Origin: Mycoplasmatota bacterium | GTDB lineage: Bacteria > Bacillota_I > Bacilli_A > MAG-NZ | DNA length: 64,000 nt | Assembly (NCBI GenBank): GCA_018394315.1 | Contig: CP074575.1 | Location: forward strand, 620,001 to 684,000 | Direction: 5' to 3' | Shown here: positions 1 to 64,000 of the stretch, one piece after another | Position numbering within the stretch: position 1 is the stretch's first letter | How the letters are laid out: every line of letters starts with the position of its first letter | The notes under the pieces: model-generated | Told to the model about the DNA's origin: nothing | The model's database searches: none | The model's input: only the letters and a program-made list of their open reading frames with translations | Program-made: the position numbers and the translations under genes

Positions 1-1
1 A

Positions 2-1072
2 ATGTTAGATATTCTAAAAATCATTGGTTGTGAGTATAAGATTAAGAATAAGAAGGTAATCATTAATTCATCTGGATTAAAAAGTAATGTTCTAGATAAC
101 TCGCTTATTTCTGATATCCGAGGCTCTTATTATTTAATGGGTGTACTAATAAATATATTTGATTCGCTCACGATAAATTATCCTGGAGGATGTAAAATTG
201 GTGATAGACCAATTAACTTTCATTTAGATGGATTTAAGCAGCTAGGAATTGAAGTTAAGGAAGAAGAGAATCAGATACAGATATCGAAAAAGGAAATTCT
301 AGGTGGAAAAATTACTTTACCTAAATCCTCAGTTGGCGCAACGATTAACTTAATTTTCGCGAGTGTTAAGTGTAAAGGTGTTACTGTTATAGAAAATGCA
401 TCTATTGAGCCTGAGGTAGAAGATGTTATCAGTTTCCTTAATTTAATGGGGGCAAAAATTTCATGGATAGATAATAAGGTAGTTGAAATAAGAGGAGTTA
501 CTAAGCTAAATAATGTAGAATTCAAAATTAAACCTGATCGTATCGAAGCTGGTACATATGCAGTAATAGGAGCACTATTTGGTGAAGTTAGATTATTTAA
601 TGTTAATATTCACGATATGAAAAGTACTCTTAATGTTCTTGAAGAATTAGGGTGTGAGATATCTTATAATGATAATATATTAAAGATTAAAAGAAAGGAA
701 CTAAAAAAAGTTGATATAGTGACAAATCCATACCCAGGGTTTCCAACAGATTTGCAACAACCATTTACTGTTGTGCTCACCAAAGTAGGTGGCAGTGTTA
801 CCGATAATATCTTTAATAATAGATTTAGTAATTGCCTTGAAATTAATAAGATGAATGGTGATATTGCGATTAGTGATGATTCTATTAGTATAAAGCCTAC
901 CAAGTTAAAAGGCACCAAAGTGAAAGCAAATAATTTAAGAGGTGGAATGTCTTTAGTGCTAGCTGGACTAATAGCTGAAGGTGAAACCACTGTAGAGAAT
1001 ATTGAAATCATCGAAAGAGGATATCCAAACTTCATTAATAAACTTCTTAAATTAGGCGCAAAGATTATTTAA
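2..1072 (+). CDS. murA: UDP-N-acetylglucosamine 1-carboxyvinyltransferase (5' truncated by window edge)
   Basis: PGGCKIGDRPINFH catalytic Cys loop, SVGATINL, PDRIEAGT, YPGFPTDLQ, ERGY motifs. Confidence 0.95.
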   Translation: MLDILKIIGCEYKIKNKKVIINSSGLKSNVLDNSLISDIRGSYYLMGVLINIFDSLTINYPGGCKIGDRPINFHLDGFKQLGIEVKEEENQIQISKKEILGGKITLPKSSVGATINLIFASVKCKGVTVIENASIEPEVEDVISFLNLMGAKISWIDNKVVEIRGVTKLNNVEFKIKPDRIEAGTYAVIGALFGEVRLFNVNIHDMKSTLNVLEELGCEISYNDNILKIKRKELKKVDIVTNPYPGFPTDLQQPFTVVLTKVGGSVTDNIFNNRFSNCLEINKMNGDIAISDDSISIKPTKLKGTKVKANNLRGGMSLVLAGLIAEGETTVENIEIIERGYPNFINKLLKLGAKII

Positions 1073-1085
1073 CCATCATTCGAAA

Positions 1086-1114
1086 CCCTCTTCTAAAATG
1101 AAGAGGGATTTTTT
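1086..1114 (+). terminator. Rho-independent terminator after murA
   Basis: ccctcttc-taaaat-gaagaggg hairpin followed by T tract. Confidence 0.8.
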
Positions 1115-1323
1115 CTTTTAAACATTATACAGAGATTTATATTGTTAATTCTCTCAAGTTAATCATTTAGTTAATAAATTACTGATACTATACTATAAAT
1201 TTCGCTTATGTTATTATCTTTTCTTTATAAAGAAAACACTTGAAAATATAGCTAATAATTGTTATAATAATTGAGCAAAAACTTACTATGGTCCAAGGGA
1301 CTATGGCGGAAGGAGAAAATTTA

Positions 1324-1614
1324 ATGAGAGAGAGTATTCATCCTAAGTATAATACGGTTACAGTTACTTGTACTACTTGTGGTGCAGAATTTGAGACTGG
1401 TTCAGTTTTAGATTCAATCAAGGTAGATACATGTTCTAATTGTCATCCTTTCTATACAGGAAAACAAAACGCAATTCAAGCAGATGGTCGTGTTGATAGA
1501 TTTAACAAGCGTTTCGAAACAGCTCAAAAAGTCAAAGCTGAACATGATCAAATTGTGACAGAAAGAGCCAAGAGAGCTGCTGAAAGAGCTGCACTAGAAG
1601 AAGAAAATAATTAA
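1324..1614 (+). CDS. rpmE: 50S ribosomal protein L31, zinc-binding type, with charged C-terminal extension
   Basis: MRESIHPKY...CTTC...[10 protein letters not shown]...[10 protein letters not shown]; aaggag RBS precedes ATG 1324 (ORF track starts 1288). Confidence 0.95.
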
Positions 1615-1730
1615 TGAAAAGTCACTAAGTGACTTTTTTCTTTTTATGTAAATCAAAGAGTTGTAGACTATTGTCATTTGGAATTTCTTTTTTATGTAAA
1701 ATAATATAAAATAACTATGGAGGGGATACT

Positions 1731-2324
1731 ATGTATATTACACCAAGAGAAGGTTGGGTAGAAGTGATTTGTGGGAGCATGTTTGCAGGAAAAACAGAAG
1801 AATTGATTCGTAGAATTAAAAGAATAGATTATGCTAAAAAGAAGGTCTTGGTTTTTAGACCTGCCATAGATAATAGATATAGTGATACTGAGGTTGTTTC
1901 TCACAGTAATTTTAGATATACGGCTAATGTCATTGAGAAAGCGAGAGAAATTATGGATTTTGTAACAACGGAGACTTATGCAGTAGCTATTGATGAAGCT
2001 CAATTCTTTGATGATGAATTAGTTGAAGTATGCGACTATTTAGCTGATCACGGAGTTAGAGTTATTTGCGCTGGATTAGATAAAGACTTCAGAGGAGAAG
2101 TGTTTGGACTAATGGGAGAATTAGTTGTTAAAGCGGAGTATGTTACTAAGTTATCTGCTATTTGCAATGTGTGTGGAAATCCTGCTACTAGAACCCAAAG
2201 ATTAATAAATGGTAATCCTGCTAATTATAATGACCCAATTGTAATGGTTGGAGCTGCTGAAAGTTACGAGCCAAGATGTCGTCACTGCCATTCGGTAATT
2301 GATAAACCTAATTATGAAAGATAA
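1731..2324 (+). CDS. tdk: Thymidine kinase
   Basis: GSMFAGKTEEL Walker A, IDEAQFF, GLDKDFRGE, Zn-binding CxxC pairs. Confidence 0.95.
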   Translation: MYITPREGWVEVICGSMFAGKTEELIRRIKRIDYAKKKVLVFRPAIDNRYSDTEVVSHSNFRYTANVIEKAREIMDFVTTETYAVAIDEAQFFDDELVEVCDYLADHGVRVICAGLDKDFRGEVFGLMGELVVKAEYVTKLSAICNVCGNPATRTQRLINGNPANYNDPIVMVGAAESYEPRCRHCHSVIDKPNYER

Positions 2325-2769
2325 GTATATGAAAATGGCTCTGGAAGAAGCTAAAAAAGCATATTTGTTAGGGGAAGTTCCAATAGGTGCCGTAATCGTT
2401 AAAAATGATGAAGTTATTTCTAAAGCCTATAACATGAGGGAGAAGTCACAGATGGCTACTGCTCATGCTGAAGTTTTAGCCATTGAGGAAGCTTGTAGGA
2501 AATTAGGAACCTGGAGGTTAGATGGCTGCGATCTGTATGTAACAGTTTTACCATGTGCGATGTGTGCGGGAGCAATTATTAATTCACGCGTTAGCAAAGT
2601 AGTTTACGGAGCATTAGAAGAAAAGTTTGGATATCTAGATATTATAAATGATATTCTTAATTCTGATAAATTCAATCACAAGGTTATGGTTGAAGGTGGA
2701 GTTATGGAAGAGAAATGTTCATTACTTATGAAACAGTTTTTCCAAAATTTAAGAAATAAAAACAATTGA
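2314..2769 (+). CDS. tadA: tRNA-specific adenosine deaminase
   Basis: EVPIGAV, HAE, PCAMC motifs; adjacent to SRP RNA as in Bacillota. Confidence 0.9.
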   Translation: MKDKYMKMALEEAKKAYLLGEVPIGAVIVKNDEVISKAYNMREKSQMATAHAEVLAIEEACRKLGTWRLDGCDLYVTVLPCAMCAGAIINSRVSKVVYGALEEKFGYLDIINDILNSDKFNHKVMVEGGVMEEKCSLLMKQFFQNLRNKNN

Positions 2770-2803
2770 ATATAAAGATTTAATATGATAATATTAATTA
2801 CTT

Positions 2804-2920
2804 AAAGTCTCTTTTTAGGTACCTTCATCCAATGGGGTAAGAGTGAACCAGGTCAGGACGGGAACGTAGCAGCCTTAAGCACTTAGTTCATGTGGGTGGG
2901 GGTACCTAAGATGAGACTTT
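2804..2920 (+). ncRNA. ffs: Signal recognition particle RNA (small bacterial type); ends approximate
   Basis: Helix-8 motif ggtcaggacg-GGAA-cgtagcagcc inside a long rod closed by taggtacc/ggtaccta and aaagtctc/gagacttt; directly after tadA. Confidence 0.9.
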
Positions 2921-2971
2921 TTGTATACCATTTTCTAGATATTGTTGATATAATATCAATGTTAGAAGGGA

Positions 2972-3769
2972 GTGGTTTATTTGGTAACAAGAGAAATGAT
3001 CATTGATTCAATAATTAGTGTCTCTATGAAATCAAAGCATGTTAGAGCAGTTTGGGAAATTGGTGCGGTAGCTTTCGGTCGTGTTGATGAGTGGAGTGAT
3101 GTTGATTTAGTTTTTGATGTTTCAGATGAATCTTTTGAAGAAGTATTTGCTTTAATTGAAGTTGAGTTAGAGAAATATGCCCCGATAGAACATAAATATG
3201 GTGCACCTAATGGAATTGCTAAAGGAGCATATCAAAATGTTTATAAGTTAGAGAACATTAGTGAGTTTTTAGTAATAGAACTATGCTTTATTCCTTCATC
3301 TAGTGAGCATAAAGCAATCGAAAAAGAGATACACGGAGATATCATAGTACATTTTGATAAAGAAGGTGTACTAAAAGAGGAAGAAGTTGATCTAGAGACA
3401 TTTGCAAAAAAAATCGAGGCACGTTTAGAGACTATGAAAACTCTACTTGGAATGTATCAATTCATGGTGAAAAAAGAAATTAATAGGGAAAACCCAATTG
3501 AAGCTTATTTCTACTATTTTAGTGTTGCATTAGCACCTATTTTAGAATTAGTTAAAATGCATTATACTCCATTTAGATATGACTTTAGACATAGATACGT
3601 TTATTATGAGTTGCCAGAGCATGTTGTTAAAGAGATTGAAGAATTTACTTTTGTAAAAGATTTAGATGATTTATCTACTAAATATAAGAAGTTACTAGTT
3701 CGTTTCAAGGAGGAGTTGGATTACTTAAATAGTATTGATATACTAGAACACTTAAAGAAGCATAAATAA
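2972..3769 (+). CDS. Pol-beta-superfamily nucleotidyltransferase domain protein (aminoglycoside/lincosamide NTase-like)
   Basis: GAVAFGRVDEWSDVDL motif followed by helical C-terminal domain. Confidence 0.65.
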   Translation: MVYLVTREMIIDSIISVSMKSKHVRAVWEIGAVAFGRVDEWSDVDLVFDVSDESFEEVFALIEVELEKYAPIEHKYGAPNGIAKGAYQNVYKLENISEFLVIELCFIPSSSEHKAIEKEIHGDIIVHFDKEGVLKEEEVDLETFAKKIEARLETMKTLLGMYQFMVKKEINRENPIEAYFYYFSVALAPILELVKMHYTPFRYDFRHRYVYYELPEHVVKEIEEFTFVKDLDDLSTKYKKLLVRFKEELDYLNSIDILEHLKKHK

Positions 3770-3801
3770 AAAATACTGAGTTGGATAATCCACTCAGTAT
3801 T

Positions 3802-5529
3802 TTATTTCTTGAATTTTTTTGCAGTAAACCACATTGAAACACCATTTTCGATATTTTCAATTCCGAAATCGAAATTATGTGCTTTAAGAGTTTCTGAAAC
3901 AATATATAATCCAAGACCTGTACCTTTGGTTTTAGATGAGGATTTAGTTCTTGATTCATCAACTCTATAAAATGGTTCGAATAAGTGTTCTAAAGAATCT
4001 TCTGGAATACTCACACCATAGTTATTCACCATAAATGTTATTGTGTTTCGGTTTTCACGTATGCTGATATCAATTTTTTCACCAGCAGGAGTATATTTTA
4101 TCGCATTTGTGATAATGTTAGAAACGACCATTGATAGTAGCTTCTTATCACCATAAATAACTGGGCTTCTAACCGTATCAAGTGAAACTTCTTGACGGTA
4201 TTGATTTGTAAGATTAATAACAGAATCTAAAGTTTTTTGAGCCAATGTTTTTAAATTAATCTTATCTAGGTCTTCTTTAATATCCATTTCATCTAGCTTG
4301 AATATATCAAGTAGGTCTTTTATCATGACGTCTAGATTCGTGATTTCGGCTAAGACTTTATGTAATTCTTCTTCTTGCTCATTTATTGAAAATATTCCGT
4401 CTAGTATACCTTGAACAGTAATATTCATCACCATTAATGGTGTTTTCAATTCATGTGATATAGCTGAAATAAAGTTTCTTCTTAGGGCAACTTGCTTTGT
4501 TTGTTTTTCATATAATTCTAAAACTTCTTTATTACGGTTATTTAATTGGTCAATATTTTCTTTTAGATTAACCGCAATTGTATTGATACTATTCGATAAT
4601 GAAGAAGTTTCTTTATTTTGATTTTCATTAGCGTTGATATCAAAATTAAGTTCTGATATTTCTTTAGCAGCATCATCAATTGAGATAATTGGTTTAGAGA
4701 TCATATTACTAACTATAACTGAGATAATTATCGCTAATGCTATCATAACTGCATAAATTGAAAAGTTATAGGTACTTAAGATGTTTAAGACACTTTCACT
4801 GCTTTGCATAACGTATATTGTTAACAAGATATGATGATCATTTATCTTATGTAGATAAATATAGTTTGTAGAAAACTCTGTTTCACTTATCCATGGTTCT
4901 CCTGTTTCAATGTGAGTAATTATCTCACTTTGATCTAGAGACTTTATTTGGGATAACTCACCTCTTGCTACTTGGTTATACATAAACATTGGATTTAAAT
5001 TATCGGGGGAGTGAATCTCGGTAGCCATCCCTCTAATTTCCATGCAATCATCACAACCATAATCAAATTTAAGATCATTGTTGACTTTAAGACTACTGAC
5101 GTTCCAGTCTTCACTATCTGAAATTTTAGAAACTTTAGCTACAATTCTATCCCTGAGTTTTATAGATGTAAGTATGTCATCTAAAATTATATTGAAGCGT
5201 TCAGCTGTTGACCTATTGGTAACTTCAACTGAGTTAACCGAGTATTCACTTGTAACTAAGTCGTAGTTGTTATCAACAATTAAAGAGATACTATTATTAT
5301 TGGATGCGAAAGTATACATGTCATCGAAGTAATCGTCATTATTAATAATAGAAATTTTTTCTACGAATGATTCTAATTCAAGTTCAATTTCAGATAACTG
5401 AGTATTCATGTAAAATCCTTGGAAGAGAACACGGTAAATTAAGAATTGTAAGACTATTAATAATAGAATGAATGAAGTAATTAAGAAAAAGATTTGATTA
5501 GATAATGAAAGATTTCTGAATTTTCTCAT
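3802..5529 (-). CDS. Membrane sensor histidine kinase (HAMP-HisKA-HATPase)
   Basis: Two TM segments, SHELKTPL H-box, NAIKY N-box, GTGLGL G-box. Confidence 0.93.
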   Translation of the reverse strand: MRKFRNLSLSNQIFFLITSFILLLIVLQFLIYRVLFQGFYMNTQLSEIELELESFVEKISIINNDDYFDDMYTFASNNNSISLIVDNNYDLVTSEYSVNSVEVTNRSTAERFNIILDDILTSIKLRDRIVAKVSKISDSEDWNVSSLKVNNDLKFDYGCDDCMEIRGMATEIHSPDNLNPMFMYNQVARGELSQIKSLDQSEIITHIETGEPWISETEFSTNYIYLHKINDHHILLTIYVMQSSESVLNILSTYNFSIYAVMIALAIIISVIVSNMISKPIISIDDAAKEISELNFDINANENQNKETSSLSNSINTIAVNLKENIDQLNNRNKEVLELYEKQTKQVALRRNFISAISHELKTPLMVMNITVQGILDGIFSINEQEEELHKVLAEITNLDVMIKDLLDIFKLDEMDIKEDLDKINLKTLAQKTLDSVINLTNQYRQEVSLDTVRSPVIYGDKKLLSMVVSNIITNAIKYTPAGEKIDISIRENRNTITFMVNNYGVSIPEDSLEHLFEPFYRVDESRTKSSSKTKGTGLGLYIVSETLKAHNFDFGIENIENGVSMWFTAKKFKK

Positions 5530-6206
5530 TTGTCTACTTCAAATCTATATCCTAAACCAAAAACGGTCTTTATAATTCTTGAATGTAGTCCAAGTAATTT
5601 ACGTAGTTTCTTAATATAAGTATCAACAATTCTAGTTTCTACTCCGCTTGTTCCCCATACTTCTTCAAGAATCTTTTCTCTAGTACACACTTCTCCTTGA
5701 TTGTTTATCAGAAATTTAAGTAAATCAAATTCTGTTCTTGATATATCGATAGTTTTTCCATCTACCTTGACTAATAATGTCTCGGTATTCAATTCGATAG
5801 GTCCCACATGTAATGTTTCTTTTGTTTCTTCTAAGTTAGAGGATGATATTCTATGTAATAAACTTTTTGCCTTCGCAACTAATATTTTGGGGTTGAAAGG
5901 TTTAGTAATGTAATCATCAATTCTGTAGGAGTAACCCTTTAAGATGTCTTCTTCACTAGATAATGCAGTCATTATAATGATTGGTATATTGCTGGTTTCT
6001 CTAATAGTTTCTGTTACTGTCCAACCGTCAATATGTGGCATCATTATGTCTAAACAGATCAAATCGATATCGTTACTATTGAATTTTTCTAGTGCGATAA
6101 AGCCATCGTCTGCAGTAATAACGTTAAAACCCTCAGCTTTGAAGTATTTAGAAACTACAGATTGGATAGTGGGTTCATCTTCTACAACTAAGATTGTTTT
6201 TTCCAT
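5526..6206 (-). CDS. OmpR-family response regulator
   Basis: LVVEDE, LDIMMP, DDYITKPF receiver motifs; winged-helix C-terminus; overlaps kinase start. Confidence 0.95.
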   Translation of the reverse strand: MEKTILVVEDEPTIQSVVSKYFKAEGFNVITADDGFIALEKFNSNDIDLICLDIMMPHIDGWTVTETIRETSNIPIIIMTALSSEEDILKGYSYRIDDYITKPFNPKILVAKAKSLLHRISSSNLEETKETLHVGPIELNTETLLVKVDGKTIDISRTEFDLLKFLINNQGEVCTREKILEEVWGTSGVETRIVDTYIKKLRKLLGLHSRIIKTVFGLGYRFEVDK

Positions 6207-6310
6207 AATTACCCCCTTTAAATTATTTTATCATATAAAGGATTAATTTTAAAACGTTTGTGCTAAAATAGGATAGGTATTAACTAGCTGTATAAGGAAG
6301 GTGACGATAT

Positions 6311-8167
6311 ATGTTTGATGTTATCGTTATTGGTGGAGGACACGCTGGTATCGAAGCAAGTTTAGCTTCTGCTAGGATGAGTCACTCTACTCTATTAGTG
6401 ACAGGAAATGTAAATAAGATAGGAAATTTACCATGTAATCCATCTATTGGTGGACCCGCTAAAGGCATTGTGGTTCGTGAAATTGATGCCTTAGGTGGAG
6501 AAATGGGAGTAAACATAGATAAAACTTATATACAAATGAAAATGTTGAACTTATCAAAGGGTCCCGCAGTTAGAGCTTTACGCGCCCAAGCTGATAAAAT
6601 TCTATATACTAAAGAGATTATAAGAACTTTGAAGAAACAGGATAATCTAAATATTCTTGAGGCATTTGTTGATCGACTTGTGGTTGAAAATAACCTTATA
6701 AAGGGTGTTGTTTTAGAAAGTGGAGAAGTATTACATTCTAAAGCAGTAATTATTACTACAGGAACATATATGCAAAGTAAGATATTAGTGGGTAACAGAG
6801 TAACCATTAATGGCCCTGAAGGAGATAGAACTTCATTTGGATTAAGTGATCATCTAAGGGAGTTAGGGTTCGAGACGTTTAGACTTAAAACGGGAACTCC
6901 CCCTAGAATTCATAAAGATTCTATTGATTACTCTAAAACTATTATTCACCCAGGTGATAAAGTTATGAGAAAATTTTCTTACACTAATCAAGTGCCTTTT
7001 ATGAGGGTTGACGAACAATTACCATGTCACTTAACATATACAACTCATAACACGCACGAGATTATTAACAGAAATTTAACTCGAAGTAGTATGTATTCGG
7101 GCGTTGTTGAGGGAGTTGGACCAAGGTATTGTCCGAGCATTGAAGATAAGATTGTTAGGTTTAGTGATAAAGATAAGCATCAGTTATTCTTAGAACCTGA
7201 AAGCATTTTTACAGATGAAGTTTATTTAGCTGGATTTTCTAGCAGCTTACCTTACGAAGTCCAAGATGATATGATTAAGACAATTCCGGGATTAGAAAAC
7301 TGTGAAATATTAAAATATGCATATGCGATAGAGTACGATGCAATCGTTCCTAAACAATTGCTTCCAACTTTAGAGACTAAAATTATAAGTGGGCTTTATT
7401 CAGCAGGGCAAGTAAATGGAACGAGTGGGTACGAAGAAGCCGCAGGTCAAGGATTAGTTGCTGGAATTAATGCTTGTTTAAAGATAGAAGAAAGAGATCC
7501 GTTGATTTTGAAACGAAATGAAGCCTATATTGGTGTTTTAATAGATGATCTAGTCACTAAAGGAACAAAAGAGCCATATAGACTACTAACCTCAAGGGCT
7601 GAGTTCAGATTGCTTTTGCGTCACGATAATGCGGATATAAGATTAACTGAAAAAGGACATGAGGTAGGTTTAATTAATAATTCACGTTATTTAGAATATA
7701 AGAATAAACTTTTGAATATCGAAGAAGAAATTACTCATCTAAGAATTACTAAAATATACCCTACAGAAGATGTAAATGAGTATTTACTTAGTATTGGTTC
7801 AACTAAGTTAAAGGATAAGTCTTTAGCTTATGACTTATTAAAAAGACCTGAGTTATCTTATTATCAAGTGAAAGAAATAATTGGTCAGTTAGTTAAAATA
7901 ACACCAGAAGAAGCTGAACAAGTTGAAGTACAAATAAAGTATCAAGGATATATTGATAAAGCCGAGAAGAATGCTGAAAAGATGTTGAAAATGGAAAATC
8001 TACTAATACCACCAACTATTAATTATGATGATATTCATAATTTAGCTTACGAAGCCAAAGAGAAACTGAAGGAAATCGAACCACAAACAATTGGTCAAGC
8101 AATGAGAATTAGTGGTGTAACTCCTGCAGATATATCTATTTTAATGATACATATTAGGACGTTATGA
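6311..8167 (+). CDS. mnmG: tRNA uridine 5-carboxymethylaminomethyl modification enzyme MnmG/GidA
   Basis: [42 protein letters not shown]. Confidence 0.97.
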
Positions 8168-8850
8168 GAGATTTGTTTTTAGACTTAGGAATTGAACTAA
8201 CAAATGATCAATTAGAAAAGTTCAATAAGTATTATGAGTTGTTGGTAGAGTGGAACGATAAGGTTAATTTAACTGCAATTGTAGAGAAAAAAGAAGTATT
8301 TATCAAGCATTTTTTTGATTCTTTAGCAGTTCTTAAAGTTTATAATTTTAGGAATGAACTAATTTGTGATATTGGCTCGGGAGCAGGATTTCCTGGTATA
8401 CCGTTAAAGATTGTCTATCCAGAGATAAGTCTAACAATCGTAGATTCTCTAAGGAAAAGAATAGATTTTTTAAATATGCTCTCAAGCGAGTTAAATTTAA
8501 ATGTGAATGCGGTTCATGCAAGAGCTGAAGATTATATCAAATTTAATAGAGAAAAGTTTGATGTTGTTTTTGCTAGAGCTGTGGCTAGATTAAATATATT
8601 AAGTGAACTCTGTATTCCCTATGTTAAGATAGGTGGATATTTTATTGCGCTGAAAGGTAGTAGTGCTATTGATGAAGTCAGAAGTAGTGTTATAGCATTT
8701 AAAGAATTAGGGGCAGACTTAGATAAAGTGATTAATTATCAATTACCTAGTGGATTAGGAGAACGCGCATTAGTTAAAGTAAAGAAGAAGAGGGCTACTA
8801 ACAAAAAGTATCCTAGAAGTTTTGGGAAAATTAAGAAGTTACCTCTCTAA
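8164..8850 (+). CDS. rsmG: 16S rRNA m7G527 methyltransferase RsmG/GidB
   Basis: [30 protein letters not shown]; follows mnmG. Confidence 0.95.
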
Positions 8851-8937
8851 ATAATTTAGTAGTGCTAAATTCAAGAAAATATGATTTAATAGTAGTATAG
8901 GAAGTTTAGAAAAGTTGACTTTTTAGAGGTGAATGAG

Positions 8938-9711
8938 ATGGGAAAAATAATATCAGTTGTTAATCAAAAAGGTGGAGTAGGTAAGACTACTACTGCTGTA
9001 AACTTAGGAGCTGCATTAGCATATAAAGGAAGAAAAGTATTGTTGGTTGATTTGGACCCTCAAAGTAACGCAACTGTCGGGGTTGGGATTAATAGAGGTT
9101 TTTTAGAGTATAATGGTTACGATGTACTAATTGGAGATGTAGCAACTGTTGATGCTATTGTCGAATCGAGTGTAAAGAATTTGGACATCTTACCTTCAAC
9201 AATAGATTTAGCTGGGTTGGAATTATCGTTAGCTAATTTAGAAGAAAGAGAATTTCAACTGTTTAATAAATTGAGTACAGTGAGAGATAACTATGATTAT
9301 GTTATTATTGATTGTCCTCCATCGTTAGGATTAGTTACTATTAATGCATTATGTGCATCAAATAGCACTCTAATTCCAGTTCAATGTGAGTTTTATGCGC
9401 TGGATGGGCTAACTCAATTACTTAATACTATTAGAATAGTGCAGACAAGACTTAGACCTCGTAAAAGGGATTTGAAGATTGAGGGAGTTCTATTAACTAT
9501 GTTAGATAATAGAAATAATTTTGGGTTTGAGATAGTTAATGAGGTAAAGAAGTACTTCAAGGAGAAAGTGTTTAATACGATTATTCCAAGAAATGTGCAA
9601 TTACAAATTGCTCCATCTCATGGGAAGTCTATTCAACAATTTTCACCAAATTCTAGAGGTGCAATGGTGTATCGTGAATTAGCGGCGGAGGTCGAGAAAA
9701 ATGAAGAGTAG
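8938..9711 (+). CDS. parA: Chromosome partitioning ATPase ParA/Soj
   Basis: NQKGGVGKTTT deviant Walker A, DLDPQ, IDCPPSLG, PVQCEFYA. Confidence 0.95.
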   Translation: MGKIISVVNQKGGVGKTTTAVNLGAALAYKGRKVLLVDLDPQSNATVGVGINRGFLEYNGYDVLIGDVATVDAIVESSVKNLDILPSTIDLAGLELSLANLEEREFQLFNKLSTVRDNYDYVIIDCPPSLGLVTINALCASNSTLIPVQCEFYALDGLTQLLNTIRIVQTRLRPRKRDLKIEGVLLTMLDNRNNFGFEIVNEVKKYFKEKVFNTIIPRNVQLQIAPSHGKSIQQFSPNSRGAMVYRELAAEVEKNEE

Positions 9712-10522
9712 ATTAGGTAAGGGGTTAAGTGAATTATTTAATGAAAATAATTTTTTAGATGCAATGGATGGTGAAACTAGTTCTGAGATAAGTTTAGATG
9801 ATGTTGTTGCAAATCCGTACCAGCCAAGAAAAGTTTTTGATCAAGCTCAACTACAAGAGTTAGCTGATTCAATAAAAGAGCATGGTGTTGTCACACCAAT
9901 TATTGTTAAGTTAGTTAATGATAAATATGTAATTATAGCGGGCGAAAGACGTACTAGAGCTTGTCGCTTAGCAGGATTAGAAACAATACCAGCAATCATA
10001 AGAGATTATACTGAAGCTCAAATGATGGAGATTGCATTATTAGAAAATATTCAACGTGAAGATCTAACACCGATTGAAATTGCTTATTCTTATAAAGCTA
10101 TGATTGATAAATTAGGTATTACACAAGATCAATTATCTAAAAGGGTTGGTAAGAGCAGATCGCAAGTAACTAATATGATAGGGTTATTGAATCTACCTGA
10201 TTTGGTTCAAAATATGGTTGACCAAGGTGACATATCAATGGGTCATGCCAGAGTCCTAAGTAAGATTAAGGATAATGATAGAATTATTGAAATTGCTAAA
10301 CAAGTAAGGGAGCAAAGTTTAAGTGTTCGTGATATTGAGGCAATTGGTAGAGAAGAAGTTAAAAAGATTAAAGTCATCCGAAAGATAACAAATGAATACG
10401 CTGATTATCAAAGAGACTTTACTCAAGCTCTTAATATGGATGTAACTGTTAAAAAGGGATCAGTTATTATTAAATTTAAAAACAATAATGAACTTGAAGA
10501 ATTATTAACTAAGGTTAAGTAG
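9701..10522 (+). CDS. parB: Chromosome partitioning protein ParB/Spo0J
   Basis: LGKGL N-terminus, NPYQPRK, IAGERR, ENIQREDL, HTH. Confidence 0.95.
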   Translation: MKSRLGKGLSELFNENNFLDAMDGETSSEISLDDVVANPYQPRKVFDQAQLQELADSIKEHGVVTPIIVKLVNDKYVIIAGERRTRACRLAGLETIPAIIRDYTEAQMMEIALLENIQREDLTPIEIAYSYKAMIDKLGITQDQLSKRVGKSRSQVTNMIGLLNLPDLVQNMVDQGDISMGHARVLSKIKDNDRIIEIAKQVREQSLSVRDIEAIGREEVKKIKVIRKITNEYADYQRDFTQALNMDVTVKKGSVIIKFKNNNELEELLTKVK

Positions 10523-10710
10523 TGATAGATATTAAGTTAAATGACATTGTGGTTTTAAAAAAAGGGCATGCCTGTGGTGCTAATCTATGGAAGATTGTAA
10601 GATTTGGCGCAGATGTAAAACTTGAATGTCAAGAATGCAAAAGAATAATAATGATGCCTAGAGTCGAAGTGAAAAAGAAAGTTAAGAAAGTTATTGAATT
10701 AGAGGAGTAG
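10522..10710 (+). CDS. DUF951-like small protein
   Basis: LKKGHACG...W...GADVKLECQEC pattern; usual neighbour of parB. Confidence 0.8.
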   Translation: MIDIKLNDIVVLKKGHACGANLWKIVRFGADVKLECQECKRIIMMPRVEVKKKVKKVIELEE

Positions 10711-10747
10711 ATAACTCTACTCCGATTTTTATTTAAAGAGGTTAAAT

Positions 10748-11029
10748 ATGAAAAAAATAGTGGACACAATTATAAAATTTAGAGATGAAAGAAACTGGGA
10801 AAAACATGATACTCCAAGTAATTTAGCCAAATCAATTATTATCGAAGCAGCAGAACTCTTAGAAAATTACCAGTGGTCAGATGAAGCAGTAGATTTAGAA
10901 AATGTAAAAGAAGAGCTTGCAGATATTTTAATATATTCAATAGCTATGGTGTATGATTTAGGATTAGATATAGAAGATATTATCTTTGAAAAACTAAAGA
11001 AAAATGCGCTTAAATATCCTATTAAGTAA
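10748..11029 (+). CDS. MazG-like nucleotide pyrophosphohydrolase
   Basis: FRDERNW, EAAELLE, EELAD, KYP motifs. Confidence 0.85.
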   Translation: MKKIVDTIIKFRDERNWEKHDTPSNLAKSIIIEAAELLENYQWSDEAVDLENVKEELADILIYSIAMVYDLGLDIEDIIFEKLKKNALKYPIK

Positions 11030-12186
11030 TGAGTAAAAATGCATTTAAAATGCTTCTATTATCTTTATTAATAGGAGTTACTATTTATTTAGAAAAGCCT
11101 ATACTGCCCGAAATATTAAGGTTACATTCGATTGATTTATCTTGGTCTGGGGCATTATTTGCTGTTTTTGGATTTTCTGTTATGTTGTTTGCTCCTTTTT
11201 TGGGAGATGTTGGAGATAAAAAAGGTAGAAAGTTAGTTTTAATTATTTCAGTACTAGGTATGGCAGTTGGACAATTAATCTTCGGGTTATCAAGTGCTAT
11301 AAGTGGTATGTTAATTTCAAGGTTTATTTTCGGAAGTTTTTTCAGCGGAATAGCTGTGAATTTTATGGCATATTTCAATGATAATTACATGGGTTCAGAA
11401 AAATCGAGGATGATTAGCTATAACTTGGCAATCATGGCTTTTGGATTAGCTTTAGGTAGTCTATTTGGTGGTTATCTAAGTGGAGTAATAAATACTATTA
11501 ACATTTATTTTCTTCAATCTATTTTGTTTGTTATTATAGCTTTTGTTGTTTTCTTCATCTATCCGAAAGAGTATATTAGGATTGATGTTAAAAGAAATTA
11601 TGTGTTTAATATGTATCAAAATATAAAACGGGTGAAATTAAGTGGACTTTTACCAGGGATGATTGTAACTATGGTATTTTCTATAGGGATTTATATCGTT
11701 TTAAATTTCTTAGAATTTTATTTATCTAGCAAGAACTTCTCTTTGGGTCAGATTGGATTATATGTTTTCTCAATAAGTTTAGTTGGAGTATTAGGGAATA
11801 TCTTTATTACCCCAACATTATTAAGAAGGTTTGATGAAAAGATTTATCTTGTAGTAATTTTGATTGTTAGCGGGATTTCTTTAATGATAACGAGTTATCA
11901 TCATGAAATAGGTTTGTATGTATTTATGTTTGTTTTTGGACTAGTAAGTATGATGTTTAAACCGATTACAACACAAATTATTTCTAAAAATGCTGAGGAT
12001 GAGCAAGGTCTAGCTTTAGGAGTAAGAGAGACTCTAATTCACTTTGGTATGATGGTGGGTTCTATTACTGGTGGTTATTTATTTAGTAGTGAGCCAACCA
12101 GCATTTTCTTTGCTAGTTCATTAATAATGTTTGTTTGTGCGATTGGATTTGGGTCTCTTAAATATTTAGAAACACGTAATAAATAG
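11029..12186 (+). CDS. MFS transporter (DHA1-like)
   Basis: About 12 TM segments; GDVGDKKGRK motif A. Confidence 0.85.
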   Translation: MSKNAFKMLLLSLLIGVTIYLEKPILPEILRLHSIDLSWSGALFAVFGFSVMLFAPFLGDVGDKKGRKLVLIISVLGMAVGQLIFGLSSAISGMLISRFIFGSFFSGIAVNFMAYFNDNYMGSEKSRMISYNLAIMAFGLALGSLFGGYLSGVINTINIYFLQSILFVIIAFVVFFIYPKEYIRIDVKRNYVFNMYQNIKRVKLSGLLPGMIVTMVFSIGIYIVLNFLEFYLSSKNFSLGQIGLYVFSISLVGVLGNIFITPTLLRRFDEKIYLVVILIVSGISLMITSYHHEIGLYVFMFVFGLVSMMFKPITTQIISKNAEDEQGLALGVRETLIHFGMMVGSITGGYLFSSEPTSIFFASSLIMFVCAIGFGSLKYLETRNK

Positions 12187-12225
12187 CGTTATTTACTATA
12201 TGTTGTTATTGTGGTAGAATTTTAG

Positions 12226-13557
12226 TTGAGTGAGGTGATGATTTTGGAAAAGGAGAAACAAGAAACTATACAAGAAAAAATGAGTTCTAGAGGAAGTAGT
12301 CTTATTAGCTTCTTTAAACATAAAGAAGATGGTCTAGAATATAAAACTATAAATCTAATAATAAAGGTAATTGGTACATTAGTAGGGCTTGCTTTATTGA
12401 TATTCATTCTGCAAACAATTGGGGAATCGGTATTCCAACCCCTGTTTACATTTTTATCTATATTGTCACCATTTATTGCTGGTATAGTATTTGCCTGGTT
12501 GTTAACACCAGTGGAATCTGCATTAGTAGCTAGAGATATGAAACCTACTACTGCTGCATTCGTGGTTACTGTTATAGGTGTTTTTCTATTAATGATTCTT
12601 TTTGGTGGGTTTGCGTATGTAACAGCAAGCTCGATAATTGAGTTCTTAACTGGTGGAAAGAATATTGGATATTTTATCAATACCGGAAAAGATGTAGTAT
12701 CTACTATTAATGAATATATTAATTCTGACGCAAACGATGGTGGAGTAGTTAAGTTAGCAATTCAAGGTGGAGTAGTATTTGGATTAATTGAACGAAGTAC
12801 AGTTGTCAATTCTAGTACTGATACAGTAATAAATACGTATGAGTTGATTATTGGAACAGGGACTTCTCTTACAGATGTTATATCTTCTGCTTTAGGTTAT
12901 TTCTATAAATTTGTAATTAGTGCTGTTGTTGTAGGTTTTATGTTGCCGAACTTTAGTAACTTCGGTAACTCTGTAAAATCAATTATACCGAAAAACGTTA
13001 AAAGTGAGTGGTCTAACTTTATTGATATTGTTGGTGCATCGTTTACTGACTATATGCGTGGTGCGTTAATGATAGCTAGTATCGTAGGATCTGTAATTGC
13101 AGTTGGTATTGGGATTGTTTCTGTACTGTCAAGTACGATTTTTTATACTCCCGGATCTGTTAGTATCTTGAGTTTACACGGAGATATGTTTACGGTTATT
13201 GTATCTATAATTGTATTTGGTATATTATGTGCTCTTACTAACTTAATACCATATGCTGGGCCTTTCATAGGTGGGATACCTATAGTGATATTAGTATTAT
13301 TAAATGATCAAACTCCTGGATACTGGGTGTCTTGGGCTGTAGCTGGAGTTATTGTGGTAACTCAATCATTAGAATCTTTGTTCTTACAACCAGTAGTAAT
13401 GGGAAGAGCTACTAGAATGCATCCAGTAGCAATACTCTTAGGATTAACCATTTTTGGCTCGTTATTTGGTATCGTGGGGATGTTGGTATCAACACCTATT
13501 CTATCGGTAGGGAAATCTGTAATTAATTATTATAATGAAAAGTATGACATATTTTAA
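12226..13557 (+). CDS. AI-2E family transporter
   Basis: NLIPYAGP, QSLES..LQP, MHP..ILL..GSLFGIVG motifs. Confidence 0.85.
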   Translation: MSEVMILEKEKQETIQEKMSSRGSSLISFFKHKEDGLEYKTINLIIKVIGTLVGLALLIFILQTIGESVFQPLFTFLSILSPFIAGIVFAWLLTPVESALVARDMKPTTAAFVVTVIGVFLLMILFGGFAYVTASSIIEFLTGGKNIGYFINTGKDVVSTINEYINSDANDGGVVKLAIQGGVVFGLIERSTVVNSSTDTVINTYELIIGTGTSLTDVISSALGYFYKFVISAVVVGFMLPNFSNFGNSVKSIIPKNVKSEWSNFIDIVGASFTDYMRGALMIASIVGSVIAVGIGIVSVLSSTIFYTPGSVSILSLHGDMFTVIVSIIVFGILCALTNLIPYAGPFIGGIPIVILVLLNDQTPGYWVSWAVAGVIVVTQSLESLFLQPVVMGRATRMHPVAILLGLTIFGSLFGIVGMLVSTPILSVGKSVINYYNEKYDIF

Positions 13558-14151
13558 TTATTTATATCTAAAAGAGATTTTAATTTGAAATCTCTTTTTT
13601 AATGGTAAAATTATACTCATAATCATCAATTACTTAGAAAAATTTTCGAATTGCTATTTAGTAGAATCTAACGTATTTACAACTTCGACAAATTATGATA
13701 TACTTCGACATCAGAGTTTGTGTTATAGTTTTAGAATTTCCTTTTTTTCAAATTTTTGAGTGCCTAAATACTTTTCGTAACAGTATAGGTATTAAAATGG
13801 ATGTTGTCTAACTTTGTCAATATAATAACGAGTTTACATAAACTCTGATCAACTGTATAGTTAATACCAAATCTAAAAAAATTATTAATCAAGAGTTAAC
13901 TAGACTAGTTTAAATAACTCTTTTTTTATGCCTCAAAAATCTACTCAAAGAGAGTTTAATTAATTATATATAATCAGTTTTCTGACTTACTATAAGTAAA
14001 TTTATGAAATGTAAAGAATGTCTTGAAATTATATATTATAAGTGTTAGAGTATTAAATGCGGGTGCTCCAATCGCCGAGTTACTTCAATTTATAACAAAT
14101 ACTAGATTACTGTTTTAGATGAATTTTTATCTAATAATGATGGGGGTAAAT

Positions 14152-15786
14152 ATGAGTAATTCACTTATAGTAGGAATCACTTTTAATATATCACTTTTAT
14201 TTTTATTACTTAGCATCTACGCAAGGTTAGCAATCGAGAAATATAATAAAAGGCTAGGCTCACAAATACTTTTAGGAATAGGAGCATCAATAGGCGGAAT
14301 AATTATTATGGCAAATACTCTAGTAGTTTTAGATGGAGTTGTTCTTGATTCTAGATCTATCCTTATTAGTGCAACAGGTGCTTTTCTTGGAACTATACCT
14401 ACTGTGGTTGTTGTATTTGTGACTAGTATTTTTAGAATTATCCAAGGAGGAGTGGGTGCGATATCAGGAGTAGCTTCTATTATGATGACAGGATTTTTAG
14501 GAGTAATGTTCTTTAATTATAGAATTAAAATAAACGATCAAAAAAAATCGAGAAGATGGATTGAGCTTTATTTACTTGGATTAATAGTTCATGTGGTAAT
14601 GCTCTTATGTTTCTTTATAATGCCATTTGATATAGCAATTAACTCCATTGAACATATTTTAATACCAGTATTGGTAATTTGCCCGATTAGTTTTACACTT
14701 TTGGGTCTTACAGCATTTAGTTATAGAGATGATTTTTTTAATAAAAGACAATTAATAGAGAGTGAGAACAGATTTAAGAATCTAAGTTATAAAGATCATC
14801 TTACTGGGATTTGGAATAGAAGGTATTTTGAAAAGAAGATTACTAAATTATGTAATGAAAAAATTATACCTGTTTCAATTATTGTTGCAGATGTAAATGG
14901 GTTAAAATTTATTAATGACTCCTTTGGGCATGAATTTGGAGATGAAGCATTAATTAAAATTGCTAATGTTCTAACAAATGAAATTAGTGACTCTGATATA
15001 GTTTCCAGATATGGGGGAGATGAGTTTACTATTTTACTTCCTAATACAAACTCAAGACAATGTGAAAATCTCATAAAGAGAGTAAGGGCTGAAATAGAAA
15101 AAGAATTAGTAAATAATATAAAAATATCCGTAAGCATTGGATTCGATACAAAGATAGATTCGAAAACAACCATTAGAGACACTTTAAAAGTTGCAGAAGA
15201 CAATATGTATAGAGAGAAGTTAATAGAAGGACCAAGTAGGAGAGGTACAACTATTGATACGATAATAACAACTCTATATGAAACAGATCCATATTCTGAG
15301 GAACATTCAATAAGAGTTTCAGATTTAGCTGTTAAAATTGGACAATCCCTTGGATTTACCTCGCATAAGATTACAAACTTAAGAACTGCAGGATTACTAC
15401 ATGATATAGGTAAAATAACTGTCGCAAGAGATATTTTAAACAAGAAGGGAAAATTAACTAATCTAGAATTTACAGAAATAAAAAAACACCCTGAGACAGG
15501 AAGTAGAATATTGAAGTCTGCTAGAATTAATGATATCTCAAATTATATTCTTAAACATCATGAGAGATGGGATGGTAAAGGTTACCCCTTCGGACTACAA
15601 GGCGAAGAAATACCTTTAGAATCTAGAATAATTGCAGTTGCAGATGCTTTTGATGCAATGACAAGTGAAAGAAAATACAGAGACAAGATTTCTGAAGATC
15701 AAGCTAAACTAGAGTTGATTAACAACGCTGGAACTCAGTTTGATCCTGAGATCGTAAAGGTTTTCGTGAGTAATATAAATGGGTAA
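14152..15786 (+). CDS. Membrane-bound diguanylate cyclase / HD-GYP protein (5TMR-LYT-like sensor, GGDEF, HD-GYP)
   Basis: N-terminal TM block with DSR motif, RYGGDEF, LHDIGK, HHERWDGKGYP. Confidence 0.9.
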   Translation: MSNSLIVGITFNISLLFLLLSIYARLAIEKYNKRLGSQILLGIGASIGGIIIMANTLVVLDGVVLDSRSILISATGAFLGTIPTVVVVFVTSIFRIIQGGVGAISGVASIMMTGFLGVMFFNYRIKINDQKKSRRWIELYLLGLIVHVVMLLCFFIMPFDIAINSIEHILIPVLVICPISFTLLGLTAFSYRDDFFNKRQLIESENRFKNLSYKDHLTGIWNRRYFEKKITKLCNEKIIPVSIIVADVNGLKFINDSFGHEFGDEALIKIANVLTNEISDSDIVSRYGGDEFTILLPNTNSRQCENLIKRVRAEIEKELVNNIKISVSIGFDTKIDSKTTIRDTLKVAEDNMYREKLIEGPSRRGTTIDTIITTLYETDPYSEEHSIRVSDLAVKIGQSLGFTSHKITNLRTAGLLHDIGKITVARDILNKKGKLTNLEFTEIKKHPETGSRILKSARINDISNYILKHHERWDGKGYPFGLQGEEIPLESRIIAVADAFDAMTSERKYRDKISEDQAKLELINNAGTQFDPEIVKVFVSNING

Positions 15787-16417
15787 TGTAGCGAAATAGA
15801 ATAGTAAAATTAAAATGATAGATCAACTCTATCATTTTTTTAAAATTTAAACACGGGCTATATCATCGGTTAAAGGGGTTTGCTCCCTTTTATTTTGAGT
15901 TATGTAAGTTTATAATTTCAGAAACTTTAGGATTTGTTAGTGGACATTCACAATATCAATGTTATATTTTTCACTATTAAATATAGAATCCTGTTCTTCC
16001 TAAGCTCTAATCACTACATAAGTAAATTGACCTAGTGTAACGCTGGCACATATCTGATTTTGATTTATTTAATTGAATTGTTAGTAAAATTTCCTAAATA
16101 TAGCTTCCTTTCGATGCTCAAAGTTATCTAATAATTCATAGCCATCTTGTTCCATTTTTTTAATGTGATTATTTTTTTCTTCAATACTGTAATAAGTGTA
16201 TGTAGTATATTCTACTTTCTCAATAATACTTTTGATTTGTTTCATTTAATCCTCCAATTTAAGTTATATTTTTATACTAATCGTAGAAAAACATTTAATA
16301 CAAAGGGATATCTAAAAAATAACCTTCACATATAGGAAAGACTAATTATATAAAAAAATTAGTGTTTCTAAGGAATTAATAGTATGCTATTATGATAGTA
16401 TAAACAAGGAGGTCATA

Positions 16418-17278
16418 ATGGAAAAAATTATCATTATTTTAGGTTGTCTTTCTATAATGTCGCTGTCTTCAGGATGTTCATCAGAAAGTACAATTGATTA
16501 CTACGATTTAAATGTTCCAGAGTCAACACCTATTATTTTTGGGGAGGGAACTGTTTCTTCTGAGCTAATCCACGATTTCCCTCCTACATTCAATAGTAAA
16601 ATGGATGAAATGTATTTCAGTAGATTATATAGGGATCACAGACATGTACTCTGCAAGAGCATAAAGGTAGATGGGATTTGGCAAGAGATTGAAGAAGTAT
16701 CTTTCACGGGTAAAAACGAACAAAATCCTGTATTTTCTAGTGATGGTAAAACACTCTTCTTCGCAGCAGACAGTGAACCAGCTTTGCATAAACCGTCAGA
16801 GATATATAAGATTGACTTATCCTCTACCAGTGATGCAATAATGTTGGATGATAATGTTAACTCGAACTCAATTGAGTATCATGCTTCATCTTCTGATAAT
16901 GGGAATCTCTATTTTTCAAGAGAGGGAGAGGGTCTTTTCGTCAGTACTTATGATGGCTCTAATTATTCTAATGCTGCATTGCTTGAGGAGTTCAGTGATT
17001 ATACCTTTGCTACAAATCCTTTCATTGCTAGAGATGAATCGTTCATATTATTTGACTCCCGAGCTAATATTGGAGAGGGTTCAGCGGATATTTATATTTC
17101 TTTTAAGTACGGGGATGGATTCGGAGAACCTATTAATCTAGGTACAGAAATAAACACATCAGCTTGGGAAGGAATGGCTACTCTGTCTCCTGACTATAAA
17201 TACCTGTTCTTTGCGCGTGAAGGGGTAGGAGAGCGAGACATATATTGGGTAGAATTTAATGTTCAGGACTATAGATAA
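16418..17278 (+). CDS. Lipoprotein with PD40/WD40-like beta-propeller repeats
   Basis: Lipobox-like SSGC; repeats such as NPVFSSDGKTLFFA and ATLSPDYKYLFFAR. Confidence 0.7.
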   Translation: MEKIIIILGCLSIMSLSSGCSSESTIDYYDLNVPESTPIIFGEGTVSSELIHDFPPTFNSKMDEMYFSRLYRDHRHVLCKSIKVDGIWQEIEEVSFTGKNEQNPVFSSDGKTLFFAADSEPALHKPSEIYKIDLSSTSDAIMLDDNVNSNSIEYHASSSDNGNLYFSREGEGLFVSTYDGSNYSNAALLEEFSDYTFATNPFIARDESFILFDSRANIGEGSADIYISFKYGDGFGEPINLGTEINTSAWEGMATLSPDYKYLFFAREGVGERDIYWVEFNVQDYR

Positions 17279-17749
17279 ATAACCGAAAATAATTTGAGTA
17301 CAATGTGAATTCTATAAGATGAACAGTTCAGGAGAGGACTGTAATCTTATAAGCAAAGAGAAGTGAATATGTTATGCTTCATTATCAACAGGCAATGGAT
17401 TATTTTGATAGGCTTTATTCAAAAGAGCGTGATTAATATTCATAAAAACACTAGCTCATAAAATTGAAAATTCTCCGCCGGTACTAAAAAGCCATATAGA
17501 TTTTTATTTAGTTACATCAATAGACAAACAGTATTTCATTCAAATCAATTTCCTTTTTTTAAAAAATTAAGGACAATTTACCAGTCATAAGAATGGATTC
17601 AAAGACACGTGGTATATTATGGATTAATCAAACATTACTTACTTTTACCTCATTATAAAAGATAAAAAGAAAATGCTGGTTTAAATAGCACAATCTTTAT
17701 ATTTCAAATAATACATAGTATACTATAAATAGACAGAGGAGGGATTATT

Positions 17750-18025
17750 ATGACGTTGGAAGCTAGAGTGTGGCTATTTCTACTCATATTTATAACTTAT
17801 ATTTCTTACCAGATTTACTGGCTCATTAAATTTCAGGTGGAATTAAAGCGCAACACCGGAGATGCTTTCGAGTCACCAGAGCATAATTCTATGATGCTTC
17901 TCACTTTTTGTGTTTACGGAGTCTTGTTAAGTGAGCTACAAATTATATATAAGTTACTCTTAGGAGGGGGACTTATTTCATTAATTGCTCTAATCTATTT
18001 GGGTGCTAAAAAAAAATATAGGTGA
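17750..18025 (+). CDS. Small membrane protein, possibly degenerate
   Basis: ggaggg RBS, hydrophobic segments. Confidence 0.45.
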   Translation: MTLEARVWLFLLIFITYISYQIYWLIKFQVELKRNTGDAFESPEHNSMMLLTFCVYGVLLSELQIIYKLLLGGGLISLIALIYLGAKKKYR

Positions 18026-18130
18026 TAGTATTTGGCTAATTAGAGAAAATCTTTAATGACTATTATAAGTATCAAACGCAACGGGCAAAAAAGAAAACGG
18101 CTAATTTAAGCCGTTTAGTTATATTTAAAA

Positions 18131-18181
18131 TGGCAGTTCTAGATGGATTCGAACCATCAATCCTGGAGTCAAAGCCGGCTG
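18131..18181 (-). repeat. Degenerate copy of tRNA-Gln 3' part (att-like), with terminator copy beside it
   Basis: tggcagttctagatggattcgaaccatcaatcctggagtcaaag matches 21284-21327 with few mismatches; aaacggct..agccgttt hairpin adjacent. Confidence 0.85.
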
Positions 18182-18323
18182 ATCAATTTACAGAAGATAT
18201 TTGTTCTATTATTTTTTCGAAAGAACGTTAACAAACAAGATACATGCAAGCTGGCTTTCCGCCCTAGAAAAAAAGTGAAAATATTCTACTCACTTATAAT
18301 AGTTATCTACAAGAAGTAGACTT

Positions 18324-19082
18324 CTAAGCTACTTTTTTCTTTTTTTTGACTATTTTAATATACATAACTGATTTCATCTTTTTGAACTCGTATTTTTCAG
18401 TTTTTCTTAGGAAGTCCATAAATTTCATGTCTTTTCCATAGTTTCTAGGATGAAATGCAGGATACTTCTTTCTTAATTGAACTGCAACTAGACTTAAATG
18501 AGCCCATCCATTTTCATTTGAGTTCTCATTGACTAGAGTAGATAGCGCTACATGGATAGTCTTGAGTGGTGTTATGCCGCTCTTGACTTTCGTTGTCTTG
18601 GATTTATGTTTTTTTTCTTCAGTCTTTTTAGTTATAGTTTCCATAGGAATCATCTTGTCCAAATAAGAAAAAGTTTCACATGCATTAACTAGTGATAAGG
18701 GTGTTTTGCTTTCCCCCAGTCCGAACACATAAATGTTGTCCTCTTTTAACCTAGTAACCAGCTTAGTAAAATCACTATCACTCGAGACTATACAAAAACT
18801 ATCTACTTTTTTTCTATATAAAATATCCATAGCGTCAATTACTAATGAAAAATCTGAAGAATTCTTTCTTGGTGTATACGAGTACTGTTGTATCTGTGAT
18901 AAACCATGCTCTAAACATTTATCTTTCCAGGGATGCAGTTGATTGTTTGTCCAATCCCCATAAATTCTTCTAATGTTCACAGTCCCCTGTTTATTTGCTT
19001 CATCTATAATTATATCAATATATTTGGCTGGTATATTTTCTGCATCTATTAATAAAGCTATATTCTTTTCTGTAGTAATCAT
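18324..19082 (-). CDS. NYN-domain (PIN-like) protein with C-terminal OST-HTH/LOTUS domain
   Basis: ALLIDAEN, RIYGDW, KNSSD..LVIDAMD, SSDSDF, FHPRNYG; RBS before ATG 19082. Confidence 0.88.
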   Translation of the reverse strand: MITTEKNIALLIDAENIPAKYIDIIIDEANKQGTVNIRRIYGDWTNNQLHPWKDKCLEHGLSQIQQYSYTPRKNSSDFSLVIDAMDILYRKKVDSFCIVSSDSDFTKLVTRLKEDNIYVFGLGESKTPLSLVNACETFSYLDKMIPMETITKKTEEKKHKSKTTKVKSGITPLKTIHVALSTLVNENSNENGWAHLSLVAVQLRKKYPAFHPRNYGKDMKFMDFLRKTEKYEFKKMKSVMYIKIVKKKKKVA

Positions 19083-19629
19083 TACTCCCCTACCTTTCAT
19101 GAAGTGTGCAACTAAGAACAAATCATTACCTTTACTCAATATTATCATTATTTGACACGAAATACTACAGGTTGCACTAAACAAGACAAGACAAAAAGTC
19201 ACAGTGAATTATAAAGATAGAGACAATTATATCTAAGTTACTTGAAGAAACTGAGAACCAAACACACAAAAACCTTGAACAGTTTTTATATCGAAACAAC
19301 AAAGGCAGCAATATGAGATTACATAAACGCAAGTGAACCAAAACTATATTTACTTTAAGAAAACGGAGTTGTGACATCAGCTTTCATTTACAAAATATCC
19401 TTTGAAGACTAAGGAGTAATTTAGGTTTCCGCGTAAGGTAAATCTAAGTGTCCATAAATTAAGACATAGTTAAATTACAAGACGAACATACACAAACCTC
19501 ATCATAATACAAAAATAAAATGGTCTTGAAGTGCTTGACTCCTGTGTCGCTCCTAAGACATTTTAGAAGTTACGTTACTATAGCGAAAAATAAAAACGAC
19601 TCTCTTAAGCCGTTTGTTTGTGTTATAAA

Positions 19630-19680
19630 TGGCAGGGCTAGATGGATTCGAACCATCGATCCTGGAGTCAAAGTCCAGTG
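19630..19680 (-). repeat. Exact 51-bp copy of tRNA-Gln 3' part (att-like)
   Basis: Identical to 21284-21334; lacks D arm and 5' acceptor strand. Confidence 0.9.
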
Positions 19681-19989
19681 ATCTATTTATTGAAGATATT
19701 TAGTCAACTATTTTTCAAAGAACGTTAACTAATATTGTTGCAATGCATTATATCAAACTGTATTGAAAATGGCCCCCCTAGAAAAAAAGTGAAAATATTT
19801 TCACCTTTTGGGTTTAGATCATAATATCAAATTTAGTTAATTTGATAGACATATGGATTTTCAAACCTATATTAAATAGTTCAAAGTCTCCGAATATGTA
19901 TATTCTGTCAATTTTTAGGTCGTTACGGTCTCCGTCATACATCTTTTCAAATCAATACGTTTTTTCATAAAGATTTTCAGTCTCTTTAA

Positions 19990-20460
19990 TTATTTTATTA
20001 AATTATGTTTTTGAATAGATTTTTCCCAGTCATTTTTTTTCTTAGACTCTGTTCTCATTAAGTAATCTTCACTTTTATCAGAAAATATCATATAGGATAG
20101 TAGCAAACCACCTATTATGGTTGTAATAAAGCCGAAGAAACACGCAAGGAGTGCGGAAGAACCTTCGTTATATTTAGCATATTTATAGTATATAAATTGA
20201 GCGATAATCGACATTGAAAATCCAAAATAAGTTGCAAATTCATTTCCGATAAATAAGTCCTCACCGTTCTCAATTAATATATCTATTGCCGCCTCTCTTG
20301 GAACAAAGTATTCTTCCATGACAGCATAAATCTTATCATTAGTGACTTCAATCCTGTATATATTATATACATGAATAATTGTAGCCACTAAAGTCAACAC
20401 TATGTTAATAATTATTATAATTCTAGCCAATTTTGAAAACCTATAATACATGTTAATCAA
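19990..20460 (-). CDS. Hypothetical membrane protein
   Basis: 156-aa ORF, about 3 TM segments, ggggag RBS. Confidence 0.6.
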   Translation of the reverse strand: MINMYYRFSKLARIIIIINIVLTLVATIIHVYNIYRIEVTNDKIYAVMEEYFVPREAAIDILIENGEDLFIGNEFATYFGFSMSIIAQFIYYKYAKYNEGSSALLACFFGFITTIIGGLLLSYMIFSDKSEDYLMRTESKKKNDWEKSIQKHNLIK

Positions 20461-21283
20461 CTCCCCTTTTTCAATTTAGAAGTATTTAAATATTGATTAC
20501 AATCAATCACAATATTTATCAATATTGTTTTCCTTACTTAGATACCCGAAACTTGAATATAGTTTATTTCAATAATGGTATCTTTGTTCTTTCGCACCTA
20601 ACACTTTGTATACCTTATTGTTCTGCAAATTATGGAGTGTCCTTCTCTTCTACGATTTCTTTCCTACATACCCATTGTGTTTGCATCAACTCTAAAATAC
20701 CCCACAATGATTCATACTATCAATAGTATAGCACATAAAATAACAAATCAAAATATAGATTTTCGGAGCAAAAACTAGAATCAGAATTATAGAAATTACT
20801 GTAAGATATTTGTCAAAGAAAATAAGCTTTAAACTTGTATAATACTCAATATCAAAGTACACTTTGTTTTAGCAAGTAGAGTGGAATTAAGCTTCCAGGC
20901 AAGAAAAAAAGTATAAGAAATCAATTTAATTTTTAGTATATCATTATGCATGATCGAATTTTTGATATTCCTTTCTTAATTATCAAAAATCATTCTAAAT
21001 AGAAATCAACTCGTTTTTAGAAGTAGGGTGTAAACTGGACTTCCATGTAATTTGTGTAATGATAGATCAAAATGAAAGGAAGGGGTAACATGAACAACAA
21101 AATAGAAATGTTAATATCCAAGTTTGATTTTTTAAGATGTAAGCATATGATAGAACATTAATAATCAATATTATTCATTAGTTCCAATTAAGCTCCAGAG
21201 TCATTTTTGAGACAATTTAGGAGTTATAGTCCTATAGAAAAAAATAAAACGGCTAGTCTAAGCCGTTTAGTTATATTATAAAA

Positions 21284-21358
21284 TGGCAGGGCTAGATGGA
21301 TTCGAACCATCGATCCTGGAGTCAAAGTCCAGTGCCTTAACCGCTTGGCCATAGCCCT
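21284..21358 (-). tRNA. tRNA-Gln(TTG)
   Basis: Full cloverleaf AGGGCTA...CTTTGAC...TAGCCCTGCCA. Confidence 0.95.
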
Positions 21359-21368
21359 AAATAAAAAA

Positions 21369-21453
21369 TGGTGGAGGGGGACGGATTCGAACCGCCGAAC
21401 CCTGAGGGAGCAGAGTTACAGTCTGCCGCGTTTAGCCACTTCGCTACCCCTCC
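21369..21453 (-). tRNA. tRNA-Tyr(GTA)
   Basis: GGAGGGG...CTGTAAC...long variable arm...CCCCTCCACCA. Confidence 0.95.
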
Positions 21454-21616
21454 GTTTTTTATGCTCATTCATTATATATAATTTCAAAATAAAATGCAAC
21501 CCTCCAAATGATTTTTTTTATTTTATGTTTTTTTACAAATTTTAATCTTTTCTCTTGAAAAAAAACAAATAAGTGTTAATGTATAGTTGTAAATAATTTT
21601 ATAGGGGGTATATTCA

Positions 21617-37642: not shown

Positions 37643-37719
37643 GGACCTATAGCTCAGTTGGTCAGAGCAACCGGCTCATAACCGGTTGGTCGCAGGTTCG
37701 AGTCCTGCTAGGTCCACCA
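37643..37719 (+). tRNA. tRNA with CAT anticodon, most likely tRNA-Ile2 (lysidine)
   Basis: GGACCTA acceptor, loop ctcataa; resembles Bacillota Ile2 rather than Met. Confidence 0.85.
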
Positions 37720-37727
37720 TAAAACAT

Positions 37728-37820
37728 GGAGAAATACCCAAGTCCGGCTGAAGGGACTGGTCTTGAAAACCAGCAGGGCGTTTGCGCGCCGCGGGGGTTC
37801 GAATCCCTCTTTCTCCGCCA
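37728..37820 (+). tRNA. tRNA-Ser(TGA); integration site of the downstream elements
   Basis: Loop cttgaaa, long variable arm, GCCA end; last 27 nt repeated downstream. Confidence 0.95.
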
Positions 37821-37907
37821 TAAAAAAAGCATAGGTAAGCGAAAAAACTTTAATTTAACCCAAGGGAGTGTCATGAAAACATGCCGAGGGACTTTAGAGT
37901 AAAATGC

Positions 37908-38855
37908 TTACCTTATTTTATTTAATGGAGAATATTTATTGTGTTGCTCTTTTAGATGATTGTTTGATAAATGTAGATACTCTTGTGTAGTTGTAATCTT
38001 AGCGTGTCCTAAGGTCTCTCTTACGAATTCTATGTTTGCACCATTCTCTAAATAGTTAGTTGCATATGTATGACGGAATTTATGAAAGCTTATACTTACA
38101 TCATTGGGTAAGTTGAGCTTTCTTTTTATTTTCCTAATAACCTTGTCTAGACTATCTGATGCCATTTGTTTCTTTTCGGTAACACATTCGATTAGATACT
38201 CTTTAGGTACTATTTCAGTTAGGTAATTAATAATAGCTGCTTTAGTTTCATCTCCAAAATAAACTGTTCTATGTTTGTTTGTCTTAGTGTATTTTAAATT
38301 GATTTGGTTATTCTCAATGTCTAATTCATTAAGTTTTATATTTCTTAGTTCGTTCTTTCTGATTCCTGTATCATACAAAATGTATATTATTGCTTTGGTT
38401 CTTATTACTTCTTTAGTTTGTTCAGTTATATGGAGATATTGAAAAATTGTCTTAAGAGTTTTTTCATCGATTATTTTTATCTCTGAGTCTTCATTTCTTA
38501 ATTTTTTGAATTTACGCATTGGATTCTCTTTGATTAGGTTTTGGTCTTCGCAATACTGGAGAGCTTGCTTAAGTGTTCCTATACGTTTATTAATAGTTTT
38601 GTTTTTATTGCCTTTGGCTCTTTCATAGTCAATAAAATCATATAATGCATCATTTGTTATTTGAGAAGTAGAAGTAACTAACTTTCTATGAAAGTAATCT
38701 AAAATTGTTTCCAAGTGTTTTTTGTAGTATTGAAATGTATCAATTCTAGTTTCATGCCTACATCGTTTTAGATATATCTCCTGGACTTCTTTCAGTGGAA
38801 TGTTATTATCGTTAGCTTTCACTAACTCAGATATTATTTGTTCTATTTGATTCAT
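37908..38855 (-). CDS. Tyrosine recombinase/integrase
   Basis: DTGIRKNEL (R), TKT (K), HKFRHTYAT (HxxR), LGH...TTQEY (H, Y); next to tRNA 3' end. Confidence 0.95.
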   Translation of the reverse strand: MNQIEQIISELVKANDNNIPLKEVQEIYLKRCRHETRIDTFQYYKKHLETILDYFHRKLVTSTSQITNDALYDFIDYERAKGNKNKTINKRIGTLKQALQYCEDQNLIKENPMRKFKKLRNEDSEIKIIDEKTLKTIFQYLHITEQTKEVIRTKAIIYILYDTGIRKNELRNIKLNELDIENNQINLKYTKTNKHRTVYFGDETKAAIINYLTEIVPKEYLIECVTEKKQMASDSLDKVIRKIKRKLNLPNDVSISFHKFRHTYATNYLENGANIEFVRETLGHAKITTTQEYLHLSNNHLKEQHNKYSPLNKIR

Positions 38856-38948
38856 TTGGGTCCCTTCCTTTCAATTATTGTAATACTGAATTATACAAAA
38901 TTGGGTGGAAGCCTATCTTCTCGGTTATGTCGGAATTGAGTATTTATA

Positions 38949-39158
38949 TTATTTGGTTAGATCTTTGAAAACTAGATCATCAAGAGAAACATTAAACAAC
39001 TCTTTAAAGATTATGAGAGTTGTTAACTTGTAATCAAGAATTTTAGAAGATTCGTACTTTTGGATGGTTCTATCGGATACACCAATTCTCTTTGCTAATT
39101 CCACTTGAGTTAATCCCTCTCTTTCTCTTAGAGTTTTAATGTTCTTATTAACAAACAT
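38949..39158 (-). CDS. XRE/Cro-CI family HTH repressor
   Basis: LREREGLTQVELAKRIGVSDRTIQKYE; divergent from the element's rightward operon. Confidence 0.9.
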   Translation of the reverse strand: MFVNKNIKTLREREGLTQVELAKRIGVSDRTIQKYESSKILDYKLTTLIIFKELFNVSLDDLVFKDLTK

Positions 39159-39167
39159 AACTTCCAT

Positions 39168-39224
39168 TTGACACGAACAAAACAATCGTGTAAAATATAG
39201 TCAACCCGAACAAAATGTTCGTGT
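39168..39224 (+). promoter_or_regulatory. Rightward sigma-A promoter overlapped by two 21-bp palindromic operators
   Basis: ttgaca(39168)-17-taaaat(39191); acacgaacaaaacaatcgtgt (39171-39191) and acccgaacaaaatgttcgtgt (39204-39224). Confidence 0.7.
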
Positions 39225-39325
39225 GATAAAGTACAAAAACTAGAAGTCAAAAGGACTCCTTGTTTATGCATCGCTATAATCAACTCCAACAACTTTGATT
39301 ATAGCATACTTACACATTAATTTAA

Positions 39326-39700
39326 ACCTAGTAGCGTGCGACATAATTTGCTACTAGGTGAAAGTTATTAAACTAAACCAGAGAATTTTTTCATATTTCT
39401 CCTTTAAAATAGACCGCCATTATTATGTTGGCTTTGATGAACCTGACTCTAGCGTGGCGGTCATGGAGTGGGTTCTTCAAAGCCAACATTCTATTTCTCG
39501 CCATATGTGGCGCGTGGCGACTACGTCGCCTATCTGCTTCTTTTTGCTACCTACAGTAAAAACAAATAAATGAACAGCAAGCTGTCATTTTATTTATTTT
39601 ATTATTGTTTAGGTTTTTTGGTTTATACGTTTTCGTATAGGTTCGCGCCACTCGACTTGTGTGAGTATTAGACAAGTTTATCCGCTCTAGAGTGGTGATG
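39326..39700. ncRNA. Candidate structured RNA / leader (or ssDNA origin) of unknown family
   Basis: Several perfect stems of 8-13 bp and a pseudoknot in a GC-enriched noncoding stretch. Confidence 0.5.
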
Positions 39701-39796
39701 GTTAGATTCAACTTTACCAAGATGTTTTCACTCATTGATGCTTTATCTGATGATCTAGTTTTTAAATATCTACATATGAAAGTAGAGGATGTTTAA

Positions 39797-40567
39797 ATGC
39801 TAGGAAAATATACAAAGAATAATATTTATAATGAGGATAGTTATGAAGCTATTAAAGAGATACCTAATAAGAGTATTGATTTGATAGTCATTGATCCCCC
39901 TTATAAATTACATATGAGTACTTGTGAGAATGGATTAAATAGTTCTTGTGCAGTAACAAGAGGTATGAGTAAAGTACAACATGAACTGAAGAATAAAAAC
40001 TTACACGTTGGAATAGATAACGAACTCTTACTAGAAATGGTAAGAGTCATGAAAAAGATAAACATATACATCTGGTGTAATAAAAGACAGCTAAAACAGT
40101 ACTTTGATTTCTTTGATAAGTATGAGTGTAACTTCGAACTCCTGGTGTGGTGTAAGACTAATCCAACACCTGCGGTTAACAATACGTTCTTACCTGATAT
40201 AGAGTATTGCTTCTATTTTAGAGAGAAAGGCGTTAGACTCAAAGGAAACTATCACAGCAAGCATAAGTTCTATATTCGTAAAACTAACCAGGAAGAAAAG
40301 GATTTATTCTTACATCCAACTATAAAACCACTTAAGTTTATAAAGAACTTCATCATAAATTCTAGTGATGAAGGAGATATAGTAGCGGACTTCTTTATAG
40401 GTTCGGGTACAACTGCAGTAGCAGCTAAAGAGTTAAACCGTAATTATATAGGTTTTGAAATTGATCCACAATATTACAAGATTGCATTAGATAGAATTAA
40501 TGGAATTACTGCGAGTGGACAAACAAGTATATTTACAGATTTTAAAAGTATGGAGGAAGTAAAATGA
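39797..40567 (+). CDS. Orphan N6-adenine/N4-cytosine DNA methyltransferase (beta class)
   Basis: DPPY precedes HPTIKP and DFFIGSGTT. Confidence 0.92.
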   Translation: MLGKYTKNNIYNEDSYEAIKEIPNKSIDLIVIDPPYKLHMSTCENGLNSSCAVTRGMSKVQHELKNKNLHVGIDNELLLEMVRVMKKINIYIWCNKRQLKQYFDFFDKYECNFELLVWCKTNPTPAVNNTFLPDIEYCFYFREKGVRLKGNYHSKHKFYIRKTNQEEKDLFLHPTIKPLKFIKNFIINSSDEGDIVADFFIGSGTTAVAAKELNRNYIGFEIDPQYYKIALDRINGITASGQTSIFTDFKSMEEVK

Positions 40568-40860
40568 GAGTAATTAGTAAGGAATTGGAGGTTGATGTTA
40601 ATTACGAAGAAGTAAGTATCGTTGTTGATAAAGGTTTGATTAAAGATGAGTTAAGAGATGATTTTGGTTATGTGAAGATATTTAAACAACTTCTTTATAA
40701 GATTCGTGGCCATAACACAAGAGATTATACCGTAGAGGCAGTTAGTGGCCATCATATCTTTCTATTAGGTGTGTATGATACACATGAACTAGCAGTTAAA
40801 GCTCGAAGTGAAATTACTGAAGCATTTATTGAAGATAAAGAAATATTTTATTTGAAGTAA
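40564..40860 (+). CDS. Hypothetical phage-like protein
   Basis: Overlaps MTase stop, ggagg RBS. Confidence 0.6.
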   Translation: MRVISKELEVDVNYEEVSIVVDKGLIKDELRDDFGYVKIFKQLLYKIRGHNTRDYTVEAVSGHHIFLLGVYDTHELAVKARSEITEAFIEDKEIFYLK

Positions 40861-40872
40861 AGAGGTGATTTT

Positions 40873-41160
40873 ATGGTACTTAGTACTAGTGATAACGGAA
40901 AGTATTTTAAAGGTGTTTATAGTGGTTTCTTCTCTAAAACAAAACTTAGTGGAATCATTAAGAAAGTTAATTTAAATAAAGTAAGTGTCCAGGTACTAAC
41001 TACACTTGATGGATGGACTTATGTGGCTACCTTAATGTGTAGTGCTATACATGAAGTATCTGATAAACCACTAGTATGTATTAATGTTGAAGAGATAAGG
41101 AAATCAATTGAATATCATAGAAGTATTGAAAGACAAAAACGAGATATAACTCGATTATAA
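40873..41160 (+). CDS. Hypothetical protein
   Basis: gaggtg RBS, operonic spacing. Confidence 0.6.
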   Translation: MVLSTSDNGKYFKGVYSGFFSKTKLSGIIKKVNLNKVSVQVLTTLDGWTYVATLMCSAIHEVSDKPLVCINVEEIRKSIEYHRSIERQKRDITRL

Positions 41161-41173
41161 ATGAGGTGAGTAA

Positions 41174-41530
41174 ATGTCAGTTTCAAAGTTTACATATAAG
41201 ACATTTCAATCTTATAACGAGATAAAGGATGAGATTGGTTACTTAGAGTTAAGAGAGTATGTACTGAAAAATCTAAATACAAGAGGTAATACTTTAAAAG
41301 AGTTAAAGTCTATACATGAAAGACTTCCAGAACTAAGAAAAGTACTATCGACTATTGAAAGTAAGATTGAAGAGTTTAGTAAAGAAAACGATAAGCAATA
41401 CCAGGTATTATTTTTAAAGATTATCAAGAGAAAAAGTTACTATCAAATAGCAAGTGAAGTTGATTATAGTGTAAGACATATACAAAGAATCTGTACTGAG
41501 TTTAAAAGAGCTACTAAAGCAGTAGCTTAG
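41174..41530 (+). CDS. Sigma-region-4-like / ArpU-like HTH transcriptional regulator
   Basis: C-terminal KSYYQIASEVDYSVRHIQRI HTH. Confidence 0.7.
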   Translation: MSVSKFTYKTFQSYNEIKDEIGYLELREYVLKNLNTRGNTLKELKSIHERLPELRKVLSTIESKIEEFSKENDKQYQVLFLKIIKRKSYYQIASEVDYSVRHIQRICTEFKRATKAVA

Positions 41531-41548
41531 AAGAAAGGGGGTACTATA

Positions 41549-42397
41549 ATGAAGAAAACTAGATATCATTTCTTTGGAACAGATCCAAACGGACAGTACA
41601 TGGAACATGCATTCACTGATTCATTAAAATTGTTTCAGACTATAGTACCCTGGATGTTGGATAAAGACTTAGAAGAGATTCAAATAACATCACTTAGTTT
41701 AGCAGTAAGATGTCATTTCACTACTAAAGAGTTCCAGGATGAATTTAACCAGGCTAGAAGATTAGGAACTCTAACTGAAGAAATGAAGTTAAAGAAACAT
41801 AGACTAGATTCACGAGTAAATAAGGCATTGGGAATTCTTAAAAACAAGTTAAGACTAATTAATACTAGACAAGTTCATATGAAAGACTTTAATGGGTCCA
41901 AACGTTTTATATCACTTAACAATCCTGAGGTTAATAGATTAGTTTCCACAATGAATCGTGATATAAGAGAATATGAAATTGAAGGTAAGTTATATAACAT
42001 TAAAAAGCATAAAGGACTCTTAATTGTGATTCGAAAGTTTATAAGATACAGAATAGTAACGTTAGAATCAGCAATTAAGAAGTATAAAGATAAGTGGAAT
42101 AAGTATATTAACGCTCAACGTAGAGCGAAGAAAACTAGAGATTTAGTATCGGTCATAGAAAACAACCAGGATGTAATTAAGCTTGTAGAGATTGAATATA
42201 AGCGTAAATTATCATCTAAGGAACGATTTATCATATCGAGGTGGAGATATGATTATGAAGATATTAAGAGTGCTCTACTGAAGACTCTGCAGCTTAAGAA
42301 GTGTAGCGTAGAGTACATGAATAAAATCTTAGAAAGTAGACATCAAGTAATAACTAAAAATTCAGAGCAATTTGACCGATTTGCCGAACAATTTTAA
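41549..42397 (+). CDS. Protein with C-terminal DnaD-like domain (putative replication protein)
   Basis: YKRKLSSKE...W...IKSAL...SVEYMNKILES resembles the DnaD YxxxIL motif. Confidence 0.55.
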   Translation: MKKTRYHFFGTDPNGQYMEHAFTDSLKLFQTIVPWMLDKDLEEIQITSLSLAVRCHFTTKEFQDEFNQARRLGTLTEEMKLKKHRLDSRVNKALGILKNKLRLINTRQVHMKDFNGSKRFISLNNPEVNRLVSTMNRDIREYEIEGKLYNIKKHKGLLIVIRKFIRYRIVTLESAIKKYKDKWNKYINAQRRAKKTRDLVSVIENNQDVIKLVEIEYKRKLSSKERFIISRWRYDYEDIKSALLKTLQLKKCSVEYMNKILESRHQVITKNSEQFDRFAEQF

Positions 42398-42973
42398 AGA
42401 AAGGATTCTTAGGAATCTAACTTTAAACTGTAATATAAACAATCAAGATTTTCTTGGTTATTTTTTTTATGAAGATTCTATAAGGTGGGTAAATGGTTTT
42501 ATAAGATGGGATTATGGAACTTACCAAACGGCAATATGGTACCAGGTATATGTGTATAATGTGGGTATGTCAGTATAAGTATTAATAAGAGATATTAGAA
42601 GAATTTTATATTGTATCAATTGATTCACATTGTTTTTACAAACAAATCTTTCTTTAAAGAGTAGTAAACATTACTAGGATATAACTCAACTGATGTCATT
42701 CTATGAGAATAGTCTCAAATCTAACAATCTTTATAGTATTTTGTAGATATCAGTTTCAGAAGTTTGTTCCTTTTAATTGGATAGAACACTTTGTTTAGAA
42801 TACGTAAAAAAAGAGGACTTGCATAAAACTCTACTGTTTGTCGAAACTTGTCGATTGGTACAAATAGTATGCGCAAGTGATTTGTGATATAATTTATTTG
42901 TATAAATTTGTAGAATATATAATATAATTAAGAACCTATATCTTTATATTAAGATTAGAAAAGAGGTGAAAAA

Positions 42974-44002
42974 ATGGTTTTTATTAATGGCACTATATCT
43001 AAGCGAATAATTGAAAGAAAATGTCTTGACGAATCAGGTATAAATGCTCTTAATGGTTTTTCATTTCAGTTTTCAAACGCTATCTATGAAATTGTTGAAA
43101 GATATAAAGGATGCAAGAATTTTTCTATAGTATTTGAGTCTCATGACGACTTTTTGATAATTGACACAAAAGCATTATTCCTCTTTCAGGCAAAAAACTT
43201 TAAAGATAAGACTTTTACTGCACAAAACATTACTAGTGCTAAGGAAAAGTCAATTCTAGCTAAGATGAATCAGGCAAGAGATAATATCAAAGATATCATA
43301 GAAGAAAATGTGATTAGTTATCTCATTATAAACAATGAGAATTCAAAAATCGGATTCAGAGTGAAGCCTAAGAAGAATGAGAAAGCGTACAACACGGAAG
43401 AATATATTGATAAAGTGTGCCTCAGCGTGATATCTGATGACTGTAAGGAAAAGGTACTAGATATACTAAACAACGAAAAGGAATTAGAGACCTTTTTCAT
43501 TAAGAGACAGCTTAGATATTCAAAACATTCAGACGATGTAAGATTATTTATAGAAGACGTACTAAACGATAAGTTTACTGAACCGAAAGTAAATCTTTCA
43601 TCAATATATGATTTTTTAGAAAGACAGATAAAAAATTCAATGTTAGAAAAAAAATACTATAGTTTTACTGACATGGACTCAGATATGCGTAATATCGTGA
43701 GTTTCCAAGTTGATGAGTTTGATGCATTTAGTGAACTTATTTACTTACTAGTAGATTACGATACAGGTGAAAAAAATATCATTAGGAATAGATATAAGGA
43801 GTATGTTACAAAACTGGCAGGGAGTAGAATCAATGATGTATTTAATGACTTTCAATACGTTAAATCCGTTGTTAATAGAGATGACTTGCTAGAAGATAAT
43901 TTGAGACAAGTTCAGCGTGAGAAATTACTAAGTTTTTATGACGGTGAGGAAATTGTATCATTAATTTTGTTAGCTTATGGGGAGAAAAAAAATGATGAAT
44001 AA
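42974..44002 (+). CDS. DUF4297/Cap4-like dsDNA nuclease effector (Lamassu LmuA-like)
   Basis: ESGINALNGFSFQ...FESHDDF...LFQAK signature; overlaps SMC-like ATPase gene. Confidence 0.75.
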   Translation: MVFINGTISKRIIERKCLDESGINALNGFSFQFSNAIYEIVERYKGCKNFSIVFESHDDFLIIDTKALFLFQAKNFKDKTFTAQNITSAKEKSILAKMNQARDNIKDIIEENVISYLIINNENSKIGFRVKPKKNEKAYNTEEYIDKVCLSVISDDCKEKVLDILNNEKELETFFIKRQLRYSKHSDDVRLFIEDVLNDKFTEPKVNLSSIYDFLERQIKNSMLEKKYYSFTDMDSDMRNIVSFQVDEFDAFSELIYLLVDYDTGEKNIIRNRYKEYVTKLAGSRINDVFNDFQYVKSVVNRDDLLEDNLRQVQREKLLSFYDGEEIVSLILLAYGEKKNDE

Positions 44003-45689
44003 ACTGGTTTTGAATAAATTTATCATTCTTAGCGAGGAAGAAAAATCAGCTATAGAGATTGATTTTAGCAATAACTTAAACATCTTTGTAGGTAAGAATA
44101 AATCCGGAAAATCATCACTCGCAAAATCGATATTATACACCCTGGGGTGTGATGTGGTTTTTGAGAATTCATGGAAGAATTTAGGGAAAACATATTTGTT
44201 GTTTTTCTCGTATGGCAATCAAAGTTACTCTATCAAGAGAGTGAATTTAGTTGGTAAGTATAATAATCAAAAAGGGTCTAACGTCTTTGAAGTTATAGAC
44301 CTGGAAACCCAAAAAATATACAAGTTCAACAAAACTACAGAATTTGCTTTTTTCTTGAACGAGCTATTCGGACTAAAGATAAGATTGTTGACCAGAAAAA
44401 AGTTGGAAACTTCAATTATATATCCGAATCACATGTTTCTCTTGAACTATCTAGATCAAGATACCAGTTGGGGAAATTTACTCACTGACACTTTTAACAA
44501 CCAGTCTTTTTTACTAGATTACAAGAATAGTATTTTGGATTTTTTCACAGGATTAAGGACGAATAAGTACTATGAATTAAGTAACAAAATTAAAGAACTA
44601 CAGAATGAAAAACATACTCTTAAGTTGGAATACGATAGTCTAAAGAAATTATACGAAATTAATCTGAAGAAAATTAATAAAATTGAGAACATAGACGTAG
44701 ATGTGTTTAAGGAGAGTATTAAGCTAATAAATAATCATGTCGAAGCCATAATAGGTAAAGAAGCAAAATTGAAAAAGAAGCTTTCATCATTTCTCTACGA
44801 GAGGAGTAAATTATTAGTACTTAATGAAAACCATGATGCAACATTAGAAAAGTCAGATCTTGACGCAAGTGGAAATTGTCCAGTTTGTGGTCTTCATAGG
44901 AAAATGGAGACCAAAAATTTATTTAGGATTACAACTAATATGTACGAACTAAGAAAAGAAAGAGATATGAACCTAGTAAGATTGGCGGACTTGGAGTTGA
45001 AAATCGAAAAGACAAAGGCTGACATAAACCTACTATCAGAAGAACAAAAATCAATGAGCATGCAGTTGAGAGTCGGAAATGAAAAACTTGACTTAATAGA
45101 ATCTATGAAAAATTTTGGCATAATTGAACTGAGTCAGGAATTAGAGAAAGAGTTCATGGAGAAATTATCTAAGATTGAAAGTTTAAACTCTGATATAAAG
45201 ATGAAGCAAAAAATCCTTAAGAGTTTTGATGATAATGAGCAGTTGGTATCGGATTATTATAAAAACTTAAAGAGAATTTTCAATAAACTTAAGATTAATT
45301 TTAAATTCAAGAATGATGCAAATGATTTTATGAGATTCAGCACTTCCTACTCTGGAACGGATAGGGTTTTGTCAATAATTGGATTCTATTTAAATGTCAA
45401 TAGATTTACAACACAGAATTACGACATACCTACTTTTCCATTTATTTTAGATACGTTATATAAAGAAGATTTTGATGACAAAAACGAGTTGAATCTAATT
45501 GAAGTATACATTTTAGAAGTGAGCCAACTAAATCAGCAACAGCTTCTTTTTACATCTGATAAGGCCGAGCTCATATCGTATTTAACAGAAAGTAATATAA
45601 AATATAATGTGATTGAGGGATATAGAAAATTACTAGATGTCAAAAAATATGACGACATCAAGAAAAGATATGCCCAGTTTAATTTATAG
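43992..45689 (+). CDS. SMC/Rad50-like ABC ATPase (Lamassu LmuB-like)
   Basis: GKNKSGKS Walker A, YLDQD..W Q-loop, coiled coils with CPVC hook, YSG signature, PFILDT Walker B. Confidence 0.8.
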   Translation: MMNKLVLNKFIILSEEEKSAIEIDFSNNLNIFVGKNKSGKSSLAKSILYTLGCDVVFENSWKNLGKTYLLFFSYGNQSYSIKRVNLVGKYNNQKGSNVFEVIDLETQKIYKFNKTTEFAFFLNELFGLKIRLLTRKKLETSIIYPNHMFLLNYLDQDTSWGNLLTDTFNNQSFLLDYKNSILDFFTGLRTNKYYELSNKIKELQNEKHTLKLEYDSLKKLYEINLKKINKIENIDVDVFKESIKLINNHVEAIIGKEAKLKKKLSSFLYERSKLLVLNENHDATLEKSDLDASGNCPVCGLHRKMETKNLFRITTNMYELRKERDMNLVRLADLELKIEKTKADINLLSEEQKSMSMQLRVGNEKLDLIESMKNFGIIELSQELEKEFMEKLSKIESLNSDIKMKQKILKSFDDNEQLVSDYYKNLKRIFNKLKINFKFKNDANDFMRFSTSYSGTDRVLSIIGFYLNVNRFTTQNYDIPTFPFILDTLYKEDFDDKNELNLIEVYILEVSQLNQQQLLFTSDKAELISYLTESNIKYNVIEGYRKLLDVKKYDDIKKRYAQFNL

Positions 45690-46029
45690 AAAGCACTTAA
45701 AAAAACATCTTACACCTTTGCTAAAATCGACGATTGAATACATAGGGTCAATGGTCTTAAATTTGAAGACGAGAAAACTTCTCGTTTTTTTAGTTTATTG
45801 TAGGTTTAGTATAGCCAGTGAAAAGTAACTTGATGAATTATCTCTCTAATAAGATAGTAATGTTATTATTGTTATTCAACTCAATTAAATTATTTTTCGA
45901 TAATATCATTAATAGAGCTTGCAGGGATTGAAAACAAGCCAAAGGACATTGAGTCCTTTTAAATTTGTTATTACTTATCAATGTGATATTATTAGAGTAA
46001 AGAAGTCTAGAATGTAAAGGAGAGATATT

Positions 46030-46368
46030 ATGAATTATAGTGATAGTATTAAAAAAATATTTGAGAACATGAAAGATATCGAAAAGAAACTTGAAAGTAA
46101 ATTGAATCAATTATCTTTCGATCCTAATACCAGTCTTGAAGTTAGAATTACTTTAGAGACGGAAGGTGCATTTGTTAGAATTAATCAGTGGAATGCTCCA
46201 TTAGAAAATATAGATAATTTAGATAAGGAAGAATTTTTTAATGGTGTATATATTAATATAATCAAATCTTTAGACCTCTATGTAAACAAGATGACTTGGA
46301 GTACCCGAGATTTTGATAAGTCTTTAGTTGAGAAAATCCAAACCGCTTTTAATGAAGAAATTGAGTGA
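46030..46368 (+). CDS. Hypothetical protein
   Basis: aaggag RBS, 112 aa. Confidence 0.6.
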   Translation: MNYSDSIKKIFENMKDIEKKLESKLNQLSFDPNTSLEVRITLETEGAFVRINQWNAPLENIDNLDKEEFFNGVYINIIKSLDLYVNKMTWSTRDFDKSLVEKIQTAFNEEIE

Positions 46369-46435
46369 TAATTTTTTTTATAACTTTATGAAATAAGATG
46401 TAGTGGAGCAAGTTTATCATTTGAAGGAGAGTATC

Positions 46436-47170
46436 ATGAAAAATATAATTAAGATGTTGGGAGTAATAGTCATTATATTTTTGGTAACTATTATAGCTAT
46501 TGATAAATATATGGCCATAGTTCCGGATTTACATGTAAATAAAGGGGAAACCAATATTGAAGTTAAGAAAGTGTCTTATTGTTGGGAAGCATTGCTAAGC
46601 GGTATTTGCGTAGACACAATAAATCCAGAAGACATGCTGAAGGGGATTGAGCCAACAAAAGTTAAGCCCGGTGATACTTTAAGGTTGGATTTTTCAAAAA
46701 GCCCAGATACAGTTCGTGCATCAGTTTATGAAATTAATCAACCACTAGACTATGATATAGAATATGGACTATTAAAAGTTCCAGAAGAGAAAGGAGTTTA
46801 TATTATCAATGTGCTTGGAGGATGGGGAGGAGGAGCTGTTCCATATGTTCTTACGATAGAAGTTGAGGGTGAGAAGGTGCCAGAGCAAAACTGGATAAAT
46901 CGACCACAATTAGTTTATGAAGGCCTATGGTATTTGTTAAAATCTGATTCTCATATAGATATAGATATAGATTCACTTGAACTAAATTATATAGGAGTAC
47001 TGACTGGAGAAGATGACTTAGTATTTAAGCCAAGAGACAACCTTGAATCTAATACACATATAGGTTATTATCTTTTTGTAAATAAAAACGATACTTCAAA
47101 TTTATATGTCTATGTATCACCAGGTCTCACAATAGTTGAACCTGAAAGTTTAATTATTTTCAAAAGATAA
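46436..47170 (+). CDS. Hypothetical exported/membrane-anchored protein
   Basis: N-terminal TM, SYCW...CVD motif; aaggag RBS. Confidence 0.65.
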   Translation: MKNIIKMLGVIVIIFLVTIIAIDKYMAIVPDLHVNKGETNIEVKKVSYCWEALLSGICVDTINPEDMLKGIEPTKVKPGDTLRLDFSKSPDTVRASVYEINQPLDYDIEYGLLKVPEEKGVYIINVLGGWGGGAVPYVLTIEVEGEKVPEQNWINRPQLVYEGLWYLLKSDSHIDIDIDSLELNYIGVLTGEDDLVFKPRDNLESNTHIGYYLFVNKNDTSNLYVYVSPGLTIVEPESLIIFKR

Positions 47171-47302
47171 TAGTTAGGTCGATAAAAATAGTAGAATTTG
47201 AGAGCGGCGAAGAAGCTCGATTAGTTATAAGTACTAAAACATATCTTCTCTACCAATTAGTGATGAGTGCTGTAATGATTTATTTGTTGGAACTATTCAA
47301 GG

Positions 47303-47394
47303 TTAGGATTGAAAATCCATGTGTCGTCGGTTCGATGTTGACTGAAGTCCGATATATTAGTTCTGATAAACAAAGGGGATATGACATCCCTTTT
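47303..47394 (+). repeat. 92-bp direct repeat, copy 1 (tRNA-Phe-like fragment plus palindrome)
   Basis: Nearly identical to 48470-48560. Confidence 0.9.
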
Positions 47395-47465
47395 GTTGTT
47401 TTATATTAATAAATATATACGACTGTGTATTTATGGTATAATTAACTGCAAAACGGGGGGACATT

Positions 47466-48416
47466 ATGGCTAGAGCACCTTTTCAGGTATTAGTAATACC
47501 TTATAAATTCACATCTGAAGGAATCAAGTATTGTATTTTTAGAAGAGAAGATGTAGAAGTTGATATGTGGCAATGGGTATCAGGAGGGGGAGAAGATACA
47601 GAATCAAGTTTAGAATCTGCAAAAAGAGAGATGAACGAAGAAACTGGAGCTATAGTTTTAGAAATTATTCCTTTAAGTTCAATGACATATATTCCAGCAT
47701 ACTTTTTTGAAGAAATGACAATGAATTATCCCGATCACATTGTAATTCCTGAGTATTCTTTTGGGGCTCTCGTTGGACAAGAGATTGAATTATCTGATGA
47801 ACACTCAGAGTATAAATGGGTTGATTATGAAACTGCAATGATTTATTTGCATTGGGATAGTAATAAAACAGCTCTATATGAACTACATATAAGACTGAGC
47901 AAATTAGAACTTTGGGATGTTTATAATAAAGATAGAAAACGAACAGGCAAGATTGTTGTTAGAGATCAATATGAGTTTTCAGGAGATGAGTATCATCTAA
48001 TCGTCATTATTTGGATTATTGATTCTAATAATAAAGTATTAGTTCAAAGAAGGTCTTATAATAAGGATTTCTTACCTGGATTAATCGCGACACATGGTGG
48101 TTCAGCAATTGCTGGAGAGGGTTCTTTAGAAAGCGCTATTAGAGAAGTAGAAGAAGAGATTGGGATCACATTAGAAGAAAACGAAATGAAACTGTTCTCT
48201 TCAAAGATTGAGAGAAATAGAATTTATGATAGCTATGTGGTGAACAAACTTATTCTTTTAGAACACTTGAAAATAGATCCTGAAGAAGTTGATTCTTGCT
48301 ATTATATGTCTATTGGCGAAATAAAAGAGAGCATCAAAGAAGGGGAGTTTTTTGATTATTTGAAGCGTCAAGGAAATGATTATTTTGACAAGATATTTTC
48401 TTCAATAAAAAAATAA
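47466..48416 (+). CDS. Tandem double NUDIX hydrolase
   Basis: Two Nudix boxes: GGGED...SAKREMNEETG and GGSAIAGE...AIREVEEEIG. Confidence 0.88.
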   Translation: MARAPFQVLVIPYKFTSEGIKYCIFRREDVEVDMWQWVSGGGEDTESSLESAKREMNEETGAIVLEIIPLSSMTYIPAYFFEEMTMNYPDHIVIPEYSFGALVGQEIELSDEHSEYKWVDYETAMIYLHWDSNKTALYELHIRLSKLELWDVYNKDRKRTGKIVVRDQYEFSGDEYHLIVIIWIIDSNNKVLVQRRSYNKDFLPGLIATHGGSAIAGEGSLESAIREVEEEIGITLEENEMKLFSSKIERNRIYDSYVVNKLILLEHLKIDPEEVDSCYYMSIGEIKESIKEGEFFDYLKRQGNDYFDKIFSSIKK

Positions 48417-48469
48417 TGAGACTCGTTTAGAGTTTCTTCTATATCGTTGATTTTGATACAAGATGTAGT

Positions 48470-48560
48470 TTAGGATTGAAAATCCATGTGTCGTCGGTTC
48501 GACTTGACTGAAGTCCGATATATTAGTTCTGATAAACAAAGGGGATATGACATCCCTTTT
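48470..48560 (+). repeat. 91-bp direct repeat, copy 2
   Basis: Matches 47303-47394 except tg/c after ttcga. Confidence 0.9.
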
Positions 48561-48679
48561 TTCTTGTAACTTTTTTATGATGATACTAAAAATGCAATGA
48601 GAGAAAATATAAAGTATAATTTATCGGGGAAATATTGATCCCTTGATGCGCGCTTCTCTGACTTAGAAAGGTTGGAGAA

Positions 48680-48955
48680 ATGAAAGGGAAAGTAGTTAGA
48701 AAAGCAATTGAGATTTATCAATTAATGGTGGTAGAAGAAAGAGCATTCTCAAAGGAGGAATTATCTGAAGAATTAAATGTATCGATAAGAACTATTCAAG
48801 ATTACTTTGGAGAAATCAATATTTACCTTTTTGACAGACATGATTATAGGCAGATTATGTATGATCGCTCTATAAAAAAAACATGTTATCAAAGCAATCT
48901 AAAAGCAGAACATATTTTCTGCTTTTCTTCTAACTGGAAGGATAAGTTATATTAA
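48680..48955 (+). CDS. Small winged-HTH protein, copy 1 (C-terminus frameshifted by one extra A)
   Basis: Near-identical to 60315 and 62681; poly-A at about 48864 is one base longer. Confidence 0.75.
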   Translation: MKGKVVRKAIEIYQLMVVEERAFSKEELSEELNVSIRTIQDYFGEINIYLFDRHDYRQIMYDRSIKKTCYQSNLKAEHIFCFSSNWKDKLY

Positions 48956-49288
48956 GGTGATCCCTGTAATATCTATAAATAGTGAAGCCGGATACTCCAG
49001 TGATTTTGTGACACAGTTTTACTAATACCTATGTATGCTATAATTATTATATAAATGAAGTGATCTTTAGGAGGTAATTCCATGTTTGTTAAAGTTTTCT
49101 CGTACGATATACTTCGTTTGGCATTTGAGTCAATTTATGACTCTTTTTTTATATAATATTCGTATGCTATAATATTCATAATGTAAGTGAAGATGAACTT
49201 GAGAAAGATTTATTTAGTTTTCATAAAAGACCACTTGTTATAGAGTGAATATATAGAGTTATAGTAAATTATAAGTGGAGGGATAATA

Positions 49289-49978
49289 ATGAATGAATAT
49301 GTTAAGGTTAGTAATCAGAGTCTCTTTGATAAACACATTTATGAAAAAGGATTAGGAGTTGTAGAAGAAGTAGCAATGAGTCTAAAGGTTATGTCAGAGG
49401 CTGAATATATCACCAGCGACGATATTATAGGATTTATTAGATACGATAAGTTTCTAAGAGAAAAATTGTATAAATATTTATCTGTTACTGAAGAGTTTCT
49501 ACGTAATGAACTGTATAAAAATCTTGAATATAATGGTTCCAGAACAATTATGTATACAAAAGATTATAAGTCTTCAGATTTTAAAGTAAATGAAGATAAT
49601 TCATATGGATACAATTTCTTTAAAAAAGCTAAAATGCTTTTTTCTGTAATCATAGATTTATATACTCATTTTGAAGGACAATTACTTATGTCATTTAAGT
49701 TCTCTTTAGAAGACATCAAAAACATAGGAAATCTTAGAAATCTTGTGATGCATCATAGCTTACTAGTTATAAATCAGAACTCTACAGAAATAACTAAAGA
49801 TTCCATTGGTGATAGAGTTATGCTAGTGTTAAAATATCTGATGTCACTAATATATGTGATACCTAATGAGTATCGCAAAGGATTAATTACTGATATAAAT
49901 AAGGCTAATTTGGATAAGGGCGTTTACGGTTCAAAATCGAAATATATATACATTGAATTTATTGAAGGGGGATATTAA
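49289..49978 (+). CDS. Abi-like (AbiD/AbiF-type) HEPN protein
   Basis: YDKFLREKLYKYLSVTEEFLRN helix and RNLVMH (RxxxxH) motif. Confidence 0.7.
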   Translation: MNEYVKVSNQSLFDKHIYEKGLGVVEEVAMSLKVMSEAEYITSDDIIGFIRYDKFLREKLYKYLSVTEEFLRNELYKNLEYNGSRTIMYTKDYKSSDFKVNEDNSYGYNFFKKAKMLFSVIIDLYTHFEGQLLMSFKFSLEDIKNIGNLRNLVMHHSLLVINQNSTEITKDSIGDRVMLVLKYLMSLIYVIPNEYRKGLITDINKANLDKGVYGSKSKYIYIEFIEGGY

Positions 49979-50580
49979 TGGAGTATAAGAAGAAAATAGA
50001 TACAAAAGAGTATCGTACATTGTTTTTTGAAGCTTATAAGTATGTGAACTCTGTGATAGATGATTATAGTTTCTACTTTAGATTGATTGGTAGTGCAAAA
50101 AGGAACTTGGTTCTTGATAAACCCAACAAAGGATTTGATTTTGATTATCAGATTATTTTCTATCAATCACTAGTTGGAGAAGGATCGGATAAGCTGATAG
50201 AAATAAAGGATAGATTTAGACATGCCTTTGATGATTTCTTTGTAGAAAAAGGTTATGAATATGGTGAGGATTCAACCTCCGCTATAACTATAAAGATGTT
50301 AGATGGAGATAAAATATATCATTCATATGACGTTACTCTAATGACTCCTAATAGTGTAGATAAACTTTGCATCTTCAAATACAATGACAATGAAAAGACT
50401 GAAATGGGTCTGAATGAAATGAGAAAATCTGCTATGTTTAAGGAAAAATATAAGAAGATTAAAGGTGCTCAAAAATGGAAAGAGTTAAGAGATGAGTATA
50501 AAATAAGGCAAGAAGAATGGAATGGAGAAAGGAAATCCTTCTCTATATTAATGAGTGTAGTTAACGATATGAAGTTATAA
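49978..50580 (+). CDS. cGAS/CD-NTase-like nucleotidyltransferase
   Basis: LIGSAKRN...FDFDY...SAITIK...SYDVT catalytic triad pattern; TAATG coupling to upstream gene. Confidence 0.65.
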   Translation: MEYKKKIDTKEYRTLFFEAYKYVNSVIDDYSFYFRLIGSAKRNLVLDKPNKGFDFDYQIIFYQSLVGEGSDKLIEIKDRFRHAFDDFFVEKGYEYGEDSTSAITIKMLDGDKIYHSYDVTLMTPNSVDKLCIFKYNDNEKTEMGLNEMRKSAMFKEKYKKIKGAQKWKELRDEYKIRQEEWNGERKSFSILMSVVNDMKL

Positions 50581-50593
50581 TGGGGGGCGTACT

Positions 50594-51598
50594 ATGCTGT
50601 ATGATAAGGTCGAAATAGGTAAAAGACTCAAAGAGTTGAGAGAAGAATCCAACATAACTCAAGATGAAGCGGCAAAACTCATAAATATATCAAACAGAAC
50701 TTTAAGTGATTGGGAAAAAGGTAAAACAGATTTCTCCATTCAGAGATTAAAAGAAATATCTGATGCCTTCAACATTAGTATTAACTATTTCATACCATTT
50801 GAGTATGAAGATTTTGATGTTGATGAAATAATATTAAAATCATTGGATTTTGGTATAAAGAAATATGGGTTACTTACTTGTGTTGTAATCTTTATTACTT
50901 TTTATCTTAATATATTTTTTCAATCAACAGTCTTAAATACAGTCATCATAATTGAGTTTATTTTATTTTGTTGCTATATTATCATTTTAATAATGAGAAG
51001 GTTAACATCTAGAAGAATCATAAAAAAGTATTCTAGAAAGAACAGTTTGATTTATCAATCTTTTTACTCAGATAAAGAACTAAGAAACCTTCATAAAGAC
51101 ACTGTAGGTTTAATTGTTTTGTCAATCTTCATCTCGCTATTTTCTGCAACTTGTATAATAGGATTTTACTTCTCCGAAACGATAGGAAGTTATCTAGATA
51201 CTATTATTGTGTTTTTATTAATCTTAGTTTTTGTATGGGGATTAATTCTCTTAGGATTCTTCATAAAGACAAAACCATTAAAACCTATATTAGATTACTT
51301 TAGAGAAAATCAAGTAATTACAGTAGTTATATTGAACGCTTATATTGTCTTAATATCAATACTGTTTATGTATGGGTTAGTCTTAAATACTTATGTTCAA
51401 ACCGAAGTTCCTAAATGGGTTGTCATTACTATATATACATATCTGCTCATTGATATACTTTTTCTTTTAACAACTAGTTATATAGTTCAGAAGTATTATC
51501 ATAAACTTGATATTATTTCAGTAAATCCAAAAACGAACCAATTGAAAATCTTGTTTTCAGCTAATGAAAAGATTCCGGAAATGCCGGAACATCACTAA
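50594..51598 (+). CDS. XRE-family HTH protein with multi-TM C-terminus
   Basis: IGKRLKELREESNITQ...SNRTLSDWEKG plus about 6 hydrophobic segments. Confidence 0.8.
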   Translation: MLYDKVEIGKRLKELREESNITQDEAAKLINISNRTLSDWEKGKTDFSIQRLKEISDAFNISINYFIPFEYEDFDVDEIILKSLDFGIKKYGLLTCVVIFITFYLNIFFQSTVLNTVIIIEFILFCCYIIILIMRRLTSRRIIKKYSRKNSLIYQSFYSDKELRNLHKDTVGLIVLSIFISLFSATCIIGFYFSETIGSYLDTIIVFLLILVFVWGLILLGFFIKTKPLKPILDYFRENQVITVVILNAYIVLISILFMYGLVLNTYVQTEVPKWVVITIYTYLLIDILFLLTTSYIVQKYYHKLDIISVNPKTNQLKILFSANEKIPEMPEHH

Positions 51599-51652
51599 CC
51601 CCATTGAAATCCTGCTTACATAGTTGTAAATTAACTATGAGGAGGTGATTTC

Positions 51653-51820
51653 ATGAAGAAATCAATAGGAACAATCGTTGGAGTAATTTTAGTTATAATA
51701 ATACTGCAATTTGTAACAGTGGATGAAATGATTGTTGGGGTATTAAGTGGTTTTTTCTGGGTATTTGAAAAATCAGTTATAGTTATACATGAAATTTTTA
51801 CATTTGTGTTAGGACTTTAA
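51653..51820 (+). CDS. Small hydrophobic protein (55 aa, not in ORF track)
   Basis: ggaggtg RBS; MKKSIGTIVGVILVIIILQF...; terminator-like hairpin follows. Confidence 0.6.
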   Translation: MKKSIGTIVGVILVIIILQFVTVDEMIVGVLSGFFWVFEKSVIVIHEIFTFVLGL

Positions 51821-52356
51821 GTCATCTAAAAAATCGGAAGTTATCTTAGACTTCTTTTTTAACGAATTTTATATGACTAAATATGCCAGGTTACTTTTTT
51901 GATACCCTTTGATATCTTTAGGTGTAGAAATAGCACCGAAAGGAGAGAATATGTATGTTACAAGTTTGAATAATGGTATTGTGACAGTAATCCAAACATC
52001 AGATAATACATGTAGACACTTCAATATATGTCTTTTAGGTCTCCAACATCGATGTTCTATCTATATAACATTAAAAGCCTCTATAATGAGGCTTTATTTT
52101 TATAAATCTATCTTTATAGACGAAAAGTCATTCAAAATGACTTTTCTATGGGTTTTTAGAAAAAAGTGTATCTAAATTGATTATGAAAAAGGAATATTGG
52201 ATAAATGTTTATTTTTTTCTTTTACCAGGAAGATAGGCTTCCGACTGTTTTGACTTTCTAAGAATTGTCAAATAGTTTATAAAAATTGATTGATATGCTA
52301 ATCTAGCATCCTAAAAATACATCTTATAGATGCTGATTTTGAAATATGTGATACAC

Positions 52357-53568
52357 TTATAGCGTAAAGAGTGTATCGTTTTTACATAAAGAGAAAATAA
52401 TCCTGATTAGTTTAGTGGTTGCGGCTACAACACTTTCTTTTTCAGTTTTAGTTTCTTTTTTCTTTATATAATAAAGTAGAATAGGATGATTTCGGTAGTT
52501 ATTATATGAACTGATTGTAATATTTTTAATAGATGTGTAAAGTATTTTCCGAGCTGCACTATTACCAGCTTTAGATATTTTACCGTTAACTAAACTATTA
52601 CCTGATTGATAAATAGTTGGCTCTAATCCACAATAAGCATTGATTTGCTTGTAACTGTTAAATCTAGAAATGTCTTTCAACTCAGCTATTAATTGAGAAG
52701 TTCGTAGTTCTCCTAATCCTGGGATGGAATTTATATTAGGAAAGAACCGTGTTGTTTTAGCAAGTTCAATAAGTTCGTCATTAACTATTCCTTGTTCTTT
52801 TTGTAGGGTTTTTACTATCCTTATTGTACATCGCAAGTTCTGAGTTTCAGTACTGTCTTTGTGAACTCCAGGATACGAGTTTTTAGAATGTTCTTTCATT
52901 GATTTTGCTTCGCTTCTTAGTCTATTCAAATAGTTTCTCTTGAAAGATGAATTTAAGTTGTTAGCTAATCTGTCAACTCTAGTGGAAGCGATTATTTCAC
53001 TATGAGGAAATTCGTAGTAAAAGTTAAGCATCTTTGCGGTGTATTTCTTATGTTTATCCTTGTTACTATCAGTAGTTACATAGAAAGACTCATGTTCAGG
53101 TATGCAAATATCTAGCAACCTTACATATCTATTTTTCATAGCTGTTAGTGACTTTTCTAGAGCTAGATACTGTCTGTTGAGTGTAGTTAAATTATCGTAA
53201 ATATTCAGCGATTTCAAAGCATTACTTTTAATGTCCTCCTTAAAATAACAATTAGCAATTTTAAAACAATCTTCCTTATCGGTTTTAGTCTTTCTAAATG
53301 AAGTATCACTCTTTTTAACAAGATTGGGATTAATAATGATTACACTATACTTGTATTCATCGAAGAATCTTTCTACTGGATAATGATAACTACTTGTTGA
53401 TTCCATAATTACTGTTAACTTTTCTTTCAACCTTCTTTCGTTAATTATTTGATCTAGTTGTTTAAAGTTACTTAATGTATGTTTATATTCAGTGGGTTCT
53501 AGTAAAATTTCTCCATGAACTGATTGAATATAAAAAACACTTTTCCCCTTAGCTATATCTATAGCCAT
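52357..53568 (-). CDS. IS110 family transposase/recombinase (may start at ATT 53589)
   Basis: DEDD residues in AIDIAK, MESTS, KTDKED; SIPGLG, YCGLEP..YQSG, ISKAGN. Confidence 0.93.
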   Translation of the reverse strand: MAIDIAKGKSVFYIQSVHGEILLEPTEYKHTLSNFKQLDQIINERRLKEKLTVIMESTSSYHYPVERFFDEYKYSVIIINPNLVKKSDTSFRKTKTDKEDCFKIANCYFKEDIKSNALKSLNIYDNLTTLNRQYLALEKSLTAMKNRYVRLLDICIPEHESFYVTTDSNKDKHKKYTAKMLNFYYEFPHSEIIASTRVDRLANNLNSSFKRNYLNRLRSEAKSMKEHSKNSYPGVHKDSTETQNLRCTIRIVKTLQKEQGIVNDELIELAKTTRFFPNINSIPGLGELRTSQLIAELKDISRFNSYKQINAYCGLEPTIYQSGNSLVNGKISKAGNSAARKILYTSIKNITISSYNNYRNHPILLYYIKKKETKTEKESVVAATTKLIRIIFSLCKNDTLFTL

Positions 53569-53609
53569 TACATATTCTGTTTTATCAATAATACTTACCT
53601 CTCTTTCTG

Positions 53610-53800
53610 CTTAAGCTTATACTGATTCCATTTTCCAATCACGCATGTTAAATGAGTTCTAGACCCCGCTTTCTTAACCGAAACAATAAAAGAAGTATAA
53701 GCAAGTCTCTCAAACCATTGAGTTCTAGTGACCCCTGTTATAATACGACTTTACTTAAACTAAATTAAACAAATATGATCAATATCTGTTTAATTGATTA
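53610..53800 (-). ncRNA. Candidate IS110 bridge RNA; ends approximate
   Basis: Two internal loops capped by near-identical ggggt(ca)ctagaactc hairpins; loop segments match the reconstructed target and donor sites. Confidence 0.75.
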
Positions 53801-53915
53801 TAAACCCAAGATAACAAAAAAAGATACTAGGTTTATACCTAATATCTTACGTGATATAATGTGTTGAAGTATTATAAGTAAATAGATGTAAAAAAGACTT
53901 ATTTATTGTTCCTAC

Positions 53916-53937
53916 GGGGTTCGAATCCCTTTTTCTC
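53916..53937 (+). repeat. Degenerate tRNA-Ser 3' att copy
   Basis: ggggttcgaatcccttttt ctc; preceded by the same end sequence as the other att copies. Confidence 0.8.
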
Positions 53938-54033
53938 TATGTTGATTCCGGCCGAGATATATGTTCTTTAAAAATTGCGGAGAATGATATATACTATTAA
54001 TAGTATACAAATTTATTGTGAGGAGGAATTGAA

Positions 54034-54657
54034 TTGTTAATCAAGTTCATCAAAGGAATTGGATTAATAGTCGGATTCGTGGGATTGCTCTATATTTTAT
54101 GGAATACATTACTCGGTTCTGGAATCATTGAGCGCGAGGTCACAGAGACAATGTATCAAGAAGAAACTGGAGTAATGAGAACATTTCTTTCAAATGGGTA
54201 TCAGTTAGGAGCTGATGAAGTAGCACATAGACTACATAAGACCGATAATTACGTTTTATTTGAAGACGTTACTTACGGATACTTACTGTTTGATTTTAAC
54301 GAAAATGAGGTTGGTTCATTTTGTGTGACACCAGAGGTGGATGGATATCAAAAGTCCTTCCACATAATATATGATTATGAAAATGATATCATTTCATTAG
54401 TTTATAAACAGATAGATAATGAGGGGGTTTATGAACTAGATGTTTTTCATACATTTCAAGATGAACTCATCAAAGTTAATAAAAATAATTTAAATGAAGA
54501 ATACAAACTCTACTCAGCTCATGAGATTGGATCAATGATGGCTAATTATAAAAATAATTTTCTCAATGAAATTGAGTATTTAGGAGTGTCCTTACAAGAG
54601 TTAATACAAGCAGAAATTACCGTAACTGAGACAGTTAAGTATGGTAAAGAGGAATGA
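54034..54657 (+). CDS. Hypothetical membrane-anchored protein
   Basis: gaggagg RBS, TTG start, N-terminal TM. Confidence 0.65.
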   Translation: MLIKFIKGIGLIVGFVGLLYILWNTLLGSGIIEREVTETMYQEETGVMRTFLSNGYQLGADEVAHRLHKTDNYVLFEDVTYGYLLFDFNENEVGSFCVTPEVDGYQKSFHIIYDYENDIISLVYKQIDNEGVYELDVFHTFQDELIKVNKNNLNEEYKLYSAHEIGSMMANYKNNFLNEIEYLGVSLQELIQAEITVTETVKYGKEE

Positions 54658-55149
54658 AATAGGATTATACATGAATTTATAGTAGGGGATATGACATCCC
54701 TTGTTATAGATATGCAGATAGGACATTGAGTCCCTTTTGTTTTGCTATTATTTGTTGATATCGAATGGGAGAAGTAAAAATAATCTAGAAACCGGATTAT
54801 TTTTTTGGAAAGTAAGAATCTGTCCCCCTAAAAAGTATAATAGATGTATGGGGATGAAAATCACCCTAGGCGGGTCTTTGAAAAGTTGATAATGAAATAG
54901 GTCGAAAATTGGCTGACGAGGGTTCGACTCCCGTATACTGTTCTAGATCATATTCCATATATTGAATAGATTTATGATGAGAGGGACATGACCTCCCTCA
55001 TTATATTTATACAGAGGACATTGATTCCCTTTTCATGTCTCTCTTGATAAAATAAATTACTAGGAACTAGTCAAAGGGACAATGAATTTCCTTTTCTTTA
55101 TTGTAATTTGTGGTTTTATGGTAAGATGTTATTAAATAGAGGTGAGCGT

Positions 55150-56322
55150 ATGTATGATAAGATGTTTCAGTCATTAGCTAAAGAATTAGATACCCTTGAA
55201 TCTCATAATATTTTCTTCAATACGTTCAATATTTTTGAAACATTGGGCGTTGTTAACGCCGAAATAAGGCATAGTAATGTTTTGGCGTGGTTACTTGATA
55301 GCTCTGAAACACATGGGTTAGAGGAAGTCTTCGTCAAGTTACTTTTGAATGACTTTGCTAATGTATATGATTATAAATTTTTAGCACAAGGAATAGCTTT
55401 CTCAGGTTTCGAAGTGAGGAGAGAGTGGAAAAACATCGACCTTCTCTTGATATCTCAGAGAGATAAAGTCGTTCTTACAATCGAAAATAAGATTTGGAGT
55501 TCTGAGTTTGATCATCAACTTGAGAAATATAAACGCATAGTAAATCAGAATTTCGGAGAGTATAAAAAAATATTTGTATTTTTATCTCCATTCGGTACTC
55601 CACCAAGTGATATGGATTATTGGTTAATATATGATTACTCCAGAGTTTTGGTAATATTGGAGGAATTGATTGAGAATAACAGAATCAATGTCTCTGATGA
55701 TGTTAGAATGTTTATTTTACATTATATAGAGAATCTTAGGAGGAATATCGTGGGAGATGAGAAATTAAGAGAACAATGTATAGAGATATACAGCAAACAT
55801 AAAAGAGCAATAGATCTGATAATTGATAATTTGCCTAATAATAGAAATGTGATTCAAAGGATAATCAATAACTATCTCTCTAACAGAGCTAATGTAGTTA
55901 AAGATGATTCAGGAAAGACTCGTATCAGGTTTACTACAAGAGTTTTGGATGGTCTAGTTCCTGCGGATGGAAGTGGCTGGACAAAGACTGGGAGGATTTT
56001 TTTGTTTGAGATTGAGAACTTCGAGCATCATGTGAAATTGAAAACTGTAGTGGGTCCTTCTTTGACTGGAAGTAGAGATATTCTACATGAATATATATGT
56101 AATAATAAAGCTAGTGGTCTCTTTCAAGATGCTGACTTAGAAGAGCAATCTGGAAAAAAATGGTCTCATGTAAACGGAATAGAATTAATAGACAGAAGTC
56201 CGACTGATATTTATGATGAAGGCTTACTAGAAAATATAATTATAACTAAATTAGATGTTGCTTTTGATGAATATATTCTTAAAGTGGAAAAGATGATATC
56301 TAGGTTTTACAAAAATGAATAG
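55150..56322 (+). CDS. PD-(D/E)XK nuclease superfamily protein (PDDEXK_4-like)
   Basis: EIRHSNVLAWLLD...HGL, RE...IDLL, IENK...QLEKY. Confidence 0.82.
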   Translation: MYDKMFQSLAKELDTLESHNIFFNTFNIFETLGVVNAEIRHSNVLAWLLDSSETHGLEEVFVKLLLNDFANVYDYKFLAQGIAFSGFEVRREWKNIDLLLISQRDKVVLTIENKIWSSEFDHQLEKYKRIVNQNFGEYKKIFVFLSPFGTPPSDMDYWLIYDYSRVLVILEELIENNRINVSDDVRMFILHYIENLRRNIVGDEKLREQCIEIYSKHKRAIDLIIDNLPNNRNVIQRIINNYLSNRANVVKDDSGKTRIRFTTRVLDGLVPADGSGWTKTGRIFLFEIENFEHHVKLKTVVGPSLTGSRDILHEYICNNKASGLFQDADLEEQSGKKWSHVNGIELIDRSPTDIYDEGLLENIIITKLDVAFDEYILKVEKMISRFYKNE

Positions 56323-56573
56323 ATTTGACTAACACATTTGATACCAAACTGGGTCTTATAGGGTTGTTGAATGCAATCTATGAAAAGAATGAACATAACA
56401 GGAAAGTTGCAAAACAAGGGTTAGAAACAATTACGTTTCAGAACTGTTAGAAAGGTTTGAGCTTGATTTTTTTGAATGAGGAGTAATTGCTACCGGCCAG
56501 TCGGATGCTGTACCTATACTCATTCTAAAAAATTAAATTTACCTACTAAAATAACTAATTGAAGGAGGAAAAC

Positions 56574-57851
56574 ATGTTAAAAGTAAAAAATTATAAAATC
56601 ATTAGAGAAGCAGAAATCAAAGTTGATGGTATTGTAGTATTGGCTGGGAAAAATAACACAGGAAAGAGTACAATAAGTGACTGTATGTATTACTCATCAA
56701 TAAAGGAAAGCCTAGGTGAAAAAGATTTTATGGCAGATTTATCTAATTATTGTTATGAAAGAATCAAAGAAGTTACAGGATTTACGCGTTCTAGTATTTT
56801 GAGGGATAATAAGAAATTAAAAGATTTCTATTCAAGATTTGATGATTTTTTATTAAATCTTACAGGATTTATGCATCCTGAAGATATATATAAATCTTGT
56901 AAATCTTTTCGTGAGCACACTGAGATAATACTCAGGGATGTTTTGGGTCTGGAAAAGAACAGATCAAGTAAAAATAGACTATATAGAAGTACTTTCTTAA
57001 ATTATAAGGATATTTTTGAAGAATTAATGTTGTTCATTGAGGAAAGCGACTTTGATGAATTTGTTGATAAATATGCTGACTCCTTACACAGTACTATTTT
57101 TCCTGAAGGTACTTTACCTAGGTTTAACAATTTAATTATGAGTGAAAGAAACTATAAGCAAACACTTTCCTTTGGTAATGGTTGTAAAATTAATAATGCA
57201 ATATATGTGAAAAGCCCTGTACTATGGGCTGAAAATTCTAATAGAAATAGATTTGATGAGAACCCAACTCTTCATTTAATTAAAAAAAATAAAACTGATT
57301 ACTTATCATATTTAACATCAACAAAAAAAACTTTCAGCAGCATCTATGGTGAAGATAAAGAAATCGGAATAGTAGCAGATTTTGTACATGAAGCCGAAAA
57401 AATTATTGAAGGGTCATTGTTCCTGGATAAGAACAATGAAATTAAATTTACAAATAAGTTTGGTAATGAGTTCACTTTAAATGAGATGGGAACAGGGTTT
57501 TCCAATTTTGCAATTTTATTACTATTGATCCAACATAACCAAATAGATGAGAATACACTTATTATATTCGATGAGCCTGAATCACACCTTCATACATTAT
57601 GGCAGTATGATATTGGTAGATTGTTTGTATTGATGCACAAGTACTTCAAATGTCCCATTTTCATTAACTCTCACAGTTCTCTAATTATTGAATCAATCGA
57701 ATCAAATTCAGAAGAGCAAGCGATAGAGGCTAATTATTACCTTACAAGCAGAAATAAGGATGGTAGTTATACTGTTGAGAACAAAACTGATAATATTAAT
57801 GAAATCTATAGAGAATTATCAAGAGCATCTAGAAAAATTAAATATGGTTAA
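56574..57851 (+). CDS. AAA_15/AAA_21-like ABC ATPase
   Basis: GKNNTGKS, MGTG signature, IIFDEPESHLH, NSHS. Confidence 0.85.
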   Translation: MLKVKNYKIIREAEIKVDGIVVLAGKNNTGKSTISDCMYYSSIKESLGEKDFMADLSNYCYERIKEVTGFTRSSILRDNKKLKDFYSRFDDFLLNLTGFMHPEDIYKSCKSFREHTEIILRDVLGLEKNRSSKNRLYRSTFLNYKDIFEELMLFIEESDFDEFVDKYADSLHSTIFPEGTLPRFNNLIMSERNYKQTLSFGNGCKINNAIYVKSPVLWAENSNRNRFDENPTLHLIKKNKTDYLSYLTSTKKTFSSIYGEDKEIGIVADFVHEAEKIIEGSLFLDKNNEIKFTNKFGNEFTLNEMGTGFSNFAILLLLIQHNQIDENTLIIFDEPESHLHTLWQYDIGRLFVLMHKYFKCPIFINSHSSLIIESIESNSEEQAIEANYYLTSRNKDGSYTVENKTDNINEIYRELSRASRKIKYG

Positions 57852-58386
57852 CCTTATGAAAAAGCAAGATTATATCAGTGCTATTAATTCAACTTATACT
57901 AATTACATAAAGTCTGCAAAGATCATTTCATATGATGATACTAACGATGTCTATGTTACAAGCTTATTAAAGGAATTCTGGGAATTTGATAAAATATCTC
58001 AGAGGGATCATAATGGAGTTAGAAGTGTGGATACAGTTATCATTAATAATGATTTGTTTTTAATAGAATTTAAAAACACAAGATCTCTTAAATCTGCAAA
58101 CATTAGACAGAAATATTTTGATACATTTATAGTTTTACTAGAGTCTTATTATAAGATGCTCAGCAGTAAAATTCATATTGACACTTTTTTGCAGTCATTT
58201 GATTCTGTAAATGTAATAGTTGTTAACTCTCAATATAGACCTAGTCATTCAGCAACTTTGGATGAATATAGAAGGAGATATGAGATTTTGTTTCCAAAGA
58301 TTAAGAATCTAATCTTTGATGCAATGGATCCAGAGGATTTTACAAATCGGTTTTCTGAATTTGACTATGCAACACATTGTTACTAG
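57844..58386 (+). CDS. Small PD-(D/E)XK-like partner of the ATPase
   Basis: RSVD...FLIEFKN...RQK motif; overlaps ATPase stop. Confidence 0.6.
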   Translation: MVNLMKKQDYISAINSTYTNYIKSAKIISYDDTNDVYVTSLLKEFWEFDKISQRDHNGVRSVDTVIINNDLFLIEFKNTRSLKSANIRQKYFDTFIVLLESYYKMLSSKIHIDTFLQSFDSVNVIVVNSQYRPSHSATLDEYRRRYEILFPKIKNLIFDAMDPEDFTNRFSEFDYATHCY

Positions 58387-58610
58387 TCAGAGCAACAGGC
58401 ATAAAACATTAAAACTGCTTTTGGAAGTCATTTATTGACTTCTTTTTTTTAGAAAGTTGTACAATCGATCTCCAACACCGTGGTGATAGATCACACAATA
58501 AGAAGCCTCTAAAAAAGTGGCTTTTGTGATATATATAGAATATGCGCAAATAACATGTTAATATTATTATGTATAAGATTTGAGGATACATCAGTAAGAG
58601 GAGGGGTAAC

Positions 58611-59789
58611 ATGGATAATGGAGTGAGATTTGCATTATTGGATACAAAGAAAGCATTAGATCTATGTGATGTTTATAACGATCTATTGCCACTAAAAGGG
58701 AAGATTCGTAAAGCATATAATAGACTTAAAAACACTAGTAAGACAGGTGATTTGCTCAGATATCTAGAAAAATTTGAAAGTGAAAAGCATAGGGATGCTG
58801 ATGAATTTCAAGTGTTCCATAAATACAATCTTGTGACATTTGAAGAAATGGGACCTATCATTAGAAGGGAATTTAGTGATGAGATACTGAATATTTCCAA
58901 AATTTCTGAGTTAATACTAGGCAAGTCTTATAATAACTATGAAATAATTAACACTTTTCAATGCTCCGAACAAGGAGGTATGAGGAGATCTCACAAAACT
59001 AATACACTCGTAATTGTTTCCGATCATACAAAACCGTTATACGACGATAGATGGGATGAAGAAGGTGTACTTCACTATACTGGCATGGGAAAATCGGGAG
59101 CTATGGACATAGATTTTGCTCAGAACAGAACTGTAAAAGAGTCAGGGGTAAATTCTACAGAGATGCACTTGTTTGAAGTATTTGATAGTAGCACTAATAC
59201 TAAATATGTTTACAGAGGTATTATTGAATTATATGCTCAACCATATCAAGATAATCAAATTGGTGAAGATGGAAACTTAAGGAAAGCCTGGATATTCCCT
59301 CTATTACCGCGTCATCGTTTTACTGTTAACTCAATCAGATTAAAAAAAATTGGTGATGAAAAAGATAAAACTGCTGCTAGAATGTCGGATGAAGTGATAA
59401 ATAAATACGCTAAATCAAGAAGCAATCAACCTCCATCAAAAAGAATTGCTCGCACTGTAATTGTGAATAGAGACCCAATTGTCAAGGAATTCGTAAAGAG
59501 GAGAGCTAATGGGAGATGCGATCTTTGTGATGAAGATGCACCGTTTAAAGTCAAAGAAAAAATTCCATATTTAGAAGTACATCACATAATACAACTAGCT
59601 GATGATGGACCAGATACAATTTATAATGCTGTAGCACTTTGTCCTAACTGTCATAGAAAAGTTCATTATGCTTTAGAAACACAGGACAGAGTAAAAATGT
59701 TAAGAAAACTGGATAAGTATTTAAATAATGATAATGACAAAGAAAATAAGGAAAGTTTTATTAAATTGTTTGCGCTTGGTGAGAACTAG
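58611..59789 (+). CDS. SRA-like domain plus HNH endonuclease (McrA-like)
   Basis: GGMRRS...YDDRW...HYTGMG; CDLC...EVHHI...NAVALCPNCH. Confidence 0.82.
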   Translation: MDNGVRFALLDTKKALDLCDVYNDLLPLKGKIRKAYNRLKNTSKTGDLLRYLEKFESEKHRDADEFQVFHKYNLVTFEEMGPIIRREFSDEILNISKISELILGKSYNNYEIINTFQCSEQGGMRRSHKTNTLVIVSDHTKPLYDDRWDEEGVLHYTGMGKSGAMDIDFAQNRTVKESGVNSTEMHLFEVFDSSTNTKYVYRGIIELYAQPYQDNQIGEDGNLRKAWIFPLLPRHRFTVNSIRLKKIGDEKDKTAARMSDEVINKYAKSRSNQPPSKRIARTVIVNRDPIVKEFVKRRANGRCDLCDEDAPFKVKEKIPYLEVHHIIQLADDGPDTIYNAVALCPNCHRKVHYALETQDRVKMLRKLDKYLNNDNDKENKESFIKLFALGEN

Positions 59790-59829
59790 AATTAAATAGA
59801 TATAAATATTTCAAATAGGAGGGTATGAT

Positions 59830-60051
59830 ATTAATAAAAGAGGAATTGGAGTAGCATTTTGTGGGATTTCTTCATTACTGTTTAGTTCATGGTATATAAG
59901 TGCAGCAATTATCTTTCAAGGGTTGACTAGGTGGAGTGGGAATAAGTTCAAATATTCACTAGGTCAAGTTGGTGTCTTATTACCTTTATTAAGTATTATT
60001 GCTTTAGTAGTAGGGATTGTATATTTAGTAAAATTCAAGAATGAAAGGTAA
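59830..60051 (+). CDS. Small two-TM protein, apparent ATT start (not in ORF track)
   Basis: ggaggg RBS 6 nt before ATT; 73 sense codons (x)NKRGIGVAFCGISSLLF... Confidence 0.5.
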   Translation: MNKRGIGVAFCGISSLLFSSWYISAAIIFQGLTRWSGNKFKYSLGQVGVLLPLLSIIALVVGIVYLVKFKNER

Positions 60052-60314
60052 ATCATAACTATATGATTTATTTTTTTTAGAGTGACATATAGGTGTCAGT
60101 GTGAAGGTGGATATTGAACTTGAGTTAACAAAGATTGAATATAGATTTGAAGAATTAATTTCATAAATTTGGGGTTCACTTCACAGACATTCCTTTTTCT
60201 TGTTACTTTTTTATTATGATACCAAGAATGCAGTAAGAGAAAATATAAAGTATAATTTATCGGGAAATATTGATCCCTTTATGCGCGCTTCTCTGACATA
60301 GAAAGGTTGGAGAA

Positions 60315-60536
60315 ATGAAAGGAAAAGTGGTTAGAAAAGCAATTGAGATTTATCAATTAATGGTTGTAGAAGAAAAAGCATACTCAAAGGAGGAATTATC
60401 TGAAGAATTAAAAGTATCTATAAGAGCTATTCAGGATTACTTTGGAGAAATCAATATTTACCTCTTTGACAGACATGATTATAGGCAGATTTTGTATGAT
60501 CGCTCAATAAAAAAACATGTTATCAAAGCAATCTAA
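60315..60536 (+). CDS. Small winged-HTH protein, copy 2
   Basis: SKEELSEELKVSIRAIQDY HTH; followed by aaaagcag/ctgctttt terminator. Confidence 0.8.
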   Translation: MKGKVVRKAIEIYQLMVVEEKAYSKEELSEELKVSIRAIQDYFGEINIYLFDRHDYRQILYDRSIKKHVIKAI

Positions 60537-60657
60537 AAGCAGAATATATTTCCTGCTTTTTCTTTTACCTGGAAGATAGGCTTCCGACTGACATGATATA
60601 ATGTGTTGAAATATAAAAAAATAATAGATGTAAATAAAGCTTATTTATTGTTCCTTC

Positions 60658-60684
60658 GGGGTTCGAATCCCTCTTTCTCCGCCA
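60658..60684 (+). repeat. Exact 27-bp tRNA-Ser 3' att copy
   Basis: ggggttcgaatccctctttctccgcca equals 37794-37820. Confidence 0.95.
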
Positions 60685-60770
60685 TAAAAACATGATAGGT
60701 AAGCGAAAAAACTTTGATTTAGCCCAAGGGAGTGTATGAGATTCATTCCTGGGGACTTTAGAGTAATTGC

Positions 60771-60960
60771 TTACCTTATTTTATTTATTGGAGAATACTT
60801 GCTGTGTTGCTCTTTTAGATGATTATTTGATAAGTGTAGATACTCTTGAGTTGTTGTTATCTTAGCGTGTCCTAAGGTTTCTCTTACAAATTCTATGTTT
60901 GCACCATTCTCTAAATAGTTAGTAGCATATGTATGACGGAATTTATGAAAGCTTATACTT
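60771..60960 (-). pseudogene. Integrase C-terminal remnant
   Basis: Closely matches 37908-38097 (SISFHKFRHTYAT...YSPINKIR); 5' part deleted. Confidence 0.9.
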
Positions 60961-61580
60961 GATTTTGGAGTAAGGACGGATAGTACAAAATAATCTTCAA
61001 AGTCTTTTATATATTATAAAAGCGTCGCTCATGTAACTTTGTCGTAAGGTTATTAAGTCTGTTTACCTTTCCCATTGTTTCTTTAAGAGTACCTATAGTC
61101 AATTCACTTTCATAACTTCCACTCTCAATTATAATAAAGACTCTGTTAGTAGCTAAAAATTTGCATCAATACCCATAAAATAGACGCTTAAAGCGGCTAT
61201 TTTAAGTAGATGTTTACTATGAAAGAATTTTCCTTGAGTAAAAATTTATCGTGTGATATAGTAACATAACCAGATACTAATAAAATTCAAATGAAGGGAG
61301 GAAGTTAATCGCTGATACAATTATAATGGGAAGGCACCTCAATAAGCTTGGTTAGGTAAGCTAAACAACGTGAAGTTTTATTCCACTTATATTATCAGGT
61401 AGTAAAAAATCATTAAGTAAATTATCTAGAAGTTATGTTATTCTTTATTAATTGTTCTATTAATTGCGGTAAGTTGTAACCACTCTTTCTAAGCTACATG
61501 TTGAAATATTGACACACCTATATTTAGTATAATTATTGGTATGTGGGGAAGTGTCTAAACAGAGTAAGGAGAGAAATAAA

Positions 61581-62261
61581 ATGAAAAAGATTTTTAGTTA
61601 CTTAATATTATTAGTGCTTTCGATTACGTTGGTTTCTGTAAGTGCTAGTGAGTCAAGAGTACAAATAATTACTGATAATCAGAATGTTAGAGTAGTAAAA
61701 GGTGTCGAGGGGGACATAATAACTTATGCAACATATAATAAGATTGCCAATACCCTGGAGTATACAGAATATACTAAGGGTGATAAAGAGAATTCTGTAA
61801 CAACATTGCTCAATCTAAATAATGTTAACATTCCTATTGAAAACGATAGTATTACGACTATGGGAACTTCTATTGAACAAAAAACATATTCGAATTATGA
61901 ATATAAAATAACATTTGGTTCACCAAATCATTGGGAATTAAGAAGACCCCAACCTGGATCATGGACTAGTCTTTACTATTTTACAACTTATGAACGTTCA
62001 GACTTATTAACTGATCTTAATAATTTTAGAAACACAGTGGAAGATATTGATGATTTAGAAAAAGAAATTATTTTCTACGGTGGTGTCGCTATTATTGGAA
62101 CTGTTTTACTACTTATATTCACTTCAGGAACCAGTGCTGGATTACAAGCAGCTTTAGCATCCGCTGGTATATTTGGAGTTGTTGCTGACCTTACTATGGA
62201 TCTTGATCGAGCTATTGACGATGCTTATTATTATTATTTTAGAGTGTATAATGCAAAATAG
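61581..62261 (+). CDS. Secreted protein, geobacillin-26-like bacteriocin candidate
   Basis: Sec signal peptide, TYSNYEY...WELRRP motif recalled from that family, Gly/Ala-rich hydrophobic C-terminal hairpin. Confidence 0.5.
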   Translation: MKKIFSYLILLVLSITLVSVSASESRVQIITDNQNVRVVKGVEGDIITYATYNKIANTLEYTEYTKGDKENSVTTLLNLNNVNIPIENDSITTMGTSIEQKTYSNYEYKITFGSPNHWELRRPQPGSWTSLYYFTTYERSDLLTDLNNFRNTVEDIDDLEKEIIFYGGVAIIGTVLLLIFTSGTSAGLQAALASAGIFGVVADLTMDLDRAIDDAYYYYFRVYNAK

Positions 62262-62457
62262 TTTAATCCTATTTGGTTTTGTTGATGCGGTTTATTGGTT
62301 TATAGCTATCATGTTATTGATTAATGGTATTATTTTATTCTATAAATTTGGCCTAAAAGGAAGTCATGAGGCTTCAAAAAAAGTCGGGATAGTTATGATC
62401 ATATTTTCATTATTAGTAATATTATTTTTATTATATCAAGTATTCTTTTTAAATTAA
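62251..62457 (+). CDS. Small two-TM protein (possible immunity protein)
   Basis: Overlaps upstream stop; two hydrophobic helices. Confidence 0.5.
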   Translation: MQNSLILFGFVDAVYWFIAIMLLINGIILFYKFGLKGSHEASKKVGIVMIIFSLLVILFLLYQVFFLN

Positions 62458-62680
62458 TCTAAGTAAAGTATCTAATACTATTTATATAATACAGCATAAA
62501 TATAATCATTTTGGTAAAATTGATTTTCAAAGGTTGTCATTCGAAAGAATTGCGACCTTTTTTCTTGTAACTTTTTTATGATAATACTAATAATGCAGTA
62601 AGAGAAAATATAAAGTATAATTTAACGGGGAAATATTGATCCCTTGATGCGCGCTTCTCTGACTTAGAAAGGTTGGAGAA

Positions 62681-62902
62681 ATGAAAGGAAAAGTAGTTAG
62701 AAAAGCAATTGAGATTTATCAATTAATGGTTGTAGAAGAAAAAGCATACTCAAAGGAGGAATTATCTGAAGAATTAAAAGTATCGATAAGAGCTATTCAG
62801 GATTACTTTGGAGAAATCAATATTTACCTCTTTGACAGACATGATTACAGGCAGATCATGTATGATCGCTCAATAAAAAAGCATGTTATCAAAGAAATCT
62901 AA
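62681..62902 (+). CDS. Small winged-HTH protein, copy 3
   Basis: 71 of 73 aa identical to copy 2. Confidence 0.8.
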   Translation: MKGKVVRKAIEIYQLMVVEEKAYSKEELSEELKVSIRAIQDYFGEINIYLFDRHDYRQIMYDRSIKKHVIKEI

Positions 62903-63023
62903 AAGCAGAATATATTTTCTGCTTTTTCTTTTACCTGGAAGATAGGCTTCCGACTGATGTGATATAATGCGTTGAAAAATTAAAAATAAATAGATGTAAA
63001 AAAGACTTATTTATTGTTCCTAC

Positions 63024-63050
63024 GGGGTTCGAATCCCTCTTTCTCCGCCA
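63024..63050 (+). repeat. Exact 27-bp tRNA-Ser 3' att copy
   Basis: Equals 37794-37820. Confidence 0.95.
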
Positions 63051-63137
63051 TATAAAATTGATAGGTAAGCGAAAAAACTTAGTTAGAATCTATGGGACTG
63101 CCACAGATTTAGTCTTGAGGACTCTTAAGTTAATTGC

Positions 63138-63236
63138 TTGTCTTTTTTTATATAGTGGAGACTATTCATTGTACTGTTTTTGTAAGTGTTCACTGTATAA
63201 ATGCAAAAAGATTTGTGTAGTAGTAATCTTTGCATT
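63138..63236 (-). pseudogene. Diverged integrase C-terminal remnant
   Basis: Translates AKITTTQIFLHLYSEHLQKQYNE*SPL versus AKITTTQEYLHLSNNHLKEQHNKYSPL in the intact integrase. Confidence 0.8.
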
Positions 63237-63357
63237 TACTAACGTTTCAAGTCGACCTTGATAAGTCATTTTAATTTTACTATTATTCTATATTGAATCG
63301 CTAAATTATTAAACCTAACTAATATGATTATTGCTCAAGTAAAAAAAATCACATTTT

Positions 63358-63801
63358 CTATTTGTTAGGCTCTATAAAATCTTTTATATTTCCTGCTTCT
63401 TTATATTCTGCAATATAAATTTTTTTGAATTCCAAATTTTCATTCGTATATCTCATAAATCCGTTATCTTCTTCAAACTCAAGTGGATAATCTTCTCCTA
63501 TATCCAAAACTATCTTATATTTGGTATAGTAACCTTTATCATGTTTAAAATATGATTTTGGAAACTTTAATTCTGATATAAATTTTAATATTGGCTTCAT
63601 CTCATCTCCAGTATATTCATATACAGGAGGATTCATGTAATCCTCATAATAATCGTAGATTAATACTTTATTCACTTCATCCAAAGGGATTTTTGGAGGC
63701 TTGTTTTCATAATTAGTATCCACAGAAAATACTAAAATTATAGTAACAACTATAACACAAATAAGAATGTACTTCCAATTAACTTTACCTTTCCATTTCA
63801 T
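63358..63801 (-). CDS. Hypothetical membrane-anchored protein
   Basis: aagggga RBS, N-terminal TM. Confidence 0.65.
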   Translation of the reverse strand: MKWKGKVNWKYILICVIVVTIILVFSVDTNYENKPPKIPLDEVNKVLIYDYYEDYMNPPVYEYTGDEMKPILKFISELKFPKSYFKHDKGYYTKYKIVLDIGEDYPLEFEEDNGFMRYTNENLEFKKIYIAEYKEAGNIKDFIEPNK

Positions 63802-64000
63802 ATCTTATCCCCTTATCTTGTTGGAATTGCTTATTTACTCTTAAATATACTCTTCGTGAGTAGATTAATTTAGTTGAACCTGTCACATATATGTTTTTAC
63901 ACAATTATGTATAAGTGATTTGCTGTTACAAATACTTTTTAATTAGCTAAGTTGTTTATTAATGATTCTAATCTTAAAAGGCTTTGGAATTACTGTTCAT

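Follow-up and report, generated by a model that had tools for sequence, protein, structure and literature searches.

Results

Layout of the array behind tRNA-Ser(TGA)

In this wall-less bacterium five blocks of foreign DNA stand in a row behind a serine tRNA gene. The gene, tRNA-Ser(TGA) (37728..37820, plus strand), is the only copy in the genome, and its T-loop core (37794-37820) forms the first junction, J0 (attL). Within the window, by which we mean the whole stretch of 64,000 nucleotides analysed, a 22-nt core from the 3' half of this tRNA was found at 37794, 53916 (1 mismatch), 60658 and 63024, against an expectation of 0 matches from 100 shuffles. These four att copies had been listed in the initial annotation, and the unit sizes that it gave, about 16.1 kb (unit 1), 6.7 kb (unit 2) and 2.4 kb (unit 3), are confirmed as well. 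The fourth unit, described there as open, actually closes at 64273 (J4) and a fifth closes at about 65479 (J5), both cores lying beyond the 64-kb window, so that the array consists of five units and six cores. The displaced tRNA 3' fragments are co-oriented with the whole tRNA and accompanied by a tyrosine integrase, the arrangement of a tandem (additive) genomic island.

Six relatives from other genera were examined at the same locus. Five were informative, since the contig of the sixth (G003) ends about 100 nt past the tRNA, and all five carry one core only, the insert-free site of a tRNA-targeted tandem island. In one of them, G004, synteny resumes after J5, where a peptidase gene is shared.

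Unit 1

Only unit 1, which adjoins the tRNA, has a whole integrase, and the earlier claim that the tRNA-proximal unit alone is intact holds in this respect. Its left arm (37821..37907, plus strand) separates the tRNA from the integrase stop and forms a long hairpin (-25 kcal/mol, a raw value without shuffle control). The tyrosine integrase (315 aa; 37908..38855, minus strand) has SAM-like and catalytic domains and an Xer-like size, and a Pfam search found no N-terminal arm-binding domain in it. Residues R166, K191, H258, R261, H284 and Y293, which we take to be the catalytic ones, are invariant in 7 family members. The IntI model TIGR02249 gave 64 bits against a cut-off of 265, which sets the protein apart from integron integrases, and was outscored by XerC/XerD/XerA-type models, all of them below their own cut-offs. 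Collection scans with this integrase found no relatives in metagenome or viral contigs; the family alignment as query retrieved 23 genome loci and 8 distant viral loci.

An inverted-repeat motif, a putative operator (38907..38921, minus strand), lies 11 nt upstream of the TATAAT before int, followed by an Xre-family HTH repressor gene (38949..39185, minus strand) and a backbone (39797..42397, plus strand) coding for an N6/N4 DNA methylase, proteins of 98 and 95 aa, a putative regulator of 118 aa and a 282-aa protein. Sister elements of the same family are found at tRNA-Arg and tmRNA of this genome; the backbone shares 91% nucleotide identity with the tRNA-Arg element, and homologues of the methylase, 118-aa and 282-aa genes are also present in the tmRNA element. 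Three backbone proteins have no family assignment, and the 282-aa protein had two matches only, both on this genome's contig, plus a 32% relative in G005 by tblastn. Domain and profile searches gave no relaxase, T4SS, primase, terminase or capsid match in unit 1; of the features of a PICI-like satellite or a defective provirus, int and an Xre gene are present.

The cargo of unit 1 begins with a Lamassu-like pair (42974..45689, plus strand), in which LmuA (Cap4 nuclease; PADLOC E 2e-13) adjoins LmuB (SMC-like ATPase; E 2e-65) as in Lamassu systems, with no PADLOC match to LmuC. A nested NUDIX cassette follows (47300..48560, plus strand), its gene (47466-48416) enclosed by two 95-nt direct repeats that begin with the tRNA-Phe anticodon arm. 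The first copy of a small winged-HTH-like gene (48680..48955, plus strand), with a terminator and a broken operator after it, is frameshifted after residue 67 and lies 3.3 kb away from the unit terminus. The next block (49123..52051, plus strand), with a weak Abi_2-like protein of 229 aa, a 200-aa protein and an HTH-membrane protein of 334 aa, terminates at a tRNA-Trp anticodon-arm core (52036) and is 97% identical to a block in the tRNA-Ser(GCT) island of G004, another genus. The right arm is split: the part with the operator (52228..52252, plus strand) is followed by an IS110 (52253..53851, minus strand; transposase 52357-53568), which interrupts the TGnTATAAT box of the arm at its TG, and the rest of the arm comes with junction J1 (53852..53937, plus strand). 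The J1 core (53916) is cut after 22 nt, matches at 21 of 27 positions and lacks the CCA, and no left arm or integrase trace was found 3' of it.

Units 2 to 5

Unit 2 cargo (54034..59789, plus strand) starts with a 207-aa gene, contains a tmRNA/His-type arm with half a core (54775-54932, plus strand), and continues with a PD-(D/E)XK PDC-S26 protein, an AAA ATPase with a 208-aa partner and an HNH type-IV-restriction-like protein, with a tRNA-Trp core at 58465. Beyond it are a segment 85% identical to part of the tRNA-Arg array (59802..60185, plus strand), with a decayed arm of another family at its end, and the right end (60194..60684, plus strand) with HTH copy 2 (60315-60536), terminator, operator, TGATATAAT and the perfect core J2 (60658). 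Because J1 is cut and no left arm follows it, unit 2 does not keep both ends; a DNA search of 300 genomes of the class gave no homolog that could represent the stretch after J1 before deletion.

Unit 3 opens with a left arm and integrase tail (60685..60962, minus strand) of 63 codons in frame, with 95% amino acid identity to unit 1 (91.5% over 305 nt of arm plus tail). Its cargo is a geobacillin-26-family protein (241 aa) and a small membrane protein (61536..62457, plus strand), and its right end (62559..63050, plus strand) carries HTH copy 3 (62681-62902), terminator, operator, TGATATAAT and the perfect core J3 (63024). In unit 4 the left arm and decayed integrase tail (63051..63251, minus strand; 36 codons, 1 stop) are 71.6% identical to unit 1 over 225 nt, the tail being closest to the unit 1 integrase among 7 tested; its cargo is an unannotated membrane-anchored protein of 147 aa (63358..63801, minus strand). 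Unit 5, between J4 and J5, contains a phosphotriesterase-family gene. Left arms are thus homologous in units 1, 3 and 4 and right arms in units 1-3; the right arms of units 4 and 5 are of other kinds, and neither unit has an HTH gene.

Decay grows away from the tRNA, from 91.5% in unit 3 to 71.6% in unit 4 and a mutated T-loop at J5. The progressive decay of integrase tails proposed earlier applies to unit 4, but the unit 3 tail is shortened rather than decayed (pN/pS 0.11, p 4e-5). Units 3 and 4 keep both att sites and lack a whole integrase and transfer genes, as CIMEs do (for unit 3, J2 and J3 are perfect and int is cut to 63 codons); unit 2, with its left arm missing, does not belong there. 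The proposed rule that the family retains both ends and the HTH gene while shedding its core describes unit 3 and fails elsewhere, since the unit 1 HTH is frameshifted and its arm split, unit 2 is without a left end, unit 4 has another arm type, and the tRNA-Arg array has a whole HTH gene in its proximal unit only. That the cargo is mostly defence-like was overstated: clear defence-model matches were obtained for 5 of the 16 cargo ORFs in the window, all in units 1-2. Anticodon-arm cores of tRNA-Phe (2 copies) and tRNA-Trp (3 copies) bound Ser-array cargo, all co-oriented; the whole genome has 18 such cores of tRNA-Phe and 17 of tRNA-Trp, where 10 shuffles gave 0-2 and 0-3, respectively.

Right arm, operator and small HTH gene

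The motif GGAAGATAGGCTTCC occurs in the right arms at 52228, 60571 and 62937, far above chance, and this putative operator is invariant in all three, with an 11-nt spacing to TATAAT that is repeated in front of int (38907). The segments from TATAAT to core are 85-92% identical among the three copies, and the HTH-plus-arm copies 93-97%. Three homologous right ends therefore stand behind the claim of a common terminus of about 100 bp, although that of unit 1 is not contiguous, a 1.6-kb IS110 separating the GGAAG motif from TGATATAAT. Each Ser arm has a TGnTATAAT box without a consensus -35; these boxes are extended -10 matches only and were not among the matches of a sigma-70 scan. Since the same putative operator precedes TATAAT by 11 nt in both places, the right arm and int are probably co-regulated.

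Pairs of HTH copies gave pN/pS of 0.07-0.19 (Fisher p 0.002-0.007), which supports purifying selection on the HTH copies; conservation of the right ends is supported as well. The low values, taken with the unit 3 integrase tail, indicate that the copies diverged while functional, as independent arrivals and not by duplication. This selection may predate backbone loss and does not imply present maintenance of the distal copies. The small HTH protein is a candidate directionality factor or regulator; its single-sequence fold was poor and unusable (pLDDT 55), and its Atlas neighbours are unnamed or HTH_11/Mga-like. Ser-type arm plus HTH DNA had no match in G001 (55% complete), G002, G004 or G005, and metagenome contigs gave 0 matches to the Ser arm pattern; a congener and G005 also have HTH genes with cut Ser-type cores behind them, and an HTH with 81% identity occurs in a named genome.

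Sister arrays

The same architecture is found in this genome at tRNA-Arg (22 junctions), tmRNA and tRNA-Gln, and in G004 (8 copies of one arm). In the tRNA-Arg array 19 of the 22 junctions consist of arm, T-loop and foreign DNA, joined exactly at the T-loop, and units are mostly 0.6-1.7 kb. Paralogous one-gene units occur there in shuffled order, with three serpin-like units (so named from their sequence; 91-94% identical) and four lipoprotein-like units (79-96%) in different orders. The arms downstream of the serpin-like units are 99-100% identical, whereas the upstream arms reach 84-90% and all 190 pairs average 86%; those downstream of the lipoprotein-like units (0.87-0.93) are no more alike than background. 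Arg arms agree with the consensus at 68-80 positions and show little trend along the 60 kb, and the same cassette start is also found attached, again at the T-loop, to an arm from a different family.

The 11 nt after the Arg T-loop, a length equal to that of a recombinase half-site, are C-rich (positions 2-11, 46 C/140, p 2e-7, in 14 independent junctions after 5 paralogs were dropped), falling to background level beyond. At the half-core junctions, 12 of the 19 genes that come first are oriented away from the -10 box of the arm. In the tmRNA-type array of G004, 8/8 arms are followed by a whole 3' end, so that half-site joining is not general.

The tmRNA element also codes for membrane proteins and for a P-loop ATPase without a named family. 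Its 700-aa protein combines membrane segments at the N-terminus with a conserved GxxGxGK motif and an RH...Q motif, presumably as in Zot/pI ATPases, and was assigned to no named family by Pfam, PHROGs, PDB, phage records, viral contigs, Atlas or fold (pLDDT 44). We considered the element as a helper virus and do not call it a virus, since no search gave this protein a family; with its membrane proteins and ATPase, it is a possible helper for transfer.

Discussion

Tandem islands at tRNA genes are common, and the shrinkage of their old members is usually attributed to random deletion. We consider it probable that the five-block stack arose as related small integrative elements were inserted site-specifically, one after another, older ones being displaced and likely stripped of their backbone later; the earlier proposal that units of one element family accrete at the tRNA and lose their distal backbones is upheld. 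An incoming circle would recombine within the T-loop of the restored tRNA, leaving an attP-like junction against the older unit, and older arrivals would be moved away from the tRNA before their backbone is lost. Loss may have followed two routes, ordinary deletion in units 3 and 4, where break points inside int differ, and joining at or next to the core in unit 2 and at most tRNA-Arg junctions. The latter would probably be the work of the integrase, pairing the attP-like junction with a degenerate site further down. J1 keeps 10/11 right-hand bases, which a short-homology deletion and a secondary-site event fit equally. A fixed resolution site for backbone loss was excluded, because the integrase tails are cut at different codons.

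The unit 1 integrase would be expected to excise J0xJ2, J0xJ3 or J0xJ4, that is units 1+2 and longer segments, with a perfect tRNA restored, as obtained in silico for J0xJ2; unit 3 alone could be freed as a CIME-like circle. In silico J0xJ1 gave G1-U72, an extra G-U pair, discriminator A and no CCA. As J1 cannot rebuild the tRNA exactly, the clean excision unit is likely units 1+2 or longer; excision of each unit by itself is doubtful, and that of unit 1 would be counterselected, since the only tRNA-Ser(TGA) would then remain in an altered form. The right arm, with its terminator, putative operator and extended -10 box, is probably under common regulation with int.

Other explanations of the repeats were weighed against accretion. 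Local tandem duplication or an assembly artefact could account for HTH-plus-arm copies as similar as those described, but the copies differ mainly at synonymous sites and are separated by unrelated cargo, and other tRNAs and other genomes show the layout again; we find such an origin very hard to credit. It is also improbable, though less so, that the successive insertions left distal units that are all inert and decaying neutrally, the similarity of their ends reflecting recent arrival. The split arm and frameshifted HTH of unit 1, the cut J1, the mutated J5 loop and the stop in the unit 4 integrase tail all agree with this account, and conservation of the non-coding arms (84-92%) does not exceed what synonymous sites allow (pS 0.10-0.25). 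Yet J2, J3 and J4 are perfect over 27 nt despite flanks that differ by 16-30%, the operator and its spacing have been retained in three arms, and a whole integrase with a matching operator exists.

A further account treats the arrays as active cassette stores, in which simple integrases would cut out one-gene circles that carry no integrase and insert them again at tRNA-derived cores, regardless of element family, like an integron platform. The exact T-loop joins and small units of the tRNA-Arg array, its reordered paralogs, the near-identical arms downstream of serpin-like units, the evenly conserved Arg arms, the cassette start shared with another arm family, the tRNA-Phe and tRNA-Trp cores around Ser-array cargo and the block shared with another genus all point this way. 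The integrase is nevertheless not IntI, the arms behind lipoprotein-like units are at background similarity, and within the Ser array J1 alone is of the arm-core-foreign type. Only 12 of 19 genes are co-oriented with the arm's -10 box, which leaves a Pc-like role weak, and RecA exchange between 110-nt repeats could also yield repeat-bounded duplicates. We therefore judge this account unlikely, if less so than neutral decay of inert units, and of the earlier term integron-like we keep the part that concerns site-specific joining of one-gene units in the Arg array.

The Ser array is thus probably a case of tandem accretion with CIME-like remnants, a process already published, as the initial annotation held for tandem tRNA-targeted islands; integrase-less, att-keeping elements are described as CIMEs in the available portions of two papers (PMC5704250, PMC7563491). 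The new part is the sister tRNA-Arg array, with its arm-to-foreign joins exactly at the T-loop and its shuffled one-gene units. Its sequence suggests integron-like behaviour without IntI, and the integrases of the family may also shuffle single-gene cassettes. Tentatively, and with less than even confidence, one can picture an integron equivalent without IntI or attC in this Mycoplasmatota family, in which Xer-sized integrases would recombine tRNA-loop cores, make one-gene cassettes through degenerate 11-nt half-sites and exchange them between arrays, element families and genera, the Ser array being early and the Arg array mature. The cores named in this picture are those in the T-loop of Ser, Arg, His and tmRNA and in the anticodon arm of Phe and Trp. 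An alternative to random deletion can be put to the test in this genome, which combines one small integrase and defined arms with a putative operator common to arm and int, and in which dozens of junctions are broken precisely at the crossover loop. Should the integrase produce such units and insert them again, this would explain how additive islands turn into cassette arrays and would provide a route of gene capture, anti-phage genes included, for a group from which few mobile elements have been described; otherwise the locus is still a clear case of CIME-type accretion. A literature search, mostly confined to papers outside subscription, found nothing on half-site tRNA cassette arrays or on these Mycoplasmatota elements.

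Integrons comprise IntI, attI, attC and Pc. The arrays resemble them, the Arg array best, in having one tyrosine recombinase beside integrase-less, mostly one-gene units with repeated boundary sites; they differ in that the recombinase is not IntI, int is directed towards the array start, and the boundaries found are tRNA-derived cores plus an element arm. Streptococcal CIMEs adjoin ICEs or IMEs by tandem accretion, lack an integrase, keep their att sites and can be mobilised in cis, according to what is accessible of the reports (PMC5704250, PMC7563491). There, too, the element with a whole integrase sits at the target gene, the att-flanked elements behind it are decayed, most strongly at the greatest distance, and composites excise through outer att sites as predicted here for the Ser array (PMC7563491). 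The 37 composites of that study, as far as its text was available, have two or three elements each, in contrast to five units in the Ser array and 22 junctions at tRNA-Arg. Unlike them, unit 1 has no relaxase or conjugation gene that we could find, and many junctions here retain the left half of the site only.

Additive flexible genomic islands of Alteromonas, as partly consulted (PMC4898812), likewise place cassettes marked by partial-tRNA repeats at tRNA and tmRNA genes, with near-identical cassettes across species; for the present arrays an integrase family and a conserved 100-nt arm with an int-shared putative operator are identified in addition. In Prochlorococcus tycheposon islands newcomers push older elements inward, leaving partial tRNAs and integrase fragments, and targets include tRNA-Ser(TGA), tRNA-Arg(TCT) and tmRNA, judging from the sections available (bioRxiv 10.1101/2020.12.28.424599). 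Displacement, remnants and target genes are thus shared; the host phylum and the gene set are different, with no primase, helicase or capsid match in unit 1. A model for the shared putative operator and the small HTH is the KplE1 prophage IntS/TorI system, where, in the part of the paper seen, integrase promoter and att region share regulatory sites and a small directionality factor acts (PMC2951348). The KplE1 promoter overlaps attL, whereas here the int promoter is set back about 1 kb into the element, with the matching motif located in the far arm.

Results

The tRNA-Ser(TGA) gene called by ARAGORN at 37728-37820 is the only one of its kind among the 34 tRNA/tmRNA calls of the genome (G000), and the 22-nt core of its T-arm recurs at 53916 (J1), 60658 (J2) and 63024 (J3), with 0 copies expected from 100 shuffles, which bears out the att copies proposed in the initial annotation. 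The fourth unit, described there as open, is closed by J4 at 64273, past the window end, and a fifth is then closed by J5 at about 65479, in which one loop base is changed. Because J4 and J5 lie past the window, the peptidase gene found past J5 also follows this tRNA in G004, a genome of another genus, and the locus holds one core only in the 5 informative relatives of 6 examined, the island was delimited at 27.7 kb and five units.

Unit 1 carries a tyrosine integrase of 315 aa that points at the tRNA and contains SAM-like and catalytic domains (Pfam), with six catalytic residues invariant across seven family members. XerC/XerD/XerA-type models gave it the top scores and the integron model fell far under its cut-off; relatives occur in Mycoplasmatota, Izemoplasmatales or Tenericutes. 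The backbone that follows (Xre repressor, DNA methylase and four genes without assigned function) is 91% identical across 3.4 kb to that of a sister element at tRNA-Arg(TCT), and the element at tmRNA has a homolog of it; the integrase identities are 55% and 52%, respectively. Its cargo includes the Lamassu pair LmuA/LmuB, two genes without assignment, a NUDIX gene flanked by 95-nt repeats that each begin as the tRNA-Phe anticodon arm, and a 2.9-kb block, ending in a tRNA-Trp anticodon-arm core, that is 97% identical to a block in the G004 tRNA-Ser(GCT) island. The small winged-HTH-like gene of this unit has a frameshift after residue 67, and the right arm is interrupted by an IS110 at the TG of the TGATATAAT box. 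This insertion sequence (52253-53851) and its relatives in the congener G001 and in G004 (L141:2230-3860; L063:5620-7240) sit at the TG before a TATAAT-like box, a solo IS110 right end lies upstream of another such box (G000:C1:914141-914291), and the right end puts TTTATA 17 nt ahead of TATAAT; this IS110 may target extended -10 promoters and rewire them.

Four copies of the inverted repeat GGAAGATAGGCTTCC are present in the window, where chance predicts 0: one in each of the three arms and one upstream of the integrase gene, always 11 nt ahead of TATAAT, a spacing that unit 1 shares with units 2 and 3 once the IS110 is taken out. The tRNA-Arg element has its own repeat at both corresponding positions with equal spacing, and we read the inverted repeat as a putative operator common to integrase and right arm. 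Homologs of the HTH gene were found near arms or cores at some other loci, not at every one of eight inspected.

The suggestion that units keep both ends and the HTH gene applies to unit 3 only, which consists of a left arm, an in-frame 63-codon integrase tail, geobacillin-26-family cargo, HTH, arm and a perfect J3. In unit 2 no left arm or integrase trace was found 3' of J1, whose core stops after 22 nt, and the right end runs through HTH, terminator, operator and -10 box to a perfect J2; inside are three defence-like modules (PD-(D/E)XK PDC-S26, AAA ATPase with partner, HNH nuclease), and the unit is broken up internally by an arm of tmRNA/His type, a Trp core and a third, decayed arm. In unit 4 the left arm is a distant homolog, the integrase tail contains a stop and the right arm belongs to another type; unit 5 is unrelated. 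The cargo is also less defence-rich than had been stated: of 16 cargo ORFs within the window, 5 gave clear defence matches, and two more have weak ones (Abi_2 below cut-off; NUDIX through a partial PADLOC model).

Comparison of HTH pairs gave pN/pS values of 0.19, 0.15 and 0.07 (66 codons), and that of the integrase tails of units 3 and 1 gave 0.11 (64 codons); the copies therefore diverged while functional, which argues for separate arrivals of relatives. Such purifying selection speaks to past divergence, not to present upkeep of the distal copies. The cores J2-J4 are perfect, yet their flanks are 16-30% different.

Behind the tRNA-Arg(TCT) element (G000:C1:1420400-1479865, minus strand; L002, L032-L034), the arm catalogue holds 22 copies of a ~110-nt arm across 51 kb, in mostly single-gene units whose paralogs stand in shuffled order. 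Three arms continue into the tRNA 3' end, and in the other 19 foreign DNA begins directly past the 7-nt T-loop. Base counts over 14 independent junctions (5 paralogs dropped) showed C at position +1 in 12, enrichment of C and of pyrimidines at positions 2-11 (p about 2e-7 and 6e-7) and background further on. In G001, foreign DNA follows three of the five Arg-type arm copies, and an HTH-arm-Ser core there breaks off at the base where J1 does.

Discussion

The tRNA-Ser array is probably the outcome of repeated integration followed by backbone loss. New elements would integrate again and again in the T-loop, and older backbones would then be lost, partly through deletion and partly through the integrase acting on an attP-like junction (right arm-core-left arm) against degenerate half-sites, leaving cargo-plus-arm units which a live integrase could carry along. 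An actively shuffled store of cassettes seems unlikely to us, even though the three serpin-like Arg units have near-identical downstream arms with differing upstream arms and neighbours, and the same cassette start is also joined, at the same loop, to an arm from a different family. No arm linkage of this kind is seen among the four lipoprotein-like paralogs, the first genes after half-site junctions are co-oriented in only 12 of 19 cases, and in the tmRNA-type array of G004 a whole 3' end follows 8 of 8 arms. That the array is an inert graveyard we consider more doubtful still.

Under repeated integration with backbone loss, what the tRNA-proximal integrase could mobilize was predicted from in silico joins. 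Joining J0 (the core within the tRNA, 37794-37820) to J2 gives an exact tRNA-Ser(TGA), and joining it to J1 leaves a product with G1-U72, another wobble pair in the T-stem, A as discriminator and no CCA, which ARAGORN still calls as a tRNA. Unit 1 would in effect use the right end of unit 2, so that the clean mobile unit is predicted to be 1+2 (22.9 kb) or longer, which would be the composite excision reported for tandems of cis-mobilizable elements (PMC5704250). Islands in which a live element sits at the proximal end and decayed att-flanked elements lie behind it are known from streptococci (PMC5704250, PMC7563491), Alteromonas (PMC4898812) and Prochlorococcus (10.1101/2020.12.28.424599), and Islander counts 125 tandems of at least two, 4 of them of at least three (PMC4383910). 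Our literature search found no description of the present element family, of the operator shared by integrase and arm, or of long half-site junction arrays. The tRNA-Arg array is a better experimental target than the tRNA-Ser array.

The tmRNA sister element (G000:C1:1043126-1058712; L003) has six extra membrane-protein genes (103-898 aa), with similar blocks in G001 and in another relative, G005. One of the proteins, of 700 aa, has a Walker-A-like P-loop motif and 89 unnamed relatives, and family searches of these membrane proteins named no family. The element is a possible non-lytic provirus and helper.

Anticodon-arm cores are also frequent in G000, with 18 for Phe and 17 for Trp (true tRNAs counted) where ten shuffles gave 0-2 and 0-3, and the islands of G004 are dense in both. 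Long arrays of the same layout occur in G004 at tmRNA-type (L025, L026, L132-L136) and tRNA-Ser(GCT) sites (L027, L063), with up to 16 Phe cores per 20 kb. Ten co-oriented 20-nt Phe cores separate small single genes at G000:C1:576000-583000, where no tRNA was called nearby and no integrase was evident among the ORFs listed, a layout resembling a cassette cluster minus its integrase. A small element at tRNA-Trp (G000:C1:6002-7883 and 19-600) codes for a protein that we read, by its motifs, as a putative rolling-circle Rep, and for an integrase 37% identical to the G004 tRNA-Phe integrase; this integrase may be the enzyme that acts on the anticodon-arm cores. Short palindromes of the types GGGATATGACATCCC and GGACATTGAGTCC recur in cargo (45943, 47374, 48540, 48627 and 54684-55100 of the window) and near the end of the tmRNA element. 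On the minus strand at 18130-21358, the window contains an integrase-less tandem array at tRNA-Gln(TTG), with two more tRNA-fragment copies (19680, 18174), chimeric arms that begin like the Arg type and a Phe core at 19867.

Follow-up and report, generated by a model that had tools for sequence, protein, structure and literature searches.

The question raised by this locus is whether a mobile element may use a guide RNA to find bacterial promoters. In a window of 64,000 nt (positions 620,001 to 684,000 of contig CP074575.1 from a Mycoplasmatota bacterium, whose own numbering is used below), an earlier note made from the letters alone had described an IS110 element with a reconstructed target ATTATA-TCA-AAAC and donor AGAAAG-TCA-CGTA, and had proposed that its upstream non-coding region encodes a bridge RNA programmed against the extended -10 promoter box. 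Our follow-up indicates that 52251-53854 is an intact IS110-group bridge-recombinase element with a left guide preferring the extended -10 box, a reading to which we give a probability of roughly 0.8. The parts of the element and the empty sites used to delimit it are the following:

52251-53854, minus strand: IS110-group element including both TCA words, with ends taken from two empty paralogous sites
53851-52253 plus one CA core, minus strand: element proper, 1601 bp
52357-53568, minus strand: recombinase/transposase ORF of 403 aa, recognised by its Pfam domains
53569-53851, minus strand: left non-coding end, predicted to encode the bridge RNA from an alignment of 18 left ends
62923-63008, minus strand: empty paralogue of the insertion site, from a genome self-search
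60557-60637, minus strand: second empty paralogue of the insertion site, from the same search

Both uninterrupted paralogues lie in the window and read ...CATTATATCA-CAT/TGT-CAGTCGGAAGCC, whereas the occupied site reads ...CATTATA(TCA), followed by CGTAAG at the start of the element, and TAGAAAG(TCA) at its other end, followed by AAACAGTCGG. Because the occupied site could be compared in this way with two empty ones, we can say that the target and donor had been correctly reconstructed, and that no target duplication exists between occupied and empty sites beyond the shared TCA/CA. With a left non-coding end of 283 nt, a right end of about 103 nt and no terminal inverted repeats, the element follows the end plan given for the IS110 group in the text of PMC11208160. 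The IS1111 group, described in the same text as carrying the guide RNA in a long right end and sub-terminal inverted repeats of 7-17 bp, was rejected as an assignment, since this element has a short right end and carries its guide loops in the left one.

The identity of the element as an IS110 is borne out by its ORF, in which both IS110 domains pass the Pfam cut-offs (DEDD_Tnp_IS110, PF01548, 5.2e-22; Transposase_20, PF02371, 6.5e-20). Guided by the residues of IS621 that we take to be catalytic, the D-E-D-D and serine motifs of the group are predicted at D4 (AIDIA), E56 (MESTS), D97 and D100 (KTDKED) and S322 (YQSGNS), and the motifs around E56, D97/D100 and S322 correspond in the alignment to ISCro4 MEATS, KTDAVD and YESGSS. 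The similarity to known chains is distant (E 5.5e-10 for ISCro4 and 4e-9 for IS621, with a best matched stretch of 68 residues), and in a collection of plasmids the nearest relatives with a name, annotated as IS110 family transposases from Bacillus, Lactiplantibacillus and Staphylococcus, fall below 30% identity. One copy in a Bacillus thuringiensis plasmid, left out of the comparison because its element ends are undefined, shows the same left-end plan with loop words that do not spell a -10 box. At E <= 1e-30, the homologues number 617.

A genome self-search of the 2.17-Mb genome gave a single full-length copy, and activity in this host is unproven, as there is one full copy only. A second insertion in the same chromosome, at 914 kb, is represented by a 151-nt left-end fragment, 96% identical, which adjoins TGATATAAT 21 nt before an SD-ATG. 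Among metagenome contigs carrying copies about 90-95% similar, three more left junctions diverge only past the box (53860 or 53868), and the contigs of two metagenome runs held no joints, circle junction or element-spanning piece among such copies. A word GGGGTC..AGAACT is repeated in the element, and a search for this motif in the relatives gave matches only in the element's own copies and the fragment. The site itself lies in an island-end unit that is repeated, part of an array at tRNA-Ser (37728-37820), where GGGTTCGAATCCC..CTCCGCCA pieces are repeats of the tRNA-Ser 3' end. A reading of the hit box as the promoter of a tRNA gene was rejected, as ARAGORN finds no tRNA at 45000-64000.

A possible though doubtful history is that the element inserted into an island-end repeat in another host, came with the tRNA-Ser island and is an inactive passenger here. 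Such a relic would agree with the count of one full copy and one fragment, with a site placed in a repeated unit of that array, and with guides that match no genome site perfectly: a perfect predicted target at 13, 14 or 16 nt is absent from this genome, where 182 other 13-mers are as close to the ideal site as the real one. It sits badly with an ORF, catalytic motifs, RNA fold and two ends that are all intact, and with a fragment at 914 kb that stands for a second insertion event in the same chromosome. Moreover, it is an account of history and not of mechanism, and is compatible with the reading of an intact promoter-preferring element.

As to how this element would recognise its site, the left end offers a series of predicted RNA structures:

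53821-53848, minus strand: terminator-like match with 12 pairs, a hairpin and then a T run, at the outermost part of the left end
53609-53760, minus strand: bridge RNA core, from the RNAalifold consensus
53760-53754 with 53615-53609, minus strand: outer stem of the bridge RNA, same consensus
53751-53747 with 53707-53703, minus strand: stem of the target-binding loop, same consensus
within 53701-53616, minus strand: stem of the donor-binding loop, same consensus

The consensus fold has 49 pairs, with 95.4% of paired cells against 29-52% when the partners were slid, and compensatory changes occur at 16 pairs against 4.9±1.6 in shuffles, a value that none of 500 shuffles reached. The hairpin at the start of the left end (helix 1 of the consensus) is likewise kept in relatives with compensatory changes. 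Folding of the left end as a single sequence gave z = -2.8, uninformative alone, and an Rfam scan of 51500-54500 returned no bridge-RNA family and three chance-level matches (E 0.41-0.47), none of them within 53609-53760. A search among RNA runs gave none that contains this stretch. Altogether, the left end appears to specify a two-loop RNA whose sides match the target and donor halves, as in the IS110 group, with a transcript whose start and ends are at present predicted from the sequence. For the handshake guides, the one assignment made is an A that follows the TG in each of the two loops and does not vary.

Four guides can be placed in these loops:

53736-53744, minus strand: left target guide ATTATAACA, 7 nt plus the CA core, reading TGTTATAAT on the plus strand
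53710-53719, minus strand: right target guide AATGGTTTGA (reverse complement TCAAACCATT), from flank match and covariation
53669-53674, minus strand: left donor guide AGAAAG, identical to the terminal bases of the right end (..TAGAAAG before TCA)
53639-53645, minus strand: right donor guide TGCGTGA, pairing with TCACGTA (core plus start of the left end) with one G-T

The four words singled out in the earlier note (ATTATAACA, GGTTTGA, AGAAAG and TGCGTGA in minus-strand reading) are all where it had placed them. The left guide agrees with the left flank of this copy at 8/9 positions. On the right side, the fit of the guide to the flank TCAAAACAGT is 8/10, or 6/7 when GGTTTGA (53716-53710) is taken alone. 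Their layout agrees with the pairing rule in the text of PMC11208160, where the bottom strand is the partner of the left guide and the top strand that of the right guide, each guide including the core. In 20000 shuffles of the 283-nt left end, a left-target-like 8/9 word appeared in 2913, a right-target-like 6/7 pairing in 16562, a 6/6 donor word in 2636 and a 7/7 donor pairing in 3395, while all four matches together, in the correct order and loop spacing, appeared in none. Each of the four is weak alone, and it is the comparative evidence that is decisive.

Such a comparison was possible with about 25 related elements of 39-74% protein identity, in which the same alignment columns change jointly with the flanks and the element ends. 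The earlier note had pointed to other copies as the way to put its loops at risk, and the ends and targets of other copies and relatives do follow these loops. Six variants of the left guide (ATTATAACA, ATTATATCA, AGTATAACA, AGTATATCA, TTTGTATCA and CAAATTACA) each adjoin their own cognate left flank, and the orthologous columns match the flank at 9/9 in 23 insertions of relatives. Among 26 rows with a full 9-nt flank, 13 match at 9/9, 10 at 8/9, 1 at 7/9 and 2 at 6/9; further loci add ten matches at 9/9 and one at the 8/8 available. The right guide differs between elements and tracks the right flank, with a guide-flank diagonal of 53.5 against 38.5±3.6, reached by 3 of 100000 permutations. 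The donor side behaves in the same manner, since the left donor guide (AGAAAG, AGATAG or AGAATG) changes together with the right element end, and the right donor guide goes from GCGTGA to GCATGA wherever the left end starts with TGTA.. rather than CGTA.. (CGTAAG here).

The fit is looser in some cases. A multi-copy element of another genome (G004) has seven copies with one guide, with left flanks ATTATAACA in five of them, ATTATATCA and ATTAAAACA, and right flanks TCATACTA (three copies), TCATATTA (two), TCACACTA and TCATACAC against the guide TCATACTATT. Right flanks are poor in L019 (2/7 beyond TCA) and, by reading of the rows, in L058 and L062 (about 5/10), and L024 fits poorly on both sides. 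Metagenome contigs can be chimeric at repeats, and two pairs of loci, L022/L049 and L047/L050, have common left flanks and different right flanks.

These alignments also refine the core of recombination. From the proposed TCA/CA core, the CA holds and the TCA as a shared core does not, because many left junctions read ACA and the right junctions read TCA, leaving only CA in common; a core different from the CT of IS621, as had been suggested, is maintained. This CA is the other strand of the TG in the TGnTATAAT box hit by the element:

53852-53860, plus strand: hit box TGATATAAT, of the extended -10 type by sequence reading, with its TG as the core

The sequence of an extended -10 box at the landing site is there as had been claimed; the promoter function of this particular box is unproven. 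It lies 173 nt from the nearest SD-preceded start, within repeated island-end sequence, another promoter-like site (53967-53995) is nearer to that ORF, and around its two paralogous boxes that strand carries no gene close by. The claim of a guide directed to promoter boxes fares better in the family as a whole, where insertions were scored by the presence of an SD, a start codon and a long ORF downstream of the box. With promoter-type guides, the insertion falls a short way ahead of a gene start, on the strand reading TGnTATAAT, in 22/24 cases within 200 nt, and by row count in 18/24 within 60 nt. The same test is passed by 169/325 (200 nt) and 120/325 (60 nt) of the TGWTATAAT sites of this genome, and by 604/3000 and 203/3000 random positions. 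Taking 52% as the rate for the word alone, a result of 22/24 or more has a binomial tail of 3.9e-5, a figure to be read knowing that the 24 insertions do not stand for separate lineages (one element supplies 7 of them) and that the ORF of L035 has only 13 codons to the contig end. Since half of the TGWTATAAT sites pass the test, part of the enrichment follows from the word itself, and another part may reflect harmful insertions within genes having been lost. Of the 325 sites of this genome, 184 fall in intergenic sequence, which makes up 12.4% of it, and 131 face a gene start within 150 nt, compared with 24 in the opposite orientation.

These numbers bear on an unlikely alternative in which the element is RNA-guided and promoter targeting is a by-product, with an AT-rich guide word that is common in promoters and a proximity to genes that is mostly survivorship without adaptation, insertions within genes being lost and those that leave a -10 box intact being tolerated. 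The 169/325 word sites that already pass the proximity test speak in its favour, as does the own box of this copy, without an adjacent gene, and relatives retarget freely: the L021 group aims at sites downstream of tRNA genes that form a hairpin with a T run, and the L056/L064 pair at the palindrome CAAATTA-CA-ATTTGTT. The existence of these two sub-lineages with non-promoter targets indicates that promoter targeting is a habit of the clade and not an obligation. They are however the only exceptions, by our own tally, to a left guide A[T/G]TATA[A/T]CA that most distinct elements keep down to 39% protein identity, a range over which the right guide differs in almost every element, and it is this asymmetry, with the excess of 22/24 over the word baseline, that argues against a by-product. 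Finally, a coincidence of the four words, with the target set by the protein or by DNA structure and a left end that is just a 5' UTR or promoter region, would agree with the abundance of single matches in shuffles (2636 to 16562 per 20000) and the lack of an Rfam match or of an RNA run with this stretch, but is extremely improbable given four ordered matches in 0/20000 shuffles, guide columns that change in step with flanks and ends over some 25 elements, a fold kept by compensatory changes and an architecture that fits the published IS110 rule.

Under the reading of a bridge-recombinase element that prefers extended -10 boxes, the 283-nt left end would give rise to a two-loop bridge RNA, in which loop 1 would address the target, with a left guide of 9 nt (ATTATAA+CA) and a right guide of about 8-10 nt, and loop 2 would carry the words for the ends of the element itself once joined (AGAAAG(T)-CA-CGTAAG). 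At the CA common to target and donor, the DEDD/serine recombinase would then swap strands, which would account for entry without duplication. Since the complement of the left guide is TGTTATAAT, the preferred site would be an extended -10 box with the CA core as its TG, and the element would land directly upstream of the -10 hexamer, pointing away from the gene and leaving TGnTATAAT intact beside its left end. In the clade, the left guide would stay while the right guide drifts, and in this way different elements could pick different promoter subsets by the 5-7 bases upstream of the TG. Because the guide copies the target, a second outward-facing TGTTATAAT is found inside the element (53736-53744, plus strand).

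Expression of the element would probably come from a promoter formed only on the excised circle, with the following halves:

52266-52271, minus strand: TTGACA, -35 half of a putative junction promoter that forms only with the ends joined
53844-53849, minus strand: TAAGAT, -10 half of the same promoter, at left-end positions 3-8

With the ends joined, the spacer between TTGACA and TAAGAT is 17 nt, counting the left-end CG. In 34/37 rows TTGACA is exact and stops 15 nt short of the right end, the other 3 having TTGTAA, and relatives have TAAGAT, TATGAT, TATACT, TATAAT or TATTAT at the position of the -10 half. A candidate promoter is thereby reconstituted across the joined right and left ends, as in the IS110 group, and its activity is presumed from these hexamers. 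On the outward side, TTTATA (53832-53837, element DNA) lies 17 nt from the TATAAT with TG to form a hybrid site, and a -35-like hexamer supplied by the element at 17 nt (TTTATA or TTTACA) is present in 16/24 insertions. Recombination activity, circle formation and an effect on the neighbouring gene are all likewise predicted from these features.

We tentatively extend this picture to a Bacilli/Mollicutes-type clade with a left guide fixed on the extended -10 box, whose insertions would rewire and not destroy the promoters that they hit, an idea that for the moment has the odds against it. If true, these would be natural RNA-guided promoter seekers with a safe and host-independent landing site, and insertion would change the control of the downstream gene. 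More generally, bridge recombinases are under development as programmable tools for genome writing, and the targets that they use in nature reveal the task for which they evolved. A left guide kept on the -10 consensus would mean a mobile element homing to transcription start regions through RNA-DNA pairing, with a landing site that is present in every host and an insertion that spares coding sequence and could alter gene control. For tools, the clade would offer distant orthologues whose core is CA, whose targets are AT-rich and whose right guide seems to exceed that of IS621 in length.

Among known systems, IS900, IS901 and IS902 of mycobacteria are reported to insert between the ribosome-binding site and the start codon in a fixed orientation, and IS900 has a host-expression-dependent hed ORF. 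They resemble the present case as IS110-family elements at a gene-expression signal, and differ in that the signal is one of translation and not of transcription, and in their hosts. The ISEc21/seekRNA elements share with it an upstream non-coding RNA that matches both target halves, a circle junction promoter and a target particular to each IS or group, but the target of ISEc21 is a conserved segment within transposase genes of the IS3 family, and the text on them, logos and source data aside, describes no promoter-box target (PMC11187229). CazIS110-1, from Caloranaerobacter azorensis, likewise occurs in a low-GC Gram-positive-type host, and its bridge RNA has target- and donor-binding loops pairing the LT-RD and LD-RT junctions; the main text of that preprint, figures aside, contains no ATTATA, TATAAT or 'intergenic' (10.1101/2025.10.25.684509). 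Full-text searches and the text of the founding papers (PMC11208160, PMC11187229) gave no account of such a promoter-box target, and the figures or supplements of these papers may contain target logos of related elements.

The natural target here is the TGnTATAAT box, while that of IS621 is reportedly REP. In other respects, this element is close to IS621 and ISCro4/IS622 as described in the text of their reports (PMC11208160, 10.1101/2025.05.14.653916; PDB 8wt6, 9t56), with which it shares the DEDD and serine domains of the recombinase, a two-loop RNA encoded in a long left end, a left guide in the same sense as the top strand and a complementary right guide, a dinucleotide core within the guides, and a sigma-70-type promoter split between the right and left ends. 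It departs from them, on the same sources, in a core that is CA and not CT, and in a right target guide that apparently reaches up to about 8-10 nt instead of 4.

Searched against itself, the 2.17-Mb single-contig genome yielded one full copy of the IS110-group element under study (window 52251-53854, minus strand), as well as two uninterrupted paralogues of its insertion site within the window.

The element and its empty sites
Window 52357-53568, minus strand: recombinase ORF, 403 aa (Pfam DEDD_Tnp_IS110 and Transposase_20)
Window 62923-63008: empty paralogue of the insertion site, uninterrupted
Window 60557-60637: empty paralogue of the insertion site, uninterrupted

The empty sites read CATTATATCA-CAT/TGT-CAGTCGG and the occupied one CATTATA[TCA]-CGTAAG ... 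TAGAAAG[TCA]-AAACAGTCGG, and from this comparison it follows that the ends, target and donor proposed in the earlier note were right. The element measures 1601 bp with one core counted, lacks inverted repeats and, as seen from the empty and occupied sites, produced no target duplication. Its non-coding ends span 283 nt (left) and ~103 nt (right), a layout that on sequence grounds is that of the IS110 group and not of IS1111, following the rule that separates them (PMC11208160). Both Pfam domains score far over their cut-offs, and the recombinases of ISCro4 (E 5.5e-10) and IS621 (E 4e-9), with solved structures, are distant alignment partners that keep the motif pairs MESTS/MEATS, KTDKED/KTDAVD and YQSGNS/YESGSS in register. 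In relatives the recombinase starts at an ATG eight codons earlier (window 53569-53595; MDDKKEYV..), which is an in-frame ATT in this element and in the related locus L019, so that translation would start here at either the ATT or the ATG at 53568.

The four words previously proposed as left and right guides for target and donor were all recovered in the left end, each at its proposed coordinates. In 20000 shuffles of this region, chance produced the 8/9 left-target word 2913 times, the 6/7 right-target pairing 16562 times, the donor hexamer 2636 times and the 7/7 donor pairing 3395 times, and each match by itself looks weak. The four words together, ordered and with loop-like spacing, occurred in 0/20000 shuffles; the window alone would be suggestive of guides, short of proof. 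Relatives with 39-74% protein identity were collected from genomes within the order and class of the host, Izemoplasmatales/Mollicutes-type MAGs and metagenome contigs, and their left ends can be aligned along the entire length. The predicted fold is an outer stem around two stem-internal-loop-stem units, with 49 pairs and 95.4% of cells paired, a share that falls to 29-52% once partners are shifted by 1-3 columns. Changes on both sides affect 16 pairs, compared to 4.9+-1.6 in shuffles (0/500 reach 16), and the four words form the unpaired sides of the two predicted loops. At the outermost left end, a terminator-like hairpin with a T run (window 53821-53848, minus strand) overlaps the family-conserved 5' hairpin (helix 1); it might block read-through from outside, while transcripts from the junction promoter would begin within it.

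The comparison of relatives settles the question in favour of the guide reading. The left guide varies among elements (ATTATAACA, ATTATATCA, AGTATAACA, AGTATATCA, TTTGTATCA, CAAATTACA), and every variant adjoins a left flank carrying the same word. Among 26 rows with a full flank, 13 match at 9/9, 10 at 8/9, one at 7/9 and two at 6/9, and further loci added ten matches of 9/9 and one of 8/8 available positions. Right-guide columns vary in almost all elements and track the right flank, as in L037 (TCATAAAG, 8/8), the L021 group (TCAAACCT, 8/8) and L064 (TCAATTTGTT, 10/10); for 12 distinct elements, the score of right guides against their own flanks was 53.5 versus 38.5+-3.6 when permuted, a value reached by 3/100000 permutations. 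Moreover, the donor guide AGAAAG/AGATAG/AGAATG covaries with the right end of the element, and GCGTGA/GCATGA with a left end starting in CGTA or TGTA. In one genome (G004) there are seven near-identical copies with one guide, with left flanks ATTATAACA (five), ATTATATCA and ATTAAAACA, and right flanks TCATACTA (three), TCATATTA (two), TCACACTA and TCATACAC against the guide TCATACTATT. Other copies with ends or targets unrelated to the loops, the outcome that the earlier note had set against its own reading, were therefore not what this covariation revealed: ends and flanks follow the guides.

Some loci depart from the general plan. A related element in G004 (L027, reverse strand) has a 442-bp tandem repeat at element positions 794-1236 comprising the left end and the 5' part of the gene; the repeated left end abuts ACTTCAACA within the ORF of the first copy, which agrees with the element's own guide at 6/9, as would be expected from off-target or half-site insertion. 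Several contigs of the L021 group share a left flank and differ in the right one, which suggests assembly chimeras. A 30% identical IS110 family element in a Bacillus thuringiensis plasmid (L070, NZ_CP016589.1 14474-17031) has a left end of similar plan, a hairpin and T run followed by a loop between GGTC..GACC, and the -10 box spelling is absent from its loop words.

With regard to the core, the left junction is ACA in some insertions and TCA in others, and the right one invariably TCA. Since target and donor share just CA, the core deduced from these junctions is the CA dinucleotide; of the TCA/CA core advanced earlier, CA stands and the T drops out, TCA resembling a core here because the window target has a T ahead of CA. 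Both the right target and right donor guides end in an invariant TGA, whose A could pair with the donor T ahead of CA as a one-base handshake, by analogy with that described for IS621/IS622 (preprint 10.1101/2025.05.14.653916).

Left guide and core together are the complement of TG(T/A)TATAAT, the extended -10 promoter box (TGWTATAAT, W = A/T). In this genome 184/325 such sites are intergenic, the sequence outside crude gene calls amounting to 12.4%, and 131/325 are oriented towards a gene start no more than 150 nt away, versus 24 oriented the other way and only 250/2975 for sites without the TG. TGWTATAAT is a real promoter hallmark in this genome. We examined 24 insertions of elements with A[T/G]TATA[A/T]CA guides for a long ORF with an SD-preceded start codon, located 3' of the box and encoded on the opposite strand to the element.

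Distance from the box to such a start
24 insertions: <=200 nt, 22/24; <=60 nt, 18/24
All TGWTATAAT sites, this genome: <=200 nt, 169/325; <=60 nt, 120/325
Random positions: <=200 nt, 604/3000; <=60 nt, 203/3000

Binomial tail probabilities amount to 3.9e-5 (at least 22/24) and 7.7e-4 (at least 17/24), values to be read with a baseline from one genome for insertions from many, with 7/24 insertions from one element and not separate lineages, with a flank of only 67 nt in L035, and with half of all TGWTATAAT words already passing the <=200-nt test. The gene-proximal bias would be further increased if harmful insertions are lost. The typical order is TGTTATAAT, 6-30 nt, AGGAGG, 4-8 nt and ATG. The chromosome carries a second insertion, a left-end fragment of 151 nt with 96% identity (L002 ~1500-1650; genome 914141-914291), which adjoins TGATATAAT 21 nt ahead of a gene's SD-ATG. 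This fragment ends just before the right-target-guide word, followed by unrelated DNA, and may represent a deletion or incomplete transfer of one junction. Two metagenome runs contribute three more left junctions, on contigs of copies with ~90-95% similarity, which diverge from the reference only past the box.

Two sub-lineages limit the promoter reading, since they have been retargeted. The L021 group (flanks of L021, L022 and L044-L050), guided by TTTGTATCA on the left and TCAAACCT on the right, targets a hairpin plus T run immediately 3' of tRNA genes, and L056 and L064 the near-palindrome CAAATTA-CA-ATTTGTT, matched by the L064 guide at 9/9 and 10/10. The guides of the window copy itself agree with its site at 8/9 (left) and 8/10 (right); the genome has no perfect 13-16-nt target, and 182 other 13-mers are as close as the real site. 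The SD-start nearest to its box is 173 nt away, with another promoter-like site nearer that ORF, and no genes were found nearby on the box strand at the two empty paralogues. This box lies within a ~210-nt repeat that marks the ends of islands arrayed at tRNA-Ser. Altogether, the analysis confirms the observation and supports the interpretation, subject to the corrections given: a CA core, a box at this copy that is a putative promoter, and two retargeted sub-lineages.

The surrounding array consists of tRNA-Ser(tga) followed by direct repeats of its own 3' end.

tRNA-Ser and the repeats of its array
Window: 37728-37820 (tRNA-Ser), 53851-53937, 60494-60704, 62860-63070
Genome, beyond the window: 684273-684305, 685422-685525

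Each repeat sits in a ~210-nt unit (hairpin, TGATATAAT box, tRNA 3' piece), one of which contains the IS110 element, and the array resembles a tandem series of integrative islands at this tRNA gene. The genes between repeats at window 47466-59789 (NUDIX, HTH_3 membrane protein, PDDEXK_4 nuclease, AAA_15/AAA_21 ATPase, HNH endonuclease) look like a defence-island mix.

A likely mechanism can be proposed for promoter-box targeting. A TTGACA terminating 15 nt short of the right end is present in 34/37 rows (TTGTAA in 3), and the excised circle would bring it 17 nt from the left-end TAAGAT, creating a consensus-like promoter for bridge RNA and recombinase, of the type described for IS621 (PMC11208160). 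In the first loop, the bottom strand of ATTATA(A/T)CA would be the partner of the 5' side, and CA plus 5-7 bases of the top strand that of the 3' side; the second loop would bind the joined element ends. Strand exchange at CA would then leave the element adjoining the upstream side of the -10 hexamer and reading away from the gene, with the TG regenerated from the donor core. The left end supplies TTTATA 17 nt from the box, a predicted 10/12 site with TG, and TTTATA or TTTACA occupies the -35-like position in 16/24 insertions. The guide DNA is itself an outward-facing TGTTATAAT (53736-53744, plus strand), and both this internal box and the TTTATA may help to keep the hit gene expressed.

It is already published that IS110/IS1111 elements choose their targets by RNA guidance, that the RNA has two loops, that a promoter forms at the junction and that each element has a target of its own (PMC11208160, PMC11187229, preprints 10.1101/2025.05.14.653916 and 10.1101/2025.10.25.684509), and this element is a member of that bridge-RNA IS110 kind. 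A clade with the extended -10 box as natural target and TG as core was not found among the titles, opening lines of abstracts and text passages covered; the figures, target logos and supplements of the two founding papers may show related cases. Relative to this literature, the apparently new aspect is a clade that targets the extended -10 box, with its TG as core. The closest older idea is the insertion of IS900-type elements between ribosome-binding site and start codon, IS900 being the element of the hed ORF.
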